Notes under the pieces: model-generated
Told to the model about the DNA's origin: nothing
Databases searched by the model: none
Seen by the model: the letters and a program-made list of their open reading frames with translations, nothing else
Part shown: positions 1 to 64,000 of the stretch, piece after piece
Numbering within the stretch: the first letter of the stretch is position 1
How the letters are laid out: every line of letters begins with the position of its first letter
Origin: an uncultured Alphaproteobacteria bacterium
Lineage (GTDB): Bacteria; Pseudomonadota; Alphaproteobacteria; HIMB59; GCA-002718135
Direction of reading: 5' to 3'
Length of the DNA: 64,000 nucleotides
Assembly: GCA_902567135.1 (NCBI GenBank)
Contig: CACFLO010000001.1
Coordinates: 49,748-113,747 of the forward strand
Program-made: the position numbers and the translations under genes

Positions 1-1219
1 TTACCCAAGGAAAATTTGTTAAAGCTGAAATATTATTATCAAAATCTTCACCCAGACCATCAGAACTTCCATTTACCCAAATACCTTTTGATGCAAGTTT
101 TTTCCATGTTTTTAAACCACTAGACCAAACGATATTATCTGAATTTATTTTTGCTTGATTTGGAAGTGCGCTTATACGAGATATAAATACACACTTATTT
201 TTTAAACTACTTATTCTGACCGCAGTTTCATTTATTTGCTTCCTCTCAAAAATTTTATAATTATCTAAACTTTCAGGATATATTTGTTTTATATTATTAC
301 AGGAGCTTTTATTTTTTTTATTTTTTTCCAAATACCAATCTTCGAAATGAGCACCTTTTTCATCCTCACCCCTTTTAGAGACAACTGTTCCATGTTGATG
401 ATGTATATAAGATACACCTATTTTTTGATGACAACCTCCACCATAATTTTTCAAAATTTTTCTTTCATTTTCAACGTTTTCAAAATCAGCTTTAAAATTT
501 ATTTTTTTTAATAAAGAATTAAGTTTATTATCATCAATTCTTAATTCAATTGCTAAAGCTCCTTGACCAGGGGAACAAGGATTAATTGAGAGAGGTACAA
601 TTGTCCAAAAACATTGATTAATATAATTTTTAAGCTCTTTTTTTAATTCTTTGAATCGAGGAATTTGATTTAATAATATTCTATCAATTGCTGCTTTAGC
701 TACTATAAAACTATTATTTTCTGAACTATTAATAAATTTTTTAAAACGGGTTGGAATATTACCTCTTATATTTTCAAAATTTACAATTTTGTATTTTTGT
801 GGAAGATAATTTTTAATGAAGTTTTCTAAATTATATTTTCTTCTAGGCGATGAACATAGAACGTTAATAACGCCATCTTTATTAATTTTATTTTTCTTTA
901 TAAATAATATGTCTCGTTTATCTGATCTCTTTAATGTTGAAGCAATTATTGTTTGCTTTCCAACTTCAATGGGTAAATCTTTCCAAGAATGAACTATTAA
1001 ATCACATTGATTATTTATTAATTGATCTCTTAGATCATTAGTAAAAACTCCCTCTGAAGACATTTCTGAAAGTGGAGTTACTAAATCTTTATCACCAGAG
1101 GTACTTTTAGTTAAATATTCAATCTCGGTATCTGGAAATTTAGATTGTAGGTATTCACCAAATTCATATGCTTGAATAATAGCTAAATCACTTTTTCTAG
1201 ATAATACTCTTATTTTCAT
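1..1219 (-). CDS. hemC: Porphobilinogen deaminase (hydroxymethylbilane synthase), truncated by the window edge, with a C-terminal extension resembling uroporphyrinogen-III synthase (HemD-like)
   Basis: Absent from the ORF track because it runs off the window. I checked the minus frame codon by codon: ATG at 1219..1217 and no stop down to base 2 (406 codons). The translation MKIRVLSRKSDLAIIQA..VHSWKDLP..SSPRR..RGNIPTR..SPGQGALAIELR..GGGCHQKIG carries HemC hallmarks, including the cofactor Cys. The tail (CVFISR..NIVWSSGLKTWKKLASKGIWVNGSSDGLGE) looks HemD-like. Confidence 0.8.
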   Translation of the reverse strand, partial: MKIRVLSRKSDLAIIQAYEFGEYLQSKFPDTEIEYLTKSTSGDKDLVTPLSEMSSEGVFTNDLRDQLINNQCDLIVHSWKDLPIEVGKQTIIASTLKRSDKRDILFIKKNKINKDGVINVLCSSPRRKYNLENFIKNYLPQKYKIVNFENIRGNIPTRFKKFINSSENNSFIVAKAAIDRILLNQIPRFKELKKELKNYINQCFWTIVPLSINPCSPGQGALAIELRIDDNKLNSLLKKINFKADFENVENERKILKNYGGGCHQKIGVSYIHHQHGTVVSKRGEDEKGAHFEDWYLEKNKKNKSSCNNIKQIYPESLDNYKIFERKQINETAVRISSLKNKCVFISRISALPNQAKINSDNIVWSSGLKTWKKLASKGIWVNGSSDGLGEDFDNNISALTNFPWV

Positions 1220-1356
1220 GGATTACAATTTCTCACATAACACTATATAATAAATAAATAAATTGATCACTTAGGAAACTTAAAATAAAAATAGGTGTGA
1301 CAATTATGCAAATAAGATACTTGGTTTTTAAACATAAACATATACTTATATCTTAA

Positions 1357-2592
1357 ATGGATTATTCAAAATTTTTTAATACAGAGTTGGAAAAATTTAA
1401 AAAAGAAGGTCTTTATCGTAATTTTAGAGAAATAGATCGTCCTATAAAGAAATTCCCTAAGGCAGATGAAATTCAGGGTGAAGAAGAAAGAGACGTTGAA
1501 GTATGGTGTTCTAATGATTATTTAAATATGAGCCAACACCCAGAAGTTGTAAATGAAACTGTTAAAACACTTTTAGAAATTGGGTCAGGTTCTGGTGGAA
1601 CCAGAAACATCTCTGGTACAAGCTCTTACCATACTGCTCTTGAGAGAAAATTAGCAGCAGTACATAATAAGGAAAATGCGCTAATATTCGCATCAGCTTA
1701 TACAGCTAATCAATCTACTTTATGGACTTTAGGTAAAAAAATTAAAAATTTAGAAATATTTTCTGATGAACTTAATCACGCATCTCTCATACAAGGTATA
1801 AAAAATAGTAGTGCAAATTGTCATATTTTTCAACATAATGACGTTGATCATCTTGAACAACTTCTAAGAAATACTGATCAGAATCATCCTAAATTAATTG
1901 TATTTGAGAGCTTATATTCAATGGAAGGGATAAGATCTCCTATTTTAAAAATTGTTGAACTCGCAAAAAAATATAACGCAATGACATATCTGGATGAAGT
2001 TCATTCAGTTGGTTTGTATGGAGACAAAGGTAAGGGTATAGCTGTAGAAATGAAAGTTGATCAAAAAATTGATATTATAAATGGAACTCTTGCAAAAGCT
2101 TATGGGCAAATGGGTGGATATATTGCAGCAAATAAAGAAATAATTGATTATATCAGAAGTTTTGCACCAGGTTTTATTTTTACAACTTCAATATGCCCAT
2201 CAATTGCAGCGGGAGCAAGTAAAGCTATAGATATTGTATCATTAGCTGATCAATTAAGAATTAAAATTCATGAGAATGCATCCACTATAAGGCAATTACT
2301 TGAATCAATAGCTATACCGTATATCGACACTAACAGTCACATAATATCCGTCATGATTAATGATCCATTTCTTTGCAAAAAAGTATCTGAAAAATTAATT
2401 GATGATCACGGTATTTATGCTCAACCAATTTTTTATCCTACAGTTCCAAAAGGACTTGAAAGACTTAGAATTACAGTAACTCCTAAGCACAGAAAAGATC
2501 ACATAGAAAAAATGATTAAATCTCTTGATAAAGTATGGTCTGCGTTAAGTTTACCAAGAAAAAATTCAACAAAAATTCATATTAACAACTAG
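1357..2592 (+). CDS. hemA: 5-aminolevulinate synthase (alpha-oxoamine synthase family)
   Basis: 411 aa with ALAS-type motifs: YRNFREIDR, VWCSNDYLNMSQHPEV, GSGGTRNISGT, and the PLP-lysine region GTLAKAYG. Divergent from hemC. Confidence 0.9.
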   Translation: MDYSKFFNTELEKFKKEGLYRNFREIDRPIKKFPKADEIQGEEERDVEVWCSNDYLNMSQHPEVVNETVKTLLEIGSGSGGTRNISGTSSYHTALERKLAAVHNKENALIFASAYTANQSTLWTLGKKIKNLEIFSDELNHASLIQGIKNSSANCHIFQHNDVDHLEQLLRNTDQNHPKLIVFESLYSMEGIRSPILKIVELAKKYNAMTYLDEVHSVGLYGDKGKGIAVEMKVDQKIDIINGTLAKAYGQMGGYIAANKEIIDYIRSFAPGFIFTTSICPSIAAGASKAIDIVSLADQLRIKIHENASTIRQLLESIAIPYIDTNSHIISVMINDPFLCKKVSEKLIDDHGIYAQPIFYPTVPKGLERLRITVTPKHRKDHIEKMIKSLDKVWSALSLPRKNSTKIHINN

Positions 2593-3512
2593 GGTAAAAC
2601 TGGTTCGCTTTTTTTTCTAGCTCCATAGCCATAATATATAACTGCCAAGACTATTATTCCCCCTCCAAGAATAACAGTAAAGCTTGGAACTTCATTTATA
2701 CCAAAAATTGGTATAGATACCCATATGACACCACCTACACATTCCATCAAAGATAAAAATGTCAACTCAGCTGAAGGTAAATATTTTGCTCCCAAAGTGT
2801 ATAAAATTAAACCAGATGCAACAATTAAACCATGAAGTAAACTCAAGTAACTATTTATTGCTGGCATGTCAGTAAACGGTTTAAATGATAACCCTAAAAC
2901 ACAATAAGAAAATATAGCACAAAATAGACCTGCTAAAAAAACAGTTGTAAATTTTGGTGTCTCAGGTTTCCACCTTATTGTTACAGAATATAACGCAAAA
3001 CCTGTTGCTGAAATAAATCCTATTATAGCTCCAAGAGCACTTCCTGAAATACTATCATTATAAATCATTACACAAACTCCAATAAATGCAATTATCATTG
3101 CAATTAAAGTAGACCTACTAAGAATTTCACCTAAAATCAAATAACCCACAATTGCTGCAATGAATGGCATAGCGGCTAACATAAACAAAGTTACTGCTGC
3201 AGCAGTCATTGTTATTGAAAAAATAAATCCAGTAAATGCTGTAGCTAAAAATATTCCTCCAAGTACTGATGAAACTCCAATTTTAAGAAAATTTTTATAA
3301 AAACTAGATCCTTCTTTTAAAATTAAATAAATTAATAAAATAATTGCAATTGCTATTCCTCTGTAAAATAAATAATGAAAAACATATGTATGTGCATCAT
3401 CCATATATCTTACAGTTACGGCTCCAAAACTCCAAATTAAGCCAGCAAGAAAAACTAATATAAATGCATTGAAATAACTGTTAGAATTCATACTAATAGA
3501 CCTGTGCACCAA
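2589..3512 (-). CDS. EamA/DMT-family permease
   Basis: 307 aa, hydrophobic throughout, about 10 TM segments with a two-fold EamA-like layout. Overlaps the hemA stop by 4 nt. Confidence 0.7.
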   Translation of the reverse strand: MVHRSISMNSNSYFNAFILVFLAGLIWSFGAVTVRYMDDAHTYVFHYLFYRGIAIAIILLIYLILKEGSSFYKNFLKIGVSSVLGGIFLATAFTGFIFSITMTAAAVTLFMLAAMPFIAAIVGYLILGEILSRSTLIAMIIAFIGVCVMIYNDSISGSALGAIIGFISATGFALYSVTIRWKPETPKFTTVFLAGLFCAIFSYCVLGLSFKPFTDMPAINSYLSLLHGLIVASGLILYTLGAKYLPSAELTFLSLMECVGGVIWVSIPIFGINEVPSFTVILGGGIIVLAVIYYGYGARKKSEPVLP

Positions 3513-3560
3513 ATTGAAGAAAAAGTAAATTATAAAAGAAATTTAAGAAAAAAATTTGTG

Positions 3561-4067
3561 CTAATTACAGACCCCTATAGAGCCAAGTGCACATTTTTTT
3601 CCATCAACCCATATAGCGCTAGATAAATTAGCTTCATCAAAAATTGCTCCTGAAATATTAGCTCCTAGCAGGTTAGCTTCATATAAATTAGCCCCTTTAA
3701 AGGAAGAGGTAAAAAGATTAGCTCCTTCAAAATTAACCTTGGCAAGATTTGCATTTTCAAAATTTGCATTATTGCAATTAGCACCTTGTAAATTAGATGA
3801 ATATAAGTTTGAATTACTAAAATTTGCAAAAATAAAATTTCCAATAGACAGATCAGAGTTATTTAATTGCGATTTCTCTAAATTGGCTAGAGATAAATTA
3901 ACTCCTGACATCTTTGCGTTAGCCATTCCAACACCTATTAAATCAAGGTTTTCAACAAAATTACAGTTTGTCCAATCAACTTCATTAGAAGGCTGATCAT
4001 CACATCCAGCATGAGCAAAACTTGGCAGTAATAAAATTAATAGTAAAATCATCCATCTCATAAACAA
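3561..4067 (-). CDS. Exported pentapeptide-repeat protein
   Basis: N-terminal signal peptide (MILLLILLLPSFAHA/GC) followed by about 25 consecutive A(D/N)LxX-type pentapeptides (ANLEKSQLNNSDLSIGNFIFANFSNSNLYSSNLQGANCNNANFENANLAKVNFEGANL...). Confidence 0.8.
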   Translation of the reverse strand: MFMRWMILLLILLLPSFAHAGCDDQPSNEVDWTNCNFVENLDLIGVGMANAKMSGVNLSLANLEKSQLNNSDLSIGNFIFANFSNSNLYSSNLQGANCNNANFENANLAKVNFEGANLFTSSFKGANLYEANLLGANISGAIFDEANLSSAIWVDGKKCALGSIGVCN

Positions 4068-4102
4068 TTAAGTAAGAAAACTTTATGTTTAATTTAAGGC
4101 AA

Positions 4103-6016
4103 CTATCTTGAGGTAAGTTTTAGTTCAATTCTTCTATTTTGCTGATAATCTTCTATAGTTTCCCCATCACTAATAGGATAAAATTCTCCATATCCAGCAG
4201 CGGCAAGTCTTCTTGGAGGAAAGCCAATCTCAAGTAATAATTTCAAAACTGAATTAGCCCGAGCACTTGATAGTTCCCAGTTAGAGGGAAATTGTATTGT
4301 ATTAATTGGTATTTTATCAGTATGTCCCTCTACCTGAATTATCCAATCAATATCTGTTGGGATTTCATTTGTGGTCTCCATCAATGTCATAGCAATTTGT
4401 TTTAGCTTTGCTTTACCATTTTCTTGTAAATTTGCAGAAGCTGAGTCAAATAATAGCTCTGATTCAAAAATAAATCTATCACCAACAACTTTAATATCAT
4501 CTCTGTCACCTAATAAAGATTGGAGTTTTCCAAAAAATTCTGAACGGTATTTTTGCAACTCAAATATTTTTGATGTTAATGCTTTATTTAACCTTTCACC
4601 AAGAATTTCAATTTCTAAATTCTTAGATGCAGTTTCTATCTCACTTGACTCAAGAGCTCTATTTAAAGTCAGTATTTCAATTTTTAAATTGTCAATTTCA
4701 TTTGATAAAATAGAGATTTGCTCAAATGTTTGTGATGCTTCAATTTGCATCTCCTCAATTTGATTACTAGAAACCTCATTCTCCATAGCTCTAGCATTTT
4801 CAACATTCTCAATATCTCTTTTTAATATTGCTATTTCTAATTCCTGTTCCATTCTTTTTTCATCAGAAATTGAAAGGACATTATTTAATTCAATTATCTT
4901 ACCTCTTAAATCAAAAATTGTATTATCTTTATTGATTAAATTTTGATTTAGTGTTGCTAATTCTTGATTCTTAAATCTTATTGCTTCTAATTGTTCCTGC
5001 AGTGTAGCATCTTTTAATCCCAAACTATCATTTATTTCCAATAAATCATTCATGAGATTTTGATATTGATTTATTTGATTTTGCAATTCTTCATCTCGAA
5101 GCGATAATTCTAAATTCGTTCGCTCTAACATACTTAAGGTTTCCTGAGTCTCTTTTTGAGAGTTTAGTAAATCTTTATTTAAATTTATAAGATCTTGATT
5201 TTTATTTTTAATTGCTTCTAGCTGCTCAGTAATACCGCCATCTTCTAAACCTAAACTTTCATTTATAGCAACTAGATTTTCATTCTTTATATTTAATTCA
5301 TTTATTTTCTCAGTAAGATCATTTTCACTAATTTCTAGTTTTTTATTTGTTACATCAAGCTGGTTATTAAGTATTTTAAGATTTTCATTTGATATGTTTA
5401 ATTCATCAACTTTTTCATTTAAATTTGTTTGGCTAATTGTAAGTTTATTATTTGTTTCATCTAGCTTTGCATTAAGTGTCTTTAATTGATCTATACGAGC
5501 AGCTAAAGCTTTATTAATTTTTTCACCCAATCCTTCTGTATCTAATATAGCACTATCTAAACCATCATAAACTTCAAGAGCTTTAGCAACAATTCGCAAT
5601 TCACTTAAAAGTTCTGTTATTTGACTAGACAGAGCAAGTATATTTTGTTCTTGAACAAATATTTCTGTGCTTTTTTTAGCAAGATCTGTTTGTAAACCTT
5701 CTGCAATTAATTCTTGCGTTTTCAAATCTTTTTGAACATTACTTAATTGCGACTCTGTGTCTGATAAAGTTTGAAGAGCTTCTTTTTTTTCAGTAACTTC
5801 TGATTGAAGAATTTTTGATAATTCACTAATTTGGATTCTCAGTTCTTGCAAAGCCTTATCTCTTCCTGAAATAGCATCACTCAAATAAATTTGAGATACT
5901 GTAAATACCATTAGTACAAAGATAATAACTATTAACAGTGTAGCCAAAACATCTACAAATCCAGGCCAAATATTATTTGAATCACCAAGTCTATTTCTTA
6001 AAGACCTAGATACCAT
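4103..6016 (-). CDS. MotB/ExbD-like membrane anchor with a coiled-coil region of about 450 aa and a C-terminal OmpA-type peptidoglycan-binding domain
   Basis: Single N-terminal TM with an acidic residue at its cytoplasmic edge (IWPGFVDVLATLLIVIIFVL, compare the MotB plug/TM Asp). Residues about 50-500 are heptad-rich and Pro/Gly-poor. The C-terminus (QVEGHTD..NWELSSARANSV..AAAGYGEFYPI..NRRIELKL) is OmpA/MotB-like. Confidence 0.75.
   Translation of the reverse strand: MVSRSLRNRLGDSNNIWPGFVDVLATLLIVIIFVLMVFTVSQIYLSDAISGRDKALQELRIQISELSKILQSEVTEKKEALQTLSDTESQLSNVQKDLKTQELIAEGLQTDLAKKSTEIFVQEQNILALSSQITELLSELRIVAKALEVYDGLDSAILDTEGLGEKINKALAARIDQLKTLNAKLDETNNKLTISQTNLNEKVDELNISNENLKILNNQLDVTNKKLEISENDLTEKINELNIKNENLVAINESLGLEDGGITEQLEAIKNKNQDLINLNKDLLNSQKETQETLSMLERTNLELSLRDEELQNQINQYQNLMNDLLEINDSLGLKDATLQEQLEAIRFKNQELATLNQNLINKDNTIFDLRGKIIELNNVLSISDEKRMEQELEIAILKRDIENVENARAMENEVSSNQIEEMQIEASQTFEQISILSNEIDNLKIEILTLNRALESSEIETASKNLEIEILGERLNKALTSKIFELQKYRSEFFGKLQSLLGDRDDIKVVGDRFIFESELLFDSASANLQENGKAKLKQIAMTLMETTNEIPTDIDWIIQVEGHTDKIPINTIQFPSNWELSSARANSVLKLLLEIGFPPRRLAAAGYGEFYPISDGETIEDYQQNRRIELKLTSR
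4937..5464 (-). repeat. Internal tandem duplications inside the coiled-coil gene (2 x 35 aa and 2 x 77 aa units)
   Basis: LDETNNKLTISQTNLNEKVDELNISNENLKILNNQ is followed directly by LDVTNKKLEISENDLTEKINELNIKNENLVAINES. INESLGLEDGGITEQLEAIKNKNQDLINLNKDL recurs 77 aa later as INDSLGLKDATLQEQLEAIRFKNQELATLNQNL. At DNA level, attgcttcta at 4980 and 5211 gives a 231-nt period. Confidence 0.8.
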
Positions 6017-6018
6017 TA

Positions 6019-7059
6019 TTATTTTTTATTTTTTGTATTTAATTTTTTAATACTCTGATTCAAATCTTCAAATATTTTTTTTGTTGAGCTATCTAAAAAG
6101 CCTTGATCATTAATTTTATTTATCAATTGTAGTATGCTTGATTGAGTATTTAATTGAGTTGATAAAAAATTGGATAGTTTTTCATCCATTTCTGCTGAAT
6201 GCGTATTAACATTTTTAATTTGCTCATTTAAGTTAGCTAAATTATTATTAATCTCATTTTGATTTTCAGAAGTTTTTTTTAATGAATACACAATACTATC
6301 TAAATTATCATAAATTTTTTGAAGTGCTTGTTGACCAATATTATCAGAAGGTGATGAATTAAGTAAATCTGGAAAGGAATTGTTCTCCAATATTTTTTCG
6401 AAAAATAAACTAAACTTATTTTGTGCTTGCCCAAGATTTATATCCATAAAACCAAGAATTAATGAACCAGCCAATCCAAGTAATGAACTGCTAAAAGCAA
6501 TGCTCATTCCTTGTAGAGGTGCATTTAAACCGTCTTTTAAAGAATTAAAAAAACCAGCAACATTTGTATCATCAATACCAAGACCATTAATTACATCGCC
6601 AACCGAACCTATGGTCTTCAGTAATCCCCAGAAAGTTCCAAGTAATCCTAAAAAAACTAATAAACCAACTAAGTACCTTGAAGTTTCTCTAACGCCTGAT
6701 AATGACATATCAGAATTTTCGATTAACCTATTAATTACAGAACTTTTAAAAACAAATCTGCCTTCTACCTGCTTAAGATCACCAGCAATATTTTTTAAAT
6801 TACCATTATTATTAAGAAAAGATTTTGGAGATTTATTTATTTCAAAATTTGCCAATGCTATATAATCCGTATTTAGACCAGCAAGCTTTAGTAAATTAAA
6901 AATAATACCAACAGCCAAAGCTGCTAAAATTATTAAATTTATAAATATATTTGATAAAAAAGCATTTTGAAGAACTGGATAAATAAGGACAACAATGATA
7001 AATACTATTGCTAAGAAAAATCCTACTCTTAATAAATATTGATTCAAGCTTTTTTGCAT
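6019..7059 (-). CDS. MotA/TolQ/ExbB-family proton-channel protein with a polar C-terminal tail of about 125 aa
   Basis: Two N-terminal TMs, then a TolQ/ExbB-type TM3/TM4 signature (LVFLGLLGTFWGLLKTI ... GMSIAFSSSLLGLAGSLILGF), then a heptad-like tail (NLANLNEQIKNVNTHSAEMDEKLSNFL...). It ends 2 nt before the MotB-like gene. Confidence 0.7.
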   Translation of the reverse strand: MQKSLNQYLLRVGFFLAIVFIIVVLIYPVLQNAFLSNIFINLIILAALAVGIIFNLLKLAGLNTDYIALANFEINKSPKSFLNNNGNLKNIAGDLKQVEGRFVFKSSVINRLIENSDMSLSGVRETSRYLVGLLVFLGLLGTFWGLLKTIGSVGDVINGLGIDDTNVAGFFNSLKDGLNAPLQGMSIAFSSSLLGLAGSLILGFMDINLGQAQNKFSLFFEKILENNSFPDLLNSSPSDNIGQQALQKIYDNLDSIVYSLKKTSENQNEINNNLANLNEQIKNVNTHSAEMDEKLSNFLSTQLNTQSSILQLINKINDQGFLDSSTKKIFEDLNQSIKKLNTKNKK

Positions 7060-7116
7060 AAAATAGTATCTAGTTAATATATGTTTATAATAAGTATTTT
7101 ATACATCTAAATTATG

Positions 7117-8301
7117 TCAATTATACATATAGTTTCTTGTTAAGGGTAAATTATTAATATTCTTAGCAATTTGGATTTGGAAAACAACATTTCCCATATT
7201 GATAAAAGAATATTTACTAGCAAGTAAATAAAATTCCCACATACGATAAAAGCGCTCATCAAACATTTTAACAATTTTATCCTTGTTTTTTTGAACATTT
7301 CTATACCAATGAGTTAACGTATGAGCGTAATGTAACCGAAGTATCTCAATATCAGTTATATTTATATTGAGTTTTTGAGTTTCATTAATAATATCAGATA
7401 GAGAAGGTATATATCCTCCAGGAAAAATATATTTTCTTATCCACGGGCTTGTTGCAGTTGGAATACCTCTTTGACCAATTGTGTGAAGAAGAAATACTCC
7501 ATTTTCTTTTAATAAATCGTATGTTTTTTTTAAATAAGTTTTAAAGTATTTGATACCAACATGCTCAAACATTCCCACAGATACAATTCGATCATATTTA
7601 TGAGTCTCATTTCTATAGTCTTGTATTTTAAATGAAATTTTATCAGACAAACCCTCTTCCTGAGCTCTTTTGGAAGCAGTGGCAAATTGGTTTTCTGAAA
7701 GCGTAATTCCTTTAACATTAGCCCCAGTTTGCTTAGCGATTTCTATAGCCATACCTCCCCATCCACATCCAATATCTAATACATTCATATTCTCCGTAAT
7801 TTGAAGCTTGTTAATTATATGTTTTTTTTTATCAATTTGCGCCTGCTCTAAACTAATATTTTCGTTATGAAAATATGCACAGGAGTATTGCATATCTTGA
7901 TCTAAAAAAAGTTTATACAAATCTTCTTTTAAATCATAATGATGTGCAACATTTTGTTTTGATTTAACAGCTTCATTGAGCTGCTGGAAAATTTTAAAAT
8001 ATCCAGAGAAATTCTCATATATTCTATATATAAAATTATTTTGAATAAAATCATCGTAACATGAAGTTATCAAGTCTATTAATTGTTCTATTGTGCCATC
8101 TAATATTAATATTTCTTGATTCATATAGCCTTCTCCAAAGTAAAGACCAGGATTTCTAAATAATTTTTTTTCTATTGATTTATTAGTAAGTTTAATTTTT
8201 AGATTATTTGAGCCACTTCCAAACTCATGAATTTTATCACTACTATCAATAATTGAAATTTTTTCTTTAAAATTTACTTTTTTTAAAACAGAATAAAGCA
8301 T
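7117..8301 (-). CDS. cfa: Cyclopropane-fatty-acyl-phospholipid synthase family SAM methyltransferase
   Basis: 394 aa with HYDL, YSCAYF, the SAM motif VLDIGCGWGGMAIEIA, and SVGMFEHVG, typical of the CFA synthase family. Confidence 0.8.
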   Translation of the reverse strand: MLYSVLKKVNFKEKISIIDSSDKIHEFGSGSNNLKIKLTNKSIEKKLFRNPGLYFGEGYMNQEILILDGTIEQLIDLITSCYDDFIQNNFIYRIYENFSGYFKIFQQLNEAVKSKQNVAHHYDLKEDLYKLFLDQDMQYSCAYFHNENISLEQAQIDKKKHIINKLQITENMNVLDIGCGWGGMAIEIAKQTGANVKGITLSENQFATASKRAQEEGLSDKISFKIQDYRNETHKYDRIVSVGMFEHVGIKYFKTYLKKTYDLLKENGVFLLHTIGQRGIPTATSPWIRKYIFPGGYIPSLSDIINETQKLNINITDIEILRLHYAHTLTHWYRNVQKNKDKIVKMFDERFYRMWEFYLLASKYSFINMGNVVFQIQIAKNINNLPLTRNYMYN

Positions 8302-8341
8302 AATTTTTTTAGGAATCTATTTTAAGAAAATGACTACTAAT

Positions 8342-8381
8342 GTCAACAAAATGAAAATGGCTGCGTAAAAACACAGCCATT
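8342..8381 (-). terminator. Candidate rho-independent terminator after the GcrA-like gene
   Basis: 8-bp stem aatggctg (8356-8363) / cagccatt (8374-8381) with a 10-nt loop. On the minus strand it is followed by TTCATTTTGTT. Confidence 0.45.
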
Positions 8382-8395
8382 AAAGAAGAAAAAAT

Positions 8396-8620
8396 TTATG
8401 CGGCTATGCGACGATTTTTTTGAGCTTCTTTTTCTTTTTTAAGCTCTCTTTCGTCAATATAAGCAACTTCACAATGCTGTTTACAGTATGGTTTTCCAGT
8501 CAACGTTTTAGCCTCACAAAAATGAAAATCTTTTTCTTGAGGATCTCCAATTGGCCACTGACAACTAGAGAAAGTGTGTGTCACTCTATTTTGTTTAAAA
8601 TAGTTTTTAATAATAGACAT
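8396..8620 (-). CDS. Stand-alone GcrA C-terminal-domain protein (mini-GcrA)
   Basis: 74 aa. CQWPIGDPQEKDFHFCEAKTLTGKPYCKQHCEVAY matches the conserved C-terminal block of GcrA (C.WPIGDP..F.FCG....GKPYC..H...AY). No N-terminal HTH region is present and the upstream frames are closed. Confidence 0.7.
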   Translation of the reverse strand: MSIIKNYFKQNRVTHTFSSCQWPIGDPQEKDFHFCEAKTLTGKPYCKQHCEVAYIDERELKKEKEAQKNRRIAA

Positions 8621-8813
8621 TATTTAGTTCCTTTTTAACCTGTAAATATTGAAATCTGTAATTATCGAAGTAGTTTATAAGATCGAAAAATCCAGTATTC
8701 AAGAACAATTATAAAAAAACTATATATCCCAATATGTTAGTATAAGAATTAAATACAACTACTATATGTAGATAATAAAACTGTTTTTTTTATCTACAAA
8801 AACGAATCGGAAT

Positions 8814-8993
8814 TTATAAAATTAAAATTAATAGAATAATCAAGAAAAAAGCTGAATATGAGCAAATTACAATTTTTCTGGATAGCCTAGAATTCTGAGG
8901 TTTCCTAAAATAAATAAATAAAATTATTATAGACCAAAAAAAAAATAAAATTAACCAGCCAAAAATTAAAGCAATATAAAAATCATTATACAT
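8814..8993 (-). CDS. Possible small two-TM membrane protein (59 aa, below the ORF-track cut-off)
   Basis: Own translation: MYNDFYIALIFGWLILFFFWSIIILFIYFRKPQNSRLSRKIVICSYSAFFLIILLILIL*. Two hydrophobic helices joined by a basic loop. It starts 11 nt after the msrA stop. No clear SD, and codon-bias evidence is unavailable. Confidence 0.3.
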   Translation of the reverse strand: MYNDFYIALIFGWLILFFFWSIIILFIYFRKPQNSRLSRKIVICSYSAFFLIILLILIL

Positions 8994-9004
8994 TTGAAAT
9001 TTTT

Positions 9005-9463
9005 TTATTCAGATAGCGCTCTTTTTTGAATATATTTTTGGTGATACTCTTCAGCTTTATAAAAAGTATCAGCTTTAGTAATTGCAGTTACTATCATATT
9101 GTTGAAGGAAGTTTGATGCTTTGATTTAGATGTTTCTGCAACTTTTTTTTGAAATTCATCGAAATAATAAATGACTGAACGGTATTGACGTCCAATATCT
9201 GGACCCTGCCTATCAATAGTAGTTGGATCATGACACTTCCAAAATTCATCTACTAATGTTGAGTATGAAATAATTGCATCATCAAAATCAAGTTGCAAAA
9301 CCTCAGCATGATCTGTATTTTGATAACATACACTCTCATAAGTTGGGTTTTTTGTATTACCTCCTGAATACCCTACTTCAGTTTTAATAATACCAGACAT
9401 TTCTCTAAAATGTTCTTCTACACCCCAAAAACAACCTGCTCCAAATAATGCTTTTTGAATCAT
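9005..9463 (-). CDS. msrA: Peptide-methionine (S)-S-oxide reductase
   Basis: 152 aa with the active-site motif GAGCFWGVE and a conserved HDPT...GPDIGRQYRS block. Confidence 0.9.
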   Translation of the reverse strand: MIQKALFGAGCFWGVEEHFREMSGIIKTEVGYSGGNTKNPTYESVCYQNTDHAEVLQLDFDDAIISYSTLVDEFWKCHDPTTIDRQGPDIGRQYRSVIYYFDEFQKKVAETSKSKHQTSFNNMIVTAITKADTFYKAEEYHQKYIQKRALSE

Positions 9464-9501
9464 ATATTAAATATATACACTAAATTTATTAATTCAAATT
9501 T

Positions 9502-10083
9502 ATGACATTAAAATATCAAATAATTAATAAAAAAGATCTTTACTCAGGTTTCTTTAAATTGAAAAAATTAGAATTTATTCATCAAAAACACGATGGAAGC
9601 TGGACTGATAAAGTAGATCGAGAAATTTTTAGTGGGGCTCATGTATCTACTTTAATACCATATGATCCTGTAAGAAAAGAAATTGTGTTAATTCAACAAT
9701 TCAGAGCAGGAGTGATATCAAGATATGATGATGACTATCTTTACGAAATTGTAGCAGGTATTATAGATAAAAATGAGTCGCCTGAAGAAACTGCTATAAG
9801 AGAATGTGATGAGGAAACTGGTTGTAAAGTAAATAAGATTACACCTATTCAGGGCTATTTTCCATCTCCTGGGGCATCAGAATCCTATTATCATTTGTTT
9901 TTAGGTGAAGTAAATTCATTTGAAGGTGAAAGAATAATGGGGCTTAAAAGTGAAAATGAAAATATATTAGTTAAATCTTATAAAGTTGAACAAGTAAAAA
10001 ATATGTTGAAGAATAAAGAAATTAAAAATGGTTTAACGCTTATAGCACTTCAATGGTTCTTTTTAGAGTATTATAAAAACTAA
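9502..10083 (+). CDS. ADP-ribose pyrophosphatase-type Nudix hydrolase
   Basis: Nudix box GIIDKNESPEETAIRECDEETG. The N-terminal region (YSGFFKL..REIFSGAHVSTLIPYDPVRKEIVLIQQFRAG) resembles NudF. Confidence 0.75.
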   Translation: MTLKYQIINKKDLYSGFFKLKKLEFIHQKHDGSWTDKVDREIFSGAHVSTLIPYDPVRKEIVLIQQFRAGVISRYDDDYLYEIVAGIIDKNESPEETAIRECDEETGCKVNKITPIQGYFPSPGASESYYHLFLGEVNSFEGERIMGLKSENENILVKSYKVEQVKNMLKNKEIKNGLTLIALQWFFLEYYKN

Positions 10084-10418
10084 GTGCCTAAACCTCTTTC
10101 ATAGGGTTGAACTAATTCTTTACAAATTAGCATCATATCAAGAGTCTCGATTTTTTTATCAATTGTTTGGTATTCTTGACATTCATAAATTTCATCATCT
10201 TTTTGCAAAACAGTAACAAATAGAAGTATATATAAACCATTGACTGTCTCAATATTGTTTATAGCATAACTTTTTACTTCAAAACCTTCATTAATTAGAT
10301 CTTTATAAGTTTTTTCAGACTCTTGCCATTGATCTATATTAGGATTGGCGTACGATATAGACGTAAAAAATAAAAATACGATACAAGTAAAAAACAATTT
10401 TAATTTTCTTTTAACCAT
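10080..10418 (-). CDS. Hypothetical exported protein
   Basis: 112 aa with a signal-peptide-like N-terminus (KLKLFFTCIVFLFFTSISYA/N). No recognisable motif. Overlaps neighbours at both ends. Confidence 0.45.
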   Translation of the reverse strand: MVKRKLKLFFTCIVFLFFTSISYANPNIDQWQESEKTYKDLINEGFEVKSYAINNIETVNGLYILLFVTVLQKDDEIYECQEYQTIDKKIETLDMMLICKELVQPYERGLGT

Positions 10419-10945
10419 TTTAAAACACCATCTATATGTTTATCTATTGGATATATAGGATAAAAAACTTTTTTAACAATTTTTTTTTCAACAATTAAAG
10501 TTAAGCGTTTTAAGTAGATTTTATCCTCAACTAAAAATGTTGGGAGGTTCAAAGCGTTCTTGAGTTCTAATTTTTCATCACTTAATACGTCAAATGGCAC
10601 ACTAAGACGATTAGTCATTTCTTTATTGTAATTAACGCTTTGAGTTGAAATTCCAATAGGGACTGCATTTAAACCAATAAGATCATCATAATTATCTCTA
10701 AATTTACATGTTTGTAATGTGCAGCCATTTGCTCCAGGAATTTTATTCCAATTTTCAGGAAGTGGCATGTCTGGTCTTCCGGTCATAGGAAAAAAGTAGA
10801 GTATCATTCTAAAAGTATCTGAGCGATCAAGTCGCAAATAATTTCCTTCTTGATTTGGCAATGAAATGCTAGGGATATTTAAATTTTTTAGATGATTTGC
10901 TGCATCATCATCTACTGGTATAGGAAATTTTTGACTTACACTCAT
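10400..10945 (-). CDS. AhpC/TSA (BCP-like) thioredoxin-fold peroxiredoxin with an insertion before the active site
   Basis: YFFPMTG...GCTLQTCKFRD parallels the BCP motif YFYP..TPGCT.E.C.FRD. The downstream VPFDVLSD matches LPF.LLSD. Confidence 0.6.
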   Translation of the reverse strand: MSVSQKFPIPVDDDAANHLKNLNIPSISLPNQEGNYLRLDRSDTFRMILYFFPMTGRPDMPLPENWNKIPGANGCTLQTCKFRDNYDDLIGLNAVPIGISTQSVNYNKEMTNRLSVPFDVLSDEKLELKNALNLPTFLVEDKIYLKRLTLIVEKKIVKKVFYPIYPIDKHIDGVLKWLKEN

Positions 10946-10989
10946 TATTGTATTGTAATAATAGCCTCTTTATATCATAACAACTTATT

Positions 10990-11928
10990 ATGACTCAAAT
11001 AAAACCAACAGCGGGTCAAACAACCCCTCGCTTTGCAGATATCGCAACTTTTTTCCGTTTACCTATAGTTAAGGACTTAAATAAATTAGACTATTGTATT
11101 TGTGGAATACCATGGGATGGAGGAACAACTAATAGGCCTGGCGCAAGACATGGGCCAAGAGAAATTAGAAATGCTTCTTCACTTATCAGAACATATCACC
11201 CATCATCATTAAAAAGCCCATACGATAATTATCAAATTGCAGACATCGGTGATTGCCCAGTGAATCCTGCAGATCTACAAGACTCACTTAATAAAATAAC
11301 TAGTTTTTATAACAAAATTGCTGAAACAAAAACAATACCACTTTCTATAGGAGGTGATCATCTTATTTCTCTTCCAATATTAAGAGCATTAGCAAAAAAT
11401 AAACCTGTGGGAATGTTTCAATTCGATTCTCATTCAGATACATGGGATACATACTTTGGCGGATTTAAATATACTCACGGAACTCCATTTAGAAGAGCTA
11501 TTGAAGAAAATCTTATTGATCCTAAAAAATATGTCATTCTCGGTTTGCGAGGTGGTCTTTATGACCCTGATGACTTAACTTGGGCAATAGATCAAGGAGT
11601 CACAATAATATCAACTGATAAATTTTATGAAATCGGTTTTAAAGAAACAATTAAAATAATAAAAGATATATTAGCAGATACTCCAACTTACTTCACCTTT
11701 GATATTGATGGAATTGATCCAACATTTGCTCCTGGAACAGGAACTCCTGAAGTTGGAGGGATTAATGTTAGAGAATCTCAATTAATTATAAGAGAATTAA
11801 GGGATTTGCATTTTATTGGAGCAGATGTTGTTGAAGTATCTCCTCCATTTGATCTTAACAATATGACTTCATTAGTTGGTGCAACAATAGCTTTTGAAAT
11901 ACTGTGCACTATGACAAAAACAAATTAG
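10990..11928 (+). CDS. Ureohydrolase (agmatinase / guanidino-acid hydrolase family)
   Basis: Arginase-fold Mn ligand motifs SIGGDHLIS, FDSHSDT and FTFDIDGIDP. Substrate cannot be assigned from sequence. Confidence 0.75.
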   Translation: MTQIKPTAGQTTPRFADIATFFRLPIVKDLNKLDYCICGIPWDGGTTNRPGARHGPREIRNASSLIRTYHPSSLKSPYDNYQIADIGDCPVNPADLQDSLNKITSFYNKIAETKTIPLSIGGDHLISLPILRALAKNKPVGMFQFDSHSDTWDTYFGGFKYTHGTPFRRAIEENLIDPKKYVILGLRGGLYDPDDLTWAIDQGVTIISTDKFYEIGFKETIKIIKDILADTPTYFTFDIDGIDPTFAPGTGTPEVGGINVRESQLIIRELRDLHFIGADVVEVSPPFDLNNMTSLVGATIAFEILCTMTKTN

Positions 11929-11939
11929 TATTATTCAAA

Positions 11940-12950
11940 CTAGCTCTTGGGTAAGGCACATCTTTCATCAATAATTTTTGCATTTTTTAATTCTTTCCAT
12001 AGGTCATTTGGAATTTTTATATTCAAATTAGATATATTATTATTAATTTGATCTTCTCTATCCATACCTATTACAAGAGAAGCGACCTGTTTATTAGCAT
12101 AACAAAACTGCAATGCTGCAGCTGGTACTGAAACATTATACCTATTACAAATGCTTAATATTTCATTATATTTTATCTTTATATTCTCTGGAATTTTATC
12201 ATAAAAATAAGTTATATTATCTCCAATACCCTTTGCAAGAATGCCAGAATTAAAAACCCCTCCAAGAATTATACCAATATTTTTTTCTTCAGCAATGGGT
12301 AGGCAGTCATCAAGCGCGCTTTGATCTAATAACGTATATCTACCTGCTAACAATATGCAGTCGAAATCACCTTCTTCTGCAAATCTTCTGCATATATCGG
12401 AATTATTTACACCTACACCAATTGCCTTAATAACTTTTTCTTCTTTTAATTTAGATATTGCCTTGTAAGCTCCTTTCATTGCAATTTTAAAATAATGATC
12501 TACTTGCTCTCCATACGTATAAGTATCAACGTCATGAATTAAACAGATATCAATTTTTGATGTATTCAATCTATGTAAAGATTGCTCAAAAGATTTCATT
12601 ACACCATCATATGAATAGTCTACATTTGGAATGAAGTTTAATCCACCTGCCCATTTTCCTCTATTTATTTTTTCTTCTTTTTGTGGTGTTAAGTATCTTC
12701 CAACTTTTGTAGATAAATAATAACTATCTAAATTTAATGTTTTTAGAAAACTCCCTAATCGATGTTCACTTAGTCCATTTCCATAATAAGGGGAAGTATC
12801 ATACAGATTTATATTAGAGTCATTGCAACGCGCTAGAGTTTTATAACAAGTTGCATCATCTAACTTTTCAAACAAATTTCCAATAGGTGCGCCACCAAAG
12901 CCCATTGATGATAAATATATATCAGTATTACCCAATTTTCTTTTTTGCAT
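11940..12950 (-). CDS. Aldo/keto reductase
   Basis: 336 aa. AKR pattern: GFGGAPIGN, DTSPYYGNG.SE..LG, STKVGR, and a LIHD tetrad context. Confidence 0.8.
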   Translation of the reverse strand: MQKRKLGNTDIYLSSMGFGGAPIGNLFEKLDDATCYKTLARCNDSNINLYDTSPYYGNGLSEHRLGSFLKTLNLDSYYLSTKVGRYLTPQKEEKINRGKWAGGLNFIPNVDYSYDGVMKSFEQSLHRLNTSKIDICLIHDVDTYTYGEQVDHYFKIAMKGAYKAISKLKEEKVIKAIGVGVNNSDICRRFAEEGDFDCILLAGRYTLLDQSALDDCLPIAEEKNIGIILGGVFNSGILAKGIGDNITYFYDKIPENIKIKYNEILSICNRYNVSVPAAALQFCYANKQVASLVIGMDREDQINNNISNLNIKIPNDLWKELKNAKIIDERCALPKS

Positions 12951-12978
12951 AATTGAATAATATTTTATACAGCAAAAA

Positions 12979-13548
12979 TTAGAGGTACGAAACTAAACCT
13001 ATTTCTTTTCTAAATCGATCTCTTATTGTAACAGCATTAAGAGGTATTGGTTTTATTGGCACATTTCCTGACTTAATTTTTGATATAATAACATAAGAAT
13101 TATTTTTATCAGCCAGAGCTTTTTGTAAATTTTCATTTGTTTCTTCACCTGAGCATTCAATTACATTTTTGCAACCAGATCCAATAGCAACATTCTTTAA
13201 AGATGTACTTTCATTGGTAAAAGTTTTTTGATCACCTGTTGATCCGTATGAGCCATTATCAACAATAAGAAGTGTATAATTAGATGGAGCTCTATTACCA
13301 ATTGTTGCAAGGGTGTTCATATTCATTAAAACTGATCCATCACCATCAATACTTATAACATTTTTATCAATGGATAATGATAAGCCTAAACCAATTGATG
13401 ATGCTAACCCCATACTACCCAACATATAAAAGTAATTTGGACGGTCATTAATTTTATATAATTCTTGTGAAGGCAAACCAATGTTGCAGATCACAAGTTC
13501 ATTTTCAATTGTTTGTTGCAAAAGATTTAATAATTCAAATCTATTCAT
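12979..13548 (-). CDS. comE: TPP-dependent decarboxylase beta subunit, sulfopyruvate decarboxylase (ComE)-like
   Basis: 189 aa with the TPP-binding motif IDGDGSVLMNMNTLATIGN...LLIVDNGSYGSTG. The split alpha/beta sizes (165 + 189 aa) fit ComD/ComE. A phosphonopyruvate decarboxylase alternative is not excluded. Confidence 0.6.
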   Translation of the reverse strand: MNRFELLNLLQQTIENELVICNIGLPSQELYKINDRPNYFYMLGSMGLASSIGLGLSLSIDKNVISIDGDGSVLMNMNTLATIGNRAPSNYTLLIVDNGSYGSTGDQKTFTNESTSLKNVAIGSGCKNVIECSGEETNENLQKALADKNNSYVIISKIKSGNVPIKPIPLNAVTIRDRFRKEIGLVSYL

Positions 13549-14046
13549 TTAATCATCCTCCATTAAATTAAAATTAAAAAGCACAGCTACAGGACTTTCA
13601 ATTACTTTGGCATGATTAGTAAAAGTTGAAATTTTATCTAAATCTTCTTCAATATTACAATGAAGCATTGGTATTCGAAGTGTGTTAAGAATATCTTCTG
13701 TGACACTTCCCATGCCGCCCTGAGCTCCCACAGGTTCCCCAGGAGTTCCTCGGTAGCTTATTAAGAAAACTACAGGTATTTGATATAATTGAAGAAGAGA
13801 AACTATAGAGTTTACTGAATTGCCAATACCAGTATTCTGCATCATAATACAAGGAAGTTTATTGCCAAGATAAGCTCCAGCGCAAATTCCCATTCCCTCT
13901 TCTTCTCTAGGAATAGCTGAATAATAAATTTCTTTATCATTCTCTAATATAGTGATCATATTAGCTAATAGTTTACATGGAACACTAAGAAAAAAATCAG
14001 CGCCGCCTGATTTTAAATTTGTTATAATCTTTTGGCTAATTTTCAT
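13549..14046 (-). CDS. comD: TPP-dependent decarboxylase alpha subunit, sulfopyruvate decarboxylase (ComD)-like
   Basis: 165 aa pyrimidine-binding domain with the catalytic Glu region PREEEGMGICAGAYLG. Directly abuts the beta subunit gene with no gap. Confidence 0.6.
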   Translation of the reverse strand: MKISQKIITNLKSGGADFFLSVPCKLLANMITILENDKEIYYSAIPREEEGMGICAGAYLGNKLPCIMMQNTGIGNSVNSIVSLLQLYQIPVVFLISYRGTPGEPVGAQGGMGSVTEDILNTLRIPMLHCNIEEDLDKISTFTNHAKVIESPVAVLFNFNLMEDD

Positions 14047-14095
14047 CGTTTTAATTTAATACTAAAATAAAATTATAAAACAAGATTTTGTTTTA

Positions 14096-15145
14096 TTAAA
14101 AATTGTTACGTAATTTAATCTTTATTTTAGATATATAATTGTTATTTTTTCTCAATATTGGAGAAGGAAAATTAGGATGATTAACCGCATCAGGATAATG
14201 TTGAGGCTCTAAACACATGCCATATTGAGGGCCGTATGACTTATTATACTTGCCAATATATTTATCCAACATCATATTGCCTGTATAAAACTGAATACCA
14301 TGTTGATTAGTAAAATATTCAACTCCCATTCCAGTTTTTTTACTATAAATCTTAGCGGCTGACTCTCTCATGGACTGATCTTTTAAAACATAGTTATGAT
14401 CAATTCCTCCAGAATTAAGAAATTCTTTACTTATTAAAAATTTATTCTTTAAATTAAATTTTGTATCTTCAATATTTATAATTTTACCAGTAGGGATAGA
14501 TTGTTCATCAGTCTCACATATCGAATTAGAATTAATATGTACAACATGATCTTCATTGTTTTGATAATGATCTCCGTGACCATGAAAATTCCAATAATTA
14601 TGGTTTGTAAGATTAACTAAAGTATCTTGATCTGAAATGGCTTGAAAATTTATCAAAATTTCGTTGTTATTATTTAATTCATAAATAACTTTACAATCTA
14701 GATTGCCTGGATAGTTTTCTTCCATATCGGGTGAAAGATAACTCATCACACATTTGATAGAATTTGATTTTTCCTCAATATTATCTATTTTCCATATTTT
14801 TTTATTAAAACCAACTTTACCTCCATGGAGATGATTTGGTGGAGTGTTCGGATATAATTGATAATAATTTTTATCTAAAGAGAACTTTGCAGATCCTATT
14901 CTATTTGCTACTCTTCCAATAATAGAATTAAAATAACCGTTTGACTCCAAAACGCCTTCGATATTACCATAGCCTAAAAGAACATCCTCAGTTTTATCTT
15001 CTTGATTCATCATAGGTATATTAACCTCATGAATGTATCCACCATAGGTATAAAATTTAAAGCTAAAATTATTATCGTTATGCACTTCAACTGACTCTAT
15101 ATTTAATTGAGATGGGTTATCTATTTTTTCTACTTTAACTTTCAT
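14096..15145 (-). CDS. Aldose 1-epimerase (mutarotase) family
   Basis: 349 aa with GRVANRI, NHLHGG..GF and LTNHNYWN, typical of GalM-type mutarotases. Confidence 0.75.
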   Translation of the reverse strand: MKVKVEKIDNPSQLNIESVEVHNDNNFSFKFYTYGGYIHEVNIPMMNQEDKTEDVLLGYGNIEGVLESNGYFNSIIGRVANRIGSAKFSLDKNYYQLYPNTPPNHLHGGKVGFNKKIWKIDNIEEKSNSIKCVMSYLSPDMEENYPGNLDCKVIYELNNNNEILINFQAISDQDTLVNLTNHNYWNFHGHGDHYQNNEDHVVHINSNSICETDEQSIPTGKIINIEDTKFNLKNKFLISKEFLNSGGIDHNYVLKDQSMRESAAKIYSKKTGMGVEYFTNQHGIQFYTGNMMLDKYIGKYNKSYGPQYGMCLEPQHYPDAVNHPNFPSPILRKNNNYISKIKIKLRNNF

Positions 15146-16050
15146 TACACTTTTCTATCTCTTGTTTTTGATAAATTATTTTGACGTAAATATATAATTA
15201 TACCTCCAGCAACTATAAATAAAGCACCTGGAAATAATTGATCTACTGGCCACTCTTTAAAGAAAATCCAACCCAAAATTAAAGCAAAAAATATTTCAAT
15301 ATAATCAAAGGGCATAATTTTACTAAGTTCTGCTTTTCTAGAACCATAAATTAATAATAAAACACCTGTTCCACCTGTAAAACCCATTAAAAACAATATA
15401 AACAAATCATATAAACTTTTGAAATTTTCCCACATATTAAATGTAATAACCAAAAGGATTGCACAGATTAAAGTGCCAATATTGGCGTAAAGATTTATTA
15501 ATGGCACGGGGGTATCATTTGAAAAATTTAAGGCTGTTATTCTTGCAAGAGAATAACCAAAAGCAGCCATTACAGGAAGTAACATATAAAAATTAAAGCT
15601 TTCAGACCAAGGTCGCATAATGAATATTATACCCACAAAACCTGTTAATACGGCTAATGTTTTATACCATCCAAATTTTTCACCAAGTAGTGGTATTGCT
15701 AATAATGTAACCATCATTGGTCCTGTGTACTCCATTGTTGCAACTAAAGCATAAGGTAAATAAAGATACGAGGTATATAAACATAGTTGAGCAAAAGACA
15801 TAATTAGGCCCCTTGCTAAACCAAAACGCCATCTTTTTATCACTAATTTTTTTCCACTAGCATGCCAGTCTTGTGAAAAATACAATGCAATAAAACAAGG
15901 TATCATTCCAAACAGATTTCTAAATACTGATAATTGAGCAGCTGGATAATCGTCTCTGAGGTATTTTATTGCAATACCCATACAGTCTAATAAAAATAAT
16001 CCAGATAAGGAAAGCGCAACTGCTATAAATAAATTACTTTTCACCCACAA
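15145..16050 (-). CDS. EamA/DMT-family permease
   Basis: 301 aa, about 10 TM segments. Stop/start overlaps with both neighbours. Confidence 0.7.
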   Translation of the reverse strand: MWVKSNLFIAVALSLSGLFLLDCMGIAIKYLRDDYPAAQLSVFRNLFGMIPCFIALYFSQDWHASGKKLVIKRWRFGLARGLIMSFAQLCLYTSYLYLPYALVATMEYTGPMMVTLLAIPLLGEKFGWYKTLAVLTGFVGIIFIMRPWSESFNFYMLLPVMAAFGYSLARITALNFSNDTPVPLINLYANIGTLICAILLVITFNMWENFKSLYDLFILFLMGFTGGTGVLLLIYGSRKAELSKIMPFDYIEIFFALILGWIFFKEWPVDQLFPGALFIVAGGIIIYLRQNNLSKTRDRKV

Positions 16051-17045
16051 CTAACGCCACATCGATCTACCCAATGATCTGGCTCAACTTCTTCTAATCC
16101 CATCTCAATATTTCCTTCCTTGCCATCTGGTGAAGCGTGAGGGCATCTTGTTCTAAAAACACATCCGGAAGGTGGGTTCATTGCACTAGGTATCTCTCCT
16201 TCAAGCTCAATAGCTTTTGATTTATTTTCAGGATCAATAGACGGAATAGAAGATAGTAATGCTTTTGTATAAGGATGTCTTGGATTTCTAAACAACTCTC
16301 TTGAAGGAGCCATCTCAACAATGTGACCAAGATACATTACAGCAACAATATCACAAACGTGAGCTACAACACTTAAATCATGGCTTATAAATAAATATGT
16401 TAAATTTAACTCATTTTGAAGTTGCTTTAAAAGATTTAATATATCAGCTTGAATTGAGACATCTAATGCAGCAACACTTTCATCCGCTACAATAAATTTT
16501 GGATTACTAACTAGTGCTCTTGCAATTGAAATACGTTGACGCTGACCCCCAGAAAAAGCATGTGGAAATCTTCTTAAGTGTTCAAGATTTAATCTACATT
16601 TGGCTGCAATATCTCGAACTCTCTCATCAGTTTCTTCTCTAGAATTTGTTATCTTCATAACTTCTAAAGGTTCTGCAATTATATCTCTAACAGTCATTCG
16701 AGGACTAAGTGCAGCGTATGGGTCTTGAAAGATAAGTTGTGCTTTTTTTCTATATTCTTTCATTTCCTTTGAATTAATGGTTGTTAAATCAAAATCTCTG
16801 TCATCATCATGAAAAATTACATTTCCAGTACTTATTTTATTTGCACCTAATATTGCTCTTCCAAGTGTAGTTTTTCCAGATCCAGATTCTCCAACAAGAC
16901 CAAAGAAAGATCCTTTTTTAATCTTAATGTTAATATTATTAACAGCTTTTATTTTTTGCTTCTTTGAAAGAAAATTCTCTTGGTAATCAAAAGATACCGA
17001 AAGATTGTTTACTGATACAATATTTTCACTCATGTTTTTCCACAA
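16041..17045 (-). CDS. Peptide/opine-type ABC transporter ATP-binding protein (OppF/DppF-like)
   Basis: Walker A GESGSGKT, signature FSGGQRQR, Walker B FIVADESVAALD. An ATG at 17033 forms an ATGA overlap with the upstream stop and is the likelier start. Cys-rich C-terminal tail. Confidence 0.85.
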   Translation of the reverse strand: MWKNMSENIVSVNNLSVSFDYQENFLSKKQKIKAVNNINIKIKKGSFFGLVGESGSGKTTLGRAILGANKISTGNVIFHDDDRDFDLTTINSKEMKEYRKKAQLIFQDPYAALSPRMTVRDIIAEPLEVMKITNSREETDERVRDIAAKCRLNLEHLRRFPHAFSGGQRQRISIARALVSNPKFIVADESVAALDVSIQADILNLLKQLQNELNLTYLFISHDLSVVAHVCDIVAVMYLGHIVEMAPSRELFRNPRHPYTKALLSSIPSIDPENKSKAIELEGEIPSAMNPPSGCVFRTRCPHASPDGKEGNIEMGLEEVEPDHWVDRCGVSCG

Positions 17046-18016
17046 TCAACACCACATTTATCTAACCAGTGACCTGGTTTAATCTCTACTAAACCCATCT
17101 CAATATTTTCTTCCTTACCTTCCTTTGATGCATGGGGACATCTTGTTCTAAAAACACATCCACTAGGTCTATCTAAAGGACTTGGAATATTGCCTGGAAT
17201 TGGGGTAAGTGCTGCATCTAAATTATTTATATCAGGAAGAGCATTTATTAACCCTTTTGTATAGGGATGCATTGGATTTTTTAAAATTTCATTTACCGGT
17301 CCTTGCTCTACAACACTGCCAAGATACATAACTGCAACATCATCTGCTACTTGAGCAATAACACCAAGATCATGAGTGATAAATATTACACCCATATTGT
17401 ATTCTTTAATAATATCTTTCATTAAATTTATTACCTGTGCTTGAATAGTTACATCTAACGCTGTTGTAGGCTCATCAGCTAACAATAGTTTAGGCATTGT
17501 TGATAAAGCCATAGCAATCATTGCGCGTTGCCTCATTCCTCCAGAGAGCTCAAAAGCATATTGATTAAATCGCTTTTCAGCATCTGCTATCCCTACCCTA
17601 TTTAACATATCTATTGATATATTTTTTGCTTCCTTTTTATCCATTGGTTTATGAATCATAAGTTGCTCAACCATTTGGTAACCAATTTTAATTGCTGGGG
17701 CAAAACTAGCCATTGGTTCTTGAAAAATCATTGAAACTTTTCCACCTCTAATTTTTTTTAAATCATTTTTTGATGTAAATTTTAAAACATTTTCGTCATC
17801 AATTATTATTTCTGCATTATCATTATATATTGTATTTCCTGGATTGAGTTGCATGATAGATTTTGCTGTAACGGATTTACCAGATCCTGACTCACCAACA
17901 ATACCTAAAACCTTTCCTTGATCCAATGTTAAAGAAACATTATCAATTGCTGTTATTCGACCTTCATCAGTATCAAACTTTACATCAAGATTATTTATTT
18001 CTAAAAGATGAGTCAT
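17030..18016 (-). CDS. Peptide/opine-type ABC transporter ATP-binding protein (OppD/DppD-like)
   Basis: Walker A GESGSGKS, signature LSGGMRQR, Walker B LLLADEPTTALD. The C-terminal tail is nearly identical to that of the next ATPase. Confidence 0.85.
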   Translation of the reverse strand: MTHLLEINNLDVKFDTDEGRITAIDNVSLTLDQGKVLGIVGESGSGKSVTAKSIMQLNPGNTIYNDNAEIIIDDENVLKFTSKNDLKKIRGGKVSMIFQEPMASFAPAIKIGYQMVEQLMIHKPMDKKEAKNISIDMLNRVGIADAEKRFNQYAFELSGGMRQRAMIAMALSTMPKLLLADEPTTALDVTIQAQVINLMKDIIKEYNMGVIFITHDLGVIAQVADDVAVMYLGSVVEQGPVNEILKNPMHPYTKGLINALPDINNLDAALTPIPGNIPSPLDRPSGCVFRTRCPHASKEGKEENIEMGLVEIKPGHWLDKCGVDCGKT

Positions 18017-18022
18017 AGAATA

Positions 18023-19186
18023 TTAATTTTTTGTTTTGTGTGGATCTGCAGCGTCTCGAAGACCATCTCCGACATACACAAATGTTAAAATTAAAACAAC
18101 TAAGAAAAAGACAGGTATAAAATACCATTGATAGTTTAGTAAAACATCTGCCTTTGTTGCATTTTGTAAAAGTACACCCAATGAATTTACAGGTTCTCTT
18201 AAACCTAAGCCTATAAAACTTAGAGCAGTTTCAGATAACAACATGTAAGGAAAGCTGATAACCAGATCAACAATTATGTAGCTTGTAAAACTTGGTAAAA
18301 GATGTCTGATAATTATATGGGTTGATGAAGCTCCACACATTTTAGCTGCAAGAATATATTCTTGACTTCTTTCACTTAATAAATGAGTTCGAACACGTCT
18401 TGCCAAAGTTGGCCAAGATATCAAACCTAATAAACAGGATATAAAGAAAAACCTGAGTTCTGAACTCCATTCAAGGGGTGCAAAAGCGGCAAGACACATA
18501 AATAAAGGTATGGGTGGAACTGTTCGAATAGCATCTGTAAACATTTGCAATAAACTATCAATCCAGCCGCCATAATATCCAGAGATACCTCCAATAATTA
18601 ATGACAAAACGAAAGAGATAAACACTCCCAGTGTTCCAACAGCTAATGAAATATATATTGCACTTAAGGTTCTACTAAATAAATCTTTTCCTGCTTTATC
18701 AGTTCCAAATAGATGAATTCCACCTTCCTCCACACCAAATAAATGCGTATCAAATGTTAGTCCTGGAATTGTAAAATCTAATGCCTTACCTGGAAGATTA
18801 ATACTATAATTAAAATATTTATATTCCCAACCTTTAACAAAAAAATAAACATAGCGTCTTTTTTCAGTATCTGTTTTATAAACCCATCTGAAATTTGTAT
18901 CAGCTCCTCTATACTTTGTTAGAGTATGTAAAAAAGGTCTAGGAGAAAAACCGTTTTCATCCCAAAACATTGGAATTTGTGGAGCACCGTTTTCATAATT
19001 TTTATCACGACCTGCAATTGTAGGATCATATGGAGATAAAAACCCAGAAAAAAGACTGCAAACTATCATAAATAACAAGATAGATCCTGCTATCATCGCT
19101 GAACGGTTTCCAAAGAAACGCGTTCTTACTAATTGCATTTGAGTAGCAGTATAGTACGCTTCTTTCTTTTTTATACTAACTTCCAC
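18023..19186 (-). CDS. ABC transporter permease (OppC/DppC-like)
   Basis: 387 aa with multiple TMs and the EAA-loop region ILAAKMCGASSTHIIIRHLLPSF. Long periplasmic loop after TM1. Confidence 0.8.
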   Translation of the reverse strand: MEVSIKKKEAYYTATQMQLVRTRFFGNRSAMIAGSILLFMIVCSLFSGFLSPYDPTIAGRDKNYENGAPQIPMFWDENGFSPRPFLHTLTKYRGADTNFRWVYKTDTEKRRYVYFFVKGWEYKYFNYSINLPGKALDFTIPGLTFDTHLFGVEEGGIHLFGTDKAGKDLFSRTLSAIYISLAVGTLGVFISFVLSLIIGGISGYYGGWIDSLLQMFTDAIRTVPPIPLFMCLAAFAPLEWSSELRFFFISCLLGLISWPTLARRVRTHLLSERSQEYILAAKMCGASSTHIIIRHLLPSFTSYIIVDLVISFPYMLLSETALSFIGLGLREPVNSLGVLLQNATKADVLLNYQWYFIPVFFLVVLILTFVYVGDGLRDAADPHKTKN

Positions 19187-20189
19187 CCATGACTCCTTTT
19201 CTAATTCTTGGATCCATTATTGCTAATAATATATCGGTGACAAAATTTACAAAAACGATTGTTGCAGTTAATAAAAATATAATTGCACCTGCTAATTGTT
19301 GATCATTAGATCTAGCTAGAGCCTCAATCAATAATGCACCAGCTTCAGTTAAGATTAAAATCAATGCAACCACTGGTAGTGCACTAAAAATTCTATTTAA
19401 ATCAAAACCGATCGAATTAATAACTGGTCCAAGTGAGTGCTTTGCTGGATAACGCCATAATAGACTCATACCTGATATCCCTCTAGCTCTTGCAGCCATA
19501 ACATAAAGTTTATCATTTTCATCTAACATTAATGCTCTAACGGTTTGAAGTGCAAAAGCAGTAGCATTCCATCCAAGAACAAAGATTGGTAACCAAGCTC
19601 TAGCAAGAAAATCTTTTAATTTATCAGCGGACCAAGGGGCATTTTCATATTCTTGAGAAAATAAACCTGTCATCGTATCTCCATAATACACTGTCATAAA
19701 AAGCATAATACAAAGTGCTACTAAAAAATTTGGTAAAGCTATTCCAAGATAGCTAATAAATTTCAGAGACTGATCTAAAGAGACATATTTTGTCGTGGCG
19801 GAAATAATACCAACTGGTATTGCTATTAAATACGAAAAAATTAAAGCTACTAAACATATAGTAAGTGAAAGCACAAACCTCCCACTAAGAAGATCATTAA
19901 TATTCATACGAAGAATACAACTATCTCCGAAATCTTGTTTAACTGCAATATCAGATACCCATTTTCCAAACCGATATAAAAAAGGCTTATCTAAACCAAG
20001 TCGCACTTTTTCTGCCTCAATATCCTCAAAGGTAATTTGCGAACCTTGAGTGTTTTTAAAAGCAAGATATCGTTCCGCACAAGTTCCTGGGACTAACTCC
20101 ATCAAAGAGAAAACAATAAAACAAACTATGAGTAATGTTACTATCGATAAAAATGCTCTAGTAATTGTAAACTGTATAAAATTAATCAT
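19176..20189 (-). CDS. ABC transporter permease (OppB/DppB-like)
   Basis: 337 aa with the EAA loop MAARARGISGMSLLWRYPAKHSLGPV. Confidence 0.8.
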   Translation of the reverse strand: MINFIQFTITRAFLSIVTLLIVCFIVFSLMELVPGTCAERYLAFKNTQGSQITFEDIEAEKVRLGLDKPFLYRFGKWVSDIAVKQDFGDSCILRMNINDLLSGRFVLSLTICLVALIFSYLIAIPVGIISATTKYVSLDQSLKFISYLGIALPNFLVALCIMLFMTVYYGDTMTGLFSQEYENAPWSADKLKDFLARAWLPIFVLGWNATAFALQTVRALMLDENDKLYVMAARARGISGMSLLWRYPAKHSLGPVINSIGFDLNRIFSALPVVALILILTEAGALLIEALARSNDQQLAGAIIFLLTATIVFVNFVTDILLAIMDPRIRKGVMGGS

Positions 20190-20225
20190 TATTTAATTTT
20201 TATTAATTGATATCCAAGACTAATT

Positions 20226-20262
20226 AGAAAAAATAAAAGCGGCAATAAAAAATTGCCGCTTT
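20226..20262 (-). terminator. Intra-operon stem-loop/terminator between the binding-protein gene and the permease genes
   Basis: 11-bp perfect stem aaagcggcaat (20236-20246) / attgccgcttt (20252-20262) with a 5-nt loop. On the minus strand it is followed by TATTTTTTC. Confidence 0.55.
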
Positions 20263-20284
20263 TTAAAGAATTTATTACTTTACC

Positions 20285-22345
20285 TTATTCGTCTAACCAC
20301 CACTGTGTAGCTAGATATGGATAAGTTCTGTAATACTCATAAGAAGTTGTTTTGAATTGCGTAAAGTTTTTCAAAGCATTTCTATGATATGTTGGGAATG
20401 GTGCTTTTACAGTACCAATTAACAAAGTTTGTTCTGTTAACATAGTAGTGATTTTTTCACCCCACTCATTAGATTCAGCTGTACCTAAAGCGTATGATTG
20501 GAATTTATCAATCCCATCGCTTAAGTCGTAAACCCATTGTGGAGGTTCTACACCGTCTGAGCCATTACTATCAATGTAAGCAGCCCATAACATACCTTGA
20601 GTATGATTGAAGTAGTTACCAAATGGTGCTTTAAATGTTTCAGGATTACCTGCGATAATAGCCAAAGGTTGGCCTTTATCCCAAGCGTGAACATCTAGAG
20701 CATTTGAAGATTGTGAACCACGATATTCATCTGGTGTAACTTCTTTAAAGTTTGTTTTAACACCAACATCATTCCACATACGTGCAACTAGTTCAACTTC
20801 AACACCACCAATACCTTGAGTTGCATAGTCAATGTTCATTGCAAAAGGAGATCCATTAGGAAGCTCTCTAAAGCCATCACCATCAACATCTTTTAATCCA
20901 ACTTCATCAAGTAAAGCGTTAGCTCCATCTGGATCATATTGAGTCATATGCATTTTGATTTCATCAGAAACAAAATCAGGTGCAGGTGAAATACCTACAA
21001 ACTGCTCTACAACACCCATTCCATAGTAAGCAACATCGTTGATTTCATTTCTATCAAGTGCAATTGACATTGCTTGACGGAAACGAATATCACCATAGAC
21101 TTTACGTTTTTCCATATCTGGATGAGTTACGTTAAAGCTAAATAGTGCAGCACCACAACCTGGGTTAATTTGAAGATTATACTCACCTGAGTCAGCACCA
21201 TCTAATAATTGAGGCGCAGATTCCAGTTGAACAGATTGAGATTTATAATCAACTTCACCATTAACTAGTTTTAACAATCTAATCTCATTTTCATTGATGT
21301 ATCTTTCATTTTGATAATCAATGTATGGTAATTGATTTCCAGCAGTATCAACTTGATGGAAATATGGATTAGCTGCGTACACTCTTCCCTCAGTAGTATC
21401 TTCAATAGTCATATAAGCTTCTAATGAAGGATAAGCTGCGTACACTAAGCCACTAACTAGATCAGGGTTTCTCAACATAGGAGTTGGAGTATCAGTCCAA
21501 CCTGAGTTACCATAATAAGCAGCAAGAGCATCCCAACCATCTGCAAAACCTAAAGCTTGTGCATTTGCATCAGCATTAGAGTCTATTTCAGGATGAAATT
21601 GTTCTAAGAAATGTGCAGGCATAAAAAATTGATTGTATGACCATGCAATAGTTGCTGTTAAACCAGGGAAAGGTGATGGTAAGTTAAATCTAGCTGTTAC
21701 ATCATCAATAACATCAACAGTCATTGGTTCACCACCAACAAGAAGATAAGGGTATGGTTTTTCTCTAATGTTAGTATTCATCATTAGATCTTCATACCAA
21801 AATTCTATATCTCTAGCAGTAAATGGTTCTCCGTTAGACCACTTATGTCCTTTTCTCAGTGTAAAAGTTAAAGTTGTGAAATCATCATTCCACTCAAAAC
21901 TTTTCGCAACATTTGGTACAATAGTTGTTAAGTCATCAGCAAATCTTAATAAGTTTACGTGACGAGTTGATAACATATCTGAAGTACCAGCTTCAGTTGC
22001 ATTTGATAAGAAATTAATTGTACCACCGTACTTACCGATTGAATCATAAGGTCTAACAACTAGCGGCTCTTCAGGAAGTCTATCTCCAACTGGAGGTAAA
22101 GCTTTATTACCCTGAATACTTGCATTAATACTTGCAATATTTGGGTTTTCCTTAAATTGCATTTCGCAACCTGCTAATTGTTCAAACTCATCTAATTCGT
22201 ACTGTTGAGTATACTGTCCAGCATCAACACCATTTGGATTACTTTGAGTTGAACCATTACCTGCGCAAGCACCAGCAAAAGAATAACTACTCCATGATAT
22301 TGAAGCTAAAGAAAATACAACAGCTAAAATTAATTTTTTAAACAT
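20285..22345 (-). CDS. ABC transporter substrate-binding protein, family 5 (peptide/nickel/opine type), unusually long
   Basis: 686 aa. Signal peptide MFKKLILAVVFSLASISWSSYSFA. Strong SD (aaagaggagaaataat) before the ATG. Family-5-like core. Confidence 0.8.
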   Translation of the reverse strand: MFKKLILAVVFSLASISWSSYSFAGACAGNGSTQSNPNGVDAGQYTQQYELDEFEQLAGCEMQFKENPNIASINASIQGNKALPPVGDRLPEEPLVVRPYDSIGKYGGTINFLSNATEAGTSDMLSTRHVNLLRFADDLTTIVPNVAKSFEWNDDFTTLTFTLRKGHKWSNGEPFTARDIEFWYEDLMMNTNIREKPYPYLLVGGEPMTVDVIDDVTARFNLPSPFPGLTATIAWSYNQFFMPAHFLEQFHPEIDSNADANAQALGFADGWDALAAYYGNSGWTDTPTPMLRNPDLVSGLVYAAYPSLEAYMTIEDTTEGRVYAANPYFHQVDTAGNQLPYIDYQNERYINENEIRLLKLVNGEVDYKSQSVQLESAPQLLDGADSGEYNLQINPGCGAALFSFNVTHPDMEKRKVYGDIRFRQAMSIALDRNEINDVAYYGMGVVEQFVGISPAPDFVSDEIKMHMTQYDPDGANALLDEVGLKDVDGDGFRELPNGSPFAMNIDYATQGIGGVEVELVARMWNDVGVKTNFKEVTPDEYRGSQSSNALDVHAWDKGQPLAIIAGNPETFKAPFGNYFNHTQGMLWAAYIDSNGSDGVEPPQWVYDLSDGIDKFQSYALGTAESNEWGEKITTMLTEQTLLIGTVKAPFPTYHRNALKNFTQFKTTSYEYYRTYPYLATQWWLDE

Positions 22346-22433
22346 ATTATTTCTCCTCTTTAAATTTAAAGTAATGATGAAGTCATTACATATATAAGCT
22401 TAAAATACAAAAAAAATTTGACAGGTTTATTAC

Positions 22434-22462
22434 ATTTATTTTGTAAAAATTTGAATTGGCAA
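22434..22462 (-). promoter_or_regulatory. Candidate sigma-70-type promoter for the ABC operon
   Basis: Minus strand TTGCCA-17 nt-ATAAAT about 90 nt upstream of the binding-protein ATG. Consensus match by eye only. Confidence 0.25.
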
Positions 22463-23371
22463 TTAAAGCCAAACTGGGTTTGTCCAAGCAAAATCGCCAG
22501 AATCATTAGCAATACTGACCCTAAACCACTCTGATGGATACTTTTTTAGGTCAAATTCAGCCTTTGTAATATTTTTCCCATTCTGACTCATGGATTTAGC
22601 TCCTTGACCAACAACACACACTTGATTTGAAGGGGAGCACTGGATATTTACTTGATAGCTATTAATTTCAAACTCGAAAATTTCAACTCCTGTAGAAGAA
22701 TAATATTGTCCATTTTTTAATGCATTTAAAATTGAGCTTTCTGATAATTTATCTGCAGCAACCATCACCCATCCACCTCCACAATCTTGCATTTTAAAAT
22801 GAGAGTCATCAGTAGCAGTTAAAAATATTCTATTATTTTCTTGTAATAAATAGTCTGCTGCTGCAGTACCAAAACCACGTTGAGCTTCTATATGGCATGA
22901 ATGATTATAAATTTCAATACCATGTGCATGACTTAAAGAAAGACATTCATCAAATGTTAGAGAATACCATTCTGGATGAGCTATTGTAACAAACGCACCT
23001 GCTTCAATTGCTCTTTGAACTAAATGAGTTGCTGTTTCTTTTTCATCAGCACATTTAAAATCTAACGGTAAACCATTTGCAACAATATGCCAAAGTCCAT
23101 CTTTAACATATTTTTTACCTAGGCAATGAAGTTCTGCTGATGGAATGGTTATAAAGTCTTTTTGATTAAGATGTTTTGTTTCTAATACTGTTTCAGCTGC
23201 AAAGTTAGTATCTTTCCACAAATGATCTGAAAGGCATGTAAAATCATAACCTATTTCCTTATACTTATTAACAACTTCTTGTGGATTTAAAGCTCCATCT
23301 GAATGATTTGAATGTCCATGCAAATTACCTTTAAAGTACTTATGTTTATTTTTTGAAGGTAATAAATGCAT
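22463..23371 (-). CDS. PHP-domain metal-dependent phosphoesterase
   Basis: 302 aa with the N-terminal PHP motif GNLHGHSNHSDG and later His/Asp clusters (LSDH, IAHPEW, TDDSH). Confidence 0.7.
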   Translation of the reverse strand: MHLLPSKNKHKYFKGNLHGHSNHSDGALNPQEVVNKYKEIGYDFTCLSDHLWKDTNFAAETVLETKHLNQKDFITIPSAELHCLGKKYVKDGLWHIVANGLPLDFKCADEKETATHLVQRAIEAGAFVTIAHPEWYSLTFDECLSLSHAHGIEIYNHSCHIEAQRGFGTAAADYLLQENNRIFLTATDDSHFKMQDCGGGWVMVAADKLSESSILNALKNGQYYSSTGVEIFEFEINSYQVNIQCSPSNQVCVVGQGAKSMSQNGKNITKAEFDLKKYPSEWFRVSIANDSGDFAWTNPVWL

Positions 23372-23432
23372 AAAAATTATTAGACTAAATTTATTTATTT
23401 TTAATCAAAATAAAATCTATATAATTTCATGC

Positions 23433-24485
23433 ATGTTAACAACAGTTATTGGAGCTTACCCTAAACCAAATTATTTAAAAATTACTGATTGGTTTAATGC
23501 ATCAGGGGGAACAGACACTCAATTTCCTACAAAGTTTTATAATAATGAGATTAAACAAATGGGTAATGAAGCTGAAGATTTATTTATTCGTGCTACTAAA
23601 GAAATTATTCATGATCAAGAAGAGTGTGGCATTGATATAATTACAGATGGTGAAGTTCGTAGAGAAAATTATATTCACTATCACTGTAGGCATTTAAAAG
23701 GTATAGATTTTAATAATCTTACTGAAAAAGTTGCAAGAACAGGGAATTATAAATGTTGGCTGCCAACAATAACGAACAAAGTATCAGCAGCAGATCCTTT
23801 CTTAGTAGAAGAATGGAAAAGTAATCAAACTCTAACAAATAAACCATTAAAAATTACAATTCCTGGACCTATGACTATTACGGATACTATTGCTAATACA
23901 TATTACAAATCAGATGAGGAACTCGGAAATGATTTAGCAATAGCTATTAATACAGAGATAAAAAGATTAGTAGGTGCGGGCTGTAAATATATTCAAGTTG
24001 ATGAACCCTTATTTGCAAGAAAACCTGCAAATGCTTTAGCTTTTGGAATACAGAATTTAGAAAAATGTTTCGAGGGAATAAATCAAAATGATGTTGAAAA
24101 AATAACACATATCTGCTGCGGATACCCAGATAAAATTGATGCAGTTGATTATCCTAAAGCACCTTTAGATTCATATAAAAAAATCGCTATGCAGCTTGAT
24201 AATTCAATAATTGATAGTGTATCTATTGAAGATGCTCACCGCTATAATGATTTAACATTACTTAAAGATTATAAACAGACAAAAGTAATTTTTGGACTTA
24301 TCAAGATAGCTAGTTCTACAATTGAAACTGTTGAGGAAATTGAAGCAAGAATAGTTGAGGCGCTTAAAAATATTTCTAAAGATCGATTAATTGCTGCCCC
24401 TGATTGTGGTCTTGGACATTTAAGTAGAGATTTAGCAATAAAAAAACTAAAAATAATGTCTCAAGCTGTTAAAAAGTTTTATTAA
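23433..24485 (+). CDS. Short MetE-like protein (cobalamin-independent methionine synthase catalytic-domain family, Zn-dependent alkyl/methyltransferase)
   Basis: 350 aa, roughly half the length of full MetE. Carries ITDGEVRR, the Zn motif THICCGYP (His-x-Cys) and APDCGLGHL (Cys). Confidence 0.65.
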   Translation: MLTTVIGAYPKPNYLKITDWFNASGGTDTQFPTKFYNNEIKQMGNEAEDLFIRATKEIIHDQEECGIDIITDGEVRRENYIHYHCRHLKGIDFNNLTEKVARTGNYKCWLPTITNKVSAADPFLVEEWKSNQTLTNKPLKITIPGPMTITDTIANTYYKSDEELGNDLAIAINTEIKRLVGAGCKYIQVDEPLFARKPANALAFGIQNLEKCFEGINQNDVEKITHICCGYPDKIDAVDYPKAPLDSYKKIAMQLDNSIIDSVSIEDAHRYNDLTLLKDYKQTKVIFGLIKIASSTIETVEEIEARIVEALKNISKDRLIAAPDCGLGHLSRDLAIKKLKIMSQAVKKFY

Positions 24486-24490
24486 TAACA

Positions 24491-25594
24491 ATGATTGATT
24501 CATCAAGAAAAGGACAAAGTTATTACATGATCAAGCCAAATGCAATTCTAGAAGTAAATTTAAAAAATCTTGTATACAATTATAAAAAACTTTCCAAAAT
24601 AGCCAATAATTCTGCTTGTGCAGCAGTAATTAAAGCAGATGCATATGGTACTGGTGTTTTAAAAATATTTGAAACTTTATATAAAAACAATTGCAGACAT
24701 TTTTTTGTTGCAACTACCGAAGAAGCTTTGGAAATTAGAAAAAAAAAATCAAAAGGTAGTGTGTATGTTTTAAATGGATTGGAAAATACTAAATTACAAA
24801 TATTTTATAATCACAATATCATTCCTATAATAAATGATAAAAATGAATTTAATGTTATATCAAAAAATTTAAATAAATTTAAAAAATTTAAATATGGAAT
24901 ACATGTTGATACAGGCATCAACAGGCTAGGAATAAATTATCATGAATTCTTCAAATTAAATTTTACTAATAAAAAATTTAGTATTTTAATTAGTCATTTA
25001 TCAAGTTCAGATGAAGATAAAAGTAGTTATAATAATTTACAAAATAATAAATTTAAAAAAATATTTAACCTGAATATTAATACTGAATACAAAAGTTTAT
25101 CAAATTCTATGGCATTAAATTTAGGAAAAAATTTCCATCATGATCTAGTTAGGTCGGGTATTGCTTTATATGGTGGACATTTAAATACAAAGATGAAAAA
25201 AATCATCAAGCCTGTTGTCACCTTAAAGAGTAAAATTTTACAAATTAAAGAAATTAATAAAAATGAATTTATTGGCTACAATAACACTTTTAAAACCAAA
25301 AAAAAAATTACAGTAGCAATTATAGGTATTGGGTATGCTGATGGAATTTCAAGAATATTAAGTAATAAGGGAAAAGTGTATTTAAATAATCAGAGTTTTA
25401 AGATTTTAGGCCGTATATCCATGGACACTATCACCATTGATATTTCGCAAAAAAGTAATTTGCTAAAAGTTGGAGATTACATGGAATTAATTAATCATGC
25501 CCACGGAATAGATAAAATAGCAAAACAATGTAATACAATTTCTCATGAAATTCTAACTTCGATTTCTAAGAGAGTCAATAGAGTTTATGTTTAG
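24491..25594 (+). CDS. alr: Alanine racemase
   Basis: PLP-lysine motif AAVIKADAYGTG, RSGIALYGG and GYADG. The true start may be the internal Met at 24527. Confidence 0.85.
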   Translation: MIDSSRKGQSYYMIKPNAILEVNLKNLVYNYKKLSKIANNSACAAVIKADAYGTGVLKIFETLYKNNCRHFFVATTEEALEIRKKKSKGSVYVLNGLENTKLQIFYNHNIIPIINDKNEFNVISKNLNKFKKFKYGIHVDTGINRLGINYHEFFKLNFTNKKFSILISHLSSSDEDKSSYNNLQNNKFKKIFNLNINTEYKSLSNSMALNLGKNFHHDLVRSGIALYGGHLNTKMKKIIKPVVTLKSKILQIKEINKNEFIGYNNTFKTKKKITVAIIGIGYADGISRILSNKGKVYLNNQSFKILGRISMDTITIDISQKSNLLKVGDYMELINHAHGIDKIAKQCNTISHEILTSISKRVNRVYV

Positions 25595-25596
25595 AA

Positions 25597-26574
25597 TTAC
25601 TCATAGGCAATTACACTAATGATTTCAAACATAATAGAGGCAGCAACCATTGACGTTATATTATTTTTTTGATCTTTAGTAGGCATTAAACATACAACAT
25701 CTCCACCTATAACATTTTTATTTTTTACTGATTGAATTAATGCTTTTGCTTCATCAATTGTAAAACCAGTAAAACTTGGCTCAATATTTGAAACTGCAGG
25801 AGCTACTGAAGAATCTAAAGAATCTAAATCAAAAGTAATGTAAACTGGATTATCGCCTATTTTATCAAGAGTTTCATCTATGACATCTTTAATACCTCTC
25901 TTGTGAAACTCTTGCATAGTAACGACATTGTAACCAAGATCATAACTTGGTTGTAGCCAGTCCAATGTACGTGGATTACCTCTCATTCCAATTTGCATAC
26001 TATTTTTTGGATTAATAATACCTTGATCAACAAGATAAGCACCCCAATGTGCAGCACTCTTTTTTGCACCCATAAAGTGATCTAGTTGACTAAAAGTATC
26101 AGTATGAGCATCAATATGAAGAAAGGATATTTTTGTTCCTTTTGTCATTTCTAAATTATTAGATCCCAATCCTTGTAAAATACCCCCTGTAATTGAATGA
26201 TCACCACCAATAGATACAACTGGTTTTTTTTCTTTAGCTATGTTTGTATAAAAATTTGTAATATCCTCAATACATCGCTCATTATTATTTGCATGTGGAA
26301 GAGCAACATCACCTAAATCAAATATTTTTTTTTCTTTCCAAGGATTAATATTAAAATCTAAATGAACTCTTCTTAGTCCAGCAGATACATTCCTTACAGC
26401 TCTTGGTCCTAAATGCTGATCTCTCTCTGTAGTGCCATTACCAGTACTATGAGGAACACCAACTAATGCTATATCACAATTTGATATGTCTTTTCTATTT
26501 TCACACCGAAATAATGTTGGTATTCCCCACCAATACATTGTTTCCATCATCAACTCATCATTGGAGTTACTCAT
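25597..26574 (-). CDS. Ureohydrolase (agmatinase / guanidino-compound hydrolase family)
   Basis: Mn-ligand motifs SIGGDHSITG, HIDAHTDT and ITFDLDSLDSS. Last gene of the aminotransferase-ald operon. Confidence 0.75.
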   Translation of the reverse strand: MSNSNDELMMETMYWWGIPTLFRCENRKDISNCDIALVGVPHSTGNGTTERDQHLGPRAVRNVSAGLRRVHLDFNINPWKEKKIFDLGDVALPHANNNERCIEDITNFYTNIAKEKKPVVSIGGDHSITGGILQGLGSNNLEMTKGTKISFLHIDAHTDTFSQLDHFMGAKKSAAHWGAYLVDQGIINPKNSMQIGMRGNPRTLDWLQPSYDLGYNVVTMQEFHKRGIKDVIDETLDKIGDNPVYITFDLDSLDSSVAPAVSNIEPSFTGFTIDEAKALIQSVKNKNVIGGDVVCLMPTKDQKNNITSMVAASIMFEIISVIAYE

Positions 26575-26584
26575 TTTAAATAGA

Positions 26585-27700
26585 TTAATTTATTGCTTTG
26601 CTTGGATCAACAAAATTATAACCTAAATCTTCTGCAACTGCCTTATAAGTTACATTGCCTTGGCAAATATTTAGGCCAGCAAGGAAATTTGCATCACTAC
26701 TCAAAGCATCTCTATAACCACTTTGTGCCAGTTTCAAAACAAATGGTAAAGTTGCACTATTCAAAGCGATAGTAGACGTCATAGGAACGCCGCCTGGCAT
26801 ATTGGCAACACAGTAATGAACAACATCATCAATTACATATGTTGGATTTGCATGAGTCGTTGGTTTACTTGTTTCTACACACCCACCTTGATCTATAGCA
26901 ACATCGACGATTACTGATCCTCTTTTCATATCTGTAATCATTTCCCTTGATATTAATTTTGGAGCATTAGCACCAGGAATTAAGACACCTCCAATTAATA
27001 TATCTGTTTCAACAACATAATCTTTTAAATTTATATGATCAGAGACTAAAGGAATAATTCTATCACCAAACTTCATTTGAAGTTCTTCAAGACGAGATTC
27101 CGATTTATCGACAATATGAACTTTTGCTTCCATGCCTGATGCAATCGCTGCAGCATTTTCACCTACAACGCCACCACCTAAAATTAGCACATTTCCAGGA
27201 TTAACTCCTGGAGCCCCACCAATTAATAATCCTCTGCCACCTTGAGGTTTCTCCAAGCAATGTGCTCCAGCTTGAACAGACATTCTTCCTGCAACAGCAC
27301 TCATTGGGGCCAATAAAGGTAATCTATTATTTTCATCAGTGACAGTTTCATAGGCAATACAAATGGATTTTGAGTTAATTAAACCTTTTGTTAATTCTGG
27401 AGCTGCAGATAAATGTAAGTAAGTGAATAAGATTTGATTTTCTCGTAACATATTAACCTCTTCAGATTGAGGTTCTTTAACTTTTACAATCATATCAGAG
27501 TCATTAAAAACATCAGCAGCAGTTGAAGCTATTTTAGCTCCAGCTTTTTCATAATCAGCATTTTCAAAACCTGCACCAAAACCAGCGTCTTTCTGAACTA
27601 AAACATCGTGTCCATGATTAGTTAATTCTTGAACGCTTAAAGGAGTAAGGCCGACCCTAGATTCTTGTGCTTTAATTTCAGATGGAAGACCAACTTTCAC
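26585..27700 (-). CDS. ald: Alanine dehydrogenase
   Basis: 371 aa. MKVGLPSEIKAQESRVGLTP, NAD fold VLILGGGVVGENAA and a conserved VDVAIDQGG block. Confidence 0.9.
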   Translation of the reverse strand: MKVGLPSEIKAQESRVGLTPLSVQELTNHGHDVLVQKDAGFGAGFENADYEKAGAKIASTAADVFNDSDMIVKVKEPQSEEVNMLRENQILFTYLHLSAAPELTKGLINSKSICIAYETVTDENNRLPLLAPMSAVAGRMSVQAGAHCLEKPQGGRGLLIGGAPGVNPGNVLILGGGVVGENAAAIASGMEAKVHIVDKSESRLEELQMKFGDRIIPLVSDHINLKDYVVETDILIGGVLIPGANAPKLISREMITDMKRGSVIVDVAIDQGGCVETSKPTTHANPTYVIDDVVHYCVANMPGGVPMTSTIALNSATLPFVLKLAQSGYRDALSSDANFLAGLNICQGNVTYKAVAEDLGYNFVDPSKAIN

Positions 27701-29040
27701 TATTGTTCCTTAAAATAATTAGTAATACCTGTTCTAAGTTTCTCAATAATTTCATCAATATGTTTTTTTTCTGAAATAAAAGGTGGCGCTACTATTAAAC
27801 AATCACCCGTTGCTTTTAGGCTGAGACCTGAGGCAAACAAAGATTTAAAACATGCATAACCAGCTTTACCAAGACGCTCATCCATTCGTAAATCAATACC
27901 GCCCATCATCCCATAGCCTCTAATATCTGCAATACCTTCAATATCTTTTAGACTGAACAAACCATCTAAAAAGTATGGGGACATTTCTTTAGCACGATTA
28001 AATAAATCTTCTTTTTTAAAAATATCTTGCATCGCTAAACCAGCTGCAACTGAACATGGTATTGCTGAATATGTATAACCATGAAAAAATTCAATAGCGC
28101 CTTTAGGTGCGGCATCTACCATAGAGTCATAAATGTGCTCTCTTGATGCTACTGCTCCAAGTGGAACCACACCATTAGTAATAGCTTTTGCCATTGTCAT
28201 AATATCAGGAGTAACATCAAATGCTTGGGCTCCAAATGGTTCACCCATTCTACCCCAGCCAGTTATAACTTCATCAAAGACAAGAAGAATGCCATGCTTA
28301 TCACAAATCTCTCTTAATTTTTTTAAATATCCTTTTGGTGGTACTAAAGTTCCTGTGGAACCAGCTACAGGCTCTACAATACATGCTGCAATATTTTCTC
28401 CACCTATATGACCTGCTATGCGTTCTAAATCTTCTGCCAAATAATCACCTGTTGCAGGTTCGCCTCTTACAAATTTATTATCTGGAAGATGTGTATGGCG
28501 TAAATGATGTACGTTTGGCATCAAGATACTTGAAAAAGTTTTTCTATTGGCAACCATTCCTCCAACAGAAATTCCTCCAATGTTCATTCCGTGATAACCT
28601 CTCTCGCGACCAACAATATGATGTCTGTGTCCTTCACCTTTTGCTTTGAAGTAGGCTATTGCAGTTTTAATTGCCGTATCAACTGCAGATGAACCACACA
28701 TAGTAAAAAAAATTCTATTTAAATCTTCAGGTGTATGTTTAGAAATTCTTCTTGCCAATTCAAATGAACCGTTAAATCCTTGTTGAAAGGGTTGAACATA
28801 ATCAAGTTGTTCAAGTTGTTTATATACCGCTTCTCTGATTTCCTGACGTCCATGACCTGCTGGACTACAAAACAATCCCGAACTTGCATCTATTAATTGA
28901 TTGCCATGATGGTCAGTGTAGTACATTCCTTCGGCTTTGACCATTAGCCTTGGATTATTTTTAAAATCATCATTCGATGTAAATGGCATCCAATGTTCTT
29001 CAAGTGAATTTGGTAATTCGTTTCTATTTTCTAAATCCAT
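27700..29040 (-). CDS. Class-III omega-amino acid:pyruvate aminotransferase (candidate taurine:pyruvate or beta-alanine:pyruvate aminotransferase)
   Basis: 446 aa. HWMPFTSN..NPRL..AEGMYYTD, FDEVITGWGRMG, and the PLP-Lys region MTMAKAITNG. Context with ald, pta and xsc favours a Tpa-like role. Confidence 0.8.
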   Translation of the reverse strand: MDLENRNELPNSLEEHWMPFTSNDDFKNNPRLMVKAEGMYYTDHHGNQLIDASSGLFCSPAGHGRQEIREAVYKQLEQLDYVQPFQQGFNGSFELARRISKHTPEDLNRIFFTMCGSSAVDTAIKTAIAYFKAKGEGHRHHIVGRERGYHGMNIGGISVGGMVANRKTFSSILMPNVHHLRHTHLPDNKFVRGEPATGDYLAEDLERIAGHIGGENIAACIVEPVAGSTGTLVPPKGYLKKLREICDKHGILLVFDEVITGWGRMGEPFGAQAFDVTPDIMTMAKAITNGVVPLGAVASREHIYDSMVDAAPKGAIEFFHGYTYSAIPCSVAAGLAMQDIFKKEDLFNRAKEMSPYFLDGLFSLKDIEGIADIRGYGMMGGIDLRMDERLGKAGYACFKSLFASGLSLKATGDCLIVAPPFISEKKHIDEIIEKLRTGITNYFKEQ

Positions 29041-29172
29041 AATTATCCCTAAATAAGCAAATTTTATTAAGCCTTACATCATAGAAATAGCTAATCCAAG
29101 AAGAATTCTTGCTGTTTTTCTTAATTTCATAGGAAAATTTAACACCCTAGTATAGAAGAAAAAAATTCATTT

Positions 29173-30084
29173 ATGCTACAATCAAAAGAATCTCAAATTC
29201 CTAATAATTTAATATCATTGGCTAAAAAAACGCCTAATCTTTCAGCAGGAATCATTTGTGCTAATCATGACTCCTCAATGGAATCAGCTAAAAAATCAGT
29301 TGAGTTAAATCTTATAAACCCAATTTTTATTGGCAACAAACAAGAGATCAATGAAAAGGCTGAAAAAATTGAATGGGATATAAATGCTTATGAAATAATT
29401 AATTCTTCTAATGATGTAGAGGCTGCAATTATTGGGGCAGAACTTGGAAGAGATAATAAAATAAAAGTAATGATTAAAGGCAATCTTCATACAGATGTTT
29501 TAATGAGAGCCTACTTAAAAAAAGAATTTGGTCTTATTGAAGGAAAAAGATTAAGCCATATTTGGCATATGACAATTTTAAAAGATGATAAACCACTTTT
29601 TATAACTGATGGAGCTTTAAATGTTGCGCCTCGTATTGATGTCAAAATGCATATACTTAAAAATGTTATTGAATTTGCAAACCAAATCGATATTGCAAAA
29701 CCAAGAGTAGCTATCTTATCAGGCACAGAAGATCCAATTGAAAGTATGCCAAGTTCTGTAGAGGCAAAAGAGTTAATGGAACGTGCAAAAAATGAAAATA
29801 TTAATGCTTATGTTCATGGACCTTTAGCTTTTGATAATGCTATTTCTCCAGAAGCTGCTGCAATTAAAAATATTTCTAATGAAGTCGCTGGAAAAGCTGA
29901 TATTCTTTTGGTTCCGAATTTAGAAACGGGTAACGCTTTATCAAAAATCATGGTTTACTTTATGGGAGCTTGCGCTGCTGGTTTTATTGTTGGCGGTAAA
30001 GTTCCTGTTGTTGTAACAAGTAGAGCAGATAGTTCTGCATCACGAATAGCATCTATCGCAGCTTCCGTTATAGCTGCGCAATAG
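29173..30084 (+). CDS. pta: Phosphate acetyl/butyryl-transferase family protein (short Pta)
   Basis: 303 aa with VMIKGNLHTD, TDGALNVAP and LVPNLETGNALSK, typical of the PTA_PTB fold. Confidence 0.7.
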   Translation: MLQSKESQIPNNLISLAKKTPNLSAGIICANHDSSMESAKKSVELNLINPIFIGNKQEINEKAEKIEWDINAYEIINSSNDVEAAIIGAELGRDNKIKVMIKGNLHTDVLMRAYLKKEFGLIEGKRLSHIWHMTILKDDKPLFITDGALNVAPRIDVKMHILKNVIEFANQIDIAKPRVAILSGTEDPIESMPSSVEAKELMERAKNENINAYVHGPLAFDNAISPEAAAIKNISNEVAGKADILLVPNLETGNALSKIMVYFMGACAAGFIVGGKVPVVVTSRADSSASRIASIAASVIAAQ

Positions 30085-30986
30085 TGAAAAAAAATAGATT
30101 AATAAATGTTGCTTTATTGGCAATTGGAGCAACTTTCTTTGGTTCATTTATGGGGGCTGGAGTAAAATTACTCTCTACTGATCTTCATCCAATCATTATT
30201 TGTTTTTATCGATGCTTAATGGGATTGATAATTATTACTCCTTTTGTAGCAAGAAATAATTTTAAAGCACTTAAATCAAGTAATACCAAACTTCAATTAA
30301 TTAGAGCTTCAATAAATATCATTTCAATGATTTGTTGGTTTTCTGCAATTGGAATGATGCATTTTGAAAAAGCTACAGCTCTTGGATTTACAACACCTTT
30401 ATTTACAACTGTTTTAGCTGTTATTATTCTAGGTGAGGTAATTCGCTTTCATAGAACAGCAGCTCTAATCTTAGGTTTTGTTGGAATTATTATTATTATT
30501 CGTCCTGGCTACATGCCTTTTGAATTTGGCACACTATTGATGCTTGCTGCCTCTTTTAGTTTTTCTTTTGTTTTAATCTTAGTTAAAAAATTGTCTGATA
30601 CCGATTCTAGTTTAACAATTATTTTTTATCATTTGCTATACATGACTCCTGTTTTTTTTATTATTTCCCTATTTTTTTGGGAAAGCGTTAACTTTAATCA
30701 ATTAATAATTTTTGCATTTATGGGTGCGGCAGGATTGTTATCACATTGGTGTTTAGCGCAAGCTTTCAAACTTTCTGATACTACTTTTGTGATGCCACTT
30801 CAATTTACTAAATTAATATGGGCTTCTTTAATCGGATTATTTATATTTGCTGAACAACCAGACATTTGGACTTGGATTGGAGGTATAGTTATATTTATCT
30901 CTGTTCTCTATATTACTTACCGTGAAGCATTTAAAAAGAAAGGAACAAAAAAACCTATTCAAGTTGATAGAGCTATCATAAATTAA
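30084..30986 (+). CDS. EamA/DMT-family permease
   Basis: 300 aa, about 10 TMs. The GTG start overlaps the pta stop by 1 nt, suggesting translational coupling. Confidence 0.7.
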   Translation: MKKNRLINVALLAIGATFFGSFMGAGVKLLSTDLHPIIICFYRCLMGLIIITPFVARNNFKALKSSNTKLQLIRASINIISMICWFSAIGMMHFEKATALGFTTPLFTTVLAVIILGEVIRFHRTAALILGFVGIIIIIRPGYMPFEFGTLLMLAASFSFSFVLILVKKLSDTDSSLTIIFYHLLYMTPVFFIISLFFWESVNFNQLIIFAFMGAAGLLSHWCLAQAFKLSDTTFVMPLQFTKLIWASLIGLFIFAEQPDIWTWIGGIVIFISVLYITYREAFKKKGTKKPIQVDRAIIN

Positions 30987-31035
30987 TGGATATTTAAAAA
31001 TTACTTTAAAAACTTTTTTAATTATTAAATTAATC

Positions 31036-31215
31036 TTAATGTGCTGTATGTGCTGTTGTTGAGTGTTTTCTTCCAGAAAATACATAGTCTCTAATTTCCG
31101 TCACTTCTTCTTGGGAAATTTTATTTGCAATAACTGCAAATTTATCAGAAATTTTAACTGAGAAATATACAGAAGTTAAAAGCACAATGATTATTCCTAA
31201 AGGTATATATTTCAT
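31036..31215 (-). CDS. Possible small single-TM protein (59 aa, below the ORF-track cut-off)
   Basis: Own codon-by-codon translation: MKYIPLGIIIVLLTSVYFSVKISDKFAVIANKISQEEVTEIRDYVFSGRKHSTTAHTAH*. AAGG-containing stretch about 10 nt upstream. No homology evidence. Confidence 0.3.
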   Translation of the reverse strand: MKYIPLGIIIVLLTSVYFSVKISDKFAVIANKISQEEVTEIRDYVFSGRKHSTTAHTAH

Positions 31216-31350
31216 AAGTTGTAGCCTTTCTTAATATTTTCAATATCCTTATTATTATACAAAAATTTAAATGATAATACCATACCATTAAATCTACTTA
31301 AACCAATGGTTTGGAGAATTTTTAAATAAATACCCTAAAGAATATTATAA

Positions 31351-32118
31351 TTATTTTGCGGTCCAGCCACCATCTATCACTAAGGATGAGCCAGTAATCA
31401 TAGAGGAGGCATTCGATGCTAAATATACTACGGCCGTTGCAATATCACTTTCAGTACCAAAACGTCCCAAAGGAATATTATTCATCATTGTTTTCTTAAA
31501 TTTTTTATTTTCAAAAAATTTTTTTACCATTGGTGTTTCAACAAAAGTAGGGCAGACTGTATTTACTCGTATATTTTTTTTTGCCAAATCTAACGCCATC
31601 CCTCTTGTTAAACCTTCAAGACCAAATTTTGTCATATTATAAATACTTCTATTTGGTGCTCCAACTTTCCCTAATTGAGAAGACATATTGATAATAGAAC
31701 CACCTTTTGATTTTCTATTTTTTGACTCTAGCATAACTTTTGCAGCCATCTGTGCTACATGAAAAGCAGCTTTCATATTTAAATCAACTACATAATCCAT
31801 GTCTTCTTTTTTAATTTTAGTAAAATGATCTGGTCGATTAGCACCTGCATTGTTTACTAATATATCTAAAGAAGAAACTTTATTAAATACGTTTTTTACA
31901 TCTTCATAGTTTGAAACACCACATATATACGATTTACATTTTCTCTTAAGTTTAGTGATTTGTTTTTCAACTTTATCTAAATCGCTTTTAGTCCTACTAA
32001 GAATAATAAGATTAGCACCCGCCTCTGCCAAAGCTACAGCACAAGCTTTACCAATACCCTTGCCAGCTCCTGTAACTAAAGCTGTTTTATTTTTTACTTG
32101 TGTTTGCTGTAAATACAT
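31351..32118 (-). CDS. Short-chain dehydrogenase/reductase
   Basis: TGAGKGIG cofactor motif, NNAG, and catalytic Ser...YNMTK (YxxxK). Confidence 0.85.
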   Translation of the reverse strand: MYLQQTQVKNKTALVTGAGKGIGKACAVALAEAGANLIILSRTKSDLDKVEKQITKLKRKCKSYICGVSNYEDVKNVFNKVSSLDILVNNAGANRPDHFTKIKKEDMDYVVDLNMKAAFHVAQMAAKVMLESKNRKSKGGSIINMSSQLGKVGAPNRSIYNMTKFGLEGLTRGMALDLAKKNIRVNTVCPTFVETPMVKKFFENKKFKKTMMNNIPLGRFGTESDIATAVVYLASNASSMITGSSLVIDGGWTAK

Positions 32119-32151
32119 TGTGTAAAATATAACATTAATATTAAATTCCTT

Positions 32152-33033
32152 CTAACCTTTTACTGCTCCAGCTGTTAATCCACTAACAATCTGTCTTTGA
32201 AAAAACAGTACAAAAAAGAATAATGGAGCAGTTGCTGAAACAACGGCTGCTACAGCATACATTACTTTACCTTCTTCTTGGACAGTACCTAGAAAACTTG
32301 CAATTGCTGGAATCATTGTTTCATTTTCATCTGAAAGCAACATGGATGTAACTGTAAAATCATTGTAAGCAAGAAGGAAACTAAATAATCCAGTAGTGAT
32401 TACACCTGGCCACATTATAGGAATGATCACATATCTAAATGCTTGAAATCTATTACAACCATCGCACATAGCGCTTTCATCTAAATCTTTTGGTATGTTT
32501 AAAAAAAATGAATGTAGCATCCACAAAGTAAAAGGTTGGTTAATTGCAACAAGCACAATTATTGTTGTGGGCAGAATTCCCCAAACATTCCATGCAAAAA
32601 AAGGTTGAAGATATCCTGAAATCAAAGTCATATGAGGCATCGCACGAAAGATAAGACCTGCCATTAAAATCCAGAAGGCGTAGCGATAAGTAGACCTTGC
32701 AAGAGCATAACCACCTAAAGTCCCAAAAGTAAGAGAAATTAAAACTGTAAAAAATACTACTATGCTTGTATTAATAACGGCGCGCCAAAATTCTTCTTCA
32801 ATCCAAGAGCCATAATATCCACCCATAGTAAAAAAACTGCCTGTTTGTTTTTCAGTATGAAAGCCAAATATTGCATTTGACCAATCAGCTTTTGAAAAAA
32901 AATCAGCTTGTACTTTGAAGGATCCCCACAATGTCCAAATAAAAGGAAACATAGCAACAATCAACCAAAGAGCTACAAATATAAAAGCAATAATACGAAC
33001 TGGGGTTAATTTATTTTCAATTTTTGTATTCAC
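32152..33033 (-). CDS. Carbohydrate/glycerol-phosphate-type (CUT1) ABC transporter permease
   Basis: 293 aa, 6 TMs, EAA loop ESAMCDGCNRFQAFRYVIIPIMWP. Confidence 0.8.
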   Translation of the reverse strand: MNTKIENKLTPVRIIAFIFVALWLIVAMFPFIWTLWGSFKVQADFFSKADWSNAIFGFHTEKQTGSFFTMGGYYGSWIEEEFWRAVINTSIVVFFTVLISLTFGTLGGYALARSTYRYAFWILMAGLIFRAMPHMTLISGYLQPFFAWNVWGILPTTIIVLVAINQPFTLWMLHSFFLNIPKDLDESAMCDGCNRFQAFRYVIIPIMWPGVITTGLFSFLLAYNDFTVTSMLLSDENETMIPAIASFLGTVQEEGKVMYAVAAVVSATAPLFFFVLFFQRQIVSGLTAGAVKG

Positions 33034-33039
33034 AAATTC

Positions 33040-34074
33040 CTAACCTTTATTTTTTTCTTTAAAATCTCGCCATGTTCGAATTAGTACGGGCAAAAGTAAA
33101 ATTGCTACACCAAAAATAGTAATCATAGATGTAGCACCTGCGGCGTTATAGAGAGGGTAAGCACTTTCTCGCAAATGATTCCATATTAACCACGATATTG
33201 AGGTGGCGTGCGCTTCAGCTCTAAAACCTATGATTGGTTCAAAAACTCTAAAATTATCCATCAAAAGTATTAAAGTTATGAAAATAGCAAGTGGCATTAA
33301 ATGAGGAATAACAACGTGGCGTATTCTTTGAAATTTTGATGCTCCATCTATTGTTGCCGCCTCTATTGTTTCTTGAGGAACCGTTTGAAGACCTGCATAA
33401 AAAACAATAAAACTAAAAGGCATCAAATGCCAAATACCGTATACCATTAACATAATCCAGGTAAGCACAGGTGATGCTTTCAAGCTAAGAGAATTATCAT
33501 TAAATATTTTTTGGAGTGTAGCTCCAATCACACCATCACCGTCAACCATCCAGAAAAGTATCAATGAGCCAACAAGAGGTGTAACTATCATTGGAAGAAG
33601 AGATGCAAAAATTGTTGGACCTTTAAACATCTTTGGAAGATTGTTAACTCCAACGGCAACTAAAAAACCAAGAAATAAGACAAAGGGAGTAACTATAAAG
33701 GTATAAGTAAGAGTGAAACTGAGCGCTCTATATAAGGGGTAATTATATAATTTTTTAACAAAAACTGTAAAACTATCCGAGCTCTTCCAAGCCTCTCCTA
33801 ATTCATCAAATGCAAAATGCATTCTGTTTGAATACGTTTTAAATCCATTAAATTTACCAAGAGGTGCTTTTTCTTTTAACTTTGCGGAAGCTTCAGTATC
33901 CACAGATGTTGTTGTCTCACAACCAAAAGGATCACAATTTTCTGTAACAATTATTACTTGTTTATGTTCAATATGTAGAGATTGAATAAAAACAGAAACT
34001 ATAGGTATTGCAATAAATAAAAACATTACGCTTAATGAAGGAAGAGAAAATAATAAGAATGTGCTGTGCTTCAT
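33040..34074 (-). CDS. Carbohydrate/glycerol-phosphate-type (CUT1) ABC transporter permease
   Basis: 344 aa, EAA loop EAATIDGASKFQRIRHVVIPHLMP. Long periplasmic loop after TM1. Confidence 0.8.
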   Translation of the reverse strand: MKHSTFLLFSLPSLSVMFLFIAIPIVSVFIQSLHIEHKQVIIVTENCDPFGCETTTSVDTEASAKLKEKAPLGKFNGFKTYSNRMHFAFDELGEAWKSSDSFTVFVKKLYNYPLYRALSFTLTYTFIVTPFVLFLGFLVAVGVNNLPKMFKGPTIFASLLPMIVTPLVGSLILFWMVDGDGVIGATLQKIFNDNSLSLKASPVLTWIMLMVYGIWHLMPFSFIVFYAGLQTVPQETIEAATIDGASKFQRIRHVVIPHLMPLAIFITLILLMDNFRVFEPIIGFRAEAHATSISWLIWNHLRESAYPLYNAAGATSMITIFGVAILLLPVLIRTWRDFKEKNKG

Positions 34075-34104
34075 TATGCGATTTTAAATTACATAGAAAG
34101 ATAC

Positions 34105-34135
34105 AAGGGGTTTTCAAATTTGAAAACCCCTTTTT
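34105..34135. other. Perfect intercistronic stem-loop between the binding-protein and permease genes
   Basis: aaggggttttcaaatttgaaaacccctt is a perfect palindrome with a G/C-anchored stem of at least 9 bp. The T-run lies on the plus side only, so on the transcribed minus strand it is more likely an mRNA-stabilising or attenuating hairpin. Confidence 0.45.
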
Positions 34136-34154
34136 ACTGATTTATTTATATTGA

Positions 34155-35396
34155 CTACAGATAACCTGCGTCTTTAGCAGCTGTTTCGTAAACAGCCTCT
34201 ACATCACTAAGTGCTTGTTCAGCGCTCTCTGATCCCTTTAAAAAATCAACTAGCTCTGCACCTAATGCATTGTGCAGCAAGCCCATTTGAGCAAACATTG
34301 GGTAAGATTTAGCACCGCCTTGAGCAGTTGCAGAAACTCCTGCTGCAGCTGGACCAGGTTTAAAACCATCAATTAACCAAATTGCATCATCATTATTAGC
34401 AGCAACCATTTCTGAAGTCATACCACTTACAAGTGCTGCAAAAGTTGCTTCTGCTTCACTGTCAGACACGTTAGTAGCTATAGTTATTCCATCCCACCAT
34501 AAAGTTGCTCCTGGTATTGAACCACCAGTAACAGTTGGAGCTGCAGATAGAACAGTATTTGAAGTCACTTCAGCTGAAGAACCTTCATTATCTAGTATAA
34601 CTCCTCCGCGAGAACCCCACATAAAGCCAATTGCCGCTTGACCAGCTTCCCATAATCCTTGCGTATCATCAGATGCCTGCGTTAAATGATCTTCGTGAGC
34701 ATACTCTACAAGAGCTTTCATTGTTTCTAGAGCAGCAACACCTTTGGCATTATTAATAGATGCTTCAGCACTACCAGGCTTAAAGAATTCTCCACCATGT
34801 GCTAGGTATATAGTGTTAAATACTTCACCAACATTCCATCCGACTTTGAGATTCATTACAAGTGGATGCTCCATGATACCAGCTGCACGTATTTTTTCAG
34901 CAGCAGAAATTACTTCATCATAAGTTGCTGGTATTCCATCAACTCCAGATTTTTCTAAAATATCTGTTCTATAATACATGTGCTGAGAATTTGCCATAAA
35001 AGCTATTGCCATTATTTTTCCATCAATAGTTATCAGTTGGTTAGATTTTAAGTGCCCACCATATTTTTCAACTAAATCATCTAATGGTCTAACAAGCCCA
35101 TCGTTCATTAATTGAACTAGAGTAGAGTTAGCTACAATAACTGAAGTATACTCTGCTGGATTTGGTGTTTGAGCAGCATTCATTATTTGACGTGCTTCGG
35201 TAGTATGATTTCGATTGAATTCAGAAGCAGATCCTGCACAATTACTTTCAGCAGAATTTGCTATTGCGTGAATTGCTGGAAAATCACTTGCTAGAATTCG
35301 GATTGATTGCCCATTAGGTCCACAATCAGCTGCATACAATGATGAGCTGAAAAATAGGGAAATAAATCCAACTAATATTAATTTTTTAAATATCAT
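34155..35396 (-). CDS. ABC transporter substrate-binding protein, family 1 (sugar / glycerol-phosphate type)
   Basis: 413 aa with signal peptide MIFKKLILVGFISLFFSSSLYA. First gene of the permease operon, divergent from the LacI gene. Confidence 0.8.
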   Translation of the reverse strand: MIFKKLILVGFISLFFSSSLYAADCGPNGQSIRILASDFPAIHAIANSAESNCAGSASEFNRNHTTEARQIMNAAQTPNPAEYTSVIVANSTLVQLMNDGLVRPLDDLVEKYGGHLKSNQLITIDGKIMAIAFMANSQHMYYRTDILEKSGVDGIPATYDEVISAAEKIRAAGIMEHPLVMNLKVGWNVGEVFNTIYLAHGGEFFKPGSAEASINNAKGVAALETMKALVEYAHEDHLTQASDDTQGLWEAGQAAIGFMWGSRGGVILDNEGSSAEVTSNTVLSAAPTVTGGSIPGATLWWDGITIATNVSDSEAEATFAALVSGMTSEMVAANNDDAIWLIDGFKPGPAAAGVSATAQGGAKSYPMFAQMGLLHNALGAELVDFLKGSESAEQALSDVEAVYETAAKDAGYL

Positions 35397-35503
35397 TTTT
35401 CCTCCCTATTAATTACCCTTAAAATAAATTGTTATGTTAAGAGAATTAATATTATAAATATTTATAATTAATATATTGCATTGTTTTGAATAAATATGCA
35501 ATG

Positions 35504-35519
35504 TAATGAATAATATTTC
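35504..35519. promoter_or_regulatory. Candidate operator (imperfect TGAATA-A-TATTCA palindrome) in the lacI-family gene leader
   Basis: taatgaataatatt (35504-35517) is identical to a 14-mer at 39672-39685 in the other divergent promoter region of this cluster. It lies 18 nt upstream of the regulator ATG. Confidence 0.35.
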
Positions 35520-35536
35520 GGTGGATAAAGGCATAA

Positions 35537-36538
35537 ATGAAAACTAAATTAAAGAATCCAACATCCCAGAATGTGGCCACATTAGCTGGTGTATCCCAGT
35601 CAGCAGTCTCTCGGTGCTTCACCAAAGGAGCCAGTATCTCAAGTCGCACAAAATTACGCGTCATCGAAGCTGCTAAAAAATTGGGCTATAAACATCAAAC
35701 TATTCAGCATTCTTTTTCTTCATCAGTGGATGGTGGGCTAGTGGGCGTAATATTACCCTATATCACCAATAGATATTATCCTGAAGTCCTAACTGAATTA
35801 CATGAGGCTCTTCGAATGAGTGGGTACAGGATACTTTTGATTACAACCGATGATGGTGAAGAACTTGATAACAACTTAATTCAACCTTACCTAAAAGAGA
35901 GATTGGTTGCGATTGTTTCGGCTACAAAGCCTACGGATACATTTGTAGAAAATTGTTTATCCAAACAAATTCAACTTATCGCTTTTAATAGAAATTGGAA
36001 AATACCCACATTGAGTTCTGTAGCTTGTGATCACAGATATGGTGGAGAAGCAGCGGCAGAACATTTCATTACCAATGGACATATTAATATAGGAATAGTT
36101 GAAGGACCAACTGGATCCTTTGTAAGTAATGAAAGATGTAAAGGTTTTAAAAACCATTTTAAAAATTTAAACAAAATTAAACTTTTTCATGAAAGAGGAA
36201 ATTTTACATATGAAGGAGGTTTCGAGTCAGCAAAAAAACTTTTAAAAAAAAATATTACAGCATTGTTTTGTGCTGACGATACTATGGCTTTTGGTTGCCT
36301 TGATTATATTAAAGAAAATACAAAATTAAATATCCCAAAAGAAATAGAGATAATTGGATATGATGACATATCAACAGCAAATTGGCATTCATATAATTTA
36401 ACAACAATTAGACAACCTATTAGACAAATGTCAAAGCTTGTTACCCAAATTATAGATGATAATATAAAGGATCCAGAATTTGAGCCTATTAATCATGTAA
36501 TACAAGGCAAATTTATTTATCGAAATACAACTAGATAA
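35537..36538 (+). CDS. LacI-family transcriptional regulator
   Basis: N-terminal HTH NVATLAGVSQSAVSRCFT plus a periplasmic-binding-protein-like effector domain (IIGYDD, LTTIRQP). Confidence 0.85.
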   Translation: MKTKLKNPTSQNVATLAGVSQSAVSRCFTKGASISSRTKLRVIEAAKKLGYKHQTIQHSFSSSVDGGLVGVILPYITNRYYPEVLTELHEALRMSGYRILLITTDDGEELDNNLIQPYLKERLVAIVSATKPTDTFVENCLSKQIQLIAFNRNWKIPTLSSVACDHRYGGEAAAEHFITNGHINIGIVEGPTGSFVSNERCKGFKNHFKNLNKIKLFHERGNFTYEGGFESAKKLLKKNITALFCADDTMAFGCLDYIKENTKLNIPKEIEIIGYDDISTANWHSYNLTTIRQPIRQMSKLVTQIIDDNIKDPEFEPINHVIQGKFIYRNTTR

Positions 36539-36550
36539 AAAATTAACAAT

Positions 36551-37681
36551 TCAAATTATATTTGAGGCTATTTTAGCACCTTTAACTAGGGAGTCTAATT
36601 TTTCATAACAAATTTTCTCGTCAACTTTTCCAAATCCAGCAAATGTACTAAAACCACAATCTGTACCTGCCATAATCTGATCTTTTGGAACAACACTTGC
36701 AAATTGTCTAAGTCGATCTGAAACAACTTCAGGGTGTTCAACAAAATTCGATGTGGAATCAATAACCCCTGGAACAATAACTTTATCTTTTGGTAATTTA
36801 ATATTCTCAAACACCTTCCATTCATGTGCATGTCTTGGATTTGAAGACTCAATTAACAAGTATTTAGTTTTAGCTTTTAGAACAATTGGTAAAATTTTCT
36901 CCAAACCAACATCAAAAGTATGAGGCCCTTCATAATTACCCCAGCAAATATGAATTCTAATTTGATCCTGTGGAACTGCTGCGAGAGAAGCATTGAGAGC
37001 TTCAATTTGTTTTTCAGCGCGATGTAAAAAACTTTTTTCATCCATATCTTTGAAATTCATATGTCTAGCTAAAGCCAAATCAGGACAATCAATTTGTAAA
37101 TATAAATTTTTTGATGTAATTTTTTCATATTCATCAGACATTATTGAAGAGAGCTTTTCAAGATATTCATCATCATTTTTATAATATTTGTTTGGTAAAA
37201 AAACATTTATAACTCCTGGGGAAGCAGAATTCATAAAGCCGTTTTTATGGTTGTTTGATTTAAGAGCAGATGTAAAATTATTTATATCTTTTAAAAGATC
37301 ACTATTTTTTTTAAGTGACAGCTCTCCAGTACAACAGGGACGGGTGTAAGTAGGCGTTCCACCACTTTTGGCAATTTTTTCTTTATATTCGGGAAATGCA
37401 TCCAAATCAGCAGGGGTTCTTCTTTCACTTTCTCCAGAAAAGCCATTTATTCTCTCTTTGACATAGGTAGCATAACTGATTTTACTCATTTCCCCATCAC
37501 TGATAAAATCAATACCAATATCTAATTGTTTTTTTACAATTTCATGCACATTTTGAGATACTACTTCATCAAACTCATTTAAATTAAAACTTTCTCCCTT
37601 ATCTTTAGTAAAAAGAAATTCAGATAATATTTTTGAACGTGGTAAACTTCCAACATGTGTTGTTAAAATTTTCGTATTCAA
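36551..37681 (-). CDS. Short MetE-like protein (cobalamin-independent methionine synthase II / Zn-dependent alkyltransferase family)
   Basis: 376 aa with THVGSLPR, SDGEMSK, the Zn motif IHICWGNY (His-x-Cys) and AGTDCGF (Cys). Confidence 0.65.
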   Translation of the reverse strand: MNTKILTTHVGSLPRSKILSEFLFTKDKGESFNLNEFDEVVSQNVHEIVKKQLDIGIDFISDGEMSKISYATYVKERINGFSGESERRTPADLDAFPEYKEKIAKSGGTPTYTRPCCTGELSLKKNSDLLKDINNFTSALKSNNHKNGFMNSASPGVINVFLPNKYYKNDDEYLEKLSSIMSDEYEKITSKNLYLQIDCPDLALARHMNFKDMDEKSFLHRAEKQIEALNASLAAVPQDQIRIHICWGNYEGPHTFDVGLEKILPIVLKAKTKYLLIESSNPRHAHEWKVFENIKLPKDKVIVPGVIDSTSNFVEHPEVVSDRLRQFASVVPKDQIMAGTDCGFSTFAGFGKVDEKICYEKLDSLVKGAKIASNII

Positions 37682-37694
37682 TGTTTATCTATCC

Positions 37695-38666
37695 TTAACC
37701 AGTTTTCATTAAAATTTGTTTCCATATTGCAGTTTCATCAAATAAAACCCACTCATTTTTTATACCTCTGGGACCAAATTCTGCATGAGAAATTCCCATT
37801 ACATAAACTTCTGCTTGACTAGAATTGCCAAAATACCCAGGACCAGAGTGAATACCATTTAAAGACCATCTTATCGCTGCTTTTCTATATGCTGCAGGCT
37901 CATCCAGATAACTGACATGTTCAATTTTAAATGTCACTTCAGGAAAGGAAGAAAAAATTGATGACCAAAAAGATTTAACCTCGTCTACTCCATACGCTTT
38001 AAGACCACTAGGTTGTTCTTGATTAATAGATCTGTCATAAAATTTTTCAATACTATCCAAATCCTTTTGAAATATAGTTTTTAATATTTCAGCATATTCA
38101 TAACCAGTGTTATTTTTAGGCAAACTTAACTGGGTATATTTTAAATCTAGAGGTGTATTTTGATTAAAAGGTATAGAGCATTTTGTTACACCACCTTGCT
38201 TATCAATTAATGTTTTAGCATAGGTTTTTGGATCTAAATTTAACTGTCTGACTATTGCTCCCTGATCTCTAACCAACCATTCATCATAAACTTGATTATT
38301 TTTACAAGCACAATCTGCTATAACTCTGTAAGATAGTTTAATTCCTGTGGCTTTTCCGTAAATTCCATCATTTAGATGAGTTGCTTTTGTTAAAATACGA
38401 TGCGAAGATAAATAACCATCATTTTCATTACCTATCCAAATAACATCCTCTCCAAGAAGTTGCCGATCTGGAAATTCGTCAAGCGTAGCATAAGTTGCTT
38501 TTACTACTGTATCAGGTCCGTAGATAACTCCATCAGGAGATCTTACCGGAATTCCCTTTGCATAATACTCTCTAATTGACTCAACATCTTTATCCTCCCA
38601 AATCTGATGGGTAATCTTAAGAATATAATCAGGCAGATCTTTAAATTTTTTATCAAATCCCTGCAT
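37695..38666 (-). CDS. Tandem SnoaL/NTF2-like (ester-cyclase-like) protein
   Basis: 323 aa in two halves, each with the SnoaL-type pattern (..W...D...I..YY......SP.G...G......ATL..FPD..; second half ..FSSFPEVTFKIEHV..). Function unknown. Confidence 0.5.
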   Translation of the reverse strand: MQGFDKKFKDLPDYILKITHQIWEDKDVESIREYYAKGIPVRSPDGVIYGPDTVVKATYATLDEFPDRQLLGEDVIWIGNENDGYLSSHRILTKATHLNDGIYGKATGIKLSYRVIADCACKNNQVYDEWLVRDQGAIVRQLNLDPKTYAKTLIDKQGGVTKCSIPFNQNTPLDLKYTQLSLPKNNTGYEYAEILKTIFQKDLDSIEKFYDRSINQEQPSGLKAYGVDEVKSFWSSIFSSFPEVTFKIEHVSYLDEPAAYRKAAIRWSLNGIHSGPGYFGNSSQAEVYVMGISHAEFGPRGIKNEWVLFDETAIWKQILMKTG

Positions 38667-38670
38667 TAAA

Positions 38671-39642
38671 TTATTTTTTTTGACGAATTATAAAAATACT
38701 ACCCTTATCTCCACTTATATTTTTGAGACTCCTTGAAGAGTTTTTTGGGGGAGAAAAGGCATCTTTAGGGCCTATTTTAACCTTTGATTCATTACATGTA
38801 ATTTCCCACTCACCCTCTAGGCATAAATAAACTTCAGACTCAGGCAAAGTATAAGTATGTATATGTGCATTTTCTCCATGCAATAGGGTAAGCCCAAAAC
38901 CAGTTTTATGATCTATGTTAGGATTAAAATCTTTATTGTGAATATTGAAGCTATCTAAGTAATTTAAAATCGAATTTGAATTATAATGTTCATCATCTAG
39001 AAAATATTTGTTTTGATCTACAGAACGAATAACAAATTTTTCAATCTCTTGTGATGTGTAGTGATCAAATTGATTTAATTCATTTTCTTGCAAGGGTTCA
39101 ATTAATTTTTTTCCATTTGGTATTTCATTTTTATCTAAATCAATTAAAGAGTTATCATCTAGTAAAACCATACCAGTTTCTTTTGCTTTTTTTAATAAAG
39201 ATGGGGTCCAAGTAATCACACCAGGGTCATTTTCACCAAGTACAACAAACATTAAAGCTTGTTGATCACTAACATTTTGAAAACCTCTAAACATGTTAGT
39301 CGGAAAAGAAGCAACATCACCTCTATGCAATACTATTTCCCCTTCTTTGCCATCGGTACCCCAGTAGAAACGCCATGATCCAGAAAAAATTAAAAAAACT
39401 TCAGCAGTTGTATGACTATGTAATCCTGAACCGTTCATTGGGGCTGCACTTACAGCCCCTATATTAAAACCGTGTGCTTCTGCTATTTTGACATTTTGTT
39501 TTGTATCTTCACTAACACCAGGTCCAACTATAGAATAATTTAATCTATCCTGATGACCCTTTAACTTACCTTCTACAAAAGGAATCTTACTGGGAATAAG
39601 ATCATTAAATCTTGCTAAACGTGTATCTATATTTATTGACAT
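38671..39642 (-). CDS. Bicupin protein
   Basis: 323 aa. N-terminal cupin motif GSGLHSHTTAEVFLIFSGSWRF. The second barrel (LLHGENAHIHTYTLPESEVYLCLEGEW) also has His/Glu ligand-like residues. Confidence 0.6.
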   Translation of the reverse strand: MSINIDTRLARFNDLIPSKIPFVEGKLKGHQDRLNYSIVGPGVSEDTKQNVKIAEAHGFNIGAVSAAPMNGSGLHSHTTAEVFLIFSGSWRFYWGTDGKEGEIVLHRGDVASFPTNMFRGFQNVSDQQALMFVVLGENDPGVITWTPSLLKKAKETGMVLLDDNSLIDLDKNEIPNGKKLIEPLQENELNQFDHYTSQEIEKFVIRSVDQNKYFLDDEHYNSNSILNYLDSFNIHNKDFNPNIDHKTGFGLTLLHGENAHIHTYTLPESEVYLCLEGEWEITCNESKVKIGPKDAFSPPKNSSRSLKNISGDKGSIFIIRQKK

Positions 39643-39661
39643 TTTAAGAAAAATTATATTT

Positions 39662-39699
39662 TATTCATTTTTAATGAATAATATTCAAAATATTGAATA
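39662..39699. promoter_or_regulatory. Cluster of four alternating TATTCA/TGAATA half-sites (candidate tandem operators) in a divergent promoter region
   Basis: TATTCA (39662-39667), TGAATA (39675-39680), TATTCA (39682-39687), TGAATA (39694-39699). The central TGAATA-A-TATTCA is a perfect 13-bp palindrome and shares a 14-mer with 35504-35517. Confidence 0.35.
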
Positions 39700-39750
39700 A
39701 ATCAATTTAATATTTTGTCTAAATTGTGAGTAACTGAAATATAAAGAATT

Positions 39751-40842
39751 ATGACAACCATTGAAAATTTTAAAACTGGAATCAAAAAAGAAGGAAGTAC
39801 TGAAGTAATTAATTTAGACCCAAAGATTAATATAGCAAATAAAAAAGAAATAAGAATTCTTTTAAAAAATATAGCAGAATCTAATTTAGAAAATATTAAT
39901 AAAAATATTAATGATGCCTATCATGATGATGCAGAAATAAGGGCTTTTCATCCACTTAATGACTTAAAAGGAGTTTCTGAAATATCAGAAATATTATGGA
40001 AACCACTTATAAATGCATTTCCCGATCTTGAAAGAAGAGATAACCTAATTCTTGGTGGCGCTTTTCAGGATAAAATTTTTGTTTCAACAATAGCTCATTT
40101 AACTGGGACTTTTGTAAATCCATGGCTTAATGTTCCTGCTCATGGCAAAACAATACATTTAAGAATATGTGAAGCACATCAAATTAAAGATAATAAAATC
40201 ATTCAATCACATATTCTAATTGATACATTAGATTTTATTCGTCAAGCCGGTTTATGGCCATTTAACAAATCCTTGGGCACAGAAGGTATGTGGCCTGGGC
40301 CAATAACAGGTGATGGTACAACATTTGAAAATATGGATAATGAATTATCAATCAATTCGATGAATCAAGCTTTAACAATGCAGAGAAGTTTAAATATAAA
40401 ACCAGAAACGGATCCCGGATCAACACCTGAATATGTCAGAGATAAATTACTAAATCATCCTCAAAAAGATTTTTGGCATCCTAAAATGATGTGGTACGGA
40501 CCATGCGGCATTGGTACAGCGAGAGGTTTAAAAGGATTTGTGGATCATCATCAATTACCTTTTAGACTTACATTCAAAGAGAGGGATTACTGGAAAATTG
40601 GTCATTATATAGAGATAGCAGATGGTAATTATTCGATGACATCAGGCTGGCATAGTATCGAATGTATTCATGGTTCAAGTGAATGGCTAGGGTACGAAGC
40701 AACAAATAAGTCATTAACAATGAGAGTAATGGATTTTTATTTGCATCATGAGGGTTTGATAAGAGAAAACTGGGTTCCAATAGATATAGCACACATTTTG
40801 CATCAAATTGGAATTGATGCTTTCAATCTAGTAAAAAAATAA
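39751..40842 (+). CDS. Tandem SnoaL/NTF2-like protein
   Basis: 363 aa. First half ..AFPDLERRDNLILGG..GTF..P..G......RICEAHQIKDNKI; second half ..FWHPKMMWYGPCGIG..GW.S....HGS.WLG....VMDFY....LIRENWVPID. Function unknown. Confidence 0.45.
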   Translation: MTTIENFKTGIKKEGSTEVINLDPKINIANKKEIRILLKNIAESNLENINKNINDAYHDDAEIRAFHPLNDLKGVSEISEILWKPLINAFPDLERRDNLILGGAFQDKIFVSTIAHLTGTFVNPWLNVPAHGKTIHLRICEAHQIKDNKIIQSHILIDTLDFIRQAGLWPFNKSLGTEGMWPGPITGDGTTFENMDNELSINSMNQALTMQRSLNIKPETDPGSTPEYVRDKLLNHPQKDFWHPKMMWYGPCGIGTARGLKGFVDHHQLPFRLTFKERDYWKIGHYIEIADGNYSMTSGWHSIECIHGSSEWLGYEATNKSLTMRVMDFYLHHEGLIRENWVPIDIAHILHQIGIDAFNLVKK

Positions 40843-40903
40843 CAGATTTAATAGATACTATCAGTTAATTATATATACAAAGTAAATTAATTAAGAGAAA
40901 AAA

Positions 40904-42190
40904 ATGACTATTTCATATATCAAAAAAGCAGATAAAACAGCCTCTTCAGATGAAGCAGAAACTCGTAAAAGAGTTCAAGATGTATTAAATGAAATTGAAT
41001 CAAGAAGAGATGAGGGTATAAAAGATATATCTCGTAAATTTGATAATTATGAAGGTGATGTAATTGTTTCTGAAGAAAAAATTGAAGAAGTTATTAAGTC
41101 TCTCGATCAAAAGGTAAAAGATGATGTTCAATTTTCTTATGACAGAGTAAGAAGTTTTGCTGAGCATCAATTAAAACACCTGAATAATGATTTTGAAGTC
41201 GAATTATCACCAGGATTGTTTGCAGGCCAAAAACTGATTCCTGTTAATAGTGTTGGTTGTTATGTTCCTGGTGGTCGTTATAATAATATTGCATCAGCAG
41301 TAATGAGTATTACAACAGCAAAAGTTGCTGGTGTAAAAAATGTTATTGCGGCAAGTCCTCCGAAAGATGAAAATGGGGCTAACCCAATAATTATTTACAC
41401 GGCAAATTTATGTGGTGCTGATGTTATTATGAATATTGGCGGTATTGGAGCAATAGGTGCTTTTGCTTATGGCTGTTTTGGTAATCCTGAAGTTGATATG
41501 ATTGTTGGCCCAGGCAATCAGTATGTTGCTGAAGCAAAAAGAATTTTATACGGGAAAGTAGGAATTGATTTATTTGCAGGACCAACTGAGATAGGAATTA
41601 TAGCTGATCGCACAGCAGATAAAGAAATGATTGCTGTTGATTTAGTAGGACAAGCAGAGCATGGACCGAACTCCCCTGCTTGGCTATATTCCACTGATCA
41701 AAAATTATGTGACTATGTTATTCAAAGAGTACCTGAATTAATTGCTGCACTTCCTGAAACGTCAAGAAATAATGCTGGAGCAGCATGGCGAGATTACGGA
41801 GAAGTTATTCTATGTGATACGAATGAAGAGTTATGTGAGATTAGTGATCAATATGCACCTGAACATTTAGAAGTACAAGCAGAAAATTTGAATTGGTGGC
41901 TTGAAAAATTAAAAAACTATGGATCTTTATTTTTAGGTGAAGAGACAACTGTTGCTTACGGAGATAAATGCTCAGGTACTAATCATATTCTTCCAACAAA
42001 AGGGGCAGCAAAATATACGGGCGGTTTATTTGTTGGTAAGTTTATTAAAACAGTTACTTTCCAGCGTATGTCAAAAGAATCAAATAAAGAAGTTGGTGCA
42101 GCAGCTGCTAGAATTTCTCGGTTAGAAGGAATGGAAGCACACGCTAGAACAGGAGATGCTCGTTTACGAAAATACGGATTTCAAAACTAA
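40904..42190 (+). CDS. Histidinol-dehydrogenase-family NAD-dependent dehydrogenase (candidate sulfopropanediol 3-dehydrogenase, HpsN-like)
   Basis: 428 aa with an intact HisD catalytic set: GQAEHGP (Gln/His Zn ligands), APEHLEV, GDKCSGTNHILPT, MEAHARTG. There is no his-operon context, and the sulfonate neighbourhood suggests an HpsN-like role (inference). Confidence 0.75.
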   Translation: MTISYIKKADKTASSDEAETRKRVQDVLNEIESRRDEGIKDISRKFDNYEGDVIVSEEKIEEVIKSLDQKVKDDVQFSYDRVRSFAEHQLKHLNNDFEVELSPGLFAGQKLIPVNSVGCYVPGGRYNNIASAVMSITTAKVAGVKNVIAASPPKDENGANPIIIYTANLCGADVIMNIGGIGAIGAFAYGCFGNPEVDMIVGPGNQYVAEAKRILYGKVGIDLFAGPTEIGIIADRTADKEMIAVDLVGQAEHGPNSPAWLYSTDQKLCDYVIQRVPELIAALPETSRNNAGAAWRDYGEVILCDTNEELCEISDQYAPEHLEVQAENLNWWLEKLKNYGSLFLGEETTVAYGDKCSGTNHILPTKGAAKYTGGLFVGKFIKTVTFQRMSKESNKEVGAAAARISRLEGMEAHARTGDARLRKYGFQN

Positions 42191-42191
42191 A

Positions 42192-42593
42192 TTATTTATC
42201 TTCTAGCTCACCTTTCTTGCGCATTTCTTTTCTAATATTCGTTGCAGAAATTTTATGTATTTCTGTTCCTAAGTCATGTTCAGTAAATGTGTACCCTACG
42301 CCCCTACCATAGGATATATCAGTAATGTTAGGCACCTTAATCACTACATACTCTTGACCTTCTTTATATCCATGAGTTTTCAGGCCTTCCATTATATTTT
42401 TTTTTACTTCTTCAAATTGGAATGGATTATCTGATTGGCCATCTACACCAGCATCTACTCCACCTACATCACGGTACATAATGCAAACCTGTCCAGTTTT
42501 TTGCAATGCTCTTTTAAATAATTCTGTATGACCATCATGCCAAGGCTGCCAACGTCCAAGCATCTCTACAGTAGGTTTTTTCCAATCAAACAT
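42192..42593 (-). CDS. Minimal HxGH nucleotidyltransferase (cytidylyltransferase-like superfamily, NMNAT-like motifs)
   Basis: 133 aa. GRWQPWHDGH (GRFQPxHxGH-type) near the N-terminus and ISATNIRK (ISxTxxR) near the C-terminus. Overlaps the upstream kinase-like gene by 8 nt. Confidence 0.65.
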   Translation of the reverse strand: MFDWKKPTVEMLGRWQPWHDGHTELFKRALQKTGQVCIMYRDVGGVDAGVDGQSDNPFQFEEVKKNIMEGLKTHGYKEGQEYVVIKVPNITDISYGRGVGYTFTEHDLGTEIHKISATNIRKEMRKKGELEDK

Positions 42594-43080
42594 TTTTAAT
42601 TTTCTTAGCTAACAATTTTATTTCATCATCAGTTAAAAAACTCGTTATGTGCTGGTTAATATTGCTTGGCTCTTCAAACATTTTCGTTGTATCATCAAAT
42701 TTCTTACTAGTCGAAAGAGATTGTGCATCAAATGGAAGATTGTTAATTTCATTAAGTTGATTTAATTTTTCAGTTACAACTCGTCCTGCCTTAATAGTAT
42801 CCATCCAAATAACATAATCAGCATCAAATGCTTTTCTTGCTTTCTCTGTAGGTGCTACAAAGTCACACACAACCCATCTGCCATTATTTTTTTCAAAATC
42901 TGCAAATGTCTTCATTCTATTAGCTTGTCTCATTCTACCTTCGATTTCAAAATCCCAATCATTGGCATATTTACGAACAAAATCAGCATTGTACCAAGCA
43001 CAGTTATCCAAATGCTTTACTAGTCTTTCAGATAACCATGTTTTGCCAGACCCAGGTAAGCCACAAACCAATATTTTCAT
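42586..43080 (-). CDS. APS-kinase-like P-loop protein
   Basis: 164 aa. GLPGSGKT; YNADFVRKYANDWDFEIEGRMRQANRM..NGRWVVCDFVAPT..VIWMDT..FEEPSNINQHI is collinear with the CysC blocks GLSGSGKS, LDGDNVR..DLGFS..DR.ENIRR, FISP, FVDT, YEAPE...H. The lid region is divergent. Confidence 0.55.
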   Translation of the reverse strand: MKILVCGLPGSGKTWLSERLVKHLDNCAWYNADFVRKYANDWDFEIEGRMRQANRMKTFADFEKNNGRWVVCDFVAPTEKARKAFDADYVIWMDTIKAGRVVTEKLNQLNEINNLPFDAQSLSTSKKFDDTTKMFEEPSNINQHITSFLTDDEIKLLAKKIKNV

Positions 43081-43212
43081 AATTATAATGTTATTAAATA
43101 TTTATTTATTTAACGCAATAAATGTTTCATTTTGGTAAAAATTCTTTAAGAACCTATGGAAACATACGAAAACTATCATAAATAATGATTAAATTTTGAG
43201 GAAATATACGGA

Positions 43213-44007
43213 ATGATTTCAACTAATCCCTTTGCAGAATTGTCACTAACCTTCCCTTCCTTTTTAATGCAGTTATTTGTTATCTTGATGATAGTTTTAG
43301 TTATCATTGGCACTGTTATGGATATAATCCATAAAAAAAATGTAAAATATTTTTTTCAAAATGCTAAAAAAGCAAAACTTCAAGCTAAAACAGAAGTTAG
43401 TACGGGCGAAAAAACATCCATAGTTCTAAAAACAGTAGCTCATGAAATATTAACAACTTCTGAATTAGGTGCAGGAAAAAGAAGAGTGGCTCATCTATTA
43501 GGTATGTACGGAACTATTATTTTCTGGATTTCTTCCGTTATTATGATCTTTTGTTATTCGTCAACAAATATAGTTACCCCTACTTACTGGCCAATCTTAT
43601 GGCACATAGGGGCTTTAATGACTTGTCTTGGTGGATACTGGTTTTGGTTTTTTCTAAGAGTCGATGTTGCAGCAGAAGCATATCCTTGGTACCGCATTAT
43701 ACAAGCAGATCTATTTGTTTTGGCACTTATTATTACATCAACCTTAGCTTTGATTTGGTCCTTTTTACAATTCGCAAACATTAAAATTTGGGATAGTTTA
43801 TTTTTAGCTTTATTTGGGCTTTCTAACTTAGTGTTATTTGGGGGTGTGTATTGGTCTAAATTTGCTCATATGTTTTATAAGCCAGGTGCTGCAATACAAA
43901 AGAATTTAGCTGAAGCTGATGGTTCAAGAGATAACCTTCCGCTTCCAGCAGATAAACCAAAACAATTTGGTTTAGGAATTAAAAGAGAAGCACCAAAACA
44001 TTATTAA
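43213..44007 (+). CDS. aprM: Membrane anchor associated with APS reductase (AprM-like, polytopic)
   Basis: 264 aa, about 5-6 TMs with conserved His in helices (RRVAHLLG, WHIGAL, SKFAHMFYKP). Lies immediately upstream of aprB-aprA. Confidence 0.55.
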   Translation: MISTNPFAELSLTFPSFLMQLFVILMIVLVIIGTVMDIIHKKNVKYFFQNAKKAKLQAKTEVSTGEKTSIVLKTVAHEILTTSELGAGKRRVAHLLGMYGTIIFWISSVIMIFCYSSTNIVTPTYWPILWHIGALMTCLGGYWFWFFLRVDVAAEAYPWYRIIQADLFVLALIITSTLALIWSFLQFANIKIWDSLFLALFGLSNLVLFGGVYWSKFAHMFYKPGAAIQKNLAEADGSRDNLPLPADKPKQFGLGIKREAPKHY

Positions 44008-44046
44008 AAATTATGAAAAAAATTAATAAAAAAAGGAAAAAATAAA

Positions 44047-44517
44047 ATGTCAACTTTTGTATATATGACTAAATGTGATGGATGTGGACACTGCGTTGAT
44101 ATTTGTCCATCTGATATAATGCACATCGATAAAACGACTCGTAGAGCTGTTAACATTGAACCCAATATGTGTTGGGAATGTTATTCATGTGTAAAAGCAT
44201 GTCCTAATGAAGCAATTGATGCAAGAGGTTATGCGGACTTTGCTCCAATGGGTCATAGTGTTAGAGTTTTGCGTGAAGAAGAAAAAGGAACAATTTCATG
44301 GAGAATAAAATTTAGAAACGGAACAGAAAAAAACTTTGAATCTCCAATCACTACTAAACCTTGGGGTGAATATATTCCAAAACTAGCAGAAAAAGAATTG
44401 CCAACGAATGAAGAAAAAAATTCTCAACTTCTATATTCAGAACCAAATGGCCTTAATATTGATACAGGTCTTCCAAAAATGAATAAAAGTAAATTCAAAC
44501 AGGGTGTTTATTATTAA
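44047..44517 (+). CDS. aprB: Adenylylsulfate (APS) reductase beta subunit
   Basis: 156 aa. Ferredoxin-type CDGCGHCVDICP and CWECYSCVKACPNEAIDARGY plus an AprB-specific C-terminal tail. Confidence 0.85.
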   Translation: MSTFVYMTKCDGCGHCVDICPSDIMHIDKTTRRAVNIEPNMCWECYSCVKACPNEAIDARGYADFAPMGHSVRVLREEEKGTISWRIKFRNGTEKNFESPITTKPWGEYIPKLAEKELPTNEEKNSQLLYSEPNGLNIDTGLPKMNKSKFKQGVYY

Positions 44518-46376
44518 TGGCTAAAATAAAAACAGTTTATGAAAAATGTGATGTCCTCGTAGTAGGTGGAGGAATGGCAGGAACTGGAGCTGCATTTGAA
44601 GCAAGACACTGGGGTAGAGATTTAAAAATAATTTGTGTAGAAAAAGCTAACATAGATAGAAGTGGTGCAGTAGCGCAAGGTTTGTATGCGATCAATTGTT
44701 ATATGGGCATGCAGTGGGATGAAAATCAACCAGAAGATCATGTTCGTTATGCTAGAAATGATTTAATGGGAATAGTTCGCGAAGATCTTGGTTACGATAT
44801 GGCACGTCACGTCGACTCCACTGTTCATATGTTTGATGAATGGGGCTTACCAATGATGCGTAATGAAAAAACAGGACGCTATTTAAGAGAAGGTAAGTGG
44901 CAAATTATGATCCATGGAGAAAGTTATAAACCTATCGTAGCAGAAGCAGCAAAAAAATCAGCTGACAAAATTTACAACAGAATAATGATTACACACCTTC
45001 TAATGGATGAAAGTAAAGAAAACAGGGTTGGCGGTGCTGTTGGTTTTAATATGCGTACTGGAAACTTCCATGTCTTTAGAGCTAAAGCGGTAATAGTTGC
45101 TGCTGGTGGTGCATCACATATTTTTAAACCACGTGCAGTCGGTGAAGGTATGGGGAGAACATGGTATGCACCATGGAGTAATGGATCAGCTTATGCTTTA
45201 CCTATTGCTGTTGGAGCCAAAATGACTCAAATGGAAAATAGAATTGTTTTAACAAGATTTAAAGATGGATATGGTCCAGTTGGTGCTTATTTCCTTCATC
45301 TGAAAACGTATACTCAAAATGCCAATGGGGAAAATTATGAGAAAAAATGGTATGATAAAACTAAGGAATTGGTTGGTGAATACATCGATCACGTACCAGT
45401 ACCGACATGTTTACGCAATCATGCTTTTATTGAAGAGGTTAAAGCTGGAGGTGGACCAATACATATGGTTACTACAGAAGCCTTTCAAGATCCGCACTTA
45501 GAAACTGTTGGTTGGGAAAATTTCCTAGGCATGACTGTTGGTCAAGCAGTGGTTTGGGCATCTCAAGATATTGATCCAAAATATACTAATCCTGAATTAA
45601 CTACCTCTGAACCTTATGTTATGGGATCACATGCAACATGCTCAGGAGCATGGGTAAGTGGACCTGAAGATTTATCTCCTCCAGAATATTTTTGGGGATA
45701 TAACAGAATGCTTACTGTCGACGGACTTTTTGGTGCAGGTGATACTGTTGGTGGAAGTGCACATAAATTTTCTTCGGGATCTTTTACCGAGGGTCGCTTA
45801 GCAGCCAAAGCAGCAGTTAAATATATAGAAGATCTAGGTGATGAAGAAATTGAAGTTAATGACGAACAGTGTAATAATTTTAAAGAAATTATTTATAAAC
45901 CTCTAGAAAATTATCAAGTAGGAAGAAATGAAATAACTGGAGGTACAGTATCTCCAAGTTATATTTTACCAATACAAGGACTTCAGCGTCTTCAAAAAAT
46001 AATGGATGAATATGTAGGCGGTGTTGGTGTTAATTATATGACGAATGATAATTTGCTTAAAAGAGGAATTGAACTCTTAGGCATTCTACAAGAAGATCTT
46101 GAGAATGTAGGAGCTGAAGACTATCATCAACTTATGCGTGCTTGGGAATTAAAGCATCGTGCCCTAACTTCTCAATGTGTTGCTGAACATACTCTTTTCC
46201 GTGAAGAAACAAGATGGCCTGGATATTATTATCGAGGTGATCATATGAAATTGGATGATGAAAACTGGCATTGCTTAACAGTATCTAGAAGAGATCCTAA
46301 AACAGGTAAATTTACAATGGAGAAAGCCCCTCTTTATCATATCGTTGATGAAAAAGAAGAAAATGAATCTGCTTGA
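44517..46376 (+). CDS. aprA: Adenylylsulfate (APS) reductase alpha subunit (FAD flavoprotein)
   Basis: 619 aa. FAD fold DVLVVGGGMAGTGAA and a fumarate-reductase-like core with AprA-type blocks (WYAPWSNGSAY, GSHATCSGAWVSGPED, GAGDTVGGSAHKFSSGS). ATGA-type overlap with aprB. Confidence 0.9.
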   Translation: MAKIKTVYEKCDVLVVGGGMAGTGAAFEARHWGRDLKIICVEKANIDRSGAVAQGLYAINCYMGMQWDENQPEDHVRYARNDLMGIVREDLGYDMARHVDSTVHMFDEWGLPMMRNEKTGRYLREGKWQIMIHGESYKPIVAEAAKKSADKIYNRIMITHLLMDESKENRVGGAVGFNMRTGNFHVFRAKAVIVAAGGASHIFKPRAVGEGMGRTWYAPWSNGSAYALPIAVGAKMTQMENRIVLTRFKDGYGPVGAYFLHLKTYTQNANGENYEKKWYDKTKELVGEYIDHVPVPTCLRNHAFIEEVKAGGGPIHMVTTEAFQDPHLETVGWENFLGMTVGQAVVWASQDIDPKYTNPELTTSEPYVMGSHATCSGAWVSGPEDLSPPEYFWGYNRMLTVDGLFGAGDTVGGSAHKFSSGSFTEGRLAAKAAVKYIEDLGDEEIEVNDEQCNNFKEIIYKPLENYQVGRNEITGGTVSPSYILPIQGLQRLQKIMDEYVGGVGVNYMTNDNLLKRGIELLGILQEDLENVGAEDYHQLMRAWELKHRALTSQCVAEHTLFREETRWPGYYYRGDHMKLDDENWHCLTVSRRDPKTGKFTMEKAPLYHIVDEKEENESA

Positions 46377-46713
46377 AAAATCCGATCAAGAAATTTTAGA
46401 TATAGCAAATCCTCTTTGGGATAATCTTGTAAATAGCTCAAATAAAAAAGACTATTTTGAATTTATAAAAGATTTTTCTGCCAAAATGCTATTTGGTGCT
46501 AATGAAGTAGAAATTGGGAAGCAGTGGGCAAGTAATAAATTGCTTACTAGCTTGGATGAAAATAAAATTTTTTTAGGATGTTTACGCAGGGATGAATTTG
46601 TTACTGTTTTATTTAAACAAAAAAGTAATCAGGTTTCTGGAGATTTTTTAGGCAGACTAGTGCTTGGCATTGAAGATGAACAAATTAAAATATTTGGTGC
46701 AACTATTTTTTAA
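46345..46713 (+). CDS. Hypothetical protein translationally coupled to aprA
   Basis: 122 aa (116 aa if started at the ATG at 46363). Overlaps the aprA 3' end and the cysQ stop. No recognisable motif. Confidence 0.45.
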   Translation: MMKKKKMNLLEKSDQEILDIANPLWDNLVNSSNKKDYFEFIKDFSAKMLFGANEVEIGKQWASNKLLTSLDENKIFLGCLRRDEFVTVLFKQKSNQVSGDFLGRLVLGIEDEQIKIFGATIF

Positions 46714-47498
46714 ATAGTATTGTTAGAGGCAATAAATTCTGGATTTAATAGACTCTCCTTTTGATTATATTTGATTTCTTTATTACTCAAAGTTAATATC
46801 TTTCCACCAGCTTCATTTAAAATAATATGACCAGCAGCTATATCCCATTCAGAAGTGGGTCCAAAACGAGGATAGATATCAGCGTTTCCATTGGCAATTA
46901 AGCAAAATTTTAATGAACTACCTGCTTGAATAATTTGAGCGTTAGGAAATTTTTCATTAACCCAAGTTGTAAAAGAGTTATTAGAGTGAGAACGACTTCC
47001 TATAATACGCACTGGATCAGATTGCTTTAAAACAGATATTTGTGTTGCTTTATCAAGACTATTTAGTTCGACACTAGTATCTATTGTAAATGTTCCATAT
47101 CCTTTTTGAGCAAAATAAATTGCTGATTTTGCAGGTGCAAATATAACTCCTAAAATTGGATTATTTTTTTCAACCAAAGCAATATTAACAGTAAATTCTC
47201 CATTATGTTTAATAAACTCCTTAGTGCCATCTAAAGGATCTACTAACCAGTATTTATTCCAACTCTTTCTTGTGCCCCATTTTACAAGTGATTCTTCACT
47301 TAATATTGGAATAGTTGTATCCAGATTATGAAGTGCGGTTTTAATTATTTTATTTGAAGCTAAATCAGCTTTAGTTAAAGGCGAAGAATCATTTTTATGA
47401 GTAACCTCAATATCATCTTTATAATATTCAAGAATTTTATTCCCTGCCCTTATAGAAATATTGCAAATGTCCAATATCAATTTTTTATTATCGATCAT
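46710..47498 (-). CDS. cysQ: 3'(2'),5'-bisphosphate nucleotidase
   Basis: 262 aa. Inositol-monophosphatase-fold motifs LSEES, WLVDPLDGTKEF and EWDIAAG. Size and pattern fit CysQ. Confidence 0.75.
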   Translation of the reverse strand: MIDNKKLILDICNISIRAGNKILEYYKDDIEVTHKNDSSPLTKADLASNKIIKTALHNLDTTIPILSEESLVKWGTRKSWNKYWLVDPLDGTKEFIKHNGEFTVNIALVEKNNPILGVIFAPAKSAIYFAQKGYGTFTIDTSVELNSLDKATQISVLKQSDPVRIIGSRSHSNNSFTTWVNEKFPNAQIIQAGSSLKFCLIANGNADIYPRFGPTSEWDIAAGHIILNEAGGKILTLSNKEIKYNQKESLLNPEFIASNNTI

Positions 47499-47546
47499 TT
47501 TAATTTGACTTTTATAGAACCTAAATTAGTGTTTTGATAGGTTTTT

Positions 47547-48746
47547 ATGGAAAAAGAAATTTATAAACTCATAGATAAGGAAAAGCTACGTGTTGTTAGT
47601 GAAAATATAGATAAAGCGCACGGTCTTCCCAATGAATGTTATTTAAATGGACCTTATAGTAAAATTGAACGTAAAAAAATCTTTGAAGAAAAGTGGGTTA
47701 CAATAGGCGTTGCAAGTTCAGTCCCTAATCCAGGAGATGTTAAACCTTTTGATCTACTTGGTATTCCACTAATCATAGTTAGGGATAAACAAAAAAAAAT
47801 TAGAGTTTTTCATAATGTTTGTAGTCACCGAGGATATAAGTTAGTTAATAAAACTTGTGCTATAAAAAATATATTAAGATGTCCTTATCACTCATGGTCA
47901 TATGACTTGGAAGGAAATTTGATTGCCACCCCTCATTTAGGTGGAATAAATAAACATGAGCATCAGGATTTTGATAAATCCAAAAGTGGATTAAAAGAAG
48001 TGCGATCATCTGTTTGGCTCGACTTAATCATGGTAAATATTTCAGGCAATGAATTACCTTTTGAAAAATATATAGAACCGCTTGAAAATAGATGGTCTGA
48101 CTTTTGGACAAAACAAGATCAAGAAATGATCTGTCATGCTCAAGATTATGGATATTTCAAATTAGAAGCAAAATGTAATTGGAAATTTGCAATAGAAAAC
48201 TATTGTGAAAGTTATCACTTACCTTTCGTACATCCTGGTCTAAATGCCTATTCAAAAATTGATGATCATTATCATATACAAGGATTACCTAATCGTTTTG
48301 CTGGACAAGGCACACTTGTGTATAATCCTAGATTTGAAAATAATGAAAAATTCCCAAGATTCCCTGGATGGAGAAAGGAGAAAGAAGAACATGCTGAATA
48401 CGTCGCTCTATTTCCAAACGTAATGCTTGGTATTCACAAAGACCATTATTATGCTTATTGGTTAGAGCCTGTTGAACATAATTTTACTAAAGAACATATG
48501 GAAATCTATTATGTCGGTGAAGATGCTGCTCTTGATGATTCATATAAATCATTAAGAAAACAAAATTATGAACAATGGCATAGCATTCAAACTGAAGATT
48601 TAAATATTATTGAAGGTATGCAGGAAGGAAGAAATTCACCTGTTTACAATGGTGGTAATTTTTCTCCAGTTCTTGATAATCCTACTCACCATTTTAATAA
48701 GTGGGTAGCCACTTCATTGACCGATAATGATTTTTCAAAAAATTAA
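47547..48746 (+). CDS. Rieske [2Fe-2S] non-haem iron oxygenase, alpha-subunit type
   Basis: Rieske motif CSHRGYKLV-x-CPYHSWSY and a mononuclear iron region NYCESYHLPFVHP. Confidence 0.8.
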   Translation: MEKEIYKLIDKEKLRVVSENIDKAHGLPNECYLNGPYSKIERKKIFEEKWVTIGVASSVPNPGDVKPFDLLGIPLIIVRDKQKKIRVFHNVCSHRGYKLVNKTCAIKNILRCPYHSWSYDLEGNLIATPHLGGINKHEHQDFDKSKSGLKEVRSSVWLDLIMVNISGNELPFEKYIEPLENRWSDFWTKQDQEMICHAQDYGYFKLEAKCNWKFAIENYCESYHLPFVHPGLNAYSKIDDHYHIQGLPNRFAGQGTLVYNPRFENNEKFPRFPGWRKEKEEHAEYVALFPNVMLGIHKDHYYAYWLEPVEHNFTKEHMEIYYVGEDAALDDSYKSLRKQNYEQWHSIQTEDLNIIEGMQEGRNSPVYNGGNFSPVLDNPTHHFNKWVATSLTDNDFSKN

Positions 48747-48757
48747 ATAATAATTAT

Positions 48758-50800
48758 ATGACAGACTCATTACTTCAATCATTTAAATTGAAACATTTGA
48801 ATCTAAAAAATCGAATTATTACTACAAGTCATGAACCAGCCTATAATGAGGATGGATTTCCAAAAGATAGATATGTAGCCTATCATTTAGAGAGAGCAAA
48901 AGGAGGCATAGCTATGACTATGACTGCAGGATCAACTGTAGTTTCAAAAGATAGCCCTCCTTCATTTGACAATATTCATGCCTACAAAGATGAAGTTGTT
49001 CCTTGGATTAAAAAACTTACTGAAGCTATTCATGATCAGGATTGTAAAATTATGATTCAGTTAACACATCTTGGAAGAAGAACTTCTTGGAATAAAGGTG
49101 ATTGGCTTCCATCTATTTCATCAGGAAAACACCGGGAACCTGCGCATAAAGCATTTCCAAAAGTTGCTGAGAGCTGGGACATTGAAAGAATCATTAAAGA
49201 ATATGGTGATGCTGCTGAGAGAATGAAACAAGGTGGTATGGACGGTGTTGAACTTGAAGGTCAAGGTCATTTAATTGGTCAATTTCTCTCCCCTTTAACG
49301 AATGAATTAGAAACAGAATATGGTGGTAGTTTAGAAAATAGATTACGTTTTACACTTGATGTTCTTTCAGACATTAGAAGCAAAGTCGGTCAAAAATTTA
49401 TTGTAGGAATCCGTTGTGTCTTTGATGAAGTGGAAAAAGGAGGAATAACTAAATCAGATGGATTAAAAATTGCAAAAATCTTATCTGGTTCAGGTTTAAT
49501 AGATTATTTAAACATCAATAGAGGCAGAATACATACTGATCCAATACTAACTAAACATATTCCCATTCAAGGAATGAAAAGTGCTCCGCATCTCGAATTT
49601 GCAGGAGAAATAAAAAAAGAAGTAAATTTACCAATTTTTCATGCATCTAAAATTTCTGATGTAGCAACTGCTAGGTATGCAATTTCAAATGGATTGGTTG
49701 ATATGATAGGTATGACAAGAGGTCATTTAGCAGACCCGCATATTGTAAAAAAAATAAAAGAAAAAAGAGAAGATGATATTAGACCTTGTGTTGGGGCTAC
49801 TTATTGTTTGGACAGAATTTATCAAGGTGAGGAGGCTCTTTGTATTCATAATGCGGCAACAGGAAGAGAATTAAAATTTCCAAATATTATTAGTAAATCA
49901 AAAATAAAAAAGAAAATTGTTGTAGTTGGTGCTGGGCCTGGAGGACTTGAAGCGGCAAGAATAGCAGCAGAAAGAGGTCATGAGGTTATAGTTTTTGAAG
50001 CAGCACCTGATCCTGGAGGACAAGTTAGATTATGCGCAAAATCTACAAGAAGAAAAGATATGATGGGTATTATTGATTGGAGAATGCAGCAATGCATAAA
50101 GAAAAATGTTAAATTCAATTTTAATATTATTGCTGAAGCTCAAGATTTGATTAATGAAAACCCTGACACTATAATCATTGCGACAGGAGGTATGCCAAAC
50201 CTCGAACTTTTTGAAACAAAAAAAGATTTAGAAAATGTTTTTACAAGCTGGGATATAATTTCAGGGGACGTCAAGTTAGCTGAAAATATATTAATCTATG
50301 ATGAGGCAGGTGATCATACAGCTATGCAATCAGCAGAAATAGCTATAGAGAAAGGGTCAACTGTTGAATTTATGACACCAGATAGGTTAATTTCTTCTGA
50401 AATAATGGGGATGAATTTAACTCCTTATTTAAAAAATCTTCAAAATAAAAAAATAACATATTCCATTGCTAAAAGATTGATAGATGTATCAATAAAAGGA
50501 AACAAATTAAATGCTACAATTGGTTCTGATTATGATGAAAATTTTAAAAACAACTCTATTTACGATCAAATTTTTTTAAACTACGGAGTAAAACCTTTAG
50601 ACGAATTATATTTTAATCTTGTATCTTTTTCCAAAAATGAAGGTGAAGTGAACTACACTAAATTTATAAAAGGTGAGATACAAAATATTATTAAAAATAA
50701 AAATAACAAATTTAATCTATATAGAATAGGAGATGCTGTTTCTTCTAGAAATATCCATGCAGCTATTTATGATGCTTTAAGATTAGTAATAAATTTATAA
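48758..50800 (+). CDS. OYE-like FMN oxidoreductase fused to an FAD/NAD(P)-binding domain (N-methylproline demethylase / 2,4-dienoyl-CoA reductase / amine dehydrogenase family)
   Basis: 680 aa. N-terminal TIM-barrel OYE pattern (LKNRIITTSHEP.., IQLTHLGRR), a Cys-rich linker RPCVGATYC..ALC where family members bind an Fe-S cluster, then VVVGAGPGGLEAA. Confidence 0.8.
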   Translation: MTDSLLQSFKLKHLNLKNRIITTSHEPAYNEDGFPKDRYVAYHLERAKGGIAMTMTAGSTVVSKDSPPSFDNIHAYKDEVVPWIKKLTEAIHDQDCKIMIQLTHLGRRTSWNKGDWLPSISSGKHREPAHKAFPKVAESWDIERIIKEYGDAAERMKQGGMDGVELEGQGHLIGQFLSPLTNELETEYGGSLENRLRFTLDVLSDIRSKVGQKFIVGIRCVFDEVEKGGITKSDGLKIAKILSGSGLIDYLNINRGRIHTDPILTKHIPIQGMKSAPHLEFAGEIKKEVNLPIFHASKISDVATARYAISNGLVDMIGMTRGHLADPHIVKKIKEKREDDIRPCVGATYCLDRIYQGEEALCIHNAATGRELKFPNIISKSKIKKKIVVVGAGPGGLEAARIAAERGHEVIVFEAAPDPGGQVRLCAKSTRRKDMMGIIDWRMQQCIKKNVKFNFNIIAEAQDLINENPDTIIIATGGMPNLELFETKKDLENVFTSWDIISGDVKLAENILIYDEAGDHTAMQSAEIAIEKGSTVEFMTPDRLISSEIMGMNLTPYLKNLQNKKITYSIAKRLIDVSIKGNKLNATIGSDYDENFKNNSIYDQIFLNYGVKPLDELYFNLVSFSKNEGEVNYTKFIKGEIQNIIKNKNNKFNLYRIGDAVSSRNIHAAIYDALRLVINL

Positions 50801-50806
50801 ATACAA

Positions 50807-52081
50807 TTAAACCAAATCAAGAGGTATTGAAGATAACAATTCCAGCCCCTTTTCAGTAACTAAATATTGATCTTCTAATTTTGCCCCTTCATTTGCTCCG
50901 ACCTCCCCAATATAGCTTTCAACACACACCACCATATTTTCTTGAAAAATTCCACTATAATCCCCATTACTATAATCTGCATTCGGATAGCCAATATACG
51001 GCCATTCATCACTCATTCCAACACCATGTATTTGACATGGATAATGATTATCAAAACAATTGTCTGGAAGTTGCCAAGCTTTTTCTGCAAATTCTCTGAA
51101 AGATAATCCAGGCTTAATTAATTGCTCATTGTATTTTACATTTTCATAAGCCAAGCTATGAATTTTATTTTGATAATTGCTTAATTTTTTTCCTTCTACA
51201 AATGTTCTTGAAATATCAGCACAATATCCATAAGGCCCAACCATATCTGTATCAAAAGCAACGAGTTCACCTTCTTCGATAATTCTATTACTGCACTCTT
51301 GAAACCAGGGATTGGTTTTTGGACCTGAATTTAATAATCTTGTTTCAAACCACTCACCTCCATTTTCAATGTTTGTTTTATGTAAAATTGACCACAATTC
51401 TTCTTCTGTCATGCCAGCTTTTAAATTTTCATGCATAAGTAAAATACCTTTCTCAGCTGTTTTAATTGAAGCTTTCATACATATAATTTCATCTTGGGAC
51501 TTTATGGATCTTGCAATTTCCATAAATTTTTGAGCGTTAATTATGTCGTATTCATAATTATTATTTAAAGCATTGATACCGGCTGGATCACAAACATCGA
51601 TAATAAGTTTTTTATTTTCAGAACTATATTGCTTCATTAGGTCATCTATTACCTTTGACCATTCAAGAGCTTTATCATAAACATTATTTCCCCAAGTAAA
51701 ATGATCCCAACTGATCACTTCTCTTACTTCATCGATGGTACAATTATTCTCGTAAATATGTTCACAATTTGGGTATTCAAATAATATTACTGGTCCATTG
51801 GCAGGAATAAAAACGTATCGCGTCATCAGATGAAAAGAAAATACTGACATATTTCTTGTATCCGTAGCATAACGAATATTTATCGGATCAAATAAGATAC
51901 ATGCACCTATTTCATTTTGTTGTAATTGATCTCTTACTCTATTTAATCGATACATTCGCATACGATCAAAATTAATTTTATCTTCATAAAGTTTTGGTTT
52001 GAAACTGTTGTTTACAACAGAATCTTTTTCCCCAAACTTCGGACCAATTTTTCTATTGATATTTTTTGTATTAAAATTCAT
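50807..52081 (-). CDS. M24-family (creatinase/prolidase-fold) metallohydrolase
   Basis: 424 aa. Creatinase-type N-domain (ILFDPINIRYATDTRN) and a pita-bread domain with ligand-like residues (FDTDMVGPYGYCADISRTF, HGVG, VESY, KLEDQ). Confidence 0.75.
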   Translation of the reverse strand: MNFNTKNINRKIGPKFGEKDSVVNNSFKPKLYEDKINFDRMRMYRLNRVRDQLQQNEIGACILFDPINIRYATDTRNMSVFSFHLMTRYVFIPANGPVILFEYPNCEHIYENNCTIDEVREVISWDHFTWGNNVYDKALEWSKVIDDLMKQYSSENKKLIIDVCDPAGINALNNNYEYDIINAQKFMEIARSIKSQDEIICMKASIKTAEKGILLMHENLKAGMTEEELWSILHKTNIENGGEWFETRLLNSGPKTNPWFQECSNRIIEEGELVAFDTDMVGPYGYCADISRTFVEGKKLSNYQNKIHSLAYENVKYNEQLIKPGLSFREFAEKAWQLPDNCFDNHYPCQIHGVGMSDEWPYIGYPNADYSNGDYSGIFQENMVVCVESYIGEVGANEGAKLEDQYLVTEKGLELLSSIPLDLV

Positions 52082-52127
52082 TTTATAATAATATACAACA
52101 TACTTATAAATAAAAACAGGGGAAGAT

Positions 52128-52505
52128 ATGGATGAAGAATTATTTAAAAAAGGTTTAGAAAAAAGAAAAGCTACCTTAGGTAAAGAATATGTTGAAAAAA
52201 ATTTAGAACAAGCTGATGATTTTACCCTGCCTTTTCAAAAGGCTATGACTGAATGGTGTTGGGGTTTTGGTTGGGGAGATGAAGTAATTGATATGAAAAC
52301 TCGATCAATGATGAACCTATCAATGATTGGGGCTTTAGGTAAAATGCAAGAATGGGAAATTCATTGCAGAGGAGCAATAACGAATGGAGTATCTAAAGAA
52401 GAAATAAGGGCTATTATTCATGTTATAGGAATTTATTGTGGTGTACCTCAGGCGTTAGAGTGTTTTAAAGTGGCAAAAAAAGTGTTTGGAGAAAAAAATC
52501 TTTAA
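52128..52505 (+). CDS. Carboxymuconolactone decarboxylase (CMD/AhpD-like) family protein
   Basis: 125 aa. WGDEVIDMKTRSMMNLSMIGALGKMQEWEIHCRGAITNGVSKEEIRAIIHVIGIYCGVPQA fits the PcaC-type CMD pattern. Confidence 0.7.
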   Translation: MDEELFKKGLEKRKATLGKEYVEKNLEQADDFTLPFQKAMTEWCWGFGWGDEVIDMKTRSMMNLSMIGALGKMQEWEIHCRGAITNGVSKEEIRAIIHVIGIYCGVPQALECFKVAKKVFGEKNL

Positions 52506-52513
52506 ATTGATTT

Positions 52514-53434
52514 TTAACTATAAATATAAAAAATATAACTAATGTATAATAGTAAACTTATAGATCCATAGGTTCTTCCAATTCTTTTTAAAAAAAACAT
52601 AAATCCTAAGATCATCAAAGTTACAAATAACATAAATAGTAAATCCTCAGAACCTATTACTGCTGGTATGCTAAAGTTGCCAAAAAAAGAAGAAATACCT
52701 AATACACCCAAGATATTATATATATTTGATCCCAAAACATTACCAAGAGCAAAATCAACTTTACGTCTAATTGCTGATAAAATTCCAACTACAAGCTCAG
52801 GAAGTGAAGTACCAAATGCAACTAATGATACACCTATTACAGCTTCTGGAATATTTAATTCATTTGCAATATTAATTGCCGATTTAACAAAAAGATCTGA
52901 TCCGTAAATAAGCAATAATATTCCAACTAAAATAAATATTATTGATATGATAAGAGAATAATCTCCTTTTTCGTTAACATCAGAAACATCAAGTGAGCCC
53001 TGTTTCACTTGCATGTACATTATAAAAAATAATAGACAAACAGATAAAATGCCAAAAAGAAAATTAAAAGGTAAAATAAAAAAACTCATAGTTATTAAAA
53101 CTAAAGCTAAGAAAATGTTTATCCAAGCTTGGTTAATTTGATTTTGGTTAATATTACTAATAGGAATTAAAAAAGATGTTGCGGCCATAACAAGTATTAA
53201 ATTAGCAATATTGCTTCCAATAACAGCGCCAACAGCTAAATCAGCATGATTTTTAACTACAGCATTAATACTACTTGCTAATTCTGGTAAAGATGTTCCT
53301 CCAGCAATAATAACTACGCCTATAGCAAATAGTGAAACTTTTAATTTTTTGCCAAAACTTATCGAACCTCTAATAATTAACTCAGCACCTAAAACAAGCA
53401 GGCCTAAACCTATAAACAAAAATATTAAATTCAC
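52514..53434 (-). CDS. Ca2+/Na+ (cation) antiporter, CaCA family
   Basis: 306 aa, about 10 TMs, with the duplicated alpha-repeat motifs GTSLPELASS and GTSLPELVVG. Confidence 0.8.
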   Translation of the reverse strand: MNLIFLFIGLGLLVLGAELIIRGSISFGKKLKVSLFAIGVVIIAGGTSLPELASSINAVVKNHADLAVGAVIGSNIANLILVMAATSFLIPISNINQNQINQAWINIFLALVLITMSFFILPFNFLFGILSVCLLFFIMYMQVKQGSLDVSDVNEKGDYSLIISIIFILVGILLLIYGSDLFVKSAINIANELNIPEAVIGVSLVAFGTSLPELVVGILSAIRRKVDFALGNVLGSNIYNILGVLGISSFFGNFSIPAVIGSEDLLFMLFVTLMILGFMFFLKRIGRTYGSISLLLYISYIFYIYS

Positions 53435-53508
53435 ATGTTCTTATTAATTTATTTTATAAAAAAAGATATAAGCAAAGACTAATCAATGATTATTGCAAAT
53501 CAATAAGT

Positions 53509-55284
53509 TTATTGAACGACAGTATCCTGACTATTAATGCCCGCTACTTCAACTGGTGCTTTCATTGCATCTCTCCTAAATGGCTCACCAAGTTCTTGAT
53601 TTAGAATGACTTCGATAAAAGTTGTAATACCATTCATTTGATCAACACATGATGCTTTAAGAGCTTCTGTTAACTCTGATTGAGTTGTAACTTTAACACC
53701 TTTAAAGCCGCATGCTTCTGCAATTTTTGCATAACTTAATTTTGGATCAAGTTCTGTTCCAATAAAGTTGTTATCGTACCAAAGGGTGGTATTTCTTTTC
53801 TCTGCTCCCCATTGATAATTTCGAAATATAACCATTGTAATATTTGGCCACTCTTCTCGACTACATGAAGTCATCTCACTCATACTAATTCCAAAAGCAC
53901 CATCGCCAGAAAAACCTACAACTGGTGTATTAGGACAACCAATTTTTGCACCTAAAACAGATGGAAAACCATAACCGCATGGTCCAAATAAACCTGGAGC
54001 TAAGTATTTTCTTCCTTTTTCAAAAGTAGGATAAGCATTACCAATTGCACAGTTATTACCAATATCACTTGAAATTATAGCATCATCGGGTAAGCCTGCT
54101 TGAATAGCTCTCCAAGCCATACGTGGTGACATTCTATCAGGATCTCTCTCCCTTGAATCTTTATTCCATGTTGTGCCTTCATCATCTTCTTCATGATCTA
54201 AACTTGTTAGTGTTTGAAGCCATGCTGATTTAGTCTGATGTATTAATGCTTTTCTATCTTCTCTTCCACTATCTCCTGCAGTTGAAGATAATTGACTTAG
54301 AATTTGTTGAGCAACAAGCTTAGCATCACCACAAATTCCTACTGATATTTTTTTTGCTAAACCAATTCTATCAGAGTTAAAATCAACTTGAATTATTTTT
54401 GCCTCTTTTGGCCAGTAATCAATTCCATAACCAGGTAGTGTTGAAAAAGGATTTAATCTTGTTCCAAGTGCTAGTACTACATCGGCCTTGGAAATAATTT
54501 CCATTGCTGCTTTAGATCCGTTGTATCCAAGTGGGCCAATCGCAAGTGGATGTTTTCCTGGAAAACTATCGTTGTGTTGATATCCACAAGCTACAGGAGC
54601 ATCTAATTTTTCAGCAATTTTTTTACAATCTCCAATAGCATCAGCAAGAACTACACCTGCTCCAGATAATATTACTGGAAATTTTGCATTTGATAAAAGT
54701 TTTGCAGCCTCAGTAATTGCTGCAGCTCCTCCAGATGGTCTTTCAAATTCAATAATAGAGGGTAATTCAATATCAACAACCTGGGTCCAGAAATCTCGTG
54801 GAACATTTATTTGCGCTGGGGCTGATCCTCTTTTAGCTTTTAATATTACTCTATTTAACACTTCTGCCATTCTAGACGCATCACGAACTTCTTCTTGATA
54901 ACACACCATATCTTTAAATAAATTCATTTGCTCTACTTCTTGAAAACCACCTTGACCCATTGTTTTATTTGCTGCTTGAGGAGTAACTAAAAGCATCGGT
55001 GTGTGATTCCAATAAGCTGTTTTTATTGGTGTTACTAATCCAGTTATACCTGGTCCATTTTGTGCAATACACATAGCAATTTTACCAGTTGATCTTGTAT
55101 AGCCATCTGCGATTAAACCACCATTTGACTCATGTGCTACATCCCAAAAAGTAATACCAGCTTTTGGAAAAAGATCTGAAATTGGCATAAAAGCTGATCC
55201 TATTATTCCAAAAGAATGTTGTATTCCATGCATTTGTAAAACTTTTACAAAAGCTTCCTCAGTAGTCATTTTAGCCATCTTCAC
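53509..55284 (-). CDS. xsc: Sulfoacetaldehyde acetyltransferase (TPP enzyme)
   Basis: 591 aa. N-terminus TTEEAFVKVLQMHGIQHSFGIIGSAFMPISDLFPKAGITFWD..AQNGPGITG..AYWNHTPMLLVTPQA and TPP motif GDGAFGISMSEM, as I remember them for Xsc. Context includes pta and the aminotransferase. Confidence 0.8.
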   Translation of the reverse strand: MKMAKMTTEEAFVKVLQMHGIQHSFGIIGSAFMPISDLFPKAGITFWDVAHESNGGLIADGYTRSTGKIAMCIAQNGPGITGLVTPIKTAYWNHTPMLLVTPQAANKTMGQGGFQEVEQMNLFKDMVCYQEEVRDASRMAEVLNRVILKAKRGSAPAQINVPRDFWTQVVDIELPSIIEFERPSGGAAAITEAAKLLSNAKFPVILSGAGVVLADAIGDCKKIAEKLDAPVACGYQHNDSFPGKHPLAIGPLGYNGSKAAMEIISKADVVLALGTRLNPFSTLPGYGIDYWPKEAKIIQVDFNSDRIGLAKKISVGICGDAKLVAQQILSQLSSTAGDSGREDRKALIHQTKSAWLQTLTSLDHEEDDEGTTWNKDSRERDPDRMSPRMAWRAIQAGLPDDAIISSDIGNNCAIGNAYPTFEKGRKYLAPGLFGPCGYGFPSVLGAKIGCPNTPVVGFSGDGAFGISMSEMTSCSREEWPNITMVIFRNYQWGAEKRNTTLWYDNNFIGTELDPKLSYAKIAEACGFKGVKVTTQSELTEALKASCVDQMNGITTFIEVILNQELGEPFRRDAMKAPVEVAGINSQDTVVQ

Positions 55285-55387
55285 ATCTCCAATTAGTGTA
55301 TTATCTTTTTTATTTAGACTTATTTACTAATATTCTATTTTTTGAGTATAATAATTTAAGTTCATAATCTAGAAAATTAATAACATA

Positions 55388-57277
55388 ATGAAAAAAAAAG
55401 AGCAAAAAACTAATTATAAACTTGAAAATATTCAGCCAAATCTGAAAGGACAAGAGATAATAAAGTTTATAGCTAAAACTCTTCCTAATCAACCAGGGGT
55501 TTACCAAATGGAGGATGAAGATGGAAAAATATTATATATTGGAAAAGCAAAGAACCTTGCAAAAAGAGTTATAAATTACACAAGTCTAAATAACCTGACA
55601 CGTCGACTACAGAGAATGGTCAGTCTTACAAAACAAATAAATTTTGTTGTTACTAATACTGAGATTGAAGCATTACTCCTTGAGTGCAATTTAATCAAAA
55701 GACATAAACCACAGTTTAATATTATTTTAAGAGATGATAAGTCGTTCCCTTATATTCTTATAAATAAAGAACACCAATTCCCCAGACTACAAAAATACCG
55801 AGGTAGAAAAAATATAAAAGGAGATTACTATGGTCCTTTTGTTTCTCCCTCTGTCGCAGATTATACATTAATTGCTCTTCAAAAAGCATTTTTATTAAGA
55901 AGTTGCTCTGAGGGAACATTTAAAAACAGATCAAGACCTTGCTTATTATATGATATCAAGCGATGCAGTGGACCTTGTGTAAATTATATAAATGAAGCTA
56001 AATATAAGGAGAGTATCGATGATGCAAAAAAATTTTTAAAAGGTAATACAAAAACAATAGAAAAAAAACTTAATAAAAAAATGAAAATTGCAAGCAAAAA
56101 TCAAATGTTTGAAGAGGCGGCAAGATTAAGAGATAGAATTAAATCAGTAAGTCAGATTCAAAAGTATCAGTCTGTATATATTAAAGACATGCGCAACATT
56201 GATATTTTTGCAATTAAACTTATTAATAATAAAAGTTGTATACACGGAAAATTTTATAGAAACGGAAGTAATTATGGAAATAAATCATTTTTCCCTTCAC
56301 ATGAAGATACAAGCGAGGATAGTGAAATACTTGAGTCTTTTTTATATCAATTTTATGCTGATAAAGATATTCCACCAAAAATATTGGTAAATATTAATGA
56401 AGATTTTTTTAGAGATGTTGAGAGAACACTAAATAAAAAAAATAAATTAAAAACTAAAATACTCAAACCTAAGTCTGGAGAAAAACTTCAACATATTTTG
56501 CTTGCTGAAAAAAATGCTCTTGAGAGTATTAAGCTTAAAAAAACAAGTTTAGAAAATCATCATTTAGCTCTCCACTCATTAGCTCGTCTATTAAAAAGAA
56601 AAAATGAAATAACTAGAGTAGAATCATATGATAACAGTCATACTTTTGGCAAAAATTCTGTTGGTGTAATGGTTGTTGCTGACAAAGAAGGGTTAAGCCC
56701 AAAACATTATAGAAAATTTAATATTCGATATGATTTGAAAGACAACAATATATCCAAAATTGATGATTATTATATGATGGAAGAAGTACTAACTAGAAGA
56801 TTAAGTAAAATTAATCCAAATGATAAATTTCAAGTACCTGATGTAATAATTATTGATGGAGGAAGAGGTCAATTCAACAGTGTATCAAAAATTTTAAAAA
56901 AATTTAAATTAGAAAAAATAGATTTATTAAGTATTTCTAAGGGGCCTGAGAGAAATGTAGGAAGAGAAATTATCCATCTTGAAAAGAAAAATTTAAATTT
57001 AAAACCTAATGATAATCTGTTCAGTTTCATTCAAAGATTAAGAGATGAGGCTCATAGATTTGCAATTACAGCTCATAGATCTAGAAGGACAAAGGCTTCA
57101 ATAAAATCAGTATTTGATGAAATTAAAGGAATTGGCCCAAAAAGAAAGAAAGATTTAATGATCCATTTTGGTACAGTGCAAAAGATCAAATCAGCTTCTA
57201 TGGATGAACTAAAAAAAATTAAAACAATTCCTTTGAAAAAACTGGAGGAAATATATAAATTTTTTAATGGCTTATAG
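55388..57277 (+). CDS. uvrC: Excinuclease ABC subunit C
   Basis: 629 aa. GIY-YIG motif GVYQMEDEDGKILYIGKAKNL, UVR domain (FEEAARLRDRI), and C-terminal HhH IKGIGPKRKKDL. Confidence 0.9.
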   Translation: MKKKEQKTNYKLENIQPNLKGQEIIKFIAKTLPNQPGVYQMEDEDGKILYIGKAKNLAKRVINYTSLNNLTRRLQRMVSLTKQINFVVTNTEIEALLLECNLIKRHKPQFNIILRDDKSFPYILINKEHQFPRLQKYRGRKNIKGDYYGPFVSPSVADYTLIALQKAFLLRSCSEGTFKNRSRPCLLYDIKRCSGPCVNYINEAKYKESIDDAKKFLKGNTKTIEKKLNKKMKIASKNQMFEEAARLRDRIKSVSQIQKYQSVYIKDMRNIDIFAIKLINNKSCIHGKFYRNGSNYGNKSFFPSHEDTSEDSEILESFLYQFYADKDIPPKILVNINEDFFRDVERTLNKKNKLKTKILKPKSGEKLQHILLAEKNALESIKLKKTSLENHHLALHSLARLLKRKNEITRVESYDNSHTFGKNSVGVMVVADKEGLSPKHYRKFNIRYDLKDNNISKIDDYYMMEEVLTRRLSKINPNDKFQVPDVIIIDGGRGQFNSVSKILKKFKLEKIDLLSISKGPERNVGREIIHLEKKNLNLKPNDNLFSFIQRLRDEAHRFAITAHRSRRTKASIKSVFDEIKGIGPKRKKDLMIHFGTVQKIKSASMDELKKIKTIPLKKLEEIYKFFNGL

Positions 57278-57303
57278 GTTAAACTTAATCTAAAAAAATA
57301 TTT

Positions 57304-57852
57304 ATGAAATTAAATATTTCAAATATACTGACATTAGCTAGGATAATAGTAATACCTATAATAGTTATATGTATATATCTTAAAGGTCCTTTTTATGGAT
57401 GGGTAGCTTTTATACTTTTCTGTTTAGCAAGTATCACAGATTATTTTGATGGATATATTGCACGTATAAGGAATGAAATAACAAACTTTGGAACTTTTCT
57501 TGATCCAATCGCAGACAAGTTGTTGGTAGCGGCAGTAATATTAATTTTAACATCAAAAGAAATTATTGCTGATTGGGAGACTATACCAGCTTTAATAATA
57601 TTACTAAGAGAAATAGCTGTATCTGGCTTGAGAGAATATCTTGCAAAAATAAAAGTTAGTGTGCCAGTTTCAAGAATAGCAAAAGTCAAAACATCTATTC
57701 AGTTAATTGCTTTGGCTTTTCTAATATTAAGTGAGAGCGGAATTACAATAGTTCCAATAATTTATATTGGTAAAATAGCACTATGGACTGCGGGTTTATT
57801 AACTTTATATACTGGTTATGATTATCTTAAATCTGGACTTAGGCATTTCTGA
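57304..57852 (+). CDS. pgsA: CDP-diacylglycerol--glycerol-3-phosphate 3-phosphatidyltransferase
   Basis: 182 aa. CDP-alcohol phosphatidyltransferase motif DYFDGYIAR..G.FLDPIADKL. Confidence 0.85.
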   Translation: MKLNISNILTLARIIVIPIIVICIYLKGPFYGWVAFILFCLASITDYFDGYIARIRNEITNFGTFLDPIADKLLVAAVILILTSKEIIADWETIPALIILLREIAVSGLREYLAKIKVSVPVSRIAKVKTSIQLIALAFLILSESGITIVPIIYIGKIALWTAGLLTLYTGYDYLKSGLRHF

Positions 57853-58098
57853 ATGAACATAAAATATTTTGCATGGATTAAAGATATAACTGAACATGAA
57901 AATGAAGAGATAAATTCAGAAAAAATAAAAAATTTAGATGACTTAAAAACGTTTATAATAAAGAAATATCCTGACTTAAAAAAACATTTAGATAAAGAAA
58001 TATTGAGATTTGCAGTCAATCAAGAGTATATTGTTAAAAACATAGACTTAAATGTTAATGATGAGATTGCTATTTTTCCACCTGTAAGTGGTGGTTAA
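57853..58098 (+). CDS. moaD: Molybdopterin synthase sulfur-carrier subunit
   Basis: 81 aa, ubiquitin-like, ending DEIAIFPPVSGG (C-terminal Gly-Gly). Confidence 0.8.
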   Translation: MNIKYFAWIKDITEHENEEINSEKIKNLDDLKTFIIKKYPDLKKHLDKEILRFAVNQEYIVKNIDLNVNDEIAIFPPVSGG

Positions 58099-58514
58099 TG
58101 ATTAAAATTCAAAAAGAAGATTTCAATTCTGAAGAAGAAATAAATAAAATTAAAGATTTACATGAAAATGTAGGAGCCGTATCTTCATTTACAGGATATG
58201 TGAGAAATAATAATAATAATAAAAAAGTTAAATCAATAAATTTAGAAGTATATGAAGAAATGGCATATAACCAATTTAAAAAAATTATTAGTGAAGCTAA
58301 GTTAAAGTGGCAGTTAACTGATTGTTTGATTATTCATCGATATGGTGAGTTATATGTTAATAGTAAGATTGTTCTTGTTAGTTCCTTTTCTGAGCATAGA
58401 AAAGATAGTTTTGAATCATGCAACTTTATAATGGATTATCTTAAAAGAGATGCGCCTTTTTGGAAGAACGAATTTTATGATAAAAAAAATGAATGGTTGG
58501 TTAATTATAGCTAG
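58098..58514 (+). CDS. moaE: Molybdopterin synthase catalytic subunit
   Basis: 138 aa with FTGYVRN, IIHRYGEL, FSEHRKDSFE and APFWKNE. Start overlaps the moaD stop. Confidence 0.8.
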   Translation: MIKIQKEDFNSEEEINKIKDLHENVGAVSSFTGYVRNNNNNKKVKSINLEVYEEMAYNQFKKIISEAKLKWQLTDCLIIHRYGELYVNSKIVLVSSFSEHRKDSFESCNFIMDYLKRDAPFWKNEFYDKKNEWLVNYS

Positions 58515-59391
58515 AATTTTTAACCATTTCACTAAAATCACCCATAAATTTAAAAGTAGTTGAATTATCACCTGTAGTAAAATTAACTTCATCTATTGAT
58601 CTAATTGGTGTAATTTCTGCGGCTGTTCCAGTTAAAAAAGCTTCATCATAATTACTAATCTCTTCTGGGAGTATGTGTTTTTCAGTTATTTTGAAACCCT
58701 GTTCAGTAGTCATCTTTATAACTGCTTGACGTGTAATACCATTTAAAAAACAATCTGGTATTGGTGTATGAATATCTTTATTTTTAATGAAGAAAATATT
58801 AGCACCAGTTCCTTCGGCTACATAACCCCTATAATCTAACATCAAAGCATCATGATAACCATTCTTTTCTGCAAATTCTTTGGACATTGTGCATATTATA
58901 TACGGGCCCGAAGCTTTGGCTTCATAAGGAGCAGTATCTGGCGCTGGTCTTTTCCATGGTGAAGTTATTAATCTTAATCCAGCTTTTCTATCTTCAATTT
59001 TAAAATATGAAGCCCAGTCATCCCAAACTGCAATTGCTACATTTATATTTGATTGTGTTGTTGATATGCCCATTTGATCTCCTCCTCTCCAAGCTAATGG
59101 TCTTACATAACAATCTTTGTAGTGCATTTTATCAATTAGTTGTTTTTTTGCCTCATTAATTTCATCTTTAGTAAATGGAATATTAATCCCAATTATTTTT
59201 GCTGAGTTAAAAAATCTGTTTGTGTGTTCTTCTGATTTAAAAATTTTTCCGTTATATGCTCTTTCTCCTTCAAAAACCGCACTAGCATAATGTAATCCTT
59301 GAGAAATTATATGAGATGTAGCATTAGCCCATGGAATGAATTGACCATTCATCCAAATCCAACCCTCTCTTTTTTCAAAAGATTTACTCAT
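58501..59391 (-). CDS. ilvE: Branched-chain amino acid aminotransferase (class IV)
   Basis: 296 aa with GLHYASAVFEGERAY, the PLP-Lys region YEAKASGPY, EGTGANIFF and LNGITRQ. Confidence 0.85.
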   Translation of the reverse strand: MSKSFEKREGWIWMNGQFIPWANATSHIISQGLHYASAVFEGERAYNGKIFKSEEHTNRFFNSAKIIGINIPFTKDEINEAKKQLIDKMHYKDCYVRPLAWRGGDQMGISTTQSNINVAIAVWDDWASYFKIEDRKAGLRLITSPWKRPAPDTAPYEAKASGPYIICTMSKEFAEKNGYHDALMLDYRGYVAEGTGANIFFIKNKDIHTPIPDCFLNGITRQAVIKMTTEQGFKITEKHILPEEISNYDEAFLTGTAAEITPIRSIDEVNFTTGDNSTTFKFMGDFSEMVKNSSYN

Positions 59392-59452
59392 AAATTTCTT
59401 CTATAATTTTTTTAATGACAATTGACTATCAGTGATGCATAATTAAGTCAAT

Positions 59453-59938
59453 ATGACTGACCTAAATAGTTTGCTATCGCCATTTTTTTTGAATGATAAA
59501 GAGATTCGAAAAGTTATCGAACTTCTTTTTTTTTCATATAGAGATTTTACATCTGGTCCTGATAAAATTTTAGAAAAATTAAACTTTGGGAGAGCTCATC
59601 ATAGAATAATATACTTCGTTGGGAAAAAAAATAATATAACAATTAAAGAGTTATTATTGGTATTACAAATAACTAAACAGAGTCTTTCAAGGGTTCTTAA
59701 TCAATTGGTAAATGAAAAATTTATTATAGTTTCAACTGGCATAGACAAAAGAACAAAAAAATTATCTCTTACTGAAAAGGGAGAAAAGCTTGAAAATCAA
59801 TTATCAACAATTCAAATAAATAAAATTAAAAGAGTTATAAATAAATATAGTGAAGAAAATATAAATGGATTTAAAGAAATATTATATGACATGATAGAAA
59901 CAGACAATAAAAAAACATTTCAACAAATAAATGATTAG
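59453..59938 (+). CDS. MarR-family winged-helix regulator
   Basis: 161 aa. wHTH region TIKELLLVLQITKQSLSRVLNQLVNEKFIIVSTGIDKRTKKLSLTEKG. Confidence 0.65.
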   Translation: MTDLNSLLSPFFLNDKEIRKVIELLFFSYRDFTSGPDKILEKLNFGRAHHRIIYFVGKKNNITIKELLLVLQITKQSLSRVLNQLVNEKFIIVSTGIDKRTKKLSLTEKGEKLENQLSTIQINKIKRVINKYSEENINGFKEILYDMIETDNKKTFQQIND

Positions 59939-59940
59939 AG

Positions 59941-60621
59941 ATGAGCAGAACTATTCTTTTAGTTGATGATGATCTTAGATTAAGAGATTTATTAAAAGAT
60001 TATTTAAATGAAAAAAACCTACAAGTATTTACTTGTGAGGATTTCATAGAAGCTAAAGAGGTATTAAAATTTTTTATTTTTGATCTGGTAATTTTAGATA
60101 GAATGATGCCAAGTGGTGATGGAGTGGATTTGATTTCATTGATAAAAAATAAATCAAATATACCTGTTATAATTTTAACAGCTATGGGAGAAGATGTTAA
60201 TAAAATTCATGGATTAAAAACAGGATCTGATGATTATGTTACAAAACCTTTTGAACCTGAAGAGCTATATCTTCGTATTAAAAAGTTATTAAAATTGTAT
60301 GAAAATATTAATCAATCTGAATTGCGCATTGAATTTGGAGATTATATTTTTAATACGAAGACTCAAGATCTTAAAATAAATAATAATGAAATTTATTTAA
60401 CTGAAGGAGAGCATAACCTTCTTCTAAAATTGATAAATAAAAGAAATAATCTTGTTTCAAGAGAGGAATTAGCTGATGAAGAATTTGATGAAAGTGAACT
60501 CAGAAAAGTTGATGTTGGAATAACTAGATTGCGTCAAAAAATAGAGAAAATTGCAAAAAAACCTCAATTTATTAAAACTATAAGAGGTAAAGGCTATATG
60601 TTAGTTTGCAGAGAAATATGA
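59941..60621 (+). CDS. OmpR-family response regulator
   Basis: Receiver domain (LLVDDD, phospho-acceptor DLVILDRMMP, TKPF) plus a winged-helix output (IKTIRGKGYML). Confidence 0.85.
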   Translation: MSRTILLVDDDLRLRDLLKDYLNEKNLQVFTCEDFIEAKEVLKFFIFDLVILDRMMPSGDGVDLISLIKNKSNIPVIILTAMGEDVNKIHGLKTGSDDYVTKPFEPEELYLRIKKLLKLYENINQSELRIEFGDYIFNTKTQDLKINNNEIYLTEGEHNLLLKLINKRNNLVSREELADEEFDESELRKVDVGITRLRQKIEKIAKKPQFIKTIRGKGYMLVCREI

Positions 60622-61916
60622 TTTTTAAAAAAATTATTCCACTATCCCTATTAGGAAGATCAATAATAATTATATTTGTTCCTATAATAGTATTAGTAAT
60701 AATTACTTCTATAATTTTTTACCAAACTTCTTGGAATATTATTTCAAAAAGACTAACGCAATCAGTTGTTGCAGACATAAATGTACTTGTAAAACTAATT
60801 GATAAAAATCTAGAGTTTGAAACAAAACAAATTGCTAAAGAGGATTTTAAAATGACAATTAAAATAGTAGAAAGTGCAAATATAAATAAATCTTCTTATA
60901 AAAAGCAACGGGGTATTTTGTCAAATAGATTAAAACAATCACTTGTAAATTTAGATATTCCTTTTGCATATGATTTAAGTAATATTGATGATGGTGTAAA
61001 AATAATTTTGCAATTAAAAAAAAATAAATATTTATTAATTAATGTAGATAAAGATAGACTTTATAGTGAAACTGCTTTCGTTTTTTTATTATGGATGATA
61101 TTTGCCTCAGTCCTTCTTTTGTTTTTTTCTTACTTTTTTATGAATAAACAAATAAGACCTTTAAAAAGATTGGCAATAATTGCAGAAACATTTGGTAGAG
61201 GATTAGATGCGCCTGAGCTAAAATCTTCAGGAGCGTTAGAGATTAAACAAACAACTAATGCATTTAATCAAATGAGAACTAGAATTAAAAGATTCTTAAA
61301 ACAACGAACAGAAATGCTTGCTGGTGTTAGTCATGATCTTCGAACACCTCTAACAAGAATGAAGCTGCAATTATCACTTTTAAAAGATCAAAAAGCTAAA
61401 AAAGAATTGGAGTTAGACATAAATGAAATGACTGCCATGCTTGATAGTTATGTAAGTTTTGTTAGATCAGAAACCCCTGAACCGATTGAGAATATTAATT
61501 TAAATAAATTACTTAAAGATATAATAAAAAATATAGATTTTGAGAAACATAACATTAGTTTCATAGAAAAAAATATAATCAAAACTTCTGGCAGACCTTT
61601 ACAATTAAAGCGCGCTATACAAAATATAATTGATAATTCTATAAGATATTCAAATAAATTAAATATTGAAATATTTTTAAATGATAATGGTTGTGTAATT
61701 GTAATAGAGGATAATGGTCCAGGAATACCTATTAAGAATTATGAAGATGTATTTAAGCCTTTTTTTTCATTAGATCCATCTCGGAATAAACTAAAGGGAG
61801 AAAGTGGATTAGGCTTATCTATTACAAGAGATATTATAAGGGCGCATGGAGGTGAAATAAAATTATCAAAATCTAGTTATGGTGGTTTAAAATCTCTTAT
61901 TCAACTTCCAATTTAA
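60606..61916 (+). CDS. EnvZ-like sensor histidine kinase
   Basis: Two TMs, HAMP, H-box VSHDLRTPLT, N-box NIIDNSIRYS, G1 DNGPGI, G2 GESGLGLSI. The ATG at 60618 (ATGA overlap with the regulator stop) is the likelier start. Confidence 0.85.
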   Translation: MQRNMIFKKIIPLSLLGRSIIIIFVPIIVLVIITSIIFYQTSWNIISKRLTQSVVADINVLVKLIDKNLEFETKQIAKEDFKMTIKIVESANINKSSYKKQRGILSNRLKQSLVNLDIPFAYDLSNIDDGVKIILQLKKNKYLLINVDKDRLYSETAFVFLLWMIFASVLLLFFSYFFMNKQIRPLKRLAIIAETFGRGLDAPELKSSGALEIKQTTNAFNQMRTRIKRFLKQRTEMLAGVSHDLRTPLTRMKLQLSLLKDQKAKKELELDINEMTAMLDSYVSFVRSETPEPIENINLNKLLKDIIKNIDFEKHNISFIEKNIIKTSGRPLQLKRAIQNIIDNSIRYSNKLNIEIFLNDNGCVIVIEDNGPGIPIKNYEDVFKPFFSLDPSRNKLKGESGLGLSITRDIIRAHGGEIKLSKSSYGGLKSLIQLPI

Positions 61917-62254
61917 AAGAGTTTACCTCCGTTAGGTATAATTTTATTTGGCTCAATAAGTATAGGTTCATTAGATTGATCGGGAAATCCAAGAACCAAG
62001 ACTTCAGAAGTTAAATTTCCAATTTGTTTTGATTCAAAATTAACAACAGCTGCGATTTGCTTATTTATTAAATCTTCTGGTTTATAATTTTTGATTAGCT
62101 GAGCAGAGCTTTTTTTAATTCCAATTTCTTCGCCAAAATCAATCTTTAATATAATTGAAGGATTATTAAGTTTTAAATTTTCTTCAGCTGAAATAATAGT
62201 TCCAACCCTAATATCTACTACTTCAAATGCTTTATATGAAATAATATTAGTCAA
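61913..62254 (-). CDS. tRNA-binding (CsaA/Trbp111-type OB-fold) domain protein
   Basis: 113 aa with VDIRVGTIISAEE..KL.IDFGEE.G.K.SSAQL...Y.PEDL...QI.AVVNF..KQI......SEVLVLG. Confidence 0.7.
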   Translation of the reverse strand: MTNIISYKAFEVVDIRVGTIISAEENLKLNNPSIILKIDFGEEIGIKKSSAQLIKNYKPEDLINKQIAAVVNFESKQIGNLTSEVLVLGFPDQSNEPILIEPNKIIPNGGKLF

Positions 62255-62796
62255 TTTAAATACTTACCAAATTTCTCAGCTTGATCTAAATTTTTATCAA
62301 GAGCATTCATTGTTTTTTCTAAAGATAAAGTATTATCTCCAACCCATACATAAAATGTCAACAAATATATTATAAATAGTCCCTTTAATCTTAACGATCC
62401 TTTTAAGCCATTAACATTGAAGTTTGCCAATTCTGCTGTAACTATCATACTTTCAAGAAAGGATGGGAATAGGCTTAAAAATTTATTAGGAGATTTTTTT
62501 AAGACTTCATAAATTTTTATAAAAGAAATTCTGTTTTGTTGAAGAATATCAAATCTCATCATTAAAACCTCAAATAACATATCTTTAGTAGTAGAGTTTT
62601 CTAAATTTTTTGTTTGTTCTACTAAAATACTGTCTACGTATCGATTTAAGTTTTTTAGTAAATCATTTTTTGTATTTATATATTTTTTTTTTTTAATATT
62701 TTTTACAAGCACATCATCTAAAGATAATTTACTCCAGGATTTATTAGTTAATTTTTTTAGAGTAATTTCAGCAATTTTTCTTTCTACATCTATCAT
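62251..62796 (-). CDS. Hypothetical helical protein (possibly COQ9/TetR-fold family)
   Basis: 181 aa. The N-terminus resembles a degenerate TetR/COQ9-like helix bundle (IAEITLKKLTNKSWSKLSLDDV). Assignment is weak. Confidence 0.3.
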   Translation of the reverse strand: MIDVERKIAEITLKKLTNKSWSKLSLDDVLVKNIKKKKYINTKNDLLKNLNRYVDSILVEQTKNLENSTTKDMLFEVLMMRFDILQQNRISFIKIYEVLKKSPNKFLSLFPSFLESMIVTAELANFNVNGLKGSLRLKGLFIIYLLTFYVWVGDNTLSLEKTMNALDKNLDQAEKFGKYLN

Positions 62797-63611
62797 TAAT
62801 TTTTTTTACCTAATATTTTTGCTTTTTTATAAGCAGACATATAAGTTTTATAAATAATTTTATCTATATTATTATTTTTTAAATTTTTTAGACCAGCCTC
62901 TGTTGTTCCTCCTTTAACTGCAATTGATTTTTCTAAATCATATGGTTCTTTTTTTGTCTCTTGCATTAAATAAATAGATCCTAAGATAGTTGTTAAAACT
63001 AATTCTCTAGATTGTTTTTTAGAAAATCCTAATTTCTGCGCACCCTTTTCAAAAGAATTAATTAATGCATAGACATAACCAGGTCCACTTCCAGAAACTG
63101 CTGTAGCTTTATCAATTTGACTTTCATTACTAAGCCATAATGTTTTTCCAACTTTCAAAAAAAGTTGATTAATAGTTTTTTTATTTTTATTACTTAAATT
63201 ATTAGTTGAAACAAAGCACGATATTCCATTTCTAATTAGAGCTGGCATATTTGGCATTATTCTGACAAATTGATTCGCATTTTTAAGGCGTTTTTGAAAA
63301 AAAATTATTTTTTTTCCCGCAATAATACTACCTATTATTGAGTTTTTTTTAAATTCAAAATCTTTATATTCAGATAAAACTCTATCAGCAATTTGTGGTT
63401 TCACTGCAAAAATAATTATATCAAATTTATTTATTTCTTTTTGTATTGGTGCTTTATTTAGAATCTCAATTTTCTTATTATTAAATTTATTTTTTAATTT
63501 TTTAAAATTGAATGGATCTACGACTGTAAAAGAATATGAATTTAAATTTAACCAAGACTTAACTAAAGCAGTGCCCATGTTGCCACATCCTACTAATAAA
63601 ACTTTATTCAT
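62796..63611 (-). CDS. proC: Pyrroline-5-carboxylate reductase
   Basis: 271 aa. Rossmann motif LVGCGNMGTALV, FAVKPQ, SGSGPGY, and the C-terminal VAVKGGTTEAGL. Confidence 0.85.
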   Translation of the reverse strand: MNKVLLVGCGNMGTALVKSWLNLNSYSFTVVDPFNFKKLKNKFNNKKIEILNKAPIQKEINKFDIIIFAVKPQIADRVLSEYKDFEFKKNSIIGSIIAGKKIIFFQKRLKNANQFVRIMPNMPALIRNGISCFVSTNNLSNKNKKTINQLFLKVGKTLWLSNESQIDKATAVSGSGPGYVYALINSFEKGAQKLGFSKKQSRELVLTTILGSIYLMQETKKEPYDLEKSIAVKGGTTEAGLKNLKNNNIDKIIYKTYMSAYKKAKILGKKN

Positions 63612-63654
63612 AATTTATTATTAATTATACTTTTTAAAAAAAATATATAGTTTT

Positions 63655-64000
63655 TTAGGCTGAACCAATAACTTCAAAGTTAGTAAATTCTAGGGACTCT
63701 AAAGGTTCAATATCATGAAATAACGTCTGCTGGAATGATGGGTAATATTTTTCACATTCATATATTGATATATCAACTAAATTTTCTAATTTTTTATGTA
63801 AAAAATCAATATCTGAATTGGCCAAAATAGTATGACGAAATGCAGGAATTCCATTTTTACTTGTAATATCAAAATGACCTAGCCATAGTTTTTCATTTAT
63901 TAAACCAATTAATTCATAAGCTTTAATAAGTTTGGATTGAGGGTATTTTAAGTCAAAAGTTATAGTGAAACTTATAGCTCTTATATTTTCAGCCCATGTG
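63655..64000 (-). CDS. YbjN-like (putative sensory-transduction/chaperone-like) protein, 5'-truncated by the window edge
   Basis: Not in the ORF track. The minus frame is open from 64000 to the TAA at 63657..63655 (checked). Translation ..TWAENIRAISFTITFDLKYPQSKLIKAYELIGLINEKLWLGHFDITSKNGIPAFRHTIL..EVIGSA*. A YbjN-type gene next to proC is a common alphaproteobacterial arrangement (from memory). Confidence 0.45.
   Translation of the reverse strand, partial: TWAENIRAISFTITFDLKYPQSKLIKAYELIGLINEKLWLGHFDITSKNGIPAFRHTILANSDIDFLHKKLENLVDISIYECEKYYPSFQQTLFHDIEPLESLEFTNFEVIGSA

Follow-up and report, generated by a model that had tools for sequence, protein, structure and literature searches.

An eleven-gene string joining an Opp-type importer to ComDE in a marine alphaproteobacterium is probably a trimmed island of separate modules

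Introduction

The degradation of sulfolactate and DHPS has been described for Roseovarius nubinhibens as proceeding through the sulfopyruvate decarboxylase ComDE and Xsc, a route summarised in a preprint (bioRxiv 10.1101/2024.12.10.627767). Paracoccus wurundjeri joins sulfosugar cleavage to full C3-sulfonate mineralisation in a tandem sulfofucolytic/sulfolactate sulfolyase pathway that includes an ABC importer and an optional aldose 1-epimerase (PMC12421959). On the transport side, SPH1118 of Sphingomonas is a family-5, cluster C component of a sugar importer (PMC9314435).

The DNA considered here, called the window throughout, is a stretch of 64,000 nt from an uncultured alphaproteobacterium (assembly GCA_902567135.1, contig CACFLO010000001.1). 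We label the genome that carries it G000, and give G and L numbers to the other genomes and loci with which it was compared. A first-pass annotation had drawn attention to eleven co-directional genes in which an Opp-type importer is followed by a DMT permease, a mutarotase, a split decarboxylase and an aldo-keto reductase (AKR), and had suggested that together they process one sulfonated sugar or conjugate. We think it more probable that several independent modules lie close together here in a compact genome than that the genes form one pathway.

Results

All eleven open reading frames are present on the minus strand, and their families, assigned with Pfam and NCBIfam, are those originally described (Table 1). 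The junctions are also as described: the DMT and mutarotase genes have base 15145 in common, OppF and DMT overlap by 10 nt, comD abuts comE, and the widest gaps are 95 and 117 nt. Family searches agreed as well that the string holds no glycosidase, kinase, aldolase or sulfolactate dehydrogenase; G000 has a completeness of 66.8%, and genes absent from the assembly may exist, but certainly not at this locus. The co-direction and tight spacing are barely above the genome's own background. Coding sequence fills 95% of the window, whose 64 genes (41 of them minus-strand) have a median gap of 11 nt, and a longest same-strand run of at least eleven genes arose in 10.1% of 100,000 strand shuffles; the string by itself is weak evidence.

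Table 1. Features of the string and sulfonate-linked genes elsewhere in the window
Feature	Coordinates	Strand	Evidence
Aldo-keto reductase, aldose 1-dehydrogenase (L-galactose/L-fucose dehydrogenase-like) kind	11940..12950	-	Aldo_ket_red
ComE, sulfopyruvate decarboxylase beta subunit, TPP-binding	12979..13548	-	TIGR03846 221.6 bits vs 221.5
ComD, sulfopyruvate decarboxylase alpha subunit	13549..14046	-	TIGR03845 157.3 bits vs cut-off 147.95
GalM-type aldose 1-epimerase (mutarotase)	14096..15145	-	Aldose_epim 234 bits
DMT/EamA permease	15145..16050	-	EamA
OppF-type ATPase	16041..17045	-	ABC_tran + oligo_HPY
OppD-type ATPase	17030..18016	-	ABC_tran + oligo_HPY
OppC/DppC-type permease, 387 aa, N-terminal part enlarged	18023..19186	-	OppC_N + BPD_transp_1
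OppB/DppB-type permease	19176..20189	-	BPD_transp_1 + BPD_transp_1_N
Terminator-like hairpin between binding-protein gene and oppB	20235..20263	-	12-bp stem, then T-run
Family-5 (cluster C) substrate-binding protein, periplasmic, 686 aa	20285..22345	-	SBP_bac_5; signal peptide
PHP-domain metallohydrolase, CehA/McbA family, cytoplasmic	22463..23371	-	NF038032 86.7 bits vs cut-off 80; weak PHP match
Short Pta-like phosphotransacylase	29173..30084	+	PTA_PTB
HisD/HpsN-like dehydrogenase	40904..42190	+	Histidinol_dh
Xsc, sulfoacetaldehyde acetyltransferase	53509..55284	-	TIGR03457 941.5 bits vs 676.4

The sequence relatives of the importer's binding protein, whose N-terminal ~25 residues are a signal peptide, place it in the long, sugar-binding branch of family 5. 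The best solved ones are T. maritima 5IPW, the SPH1118 pectin-oligosaccharide binder, the alpha-galactoside binder AgpA and a chitin-oligosaccharide binder. Its size had been singled out as unusual, and it is indeed long next to DppA and OppA, but it is ordinary within its own branch, where solved relatives have 609–683 residues (5IPW, 7VEQ/7VER, 6EPY) and most orthologous frames from other Alphaproteobacteria encode ~675–730 aa. The argument that peptide-type ABC systems are not paired with sugar enzymes loses its force as well, since the closest solved relatives bind oligosaccharides. Only Asp483 and an aromatic residue at Trp594 are kept from the SPH1118 pocket; the alignment places Leu, Gln, Gly, Pro and Glu opposite Arg57, Arg294, Arg438, Arg466 and Arg496, so that an oligogalacturonide is not the predicted ligand, and the cargo is probably not a polyanion of the SPH1118 kind.

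OppB is 90–98% identical across relatives in the genus. The hairpin that separates its gene from that of the binding protein probably acts by partial termination or mRNA stabilisation and leaves the binding protein in excess, as ABC importer operons are usually arranged in this way. At the head of the string, the PHP metallohydrolase shows an HxH motif and no signal peptide, and no sequence relative of it was found in the PDB; its position is a variable cassette, occupied by the same gene in L018 and L019 and by a divergently oriented PehA-like sulfatase in L013, L143 and L176. Orthologues of the binding protein (43–60% identity) occur with OppBCDF in seven other alphaproteobacterial genomes, and neither ComDE nor a mutarotase was found near them. 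The importer and ComDE thus occur apart in other lineages, which argues against the functional tie proposed between them.

The split TPP enzyme is of the ComDE type, as had been suspected. Both subunits pass their NCBIfam cut-offs, ComE by 0.1 bit only, whereas the Ppd model (TIGR03297, cut-off 312.5) gives far lower scores of 128.3 bits for ComE and 100.8 for ComD. ComE keeps the GDG...N motif, is 45–49% identical to methanogen ComE, and shares a clade of 100/99 support with ComE of marine proteobacteria whose genes stand in HpsN/TRAP contexts. Sister-clade ComDE genes lie in TRAP-HisD-like-ComDE-SDR-ZnADH, aminotransferase-TRAP and HisD-like clusters, and the nearest non-kin homologues stand in DHPS-type (HpsN-like, TRAP) clusters. 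A search for the PEP mutase family, which bears on the phosphonopyruvate alternative, found none in G000 or in five relatives at least 91% complete and was positive in 11 of 14 control genomes. By these comparisons ComDE appears to be an ordinary-looking sulfopyruvate decarboxylase.

The gene proposed as its sink is a genuine xsc by TIGR03457; Xsc was also found in all five relatives at least 91% complete, and is likely to receive the predicted ComDE product. Two further genes of the window may be connected with this step. The HisD/HpsN-like dehydrogenase, homologues of which (50–59% identity) lie ~1–9 kb from ComDE in L034, L035 and L037, may act upstream of ComDE and provide it with C3 sulfonates, and the Pta-like enzyme is a candidate for converting acetyl phosphate from Xsc. 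The sole Ldh_2 (ComC-family) gene of G000 stands in a hydroxyproline/sarcosine context, and its HpcH/HpaI-family aldolase genes are on other contigs.

We compared synteny across ~100 genomes of the genus and scored the downstream neighbour of ComE in 35 loci. The order SBP-OppBCDF-DMT-GalM-ComDE, with or without two Gfo genes, is found in all ten 16–20-kb genus loci that reach far enough; DMT adjoins the mutarotase in every one, and in many of them the two Gfo/Idh/MocA genes lie between oppF and DMT. The mutarotase has human galactose mutarotase 1SNZ as its best solved relative, and BLAST gave no match between it and E. coli YihR. Downstream of ComE, PfkB and a 2-hydroxyacid dehydrogenase (2HADH) follow in ~27 of the 35 loci, 2HADH alone in one (G519), the AKR in three and an agmatinase-like gene directly in three. 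G519 belongs to another genus; its ComDE-2HADH pair comes after CUT1 transporters and a GH31, and neither an SBP5 orthologue nor a YihV-like kinase was found in it.

Most members of the genus, then, have downstream of ComDE a sulfofructose kinase resembling YihV, the 2HADH and a sulfoquinovose isomerase resembling SftI. The top solved match of the kinase is sulfofructose kinase 7AG6 (E 7.6e-42; next match 1e-25). Its identity to E. coli YihV is 33.6%, and it retains the motifs SSQS and AGDVFHG together with K27 and R138 of the KRN sulfonate triad, N109 being replaced by Ala. The isomerase, a 455-aa neighbour, has NF048012 (sulfoquinovose isomerase SftI) as its sole match, over the full length at 293.7 bits against a cut-off of 700. 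The full island is plausibly of a sulfoquinovose type ending in ComDE and Xsc, a reading itself unproven because of N109, the low SftI score, the loss from the island GH31 of two sulfoquinovosidase triad residues (W304 and Y508), and the fact that no sulfofructose-1-phosphate aldolase or sulfolactaldehyde dehydrogenase was identified in the island. The earlier guess at sulfoquinovose fits the ancestry of the island.

The SftI-like isomerase occurs in 67 of 103 genus genomes, including all six of those at least 90% complete, and was not found in G000, G011, G445, G446, G001 or G484. Nor does G000 have orthologues of the relatives' kinase, GH31, sulfatase, UxuA, MR_MLE, GH29 or Eda genes. We infer that the kinase, dehydrogenase and isomerase genes were deleted in G000 and a few relatives; the missing enzymes being present in other members of the genus, the comparison does not favour a novel route that avoids kinase and aldolase. 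The AKR, whose best solved relatives are L-galactose dehydrogenases, adjoins ComE only in G000, G011 and G445. It is 67% identical to the AKR of G467 and G248, whose neighbours are a dehydratase of the enolase superfamily, a GH29 fucosidase and a KDPG-type aldolase; in G467 this fucose-type module is 28 kb away. Its proposed place in the pathway is not borne out by these contexts, and it is probably a remnant of the island's far end and not a ComDE partner.

Discussion

The string may be best understood as a trimmed, flexible carbohydrate/sulfosugar island of a streamlined marine alphaproteobacterium, of a SAR11-like lineage that is probably HIMB59/AEGEAN-169. We favour, with moderate confidence, a modular arrangement, with C3 sulfonates passing by way of ComDE to Xsc and a sugar-type cargo for the importer. 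The modules would have been inherited separately, although they could be co-transcribed. One would comprise the PHP hydrolase and the Opp/Dpp-type importer, with the long binding protein, probably kept in excess by the hairpin 3' of its gene, capturing a sugar-type ligand in the periplasm; another would couple the DMT permease to the mutarotase. In a third, ComDE would decarboxylate sulfopyruvate to sulfoacetaldehyde, which Xsc would split into acetyl phosphate and sulfite, the former available to the Pta-like enzyme. The AKR would have come beside comE only because the DNA lying between the two in fuller islands was lost or replaced. The full island of the relatives plausibly runs from sulfoquinovose through sulfolactate and sulfopyruvate to Xsc; since the kinase, dehydrogenase and isomerase genes are absent in G000, its ComDE most likely serves C3 sulfonates, such as DHPS, cysteinolate, sulfolactate or cysteate, that come by other routes, of which one through the HisD/HpsN-like dehydrogenase is an example.

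The original proposal, that an imported sulfonated sugar or conjugate reaches sulfopyruvate via mutarotase, AKR and partners without kinase or aldolase, with ComDE and Xsc completing the route, seems improbable to us. ComDE and Xsc are genuine, the importer-DMT-mutarotase-ComDE backbone is intact in several trimmed genomes, the relatives' islands appear sulfoquinovose-related, and SPH1118, from the same binding-protein family, had the sulfonate buffer MES in its pocket; but the enzymes for cleaving the carbon chain are absent, the AKR is rarely beside ComE and sits in a fucose-type module elsewhere, importer orthologues and ComDE are each found without the other, the anion-binding arginines of SPH1118 are replaced, and the layout is near background. 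An oxidative, sulfo-Entner-Doudoroff-like variant would have mutarotase and AKR act in trimmed genomes as sulfosugar mutarotase and 1-dehydrogenase, and enzymes with genes at other sites (lactonase, dehydratase, HpcH-type aldolase) would yield sulfolactaldehyde and then sulfolactate for ComDE and Xsc. The resemblance of the AKR to aldose 1-dehydrogenases, the aldolase genes on other contigs and the tandem pathways of Paracoccus (PMC12421959) are consistent with this, yet we regard it as very unlikely: the neighbours of the AKR homologue point to L-fucose or L-galactose, the AKR of the window has neither a lactonase nor a dehydratase of its own linked to it, and three other trimmed genomes have no AKR beside ComE.

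Two further readings concern the decarboxylase itself. It might act on a sugar-derived 2-oxo acid (for instance hydroxypyruvate or a 2-keto-aldonate) made by the 2-hydroxyacid and Gfo dehydrogenases that neighbour it in relatives. In two genera ComDE lies amid sugar genes, the gene most regularly found downstream of it is that of the 2HADH, and ComE barely reaches its cut-off; we nevertheless consider this unlikely in view of the two cut-offs passed, the identity to methanogen ComE, the HpsN-like/TRAP/aminotransferase contexts of the sister clade, the sulfosugar-type kinase and isomerase adjoining it in relatives, and the presence of Xsc in all the complete relatives. A phosphonopyruvate decarboxylase for phosphonate synthesis is scarcely credible: TIGR03297 is the second-best NCBIfam model and the best solved relative, 9IZ3, bears the annotation "putative phosphonopyruvate decarboxylase beta subunit", but the Ppd scores fall far short, and the search that found PEP mutase in most controls found none in G000 or the five relatives. 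Against the modular reading that we prefer, the sugar genes around ComDE in two genera mean that its true substrate could be sugar-derived and not a C3 sulfonate imported on its own, and several trimmed species keep importer, DMT, mutarotase and ComDE together, as a functional unit would.

Comparison with known systems

With sulfo-EMP (E. coli yihQRSTUV) and SftI clusters, the relatives share a YihV-like kinase (K27, R138), an SftI-like isomerase and a mutarotase. The window differs in lacking the core enzymes (isomerase, kinase, aldolase and sulfoquinovosidase) and in having a mutarotase of the GalM and not the YihR type, and its end product would be mineralised via ComDE and Xsc instead of being exported as DHPS; in the relatives, the island GH31 is without two of the three sulfoquinovosidase signature residues. 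The Paracoccus wurundjeri pathway is an oxidative one that runs from dehydrogenase through lactonase, dehydratase and aldolase to SuyAB, whereas the cleavage enzymes are missing from the window, where the route would end in ComDE and Xsc. The AKR resembles the AKR-type aldose 1-dehydrogenases (plant L-galactose dehydrogenase, bacterial L-fucose/D-threo-aldose dehydrogenases), L-galactose dehydrogenases being its best solved relatives, but stands alone, with no dehydratase, fucosidase or aldolase.

The importer resembles the Opp/Dpp-type sugar importers, which have OppBCDF-type membrane and ATPase parts and bind sugars despite their annotation as peptide transporters. Its binding protein shares the length (~610–690 aa) and extra domain of SPH1118, 5IPW, S. 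meliloti AgpA (6EPY) and the Vibrio chitin-oligosaccharide binder (1ZTY), at an identity of only ~30–37%. As for the ComDE-Xsc route of C3-sulfonate degradation, the ComDE of the window lies between mutarotase and AKR, with no adjoining sulfolactate dehydrogenase or sulfonate transporter, but the likeness extends to a split ComD/ComE that passes its cut-offs, to Xsc and a Pta-like gene in the same genome region, to an HpsN-like dehydrogenase in the window, and to sister-clade ComDE in TRAP-HisD-like-SDR-ZnADH clusters.

The gene string within a flexible island

All eleven minus-strand open reading frames of the string were recovered at the positions listed for them by the first-pass annotation. 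By Pfam and NCBIfam assignment they encode, in transcription order, a cytoplasmic PHP-domain hydrolase of the CehA/McbA type, a family-5 binding protein of 686 aa, OppB, OppC, OppD, OppF, an EamA/DMT permease, a GalM-type aldose 1-epimerase (the mutarotase), ComD, ComE and an aldo-keto reductase (AKR); for the hydrolase, a search of PDB sequences gave no matches and an Atlas search returned only the family name. The co-direction of these genes is hardly above chance, as the window holds 64 genes with 41 on the minus strand, and the longest same-strand run reached at least 11 genes in 10.1% of 100,000 strand shuffles. Coding density is 95% and the median intergenic gap is 11 nt (6 nt between same-strand neighbors); since genes in G000, the assembly that carries the window, as a rule overlap or almost touch, such spacing conveys little information on function. 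A promoter scan returned fewer sites than in shuffled sequence. The G000 assembly is 1.19 Mb long with ~30% G+C and is 66.8% complete; members of its genus reach 1.5-1.6 Mb, a closed genome in the sister family measures 1.4 Mb, and the order is represented in the collection by 186 species in nine genera. Taken with the wealth of sugar genes, these features agree better with the published account of AEGEAN-169/HIMB59 (SAR11 subclade V; PMC10308909) than with Pelagibacterales proper, so that the former is the probable lineage.

ComE occurs in 85 of 103 genus genomes and in none of 71 genomes of the sister family. Across ten loci of 16-20 kb, the backbone of binding protein, OppBCDF, DMT permease, mutarotase and ComDE is constant wherever the contig reaches, and variation is found in three slots: upstream of the binding protein, where either the PHP hydrolase or a divergent PehA-like sulfatase resides; between oppF and the DMT permease gene, where many genomes have two Gfo/Idh/MocA genes; and downstream of comE. 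The sequence after comE was compared in 35 loci: about 27 have a PfkB kinase and then a 2-hydroxyacid dehydrogenase, G519 (a genome from another genus) has the dehydrogenase without the kinase, three (G000, G011 and G445) have the AKR, and in a further three (G001, G446 and G484) the agmatinase-like gene comes next. In every relative this last gene forms a conserved border on the right of the flexible island, and in the fuller islands of G467, G248 and G440 it is separated from comE by ~30 kb encoding CUT1 and RbsB-type sugar transporters, GH31, an SDR, a mannitol-dehydrogenase-family enzyme, an Ldh_2 enzyme, UxuA, an AKR, an enolase-superfamily dehydratase, a GH29 fucosidase and a KDPG-type aldolase. 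When the whole G000 assembly was searched by tblastn, no orthologues were found of the fuller-island kinase, isomerase, GH31, sulfatase, UxuA, enolase-type dehydratase, GH29 or KDPG-type aldolase. The string is probably the remainder of a flexible island after loss of its sulfoglycolytic core.

The AKR at the end of the string has L-galactose dehydrogenases as its best solved relatives, and shares 67% identity with the AKR found alongside the dehydratase and the fucosidase at the distal end of the islands of G467 and G248. Loss or replacement of the DNA in between, rather than membership in a common pathway, best accounts for its place beside comE in G000, and its relatives identify it as a putative fucose-type dehydrogenase, a stray in this location.

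Coordinates of features in the window, elsewhere in G000, and in loci from compared genomes (L numbers)
Feature	Location	Remark
Eleven-gene string	window 11940-23371 (-)
Agmatinase-like arginase-fold gene	window 10990-11928	passes TIGR01230 (190 vs 174 cut-off)
Second arginase-fold gene	window 25597-26574	other flank of the region
Terminator-like hairpin	window 20235-20263 (-)	12-bp stem, T-run
5-Aminolevulinate synthase gene	window 1357-2592	class I/II aminotransferase fold
Class-III aminotransferase gene	window 27700-29040	adjoins alanine dehydrogenase
LacI / MetE-like / bicupin / tandem-SnoaL / HisD-like cluster	window 35537-42190	counterpart L034:7335-14152, directly beside ComDE
HisD/HpsN-like dehydrogenase gene	window 40904-42190
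Xsc (sulfoacetaldehyde acetyltransferase) gene	window 53509-55284
HisD-like gene upstream of ComD	L037:3099-4391
PehA-like sulfatase in the PHP-hydrolase slot	L013:2174-3709; L143:17100-18635; L176:2386-3921	many genus relatives
GH31 enzymes	L182:11372-13786 (G519); L177:4882-7263 (G467)	47% identical to each other
PfkB-family and class II aldolase-family genes	G000:C17:137-2720	other contig

Putative sulfoglycolysis genes in relatives and their absence from the window

Among solved structures, the sulfofructose kinase YihV (7AG6) is by far the best match to the PfkB kinase of the relatives. This kinase shares 33.6% identity with E. coli YihV, and of the published K27-N109-R138 sulfonate triad it retains K27 and R138 together with the surrounding motifs, with Ala at N109; two unrelated PfkB paralogues of G000 lack the triad. 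Beyond the kinase and the dehydrogenase lie a Gfo-type dehydrogenase and then a 455-aa protein whose sole NCBIfam match, to the sulfoquinovose isomerase SftI, spans the full length but at 293.7 bits falls short of the 700-bit cut-off, and for which a PDB sequence search gave no matches. Its gene is present in 67 of 103 genus genomes, including all six with a completeness of 90% or more; where coordinates are listed for both genes, it is no more than a few kb from comE.

The window and the G000 assembly have neither YihV nor a sulfoquinovose isomerase of the YihS or SftI type, and the isomerase is likewise missing from the five other genomes in which comE is followed by the AKR or the agmatinase-like gene. 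No GH31 enzyme was found in G000. Those of G467 and G519, one of which is encoded directly upstream of comD, are closest to alpha-glucosidases and keep the Arg of the R301-W304-Y508 triad, with Phe at Trp304 and Tyr508. With two of three signature residues missing and alpha-glucosidases nearest, we dropped the island GH31 as support for a sulfoquinovosidase, and retention of the Arg alone weakens the sulfoquinovose reading of the full island without overturning it. The window mutarotase is of the GalM type, with human GALM as its best solved relative and no BLAST match to YihR. Neither the string nor the relatives' island encodes a sulfofructose-1-phosphate aldolase (class I YihT or class II SqiA); class II and DeoC-family aldolase genes are found elsewhere in every genome searched and are not diagnostic. 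On another contig of G000, a PfkB-family gene whose product lacks the YihV sulfonate triad is followed by a short (~280 aa) class II aldolase-family gene. The sulfosugar link that had been proposed for the string is upheld at the level of the genus island, by the YihV-like kinase and the SftI-like isomerase, but not in the window, from which the core genes are absent.

ComDE as a predicted sulfopyruvate decarboxylase

The abutting genes for ComD (165 aa, TPP_enzyme_N) and ComE (189 aa, TPP_enzyme_C) encode the PYR and PP halves of a TPP enzyme. ComD scores 157.3 against the TIGR03845 cut-off of 147.95, and ComE passes TIGR03846 marginally, by 0.1 bit (221.6 against 221.5). The TPP-binding GDG...N motif of ComE is intact, with G69, D70, (G71), D97 and N98 invariant or nearly so among 18 homologues, and the protein shares 45-49% identity with its counterparts in Methanobacterium, Methanobrevibacter and Methanolobus. 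A maximum-likelihood tree of 83 ComE-like sequences places it inside a marine proteobacterial clade with 100/99 support.

Clade members that are not close kin occur in three gene contexts. At locus L037, ComDE is accompanied by a TRAP transporter, a HisD/HpsN-like dehydrogenase, an SDR and a Zn-ADH, an enzyme set known from DHPS catabolism (PMC11131964); at L033 it occurs with a class-III aminotransferase and a TRAP transporter, and at L034 it is beside a LacI / MetE-like / bicupin / SnoaL / HisD-like cluster. The nearest non-kin ComE representative (P0125) is on a 1.3-kb contig with no readable neighbors. A fused homologue (P0126) has a PALP enzyme, an aldehyde dehydrogenase and a PAPS-reductase-like gene as neighbors, a single case that would fit sulfonate chemistry.

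An identity as phosphonopyruvate decarboxylase was rejected: scores with the corresponding model, TIGR03297, are far below the cut-off of 312.5 (100.8 for ComD and 128.3 for ComE), and the partner PEP mutase family (PF13714) was found neither in G000, at its 66.8% completeness, nor in five relatives that are 91-96% complete, in a search in which control genomes matched. The Xsc gene of the window is genuine, and Xsc is present in all five of the nearly complete relatives. Given the absence of PEP mutase from these genomes, the consistent presence of Xsc and the clade contexts, the best-supported function predicted for ComDE is that of a sulfopyruvate decarboxylase (sulfopyruvate to sulfoacetaldehyde) feeding Xsc. 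The connection between ComDE and Xsc drawn by the first-pass annotation is reasonable. Literature searches turned up no publication that connects ComDE with sugar genes in SAR11 or HIMB59.

Most plausibly, ComDE in G000 would receive sulfopyruvate made from C3 sulfonates (DHPS, cysteinolate, sulfolactate or cysteate), with the HisD/HpsN-like dehydrogenase as a candidate supplier and with Xsc and then a Pta-like enzyme acting downstream; all of these are encoded inside the same 64 kb. The window cluster that ends in this dehydrogenase has its counterpart in an alphaproteobacterial MAG other than G000 (L034), a SAR116 MAG (L035) carries a HisD-like gene ~8 kb from ComDE, and at L037 such a gene directly precedes ComD and itself follows a fused TRAP permease. 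The orphan cluster of the window may thus degrade a sulfonate ending as sulfopyruvate. 

The ComC-family (Ldh_2) gene of G000 gained no support as the sulfolactate dehydrogenase: its score with that model is far below the cut-off, and its neighbors are a gene resembling hydroxyproline dehydratase and one of the SoxB family. A gene considered as a cysteate aminotransferase candidate is ruled out by its match to 5-aminolevulinate synthase (TIGR01821, 568 bits vs 338.55). A complementary distribution of SuyB-type lyase and ComDE proved uninformative, as the PF04295 matches are ~500-aa full-length UxaA/GarD-like genes in the ComDE-bearing genus. The class-III aminotransferase of the window scores 583.7 with the omega-aminotransferase AptA model, above its cut-off of 500, so that its assignment as a taurine:pyruvate aminotransferase is not secure.

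The importer and its cargo

The importer is a complete Opp/Dpp (PepT-family) set with a family-5 binding protein, two BPD_transp_1 permeases and two oligo_HPY ATPases. The binding protein carries a signal peptide and had been considered oversized, but it is of ordinary size for its kind; its best solved relatives are T. maritima 5IPW (633 aa), the pectin-oligosaccharide binder SPH1118 of Sphingomonas (609-619 aa), the alpha-galactoside binder AgpA (683 aa) and a chitin-oligosaccharide binder. SPH1118 was annotated as a peptide binder yet binds sugar, and in thermal shift assays it showed essentially no binding with peptide mixtures (yeast extract, tryptone; PMC9314435). The premise that sets peptide-type ABC systems apart from sugar enzymes therefore fails. 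In a sequence alignment at ~31% identity, in which loop positions are uncertain, the SPH1118 pocket residues Arg57, Arg294, Arg438, Arg466 and Arg496 correspond to Leu125, a Gln, Gly511, Pro538 and Glu569 of the window protein, and the only matches kept are Asp483 (Asp556) and the aromatic Trp594 (Tyr669). As the pocket arginines are not conserved, an SPH1118-like anion pocket of the acidic-oligosaccharide binder type is unlikely, and nothing in the sequence points to a polyanionic ligand. The 95-nt gap between the binding-protein gene and oppB contains the strong terminator-like hairpin; a hairpin after the binding-protein gene is the usual means of over-producing the binding protein, and this one probably determines how much of that protein is made relative to the transporter.

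Orthologues of the binding protein in seven genomes of other Alphaproteobacteria (43-60% identity) retain their own OppBCDF. Near these seven, no ComDE, mutarotase, kinase or isomerase was found, nor any glycoside hydrolase or sulfonate enzyme, and the contexts are heterogeneous, including gamma-glutamyltranspeptidase, histidine kinases, a Na/Pi cotransporter and MocR-type regulators. A sulfatase lies close to the orthologue at three of the seven loci (L137, L140 and L142), which we regard as a lead only; these sulfatases are unrelated to the PehA-like type of the genus (32-35% identity). Together they hint at a sulfate-ester cargo for this transporter family. The reciprocal case is G519 (91% complete), from a neighboring genus, in which two CUT1 transporters and GH31 precede ComDE-2HADH-Gfo and in which neither an orthologue of the window binding protein nor a YihV-like kinase was found. 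As the importer occurs without ComDE elsewhere and ComDE without the importer in G519, these distributions argue that the modules are inherited separately, and that the importer has a descent independent of that of ComDE.

Discussion

The first-pass annotation had seen in the eleven genes a new kinase-free and aldolase-free route, but they are better described as a trimmed island with a stray AKR and an importer that appears to be independently descended. It could still be argued that the retained core (importer, DMT permease, mutarotase and ComDE, perhaps joined by the AKR) functions in its own right, importing and processing a so far unrecognized sulfonated or sulfated marine glycoside by a route that does without a sulfofructose kinase or aldolase and delivers sulfopyruvate to ComDE and Xsc; we consider this improbable. 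If it were true, such a unit would be at work in abundant open-ocean bacteria. Some of the largest fluxes of organic sulfur in the sea are those of sulfoquinovose and the C3 compounds derived from it. In the reviews that were searched, Pelagibacter-type bacteria figure only as secondary consumers of short sulfonates (PMC13436972), and a paper on AEGEAN-169/HIMB59 (SAR11 subclade V) does not mention sulfonates (PMC10308909).

The window can be read as part of a natural deletion series, in which the importer, mutarotase and ComDE are kept and the kinase, isomerase and dehydrogenase are lost in some species, and which indicates that the modules are separable. It follows that finding comDE or this Opp-type importer in a metagenome should not be scored as sulfoquinovose use, and that gene strings in genomes that are 95% coding should not be taken as operon-level functional links. 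Compared with a sulfo-EMP cluster, the window is without the isomerase, the YihV kinase and the GH31 sulfoquinovosidase; most members of the genus of G000 have a sulfoquinovose-type island connected to ComDE and Xsc, an arrangement that would permit full mineralization inside one streamlined cell.

Follow-up and report, generated by a model that had tools for sequence, protein, structure and literature searches.

Gene content of the window

The 64-kb stretch of DNA analysed here (hereafter, the window) is, judging by sequence relatedness, part of the chromosome of a Pelagibacteraceae (SAR11) lineage, as all 80 of the AprA relatives were found in Pelagibacteraceae records. The initial annotation had described a concentration of C2/C3 sulfonate genes between 12979 and 55284, and each sulfonate or sulfite gene that it named was located at its place in the ORF list. 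The identities of Xsc, AprB/AprA (with AprM), CysQ, Ald, HpsN and ComDE were upheld by curated models or solved structures, and the concentration is real; the enzyme assignments and their convergence on sulfoacetaldehyde and sulfite are supported. Both ABC systems thought to be interleaved with these genes were recovered; only two of the three DMT permeases (15145-16050 and 30084-30986) lie within that range, the third (2589-3512) being outside it.

The gaps listed initially, namely a sulfolactate dehydrogenase, TauE, Sat and a dedicated regulator, are genuine for the window. No tblastn match in the 64 kb was obtained for SuyA/B, TauE, a YeiH-type exporter or the HIT gene, nor for a 2-hydroxyacid dehydrogenase, PfkB kinase, aldolase or GH31, and Rfam gave zero matches in this DNA. 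These absences describe the window, so the "missing" genes may sit elsewhere in the genome.

The AprMBA-CysQ region and Xsc

The genes for sulfite formation and oxidation were as follows (AprB and AprA scores are from the TIGR02060/TIGR02061 search).

43213-44007, + strand: aprM, a multi-pass membrane protein by hydropathy, immediately 5' of aprB
44047-44517, + strand: aprB (194.8 bits, cut-off 135.7)
44517-46376, + strand: aprA (990.6 bits, cut-off 641.8)
46363-46713, + strand: small conserved gene with an NTF2-like fold
46710-47498, - strand: CysQ, 3'(2'),5'-bisphosphate nucleotidase (TIGR01331, 287.4, cut-off 228.8)
53509-55284, - strand: Xsc, sulfoacetaldehyde acetyltransferase (TIGR03457, 941.5 bits, cut-off 676)

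The four genes at 43213-46713 (+) are predicted to encode a membrane-linked APS reductase of the sulfur-oxidiser lineage I type. AprM matched no family model, and its sequence identity among 73 SAR11 loci is 63-73%; the whole four-gene string was found in 73-78 of the 80 SAR11 loci. The TPP enzyme at 53509 is Xsc by its curated model, as first annotated. By family assignment, Xsc would convert sulfoacetaldehyde to acetyl-phosphate and sulfite, the AprM-anchored AprBA would convert sulfite and AMP to APS, and CysQ would hydrolyse PAP or PAPS. The role proposed here for AprBA is the one known in SAR11, where it disposes of sulfite from organosulfur breakdown (PMC12636525, PMC5069961).

The canonical SAR11 (Pelagibacter Ia-type) order is HIT-aprM-aprB-aprA-small ORF-tauE-(yeiH-type exporter)-suyB-suyA<->xsc, and the window has in common with it aprMBA, the NTF2-like ORF and xsc within a few kb. 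In 63 of 65 SAR11 loci (species), aprA is followed by xsc at a distance of 2.7-7.6 kb; in the window the distance is 7.1 kb, with Xsc inverted relative to the canonical orientation. The aprA-xsc interval of SAR11 holds tauE, suyAB and often the YeiH-type exporter, and the HIT gene is usually upstream of aprM. The window, in contrast, lacks all of these, the sulfolactate lyase and sulfite exporter genes included, has kin164 and u133 upstream of aprM, and carries between aprA and xsc genes for CysQ, a Rieske oxygenase, an OYE-type flavoprotein, an M24 hydrolase, a CMD protein and a Ca/Na antiporter. By this comparison, the TauE and SuyAB "missing" here are precisely the aprA-xsc contents of canonical SAR11. 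CysQ adjoins apr in L081 and u133 in L084 and L085, and the contents of the CysQ-Xsc interval vary between lineages.

The kin164/u133 pair beside aprM

Two small genes, whose ORFs overlap by 8 nt, are divergent from aprM.

42192-42593, - strand: u133, a minimal HxGH/ISxTxxR adenylyltransferase (AF2 model pLDDT 86, HUP-class fold)
42586-43080, - strand: kin164, an APS-kinase-like P-loop kinase (PDB 2yvu APS kinase, E=1.5e-5)

The D-x-x-R, F-S and R-x-x-x-x-R-R motifs are present in the kinase; it scored below the curated CysC model (15.6 bits, cut-off 138.7) and the canonical C-terminal lid motifs are missing. No similarity of u133 to the Sat family was detected. Its nearest relatives, archaeal-type NMNAT, PPAT and HldC, are weak (sequence E ~0.05, fold TM ~0.5).

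Among the best 150 representatives of the family, ~25 are kinase-u133 fusions. One of them, P0257, joins u133 to a canonical CysC (TIGR00455 passed, 233.6 bits) and was found on 4 contigs from several samples. In 3 of the 5 genomes examined, sulfotransferase genes lie no more than a few genes away from the fusion, and in 2 of these 3 they directly adjoin it; the contexts in the other 2 are without a sulfur link. In SAR11, the slot upstream of aprM is occupied by the HIT gene in 57 of 66 loci and by u133-like genes in 4, and u133 homologues are directly upstream of aprM in four other species (L069, L074, L078 and L080). L074 and one further locus have both the HIT gene and a u133-like gene, so that one does not strictly replace the other. 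From the fusions, the sulfotransferase and CysQ neighbours and the position beside aprM, we infer that kin164/u133 is a candidate APS/PAPS-handling pair.

We consider it unlikely that the pair instead serves NadR-like NAD salvage (ribosylnicotinamide kinase plus NMN adenylyltransferase), or is of the PPAT/dephospho-CoA-kinase type, and adjoins aprM by accident. Such a role would fit u133, whose only detectable relatives are described as archaeal or NadM-type NMNATs with a GRxQPxHxGH motif in common, but the scores of u133 against the NMNAT models are too low (22-30 bits, cut-offs 127-181). Likewise, human Nrk1 is among the weak matches of kin164, yet the kinase is much closer to APS kinase than to NR kinase (E=1.5e-5 against 0.09) and retains the motifs named above. 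Phage homologues sit near MazG and other nucleotide-metabolism genes; on the other side stand the natural fusion with a bona fide CysC, the sulfotransferases beside the fusion, and a linkage to aprM or CysQ that persists through three different arrangements of the genes.

The preferred APS/PAPS role has parallels in two known systems. With PAPS synthase/NodPQ-type sulfate activation the pair shares the joining of kinase and adenylyltransferase, as neighbours or fused (the kinase being N-terminal, as in metazoan PAPSS), and the adjacency to sulfotransferases and CysQ. It differs in its adenylyltransferase, an HxGH domain of 130 residues without sequence relationship to Sat or CysD, and in its kinase, which has no CysC lid and scores too low against the CysC model. 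The sat-aprMBA operon of Allochromatium vinosum shares with the window lineage I AprBA and the AprM anchor; there the gene for the APS-converting Sat lies immediately upstream of aprMBA in a single operon (PMC3779200), the spot comparable to that of kin164/u133, given their predicted role. Sat is not in the window, unlike in A. vinosum, and the divergent kin164-u133 takes this place in the window and its near relatives; sat and cysDN are lacking in SAR11 (PMC5069961). The early suggestion that the pair fills the ATP-sulfurylase gap thus has real but indirect support, from the fusions, the sulfotransferase neighbours and the position of sat in Allochromatium. If so, u133 would be a compact sulfate adenylyltransferase (APS + PPi <-> ATP + sulfate) and kin164 an APS 3'-kinase yielding PAPS, with CysQ recycling PAP, and the two would stand in upstream of aprM for HIT of canonical SAR11 and sat of Allochromatium.

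The aminotransferase and Pta module

This module consists of two divergent transcription units.

25597-26574, - strand: guanidino-acid ureohydrolase (PDB 3nip 3-guanidinopropionase, 131 bits)
26585-27700, - strand: Ald, alanine dehydrogenase (495.5 bits, cut-off 391.9)
27700-29040, - strand: class III omega-amino-acid:pyruvate aminotransferase, "Tpa" (AptA model, 583.7 bits, cut-off 500)
29173-30084, + strand: Pta-type phosphate acyltransferase, PTA_PTB family (NF006045, 294 bits, cut-off 282)
30084-30986, + strand: DMT permease (NCBIfam), its start overlapping the Pta stop

Pta was confirmed, and would convert acetyl-phosphate to acetyl-CoA. Of the "Tpa-like aminotransferase + Ald" first annotated, Ald holds, and the other enzyme is by sequence a beta-alanine/omega-amino-acid:pyruvate aminotransferase. 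With AptA as its best family and beta-alanine:pyruvate transaminase 4b98 as its best solved relative (390 bits), "Tpa" is a contextual reading. The enzyme could, with Ald, turn taurine into sulfoacetaldehyde, a specificity suggested by context, and the co-operonic ureohydrolase, absent from the initial finding, could supply it from taurocyamine. The three-gene operon also occurs in L081 and L082, and the divergent aminotransferase/Pta pairing in L081, L082 and L085. L081 and L082, which are the nearest relatives, have the module contiguous with kin164-u133/aprMBA-CysQ.

The Tpa-Ald-Xsc-Pta taurine route of Rhodobacteraceae/Paracoccus likewise has a pyruvate-dependent class III aminotransferase with Ald, beside Pta and with Xsc nearby. 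The window differs in that its aminotransferase groups with AptA and beta-alanine:pyruvate enzymes, in that TauABC, TauR and TauE are missing, and in the guanidino-acid hydrolase of the operon.

A truncated ComDE operon

ComDE belongs to a long co-directional string with short or overlapping gaps.

11940-12950, - strand: aldo-keto reductase, last gene after ComE (weak YdjG-like NCBIfam similarity, 107 bits, cut-off 550)
12979-13548, - strand: ComE, sulfopyruvate decarboxylase subunit (TIGR03846, 221.6, cut-off 221.5, a borderline pass)
13549-14046, - strand: ComD, sulfopyruvate decarboxylase subunit (TIGR03845, 157.3, cut-off 148)
14096-15145, - strand: aldose-1-epimerase, GalM-like (TIGR02636, 255 bits, below cut-off)
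15145-16050, - strand: DMT permease (NCBIfam)
within 15145-22345 (with the DMT gene), - strand: Opp/Dpp-type ABC importer, OppF, OppD, OppC, OppB and a 686-aa binding protein (NCBIfam)
22463-23371, - strand: PHP/CehA-McbA metallohydrolase at the head of the string (NF038032, 86.7 bits, cut-off 80), conserved in L081

ComDE, which would convert sulfopyruvate to sulfoacetaldehyde, is 78-99% identical in 80 marine contigs, and the Opp-DMT-GalM-ComDE synteny is kept in dozens of contigs (L095-L170). In most loci the GalM-like gene is syntenic with ComD; the best solved relative is human galactose mutarotase 1snz, and a role as sulfoquinovose mutarotase is possible. The DMT permeases may be importers or exporters.

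In most relatives the operon adds a PfkB kinase, a D-2-hydroxyacid dehydrogenase (after ComE), an isomerase and an aldolase, with Gfo also in that half, which has been deleted in the window lineage. The short form is maintained at 80 to 99% identity and so is not recent decay. The relatives' D-2-hydroxyacid dehydrogenase is likely the missing sulfolactate dehydrogenase. The aldo-keto reductase, put forward initially as a stand-in, was found among ComE loci only in L095 and L098; it is not a conserved operon member, and its restriction to the closest relatives makes it a poor candidate for this step.

It is very improbable that "ComDE" is a phosphonopyruvate decarboxylase of phosphonate biosynthesis or acts on a 2-oxo acid that derives from a sugar and is not sulfonated. 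The closest solved protein bears the name of a putative phosphonopyruvate decarboxylase beta subunit and ComE barely reaches its cut-off, but the phosphonopyruvate decarboxylase model was clearly failed (128 and 101 bits, cut-off 312), and neither the window nor the 80 related loci examined showed a PEP mutase. A GH31 beside ComD in L165 is nearer to alpha-glucosidases than to YihQ sulfoquinovosidase; against a non-sulfonate substrate, the PfkB, DeoC/LacD aldolase, mutarotase and 2-hydroxyacid dehydrogenase of relatives fit a sulfo-EMP pathway ending in sulfolactate.

Denger et al. in 2009 reportedly described a sulfolactate route via SlcD, ComDE, Xsc and Pta in Roseovarius nubinhibens. The window shares ComDE, Xsc and Pta, taking sulfopyruvate to acetyl-CoA and sulfite. 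It differs in having no SlcD/ComC/SlcC-type enzyme, where its relatives have the D-2-hydroxyacid dehydrogenase beside ComE, and in that sulfite would go to AprBA rather than a sulfite dehydrogenase.

HpsN in a window-specific insertion

30988-42177: window-specific 11.2-kb insertion (blastn breakpoints against L081 and L082)
40904-42190, + strand: HpsN (520.7 bits to solved HpsN 8v35; best HisD 245.9)

The HisD-family dehydrogenase is HpsN, as annotated, and would convert R-DHPS to sulfolactate. The insertion that carries it is found in neither L081 nor L082 and also holds genes for an SDR, sugar-type ABC permeases and binding protein, LacI, a MetE-like protein, SnoaL, a cupin and a second SnoaL (Pfam, NCBIfam). 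An orthologue (520 bits to solved CpHpsN) is shared with the HpsNOP-SuyAB systems of Cupriavidus pinatubonensis and Ruegeria pomeroyi. In contrast to these, the window has no HpsO/HpsP operon, TRAP HpsKLM or SuyAB, and its HpsN, within a strain-specific insertion, has as neighbours SnoaL/cupin genes and a sugar-type ABC system regulated by LacI. An assayed SAR11 HpsN had a very high Km for DHPS, ~106 mM (PMC11131964).

No gene for the step from sulfolactate to sulfopyruvate lies within the window, and the link from DHPS through sulfolactate to ComDE drawn initially is not encoded there. HpsN, in its strain-specific insertion, and ComDE, in its truncated operon, are probably not one pathway in this genome.

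Proposed convergence of separately inherited modules on sulfite

If six loci were placed independently, all would fall within 3% of a genome of ~1.35 Mb with a probability of ~2e-7; this estimate is rough, since independence is assumed and the genome size is a guess. Linkage that is conserved among related genomes is the stronger evidence of non-random clustering. Rather than the conserved single island once envisaged, the arrangement is a mosaic made up of modules that are each conserved in their own right and of the HpsN insertion.

A flexible SAR11 region that collected unrelated catabolic modules by rearrangement, with only apr and xsc truly linked, is a less probable account, though a slightly stronger contender than NAD salvage was for the pair. 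The aminotransferase-Ald-ureohydrolase operon would then serve beta-alanine/3-guanidinopropionate, ComDE would be a sugar-cluster remnant and HpsN a promiscuous HisD-like enzyme, in keeping with the best relatives of the aminotransferase and ureohydrolase, the deleted half of the ComDE cluster, the strain-specific and kinetically poor HpsN and the variable CysQ-Xsc region. However, the divergent Pta/aminotransferase pair is kept in three lineages, Pta being needed after Xsc and not in beta-alanine catabolism; the short ComDE form has been maintained; and the aminotransferase/Pta module adjoins the apr module in relatives.

We therefore favour, with some reserve, several separately inherited C2/C3 sulfonate modules that lie side by side and would converge on sulfoacetaldehyde and sulfite, the proposed APS/PAPS pair included. 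The gathering of sulfonate desulfonation and sulfite oxidation genes is mostly known biology, and the Xsc/Pta/AprMBA convergence matches the published SAR11 picture (PMC12636525, PMC5069961, PMC11131964). The kin164/u133 pair is the most novel element and may represent a new way of handling activated sulfate.

Host lineage and gene inventory

The window has a G+C content of ~30%. With its AprA as the query, 80 loci from 80 species representatives were recovered, nearly all named Pelagibacteraceae or Pelagibacter and sharing 89-92% identity, and 100% AprA identity was found in one 2-kb SAG contig. Judged from these AprA relatives, the host is a SAR11 lineage about equidistant from the sampled species. 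All genes named in the initial annotation were recovered as open reading frames in their places. The comparison with SAR11 relatives revealed a mosaic of modules and insertions instead of a single conserved island, the arrangement that had been put up for checking. No Rfam family reached its gathering score anywhere in window positions 1-64000, so these operons are under no known riboswitch. The regulators observed in the window were limited to a LacI (35537-36538), a MarR (59453-59938), and an OmpR/EnvZ-like pair (59941-61916).

The apr-xsc region and the canonical SAR11 locus

Xsc had been named with the caveat that it might be of the acetolactate synthase type. It matched TIGR03457 over its full length at 941.5 bits (curated cut-off 676.4), and the best acetolactate synthase model gave 298 bits, under that model's own cut-off, which upholds the Xsc assignment. 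AprA (990.6 bits, cut-off 641.75) and AprB (194.8, cut-off 135.65) both passed equivalog models. AprM, which no family model matched, is a multi-pass membrane protein of 264 aa with ~5 hydrophobic segments, and its gene ends 40 bp before aprB. AprA and AprB equivalogs with a membrane-integral aprM directly upstream assign the module to lineage I (sulfur oxidisers); a membrane aprM just ahead of aprB is known for lineage I APS reductases, Pelagibacter included (PMC2211403; PMC3779200). CysQ scored 287.4 bits to TIGR01331 (cut-off 228.8); "CysQ" matches of ~30-35% located 8 kb upstream of aprM in other SAR11 loci were rejected as paralogues of the window CysQ.

The linkage of apr and xsc was counted in the 65 SAR11 species loci whose downstream DNA was long enough. 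In 63 of these Xsc is 2.7-7.6 kb downstream of aprA; TauE is present in 64, SuyA plus SuyB in 63, and a PF03601 protein (YeiH-type "sulfate exporter family") in 39. Of 66 SAR11 species loci, 57 have a HIT-domain gene immediately upstream of aprM; the HIT product is a putative APS hydrolase or phosphorylase. The comparison defines a canonical SAR11 sulfite locus, HIT-aprMBA-tauE-suyAB-xsc, with tauE and suyAB between aprA and xsc. The window departs from this order: it retains aprM-aprB-aprA and the small downstream ORF, its Xsc is inverted relative to the canonical locus and 7.1 kb from the apr genes, and tblastn detected no HIT, TauE, YeiH-type exporter, or SuyAB in the 64 kb, which bears out the absence of TauE noted earlier.

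Several further features of these loci were observed. An example of the HIT-domain gene encodes 132 aa (L063:8193-8591, a SAR11 locus); in L074 and one further locus the gene is between tauE and suyB instead of upstream of aprM. Upstream of aprM, most SAR11 encode PabA-like (GATase) and PabC-like (class IV aminotransferase) proteins, e.g., L063:6899-8189, and a minority have a 223-aa PqqC/CADD-like protein at this place (L069:7555-8226, L004:7894-8565), a possible non-orthologous replacement in p-aminobenzoate synthesis. The small ORF that follows aprA (46363-46713) is kept in 78/80 SAR11 loci and has ~7,900 metagenomic homologues; it is without a Pfam family, has a confident NTF2/SnoaL-like fold, and presumably belongs to the apr operon. 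In the MED-G108 MAG (L004:18471-19283), the gene after Xsc resembles a rhodopsin-type seven-helix membrane protein, judged by eye.

Genes between CysQ and Xsc in the window
47547-53434: Rieske oxygenase, OYE/Fe-S flavoprotein, M24 hydrolase, CMD protein, Ca/Na antiporter

In this interval, the content of which varies by lineage (L081 vs L084), the Rieske oxygenase is weakly GbcA-like, the OYE/Fe-S flavoprotein is 680 aa in length, the M24 hydrolase is DddP-like but under the cut-off (358 vs 600), and the CMD protein is of the carboxymuconolactone-decarboxylase family.

ComDE and the genes around it

Both subunits of the ComDE-like sulfopyruvate decarboxylase were recognized by their own models, ComD by TIGR03845 (157.3 vs 147.95) and ComE, at the borderline, by TIGR03846 (221.6 vs 221.5). 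The alternative of a phosphonopyruvate decarboxylase was rejected, as the two subunits scored 128.3 and 100.8 bits against the 312.5 of TIGR03297, and neither the window nor the related loci showed a PEP mutase. The earlier assignment is thereby sustained, and gene context in the relatives is compatible with a predicted conversion of sulfopyruvate to sulfoacetaldehyde.

A metagenome scan with ComE returned 80 contigs at 78-99% identity, among which the order Opp-type ABC-DMT-GalM-ComD-ComE is widely conserved. Most of them have a PfkB kinase and a D-2-hydroxyacid dehydrogenase (2HADH) after ComE, with a Gfo/Idh/MocA oxidoreductase, a FucI-like isomerase, and a DeoC/LacD aldolase on the opposite strand, and some also have an extra sugar ABC system and GH31. 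Examples of this long form are L113:435-6328 and L165:2116-12598, and it is also seen in L103-L173. The short form, in which ComE is followed by SpeB, occurs in the window, L095 (96.5% nucleotide identity), L098, L137, L141, L151, and L166, and is kept across the 80-99% identity range.

In E. coli, the sulfofructose kinase is a PfkB protein and the corresponding aldolase a DeoC/LacD protein. We hypothesize that the long-form cluster encodes a sulfo-EMP-like route from sulfolactaldehyde through sulfolactate and sulfopyruvate to sulfoacetaldehyde, a reading that fits because of the mutarotase-like gene and the pairing of ComDE with 2HADH. The GH31 beside ComD in L165 is nearer to alpha-glucosidases than to YihQ-type sulfoquinovosidases, so we keep this reading hypothetical. 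The best relative of GalM is an ordinary galactose mutarotase, and a role for it as a specific SQ mutarotase is only a possibility. In overall appearance the long form resembles a sulfo-EMP-type sulfoquinovose route coupled to desulfonation. The window is not a sulfo-EMP cluster: it has the mutarotase-like gene and lacks the PfkB, aldolase, and isomerase present in its long-form relatives.

The initial annotation had listed a sulfolactate dehydrogenase as absent, and indeed the step from sulfolactate to sulfopyruvate is not encoded in the window. Given that 2HADH follows ComE in most contigs and is missing from the window's short form, the absent enzyme is most likely this 2HADH, deleted in the window lineage. 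The AKR that had been offered as a substitute is found between ComE and SpeB only in the closest short-form relatives; being absent from most ComDE loci, it was discarded as the conserved missing dehydrogenase.

The aminotransferase operon and two insertions

Ald passed its equivalog model. The neighboring gene, annotated as Tpa-like (27700-29040, minus strand), clearly encodes a class III aminotransferase, and this part of the assignment holds; its best family is the AptA omega-aminotransferase (583.7 bits vs 500), its closest solved relative is a beta-alanine:pyruvate transaminase, and no Tpa-specific model was among the matches returned. From the context of Ald, Pta, and Xsc, we infer taurine specificity. 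A ureohydrolase after Ald in the same operon (25597-26574) is closest to 3-guanidinopropionase, an enzyme family that also acts on taurocyamine (EC 3.5.3.17), and its substrate could be taurocyamine or guanidinopropionate. The second ureohydrolase of the window (10990-11928) is an agmatinase (TIGR01230, 190 vs 174).

The two nearest-relative SAGs, L081 and L082, share the gene order OppA-PHP-MetE-like-ureohydrolase-Ald-aminotransferase, divergent from Pta-DMT-(DMT)-u133-kin164, divergent in turn from aprMBA-small ORF-CysQ-Rieske-OYE. The blastn breakpoints against them delimit two insertions in the window.

Insertions in the window relative to L081 and L082
24487-25596: alanine racemase
30988-42177 (11.2 kb): SDR, sugar ABC, LacI, MetE-like, SnoaL, cupin, SnoaL, HpsN

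The HisD-family dehydrogenase had been called HpsN-like, correctly so: it scored 520.7 bits to the solved HpsN 8v35 and 511 to 8wwe, vs 245.9 for the best HisD (histidinol dehydrogenase). Because it lies inside the 11.2-kb insertion, HpsN is strain-specific in this window, which fits the published observations that hps homologues are unclustered in SAR11 and that HpsN from SAR11 has weak kinetics (PMC11131964). No onward route for the product of DHPS oxidation by HpsN is visible in the window.

The SDR at the edge of this insertion (31351-32118) may correspond to the HpsO-like enzyme assayed in SAR11; SDRs 63-68% identical to it are encoded a few kb downstream of Xsc in 23/80 SAR11 loci (L006-L074). 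The insertion also contains a MetE-like-SnoaL-cupin string on the minus strand and, just upstream of HpsN, a second SnoaL protein with two domains (36551-40842). The window has two short MetE-like genes (Meth_synt_2, C-terminal domain only; 23433-24485 and 36551-37681), both far under methionine synthase cut-offs; one is conserved beside a PHP hydrolase and the other is within the insertion.

A kinase/adenylyltransferase pair beside aprM

Where most SAR11 have HIT, the window encodes an APS-kinase-like P-loop kinase (kin164) and a minimal HxGH adenylyltransferase (u133), divergent from aprM across 132 bp.

The gene pair beside aprM
42192-42593, minus strand: u133, HUP-class, with GRWQPWHDGH and ISATNIR motifs
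42586-43080, minus strand: kin164, APS-kinase-like, overlapping u133 by 8 nt

The only significant solved relative of kin164 is the APS kinase 2yvu (E=1.5e-5). The P-loop, D-x-x-R, F-(S/E)-...-R, and (S/D)F-x-x-P motifs are kept and the C-terminal lid is replaced; kin164 is well below the CysC model (TIGR00455, 15.6 bits vs 138.7), and its top NCBIfam match is PRK05541 (26 vs 127). For u133, no Sat or CysD model matched: Pfam gave only CTP_transf_like (E=0.004), and NCBIfam gave NMNAT-type models. Its AF2 model is confident (pLDDT 86) and shows a HUP-class fold with no close relative; the fold neighbours, NadM/NMNAT, HldC, PPAT, and PanC, are weak (TM ~0.5).

The two proteins may instead be an NAD-salvage pair. 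The NMNAT-type matches lean this way, although the scores of u133 to the archaeal-type NMNAT models are far under their cut-offs (TIGR01527, 22.3 vs 181.2; PRK01153, 29.5 vs 127). L177 (Xylella phage Sano 15406-16143) and 11 further phage records, from siphophages of Xylella, Xanthomonas, Stenotrophomonas, and Clavibacter, also encode the kinase-u133 fusion, there annotated as "kinase" or "adenylylsulfate kinase"; its surroundings are early genes, with a MazG-like pyrophosphatase and a protein labelled cysteine dioxygenase among them. The position of phage copies among nucleotide-metabolism genes advises caution on the APS reading of kin164/u133.

Other contexts point to sulfur. An exhaustive profile-free search gave 1,057 cluster representatives (50% identity) of the u133 family, whose present annotation is only "adenylyl-sulfate kinase" or "cytidyltransferase"; among the best 150, ~25 are fusions of an N-terminal kinase to a C-terminal u133. 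In P0257, u133 is fused to a canonical CysC (TIGR00455, 233.6 bits); it is on four contigs, and the contigs found for this fusion and for another representative, P0124, were short only. Fusion genes are beside or near PAPS-type sulfotransferases in Inquilinus limosus, Microvirga massiliensis, and a third genome, and two further contexts were uninformative. In four SAR11 species a u133 homologue immediately precedes aprM and shares its strand; in another lineage u133 homologues follow CysQ.

In Allochromatium, sat is directly upstream of aprMBA in one operon (PMC3779200), and SAR11 is without sat and cysDN (PMC5069961). Based on these two observations, the simplest reading would be that the slot beside aprM is the place of an APS-converting enzyme, filled by Sat in Chromatiaceae, by HIT in most SAR11, and in the window by u133, alone or together with kin164. 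Position, fusion, and context all suggest this APS-converting role. It is quite possible, though short of probable, that u133 is a third type of sulfate adenylyltransferase, a HxGH protein of ~130 residues that with the kinase would form a compact PAPS synthase or APS-consuming module in Sat's place in SAR11. The candidate pair appears new, as no description of it, or of a kinase-adenylyltransferase fusion as a sulfurylase, was found in the searchable open-access literature.

Implications for sulfonate metabolism in SAR11

SAR11 is the most abundant surface-ocean heterotroph and a major sink for taurine, DHPS, and related sulfonates. On family-level assignments, sulfopyruvate via ComDE and an amino-sulfonate (possibly taurine or taurocyamine) via the aminotransferase and Ald would both give sulfoacetaldehyde, which Xsc would convert to acetyl-phosphate and sulfite, with Pta leading to acetyl-CoA. 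AprMBA would then yield APS and pass electrons to the membrane, CysQ would act on PAP or PAPS, DMT permeases may act as carriers in TauE's stead, and u133/kin164 may provide the exit from APS (to ATP and sulfate, and/or PAPS). The window encodes neither the sulfolactate to sulfopyruvate step nor a sulfolactate lyase.

The overall pathway is already known SAR11 biology (PMC12636525, PMC5069961, PMC11131964). The novelty lies in the variant architecture, with ComDE in place of SuyAB, TauE and HIT absent, and HpsN inserted. The related marine contigs have ComDE embedded in a sulfoglycolysis-like cluster, which is also of interest because Pelagibacter figures in a 2026 review only as a secondary degrader of short sulfonates (PMC13436972).

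Sulfite disposal past APS in SAR11 has been left open because there is no sat (PMC5069961; PMC12636525). In the window lineage, HIT is swapped for the kinase/adenylyltransferase pair. This pair is a candidate, open to direct test, for a novel enzyme that activates sulfate or cleaves APS, and it is widespread beside sulfotransferases in other Alphaproteobacteria as well. If the proposed role is true, it would explain the turnover of APS from sulfonate-derived sulfite in cells without sat and cysDN.

Follow-up and report, generated by a model that had tools for sequence, protein, structure and literature searches.

A remodelled ureohydrolase clade in an aminotransferase-alanine dehydrogenase operon of an HIMB59-group ocean bacterium: a possible entry of guanidino compounds into the taurine route

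Results and Discussion

An accessory ureohydrolase in a conserved amine-deaminating operon

Analysis of a 64,000-nucleotide stretch of DNA (GCA_902567135.1 CACFLO010000001.1:49748-113747; hereafter, the window) from a small-genome ocean bacterium of the HIMB59/AEGEAN-169 group, and not of SAR11 proper, identified a ureohydrolase that is an accessory add-on to a conserved core composed of an aminotransferase (AT) and alanine dehydrogenase (Ald), with a phosphotransacylase (Pta) and a permease. The enzyme belongs to a deep, well-supported and uncharacterised ureohydrolase clade, which we name here UH-C, found in HIMB59, Pelagibacter, SAR116 and roseobacters, and we found no paper giving this clade a substrate. 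The layout of the genes suggests, but does not prove, that the substrate is an acidic guanidino compound, e.g., taurocyamine, and conversion of taurocyamine to taurine is our best single guess for UH-C, a tentative one.

The operon occupies the minus strand and starts with a class-III omega-amino acid:pyruvate aminotransferase of the beta-alanine/taurine type (27700-29040; NF052567 AptA, 583.7 bits, cut-off 500), followed by Ald (26585-27700; TIGR00518, 495.5 bits, cut-off 391.85), which regenerates pyruvate and releases NH4+, and by UH-C, a protein of 325 amino acids (25597-26574; PF00491 over residues 34-318, 218.1 bits versus a cut-off of 22). Base 27700 is common to AT and Ald, and 10 nt lie between Ald and UH-C. 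Divergently, on the plus strand, a short Pta with the PTA_PTB domain only (29173-30084; PF01515, 125.8 bits; NF006045, 294 bits, cut-off 282) overlaps by 1 nt, at base 30084, with a type-B EamA/DMT permease (30084-30986, plus strand; PF00892) that is translationally coupled to it. The intergenic region between the two gene sets (29041-29172), taken from direct reading, is presumed to hold the promoters; promoter-like matches across the wider region around it were at chance level. An alanine racemase gene (24491-25594, plus strand; TIGR00492, 265 bits, cut-off 168) converges on the ureohydrolase gene, their stop codons being 2 nt apart. Elsewhere in the window, a second, canonical ureohydrolase lies at 10990-11928 (plus strand), and sulfoacetaldehyde acetyltransferase (Xsc), which carries out desulfonation in the taurine route, is encoded at 53509-55284 (minus strand; TIGR03457, 941 bits, cut-off 676.4), 22.5 kb from the operon. 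Gene order, coordinates and junctions as first given in the sequence-only reading, together with the presence of the second ureohydrolase, were all borne out by ORF calls and family profile matches.

Regarding the specificity of AT, the protein matches the pyruvate-type omega-aminotransferases, the AptA model being of the beta-alanine type and not named for taurine. Its best match among solved structures is the beta-alanine:pyruvate transaminase from P. aeruginosa (4b98, 390 bits), as compared to 276-287 bits for putrescine/polyamine transaminases.

Conservation across the genus

AT is present in 51 of the 61 genus genomes and UH-C in 10, and orthologues of the type-B EamA permease (at least 84% identity) occur in exactly the same 10 genomes as UH-C. 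Counting this window, 19 genus loci were examined, and all of them have kept AT-Ald with Pta directly adjoining AT. Loci devoid of the ureohydrolase retain AT-Ald and Pta, but carry in the permease position another EamA protein, with no detectable similarity to type B. UH-C is very probably co-transcribed with AT-Ald, as judged from the 10-nt gap and from the AT-Ald-UH order, which is kept in all nine related UH-carrying loci checked. Tight spacing and conserved order are in favor of the operon membership that had been proposed for the ureohydrolase. The lack of the gene in orthologous operons of relatives, together with separate transcription, had been named beforehand as a refutation of the proposed guanidino entry; most orthologous operons in the genus do lack it, and we read this instead as the signature of a feeder module that is accessory, given that the gene never comes without its own permease type.

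Some of the related loci also gained an alanine racemase or a DUF1989 gene along with UH-C and the permease, all added to the AT-Ald core. Alanine racemase matches covering at least 60% of the length were detected in 5 of 9 related loci carrying UH-C and in 0 of 10 without it; the racemase would supply Ald with D-alanine. Moreover, among these incomplete and related genomes, urease was found in 2 of the 10 UH-C carriers versus 36 of the 51 other genus genomes.

UH-C has a remodelled active site

The AF2 model of UH-C (pTM 0.86, mean pLDDT 78.5) predicts an arginase alpha/beta fold, its top Foldseek matches being 3niq, 7lox and 1gq6 (TM 0.76-0.90; 0.84-0.87 for 3niq). The motifs GGDHS, DAHTD and DLDSLD hold the metal-ligand pattern H-D-H-D...D-D, and all six ligands (SpeB H126, D149, H151, D153, D230 and D232) are kept in the window protein and in at least 102 clade members. 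Describing the enzyme as having intact Mn ligands is correct in this sense, but the phrase masks a change of the conserved guanidinium-binding Glu (arginase E277, SpeB E274) to Cys. In alignments, Cys295 of UH-C takes the place of E274 in SpeB (7lol) and of the corresponding Glu in GpuA and GbuA; all 105 full-length clade members counted have Cys there and all 57 canonical sequences have Glu, and the basal clade member P0129 retains Glu. In E. coli agmatinase, the E274A mutant has only 1-2% of activity left (PMC8125230).

Altogether, some 45 positions are conserved in a clade-specific manner, including the equivalents of SpeB D43, R49, R53, H163, T244 and Y279, and Lys300 is a further clade-specific basic residue. 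The GTGTPE loop is rewritten, with a 2-residue insertion and a Thr-to-Asn change within GTGTP, and further conserved positions differ as well. As for the catalytic/proton-shuttle His (arginase H141, SpeB H163), phmmer opens a gap to pair His176 of UH-C with the GpuA His, and MAFFT places Ala174 in that column, with His176 two positions on. In the capping loop, the position of GbuA R72 and human GDAH R105, a residue that binds carboxylate or sulfonate (PMC9772407), is Arg or Lys in 100 of 106 UH-C sequences, and at the next one, where SpeB has Trp68 as its cation-pi partner for agmatine (PMC8125230), 102 of the 106 carry Arg. The window protein has Arg68-Arg69 at this pair, and because of these two conserved arginines an acidic guanidino substrate would fit better than agmatine.

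In a quick IQ-TREE tree, the UH-C clade had a support of 99, and all Glu-type sequences, including E. coli SpeB and the GpuA-like paralogue, were found beyond a branch with a support of 100. The phylogenetic and active-site comparison of both ureohydrolases that had been suggested thereby set them apart, UH-C in a clade of its own with Glu changed to Cys, and the paralogue, with Glu and capping Arg kept, in the Glu-type clade. UH-C is best predicted to be a metal-dependent amidinohydrolase of a remodelled clade, and not an ordinary agmatinase or guanidinopropionase. That it is a guanidino hydrolase releasing urea is something that we only infer, since its clade is separate and its active site remodelled; moreover, the reacting group may not be a plain guanidinium, because the Glu, the GTGTP-loop Thr, the register of the His and other positions are changed.

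The best match of the paralogue is guanidinopropionase 3nip (377.7 bits, E 3.7e-112), with 265 bits for GbuA, and its sequence makes it a likely 3-guanidinopropionate-type hydrolase. About two thirds of the genomes searched in the genus gave low-identity matches (32-35%) at its position or of its kind. As the paralogue would already cover 3-guanidinopropionate-type substrates, the operon enzyme probably has another one, and 3-guanidinopropionate, one of the two substrates originally put forward for the operon enzyme, is better assigned to the paralogue.

A proposed taurocyamine route

In the route proposed here, which we regard as plausible but tentative when taken as a whole, the type-B EamA permease would import an anionic guanidino compound, with taurocyamine as the leading candidate, and UH-C would take the amidino group off as urea, freeing the primary amine, taurine. 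AT would then move the amine to pyruvate, with Ald regenerating pyruvate and releasing ammonium, and sulfoacetaldehyde would be converted by Xsc and the phosphotransacylase to acetyl-CoA. In this way, UH-C and its specific permease would be joined to a conserved amine-deaminating core made up of AT and Ald, with the divergent Pta-permease pair. Within this scheme, we infer what the permease does, which compound UH-C acts on and that urea is released. A precedent is available in human GDAH, an arginase-fold enzyme able to hydrolyse taurocyamine to taurine and urea (PMC9772407). The idea that a guanidino derivative enters the taurine/beta-alanine route, as advanced in the sequence-only reading, is favored by the operon, by Xsc and by the Arg-Arg pair, and is weakened by the remodelling of the UH-C clade and by the better claim of the paralogue to 3-guanidinopropionate. 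Also in favor of the route, UH-C has TauE-family exporters as neighbours in HTCC2255 and in an operon of SAR116; against it stand the scarcity of urease among UH-C carriers, the osmolyte-related gene contexts of other lineages (see below) and the lack of a TauA match in the genome, which is 66.8% complete.

A wider proposal, which we see as somewhat unlikely, would make UH-C a new functional class of arginase-fold enzyme. Its invariant Cys in place of Glu and its added basic residues would suit it to an amidino compound, anionic or N-substituted, that lies outside the substrate range of known ureohydrolases, be it taurocyamine, hypotaurocyamine, glycocyamine, creatine or a phosphagen-type guanidine. 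If true, Pelagibacter, HIMB59, SAR116 and roseobacters would share a hitherto unrecognised, highly abundant route for taking nitrogen from animal- and algal-derived guanidino osmolytes in the surface ocean, and in this genome carbon and sulfonate would also be taken from them.

Contexts in other lineages and alternative substrates

In Pelagibacter, UH-C is located in a glycine-betaine/osmolyte island, with five loci showing BHMT-like, DMGDH-like, UH-C, methyltransferase and GbcA-like genes on one strand and ProWX alongside. In Rhodobacterales the gene follows a ProXVW-type importer and has as neighbours a canonical ureohydrolase, an MttB-family gene and a DMGDH-like gene; importer included, none of these is taurine-specific. 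Both in Rhodobacterales and in SAR116 it is the last gene of a ProX-ProV-ProW operon, close to a DMGDH/sarcosine-dehydrogenase-like gene, and one Rhodobacterales genome has it together with a DDAH/ADI-fold enzyme, an M20 amidase and a canonical ureohydrolase. Neighbours in other lineages also include 2OG-Fe(II), TauD-family and FA_hydroxylase oxygenases, in addition to the MttB-family and DMGDH-like demethylation genes; the TauD-family neighbour in SAR116 scores 153 bits versus a taurine dioxygenase cut-off of 313. These contexts point as strongly to uptake of betaine-type compounds and to methylamine genes as they do to sulfonates. In the window, no betaine-type importer is next to UH-C, and the EamA permease is in that place.

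Given the Glu-to-Cys and Thr-to-Asn changes, UH-C could act on a group other than a plain guanidinium, namely N-methylated or substituted guanidines, formimino or acetimidoyl groups, or a ureido compound, with a product that may not be plain urea; the operon link to AT-Ald would then show only that an amine is freed. We consider this rather unlikely. It is in agreement with the invariant Cys of full-length members where canonical enzymes have Glu, with the clade-specific positions, with the two branches that split the clade from all canonical enzymes, with neighbours such as the oxygenases, the MttB/DMGDH-like genes, the DDAH/ADI-fold enzyme and the M20 amidase, and with the rarity of urease among carriers. 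However, UH-C retains the six metal ligands and has a His two residues off the canonical place, basal P0129 still has the Glu, the nearest structures are guanidino-acid hydrolases, and the contexts single out no candidate compound. The osmolyte-related loci bring guanidinoacetate or creatine into consideration, as UH-C could hydrolyse these to glycine or sarcosine plus urea and feed the pathway from glycine betaine to glycine, its AT-Ald site in HIMB59 being a neutral insertion at an operon end. Besides the Pelagibacter loci and the ProX-ProV-ProW operons, this would be consistent with the loss of a negative charge upon the Glu-to-Cys change and with the added Arg/Lys, which would suit a very short anionic substrate, and creatine use has been proposed for AEGEAN-169 genomes (PMC11366302). 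We find it distinctly unlikely nonetheless: glycine and sarcosine are unexpected as AT substrates and the tight HIMB59 operon is left unexplained, the gain in the genus came with the EamA permease and not with a ProU system, and osmolyte islands gather unrelated catabolic genes.

Two assignments follow public annotation more closely. That UH-C is a second 3-guanidinopropionate or 4-guanidinobutyrate hydrolase, with beta-alanine or GABA deaminated by AT-Ald, agrees with the likeness of AT to beta-alanine:pyruvate transaminase, with GpuA and GbuA as nearest solved structures and sequences, with the conserved capping Arg and with the name 'guanidinopropionase' given to relatives. It appears improbable, as the canonical GpuA-like enzyme, of a kind far more widespread in the genus, is encoded at a distance of 14 kb, UH-C falls outside the GpuA/GbuA/SpeB clade and is without the Glu, and the coexistence of UH-C and a canonical enzyme side by side in Rhodobacterales argues for different specificities. 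Relatives appear as 'agmatinase' in some public records, agmatine conversion via speB has been suggested for SAR11 (PMC8437039), and the substrate loop resembles the SHHEPG loop of plant arginase; still, we find it very improbable that the SAR11 annotation as agmatinase or arginase holds for UH-C, with putrescine or ornithine transaminated by a SpuC-like activity of AT. UH-C scores under both agmatinase cut-offs (TIGR01230, 126 versus 174.3; NF002564, 167.2 versus 302), the Glu essential in the E. coli enzyme is missing (PMC8125230), the Trp68 position that holds the amine of agmatine is Arg, and AT is closer to the beta-alanine type than to the putrescine type and always adjoins Pta.

Comparison with known systems

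UH-C can be compared with the characterised arginase-fold enzymes. E. coli SpeB (7LOL/7LOX; PMC8125230) shares the fold and the metal ligands, and differs in that E274 is Cys and W68 is Arg in UH-C, which is below the agmatinase model cut-offs. Human GDAH (AGMAT) hydrolyses taurocyamine, guanidinobutyrate and guanidinopropionate, relying on an anionic distal group and on the capping R105 (PMC9772407); however, it is 60% identical to GbuA and conserves the catalytic His and Glu, whereas UH-C is not close to it and has no known activity. GpuA (3NIP/3NIQ) and GbuA (3NIO) from P. aeruginosa are the best PDB sequence matches of UH-C and have in common with it the arginase fold, the six metal ligands and a basic residue at the GbuA R72 capping position, but the identity is only 28% (131 or 112 bits), UH-C forms a separate deep clade, the Glu of DVVEVSP is Cys, the loop is rewritten and the His register is shifted.

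Tpa, Ald, Xsc and Pta form the taurine dissimilation set, in Bilophila, Rhodococcus, roseobacter and Paracoccus types, and an amidinohydrolase is not known to be part of it. The window differs from this set in having no TauABC, TauKLM or TauR nearby, as noted in the sequence-only reading, in an AT that matches a beta-alanine-type model rather than a taurine-named one, and in the added amidinohydrolase. It resembles the set in its omega-amine:pyruvate aminotransferase and Ald within one operon, in the divergent Pta, and in an Xsc encoded within the same 64 kb.

Organisation of the aminotransferase operon

On the minus strand, the omega-amino acid:pyruvate aminotransferase gene (AT, class III; 27700-29040; NF052567 AptA, 584 bits with a cut-off of 500) overlaps the alanine dehydrogenase gene (Ald; 26585-27700; TIGR00518, 495 bits) by one base, and a gap of 10 nt, TCTATTTAAA, separates Ald from a 325-aa ureohydrolase, here termed UH-C (25597-26574; PF00491, 218 bits). 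On the opposite strand, a gene for a phosphotransacylase with the PTA_PTB domain only (Pta; 29173-30084) overlaps that of an EamA permease, EamA(B) (30084-30986), by one base. Open reading frames and profile matches confirmed this layout and its junctions as the sequence-only reading had described them, including the divergent short Pta overlapping a DMT permease, and the second ureohydrolase that it had located at 10990-11928 (plus strand) is real. Moreover, a bona fide sulfoacetaldehyde acetyltransferase (Xsc; 941 bits, cut-off 676), which had not been placed before, is encoded in the window itself (53509-55284, minus strand). The core of AT-Ald, divergent Pta and Xsc fits deamination of taurine, hypotaurine or beta-alanine. 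A promoter and terminator scan of 25300-31400 gave only counts at chance level, with no terminator-like site on the minus strand between the AT, Ald and UH-C genes.

Behind the Xsc gene, also on the minus strand, lies one for a Na_Ca_ex (CaCA-family) membrane protein (52514-53434), which may act as an ion or sulfite-related transporter in connection with desulfonation. An M24/Creatinase_N gene (50807-52081, minus strand) was considered as a creatinase, an assignment that is unsupported; the product is DddP-like (358 bits, cut-off 600), and a similar gene is also found in a Pelagibacter operon holding UH-C. Convergent on UH-C, an alanine racemase gene (24491-25594, plus strand) ends 2 nt from the UH-C stop. 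As the racemase together with Ald would provide an entry for D-alanine, the locus seems to gather feeders into an alanine/pyruvate hub.

UH-C belongs to a separate clade with a remodelled active site

UH-C matched the structure of P. aeruginosa guanidinopropionase with only 131 bits, versus 378 bits (E 4e-112) for the paralogue at 10990-11928, and remained under both agmatinase cut-offs in profile searches. Its AF2 model adopts an arginase fold (pTM 0.86), with GpuA as the nearest structure, and the six metal ligands are intact. Three independent alignments agree, however, that the glutamate holding the guanidinium group, located within DVVEVSP in GpuA and GbuA and corresponding to E274 in E. 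coli SpeB, is replaced by Cys295. In the E. coli agmatinase, 1-2% of the activity remains in the E274A variant, whose affinity for guanidine is lost (PMC8125230). In an alignment of 167 family sequences, with residues counted on the full-length members of each type, cysteine occupied this column in all 105 members of the UH-C clade and glutamate in all 57 canonical sequences. About 45 further positions are kept within the clade yet differ from the canonical consensus (e.g., the second Thr of GTGTP is Asn, Y279 is Lys, and the equivalents of D43, R49 and R53 are altered), and the candidate catalytic His stands two residues off the canonical column in this alignment. No true HutG scored above cut-off in five alphaproteobacterial genomes searched for comparison of the Glu position.

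A quick maximum-likelihood search set the UH-C clade (support 99), whose basal member retains Glu, against the Glu-type sequences, which all lie across a branch with support 100. The sequence-only reading had proposed a phylogeny of both ureohydrolases against the characterised clades: in this tree, the paralogue falls with EcSpeB on the Glu-type side and UH-C stands in a clade of its own.

The capping loop of the clade reads (R/K)-R-x-H. The leading basic position corresponds in the alignment to GbuA R72 and human GDAH R105, the contact for the carboxylate or sulfonate in guanidino acids (PMC9772407), while the second, Arg, aligns with SpeB Trp68, which holds the amine of agmatine (PMC8125230). 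Judged from these aligned residues, the loop favours a substrate with an anionic distal group and disfavours agmatine.

UH-C is an accessory gene within the genus

AT was found in 51 of the 61 genomes of the genus, and UH-C in 10. Comparison of 18 loci revealed two forms. In all 10 loci lacking UH-C, a MetE-like gene converges on Ald and AT, which are divergent from Pta and a permease, EamA(A). In the eight fetched carrier loci (nine with the window), UH-C is added behind Ald and a different permease, EamA(B), lies behind Pta. Similarity between the two permeases is below detection, and EamA(B) orthologues (at least 84% identity) occur in exactly the 10 UH-C carriers among the 61 genomes. As these carriers are relatives of one another, UH-C and EamA(B) may represent a single gain. 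In carrier G035, a form-A-like AT (85%) stands beside a form-B UH-C (92%) and permease (89%), hinting at recombination.

A full-length alanine racemase match was detected in five of the eight fetched carrier loci, and only in loci carrying UH-C. A DUF1989 gene lies behind UH-C in four of the eight; in sister genomes it is a stand-alone gene directly behind UH-C (e.g., L047:4009-4869, minus strand), and it is absent from the window. In genome G000 (contig C15, L141:214-2571, minus strand), DUF1989 is part of a 785-aa fusion with an aminomethyltransferase (GCV_T plus GCV_T_C).

The sequence-only reading had regarded orthologous operons without the ureohydrolase as evidence against its proposal, and formally this is the situation in most of the genus. 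We interpret UH-C, as a reading of these data rather than a proof, as an accessory entry module, in which a hydrolase came with a permease of its own and was appended to a conserved set of deamination genes.

The window's genome (66.8% complete), from a member of the HIMB59/AEGEAN-169 group, encodes urease and four TauE-family proteins, and gave no match to TauA. Across the genus, the urease alpha subunit was found in two of 10 UH-C carriers, the window's genome and its near-identical twin G011, versus 36 of the 51 other genomes. This argues against a urea-salvage story, but weakly, as the genomes are incomplete and related. Given the rarity of urease in carriers, any urea formed by UH-C would be mostly excreted.

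Genomic contexts in other lineages

Public genomes hold at least 576 loci with UH-C relatives, in neighbourhoods that vary by lineage. In Pelagibacter (66-68% identity), UH-C usually diverges from an EamA gene that has a 2OG-Fe(II) oxygenase gene behind it, and lies inside an osmolyte island with ProVWX, BHMT-like, DMGDH-like, GMC oxidoreductase and BKACE genes and a pair formed by a TauD-family and an HD-oxygenase gene. In five loci, UH-C comes after the BHMT-like and DMGDH-like genes and shares their strand. In Rhodobacterales (22 of 301 genomes), the common form comprises LysR, ProX-ProV-ProW-UH-C, a convergent canonical ureohydrolase 47-49% identical to the window's GpuA-like paralogue, and MttB-family and DMGDH-like genes; one genome has, in addition, a DDAH/ADI-fold enzyme and an M20 amidase. 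The cluster is conserved at L172:3162-14144 (genome G248) and similar at L164, L165, L169, L171, L179 and L180, and upstream of it genes for an aldehyde dehydrogenase and an M19 dipeptidase-like protein diverge. SAR116 operons include TauD-family-TauE-UH-C-EamA and ProXVW-FA_hydroxylase-UH-C, and in HTCC2255 a TauE-family gene is divergent from UH-C. The response regulator and CYTH/CHAD neighbours of a 49%-identical relative, P0123, are uninformative.

All of these contexts point to guanidino metabolism and to the import of a small compound that is zwitterionic or resembles an osmolyte, and the adjoining of two ureohydrolase kinds suggests different specificities. A sulfonate link is only suggestive, based on TauE genes seen twice near UH-C and on the taurine-type core of the window. 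The SAR116 TauD-family neighbour falls far below the taurine dioxygenase cut-off (153 vs 313 bits), and TPP enzymes resembling Xsc, encoded close to UH-C in Pelagibacter, SAR116 and a roseobacter (e.g., L075:1509-5004 and L167:5929-7617), reached 396-421 bits against a cut-off of 620 and were not accepted as Xsc; in Pelagibacter, this enzyme is accompanied by an AA_synth protein and a luciferase-like monooxygenase. Likewise, a single EamA orthologue paired with UH-C across lineages was rejected, as those of HIMB59 and Pelagibacter are just 24-31% identical and the one in SAR116 belongs to a different cluster; an EamA-type permease is a recurrent theme, no more. Five UH-C-holding marine alphaproteobacteria (G085-G089) have five or six arginase-family paralogues each, which points to broad, largely uncharted guanidino use.

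Candidate substrates

The simplest fit would be an anionic guanidino compound whose freed amine AT accepts. This part of the proposal, a guanidino derivative feeding AT, is tentatively retained; the suggested 3-guanidinopropionate is plausibly served by the paralogue, which stands alone between AhpC-like and aldo-keto reductase genes and, together with the beta-alanine-type AT 16 kb away, could give a route to beta-alanine without UH-C. The substrate of UH-C is therefore probably a different one. Among single candidates, taurocyamine ranks first, as candidates for all downstream taurine enzymes are present, and we put it forward tentatively; we found no bacterial taurocyamine hydrolase in the open-access literature.

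The main rival, doubtful but worth serious attention, supposes a different target for the remodelled active site, in place of a plain guanidinium group. Action on guanidinoacetate or creatine would suit the surroundings of the gene in Pelagibacter and roseobacters better than the AT-Ald operon of HIMB59, and we regard it as unlikely. Redundant use of guanidinopropionate or guanidinobutyrate is less likely still, and agmatine or arginine, the former opposed by the capping loop, is the most improbable of these readings.

UH-C hosts are dominant heterotrophs of the surface ocean, and the family abounds in ocean metagenomes, with one 90%-identity cluster of more than 3,500 members and others of 1,612 and 792. 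If UH-C opens guanidino sulfonates or acids to bacteria, models of dissolved organic matter turnover would gain a nitrogen source, the window's lineage would also obtain carbon and reduced sulfur, and SAR11 polyamine-pathway reconstructions would have to be corrected. The open-access literature yielded no characterisation of the clade and no assigned substrate; the public names of its members, agmatinase and guanidinopropionase, are homology transfers. For enzymologists, the interest of UH-C is the absence of a residue held to be essential to the chemistry of the fold.
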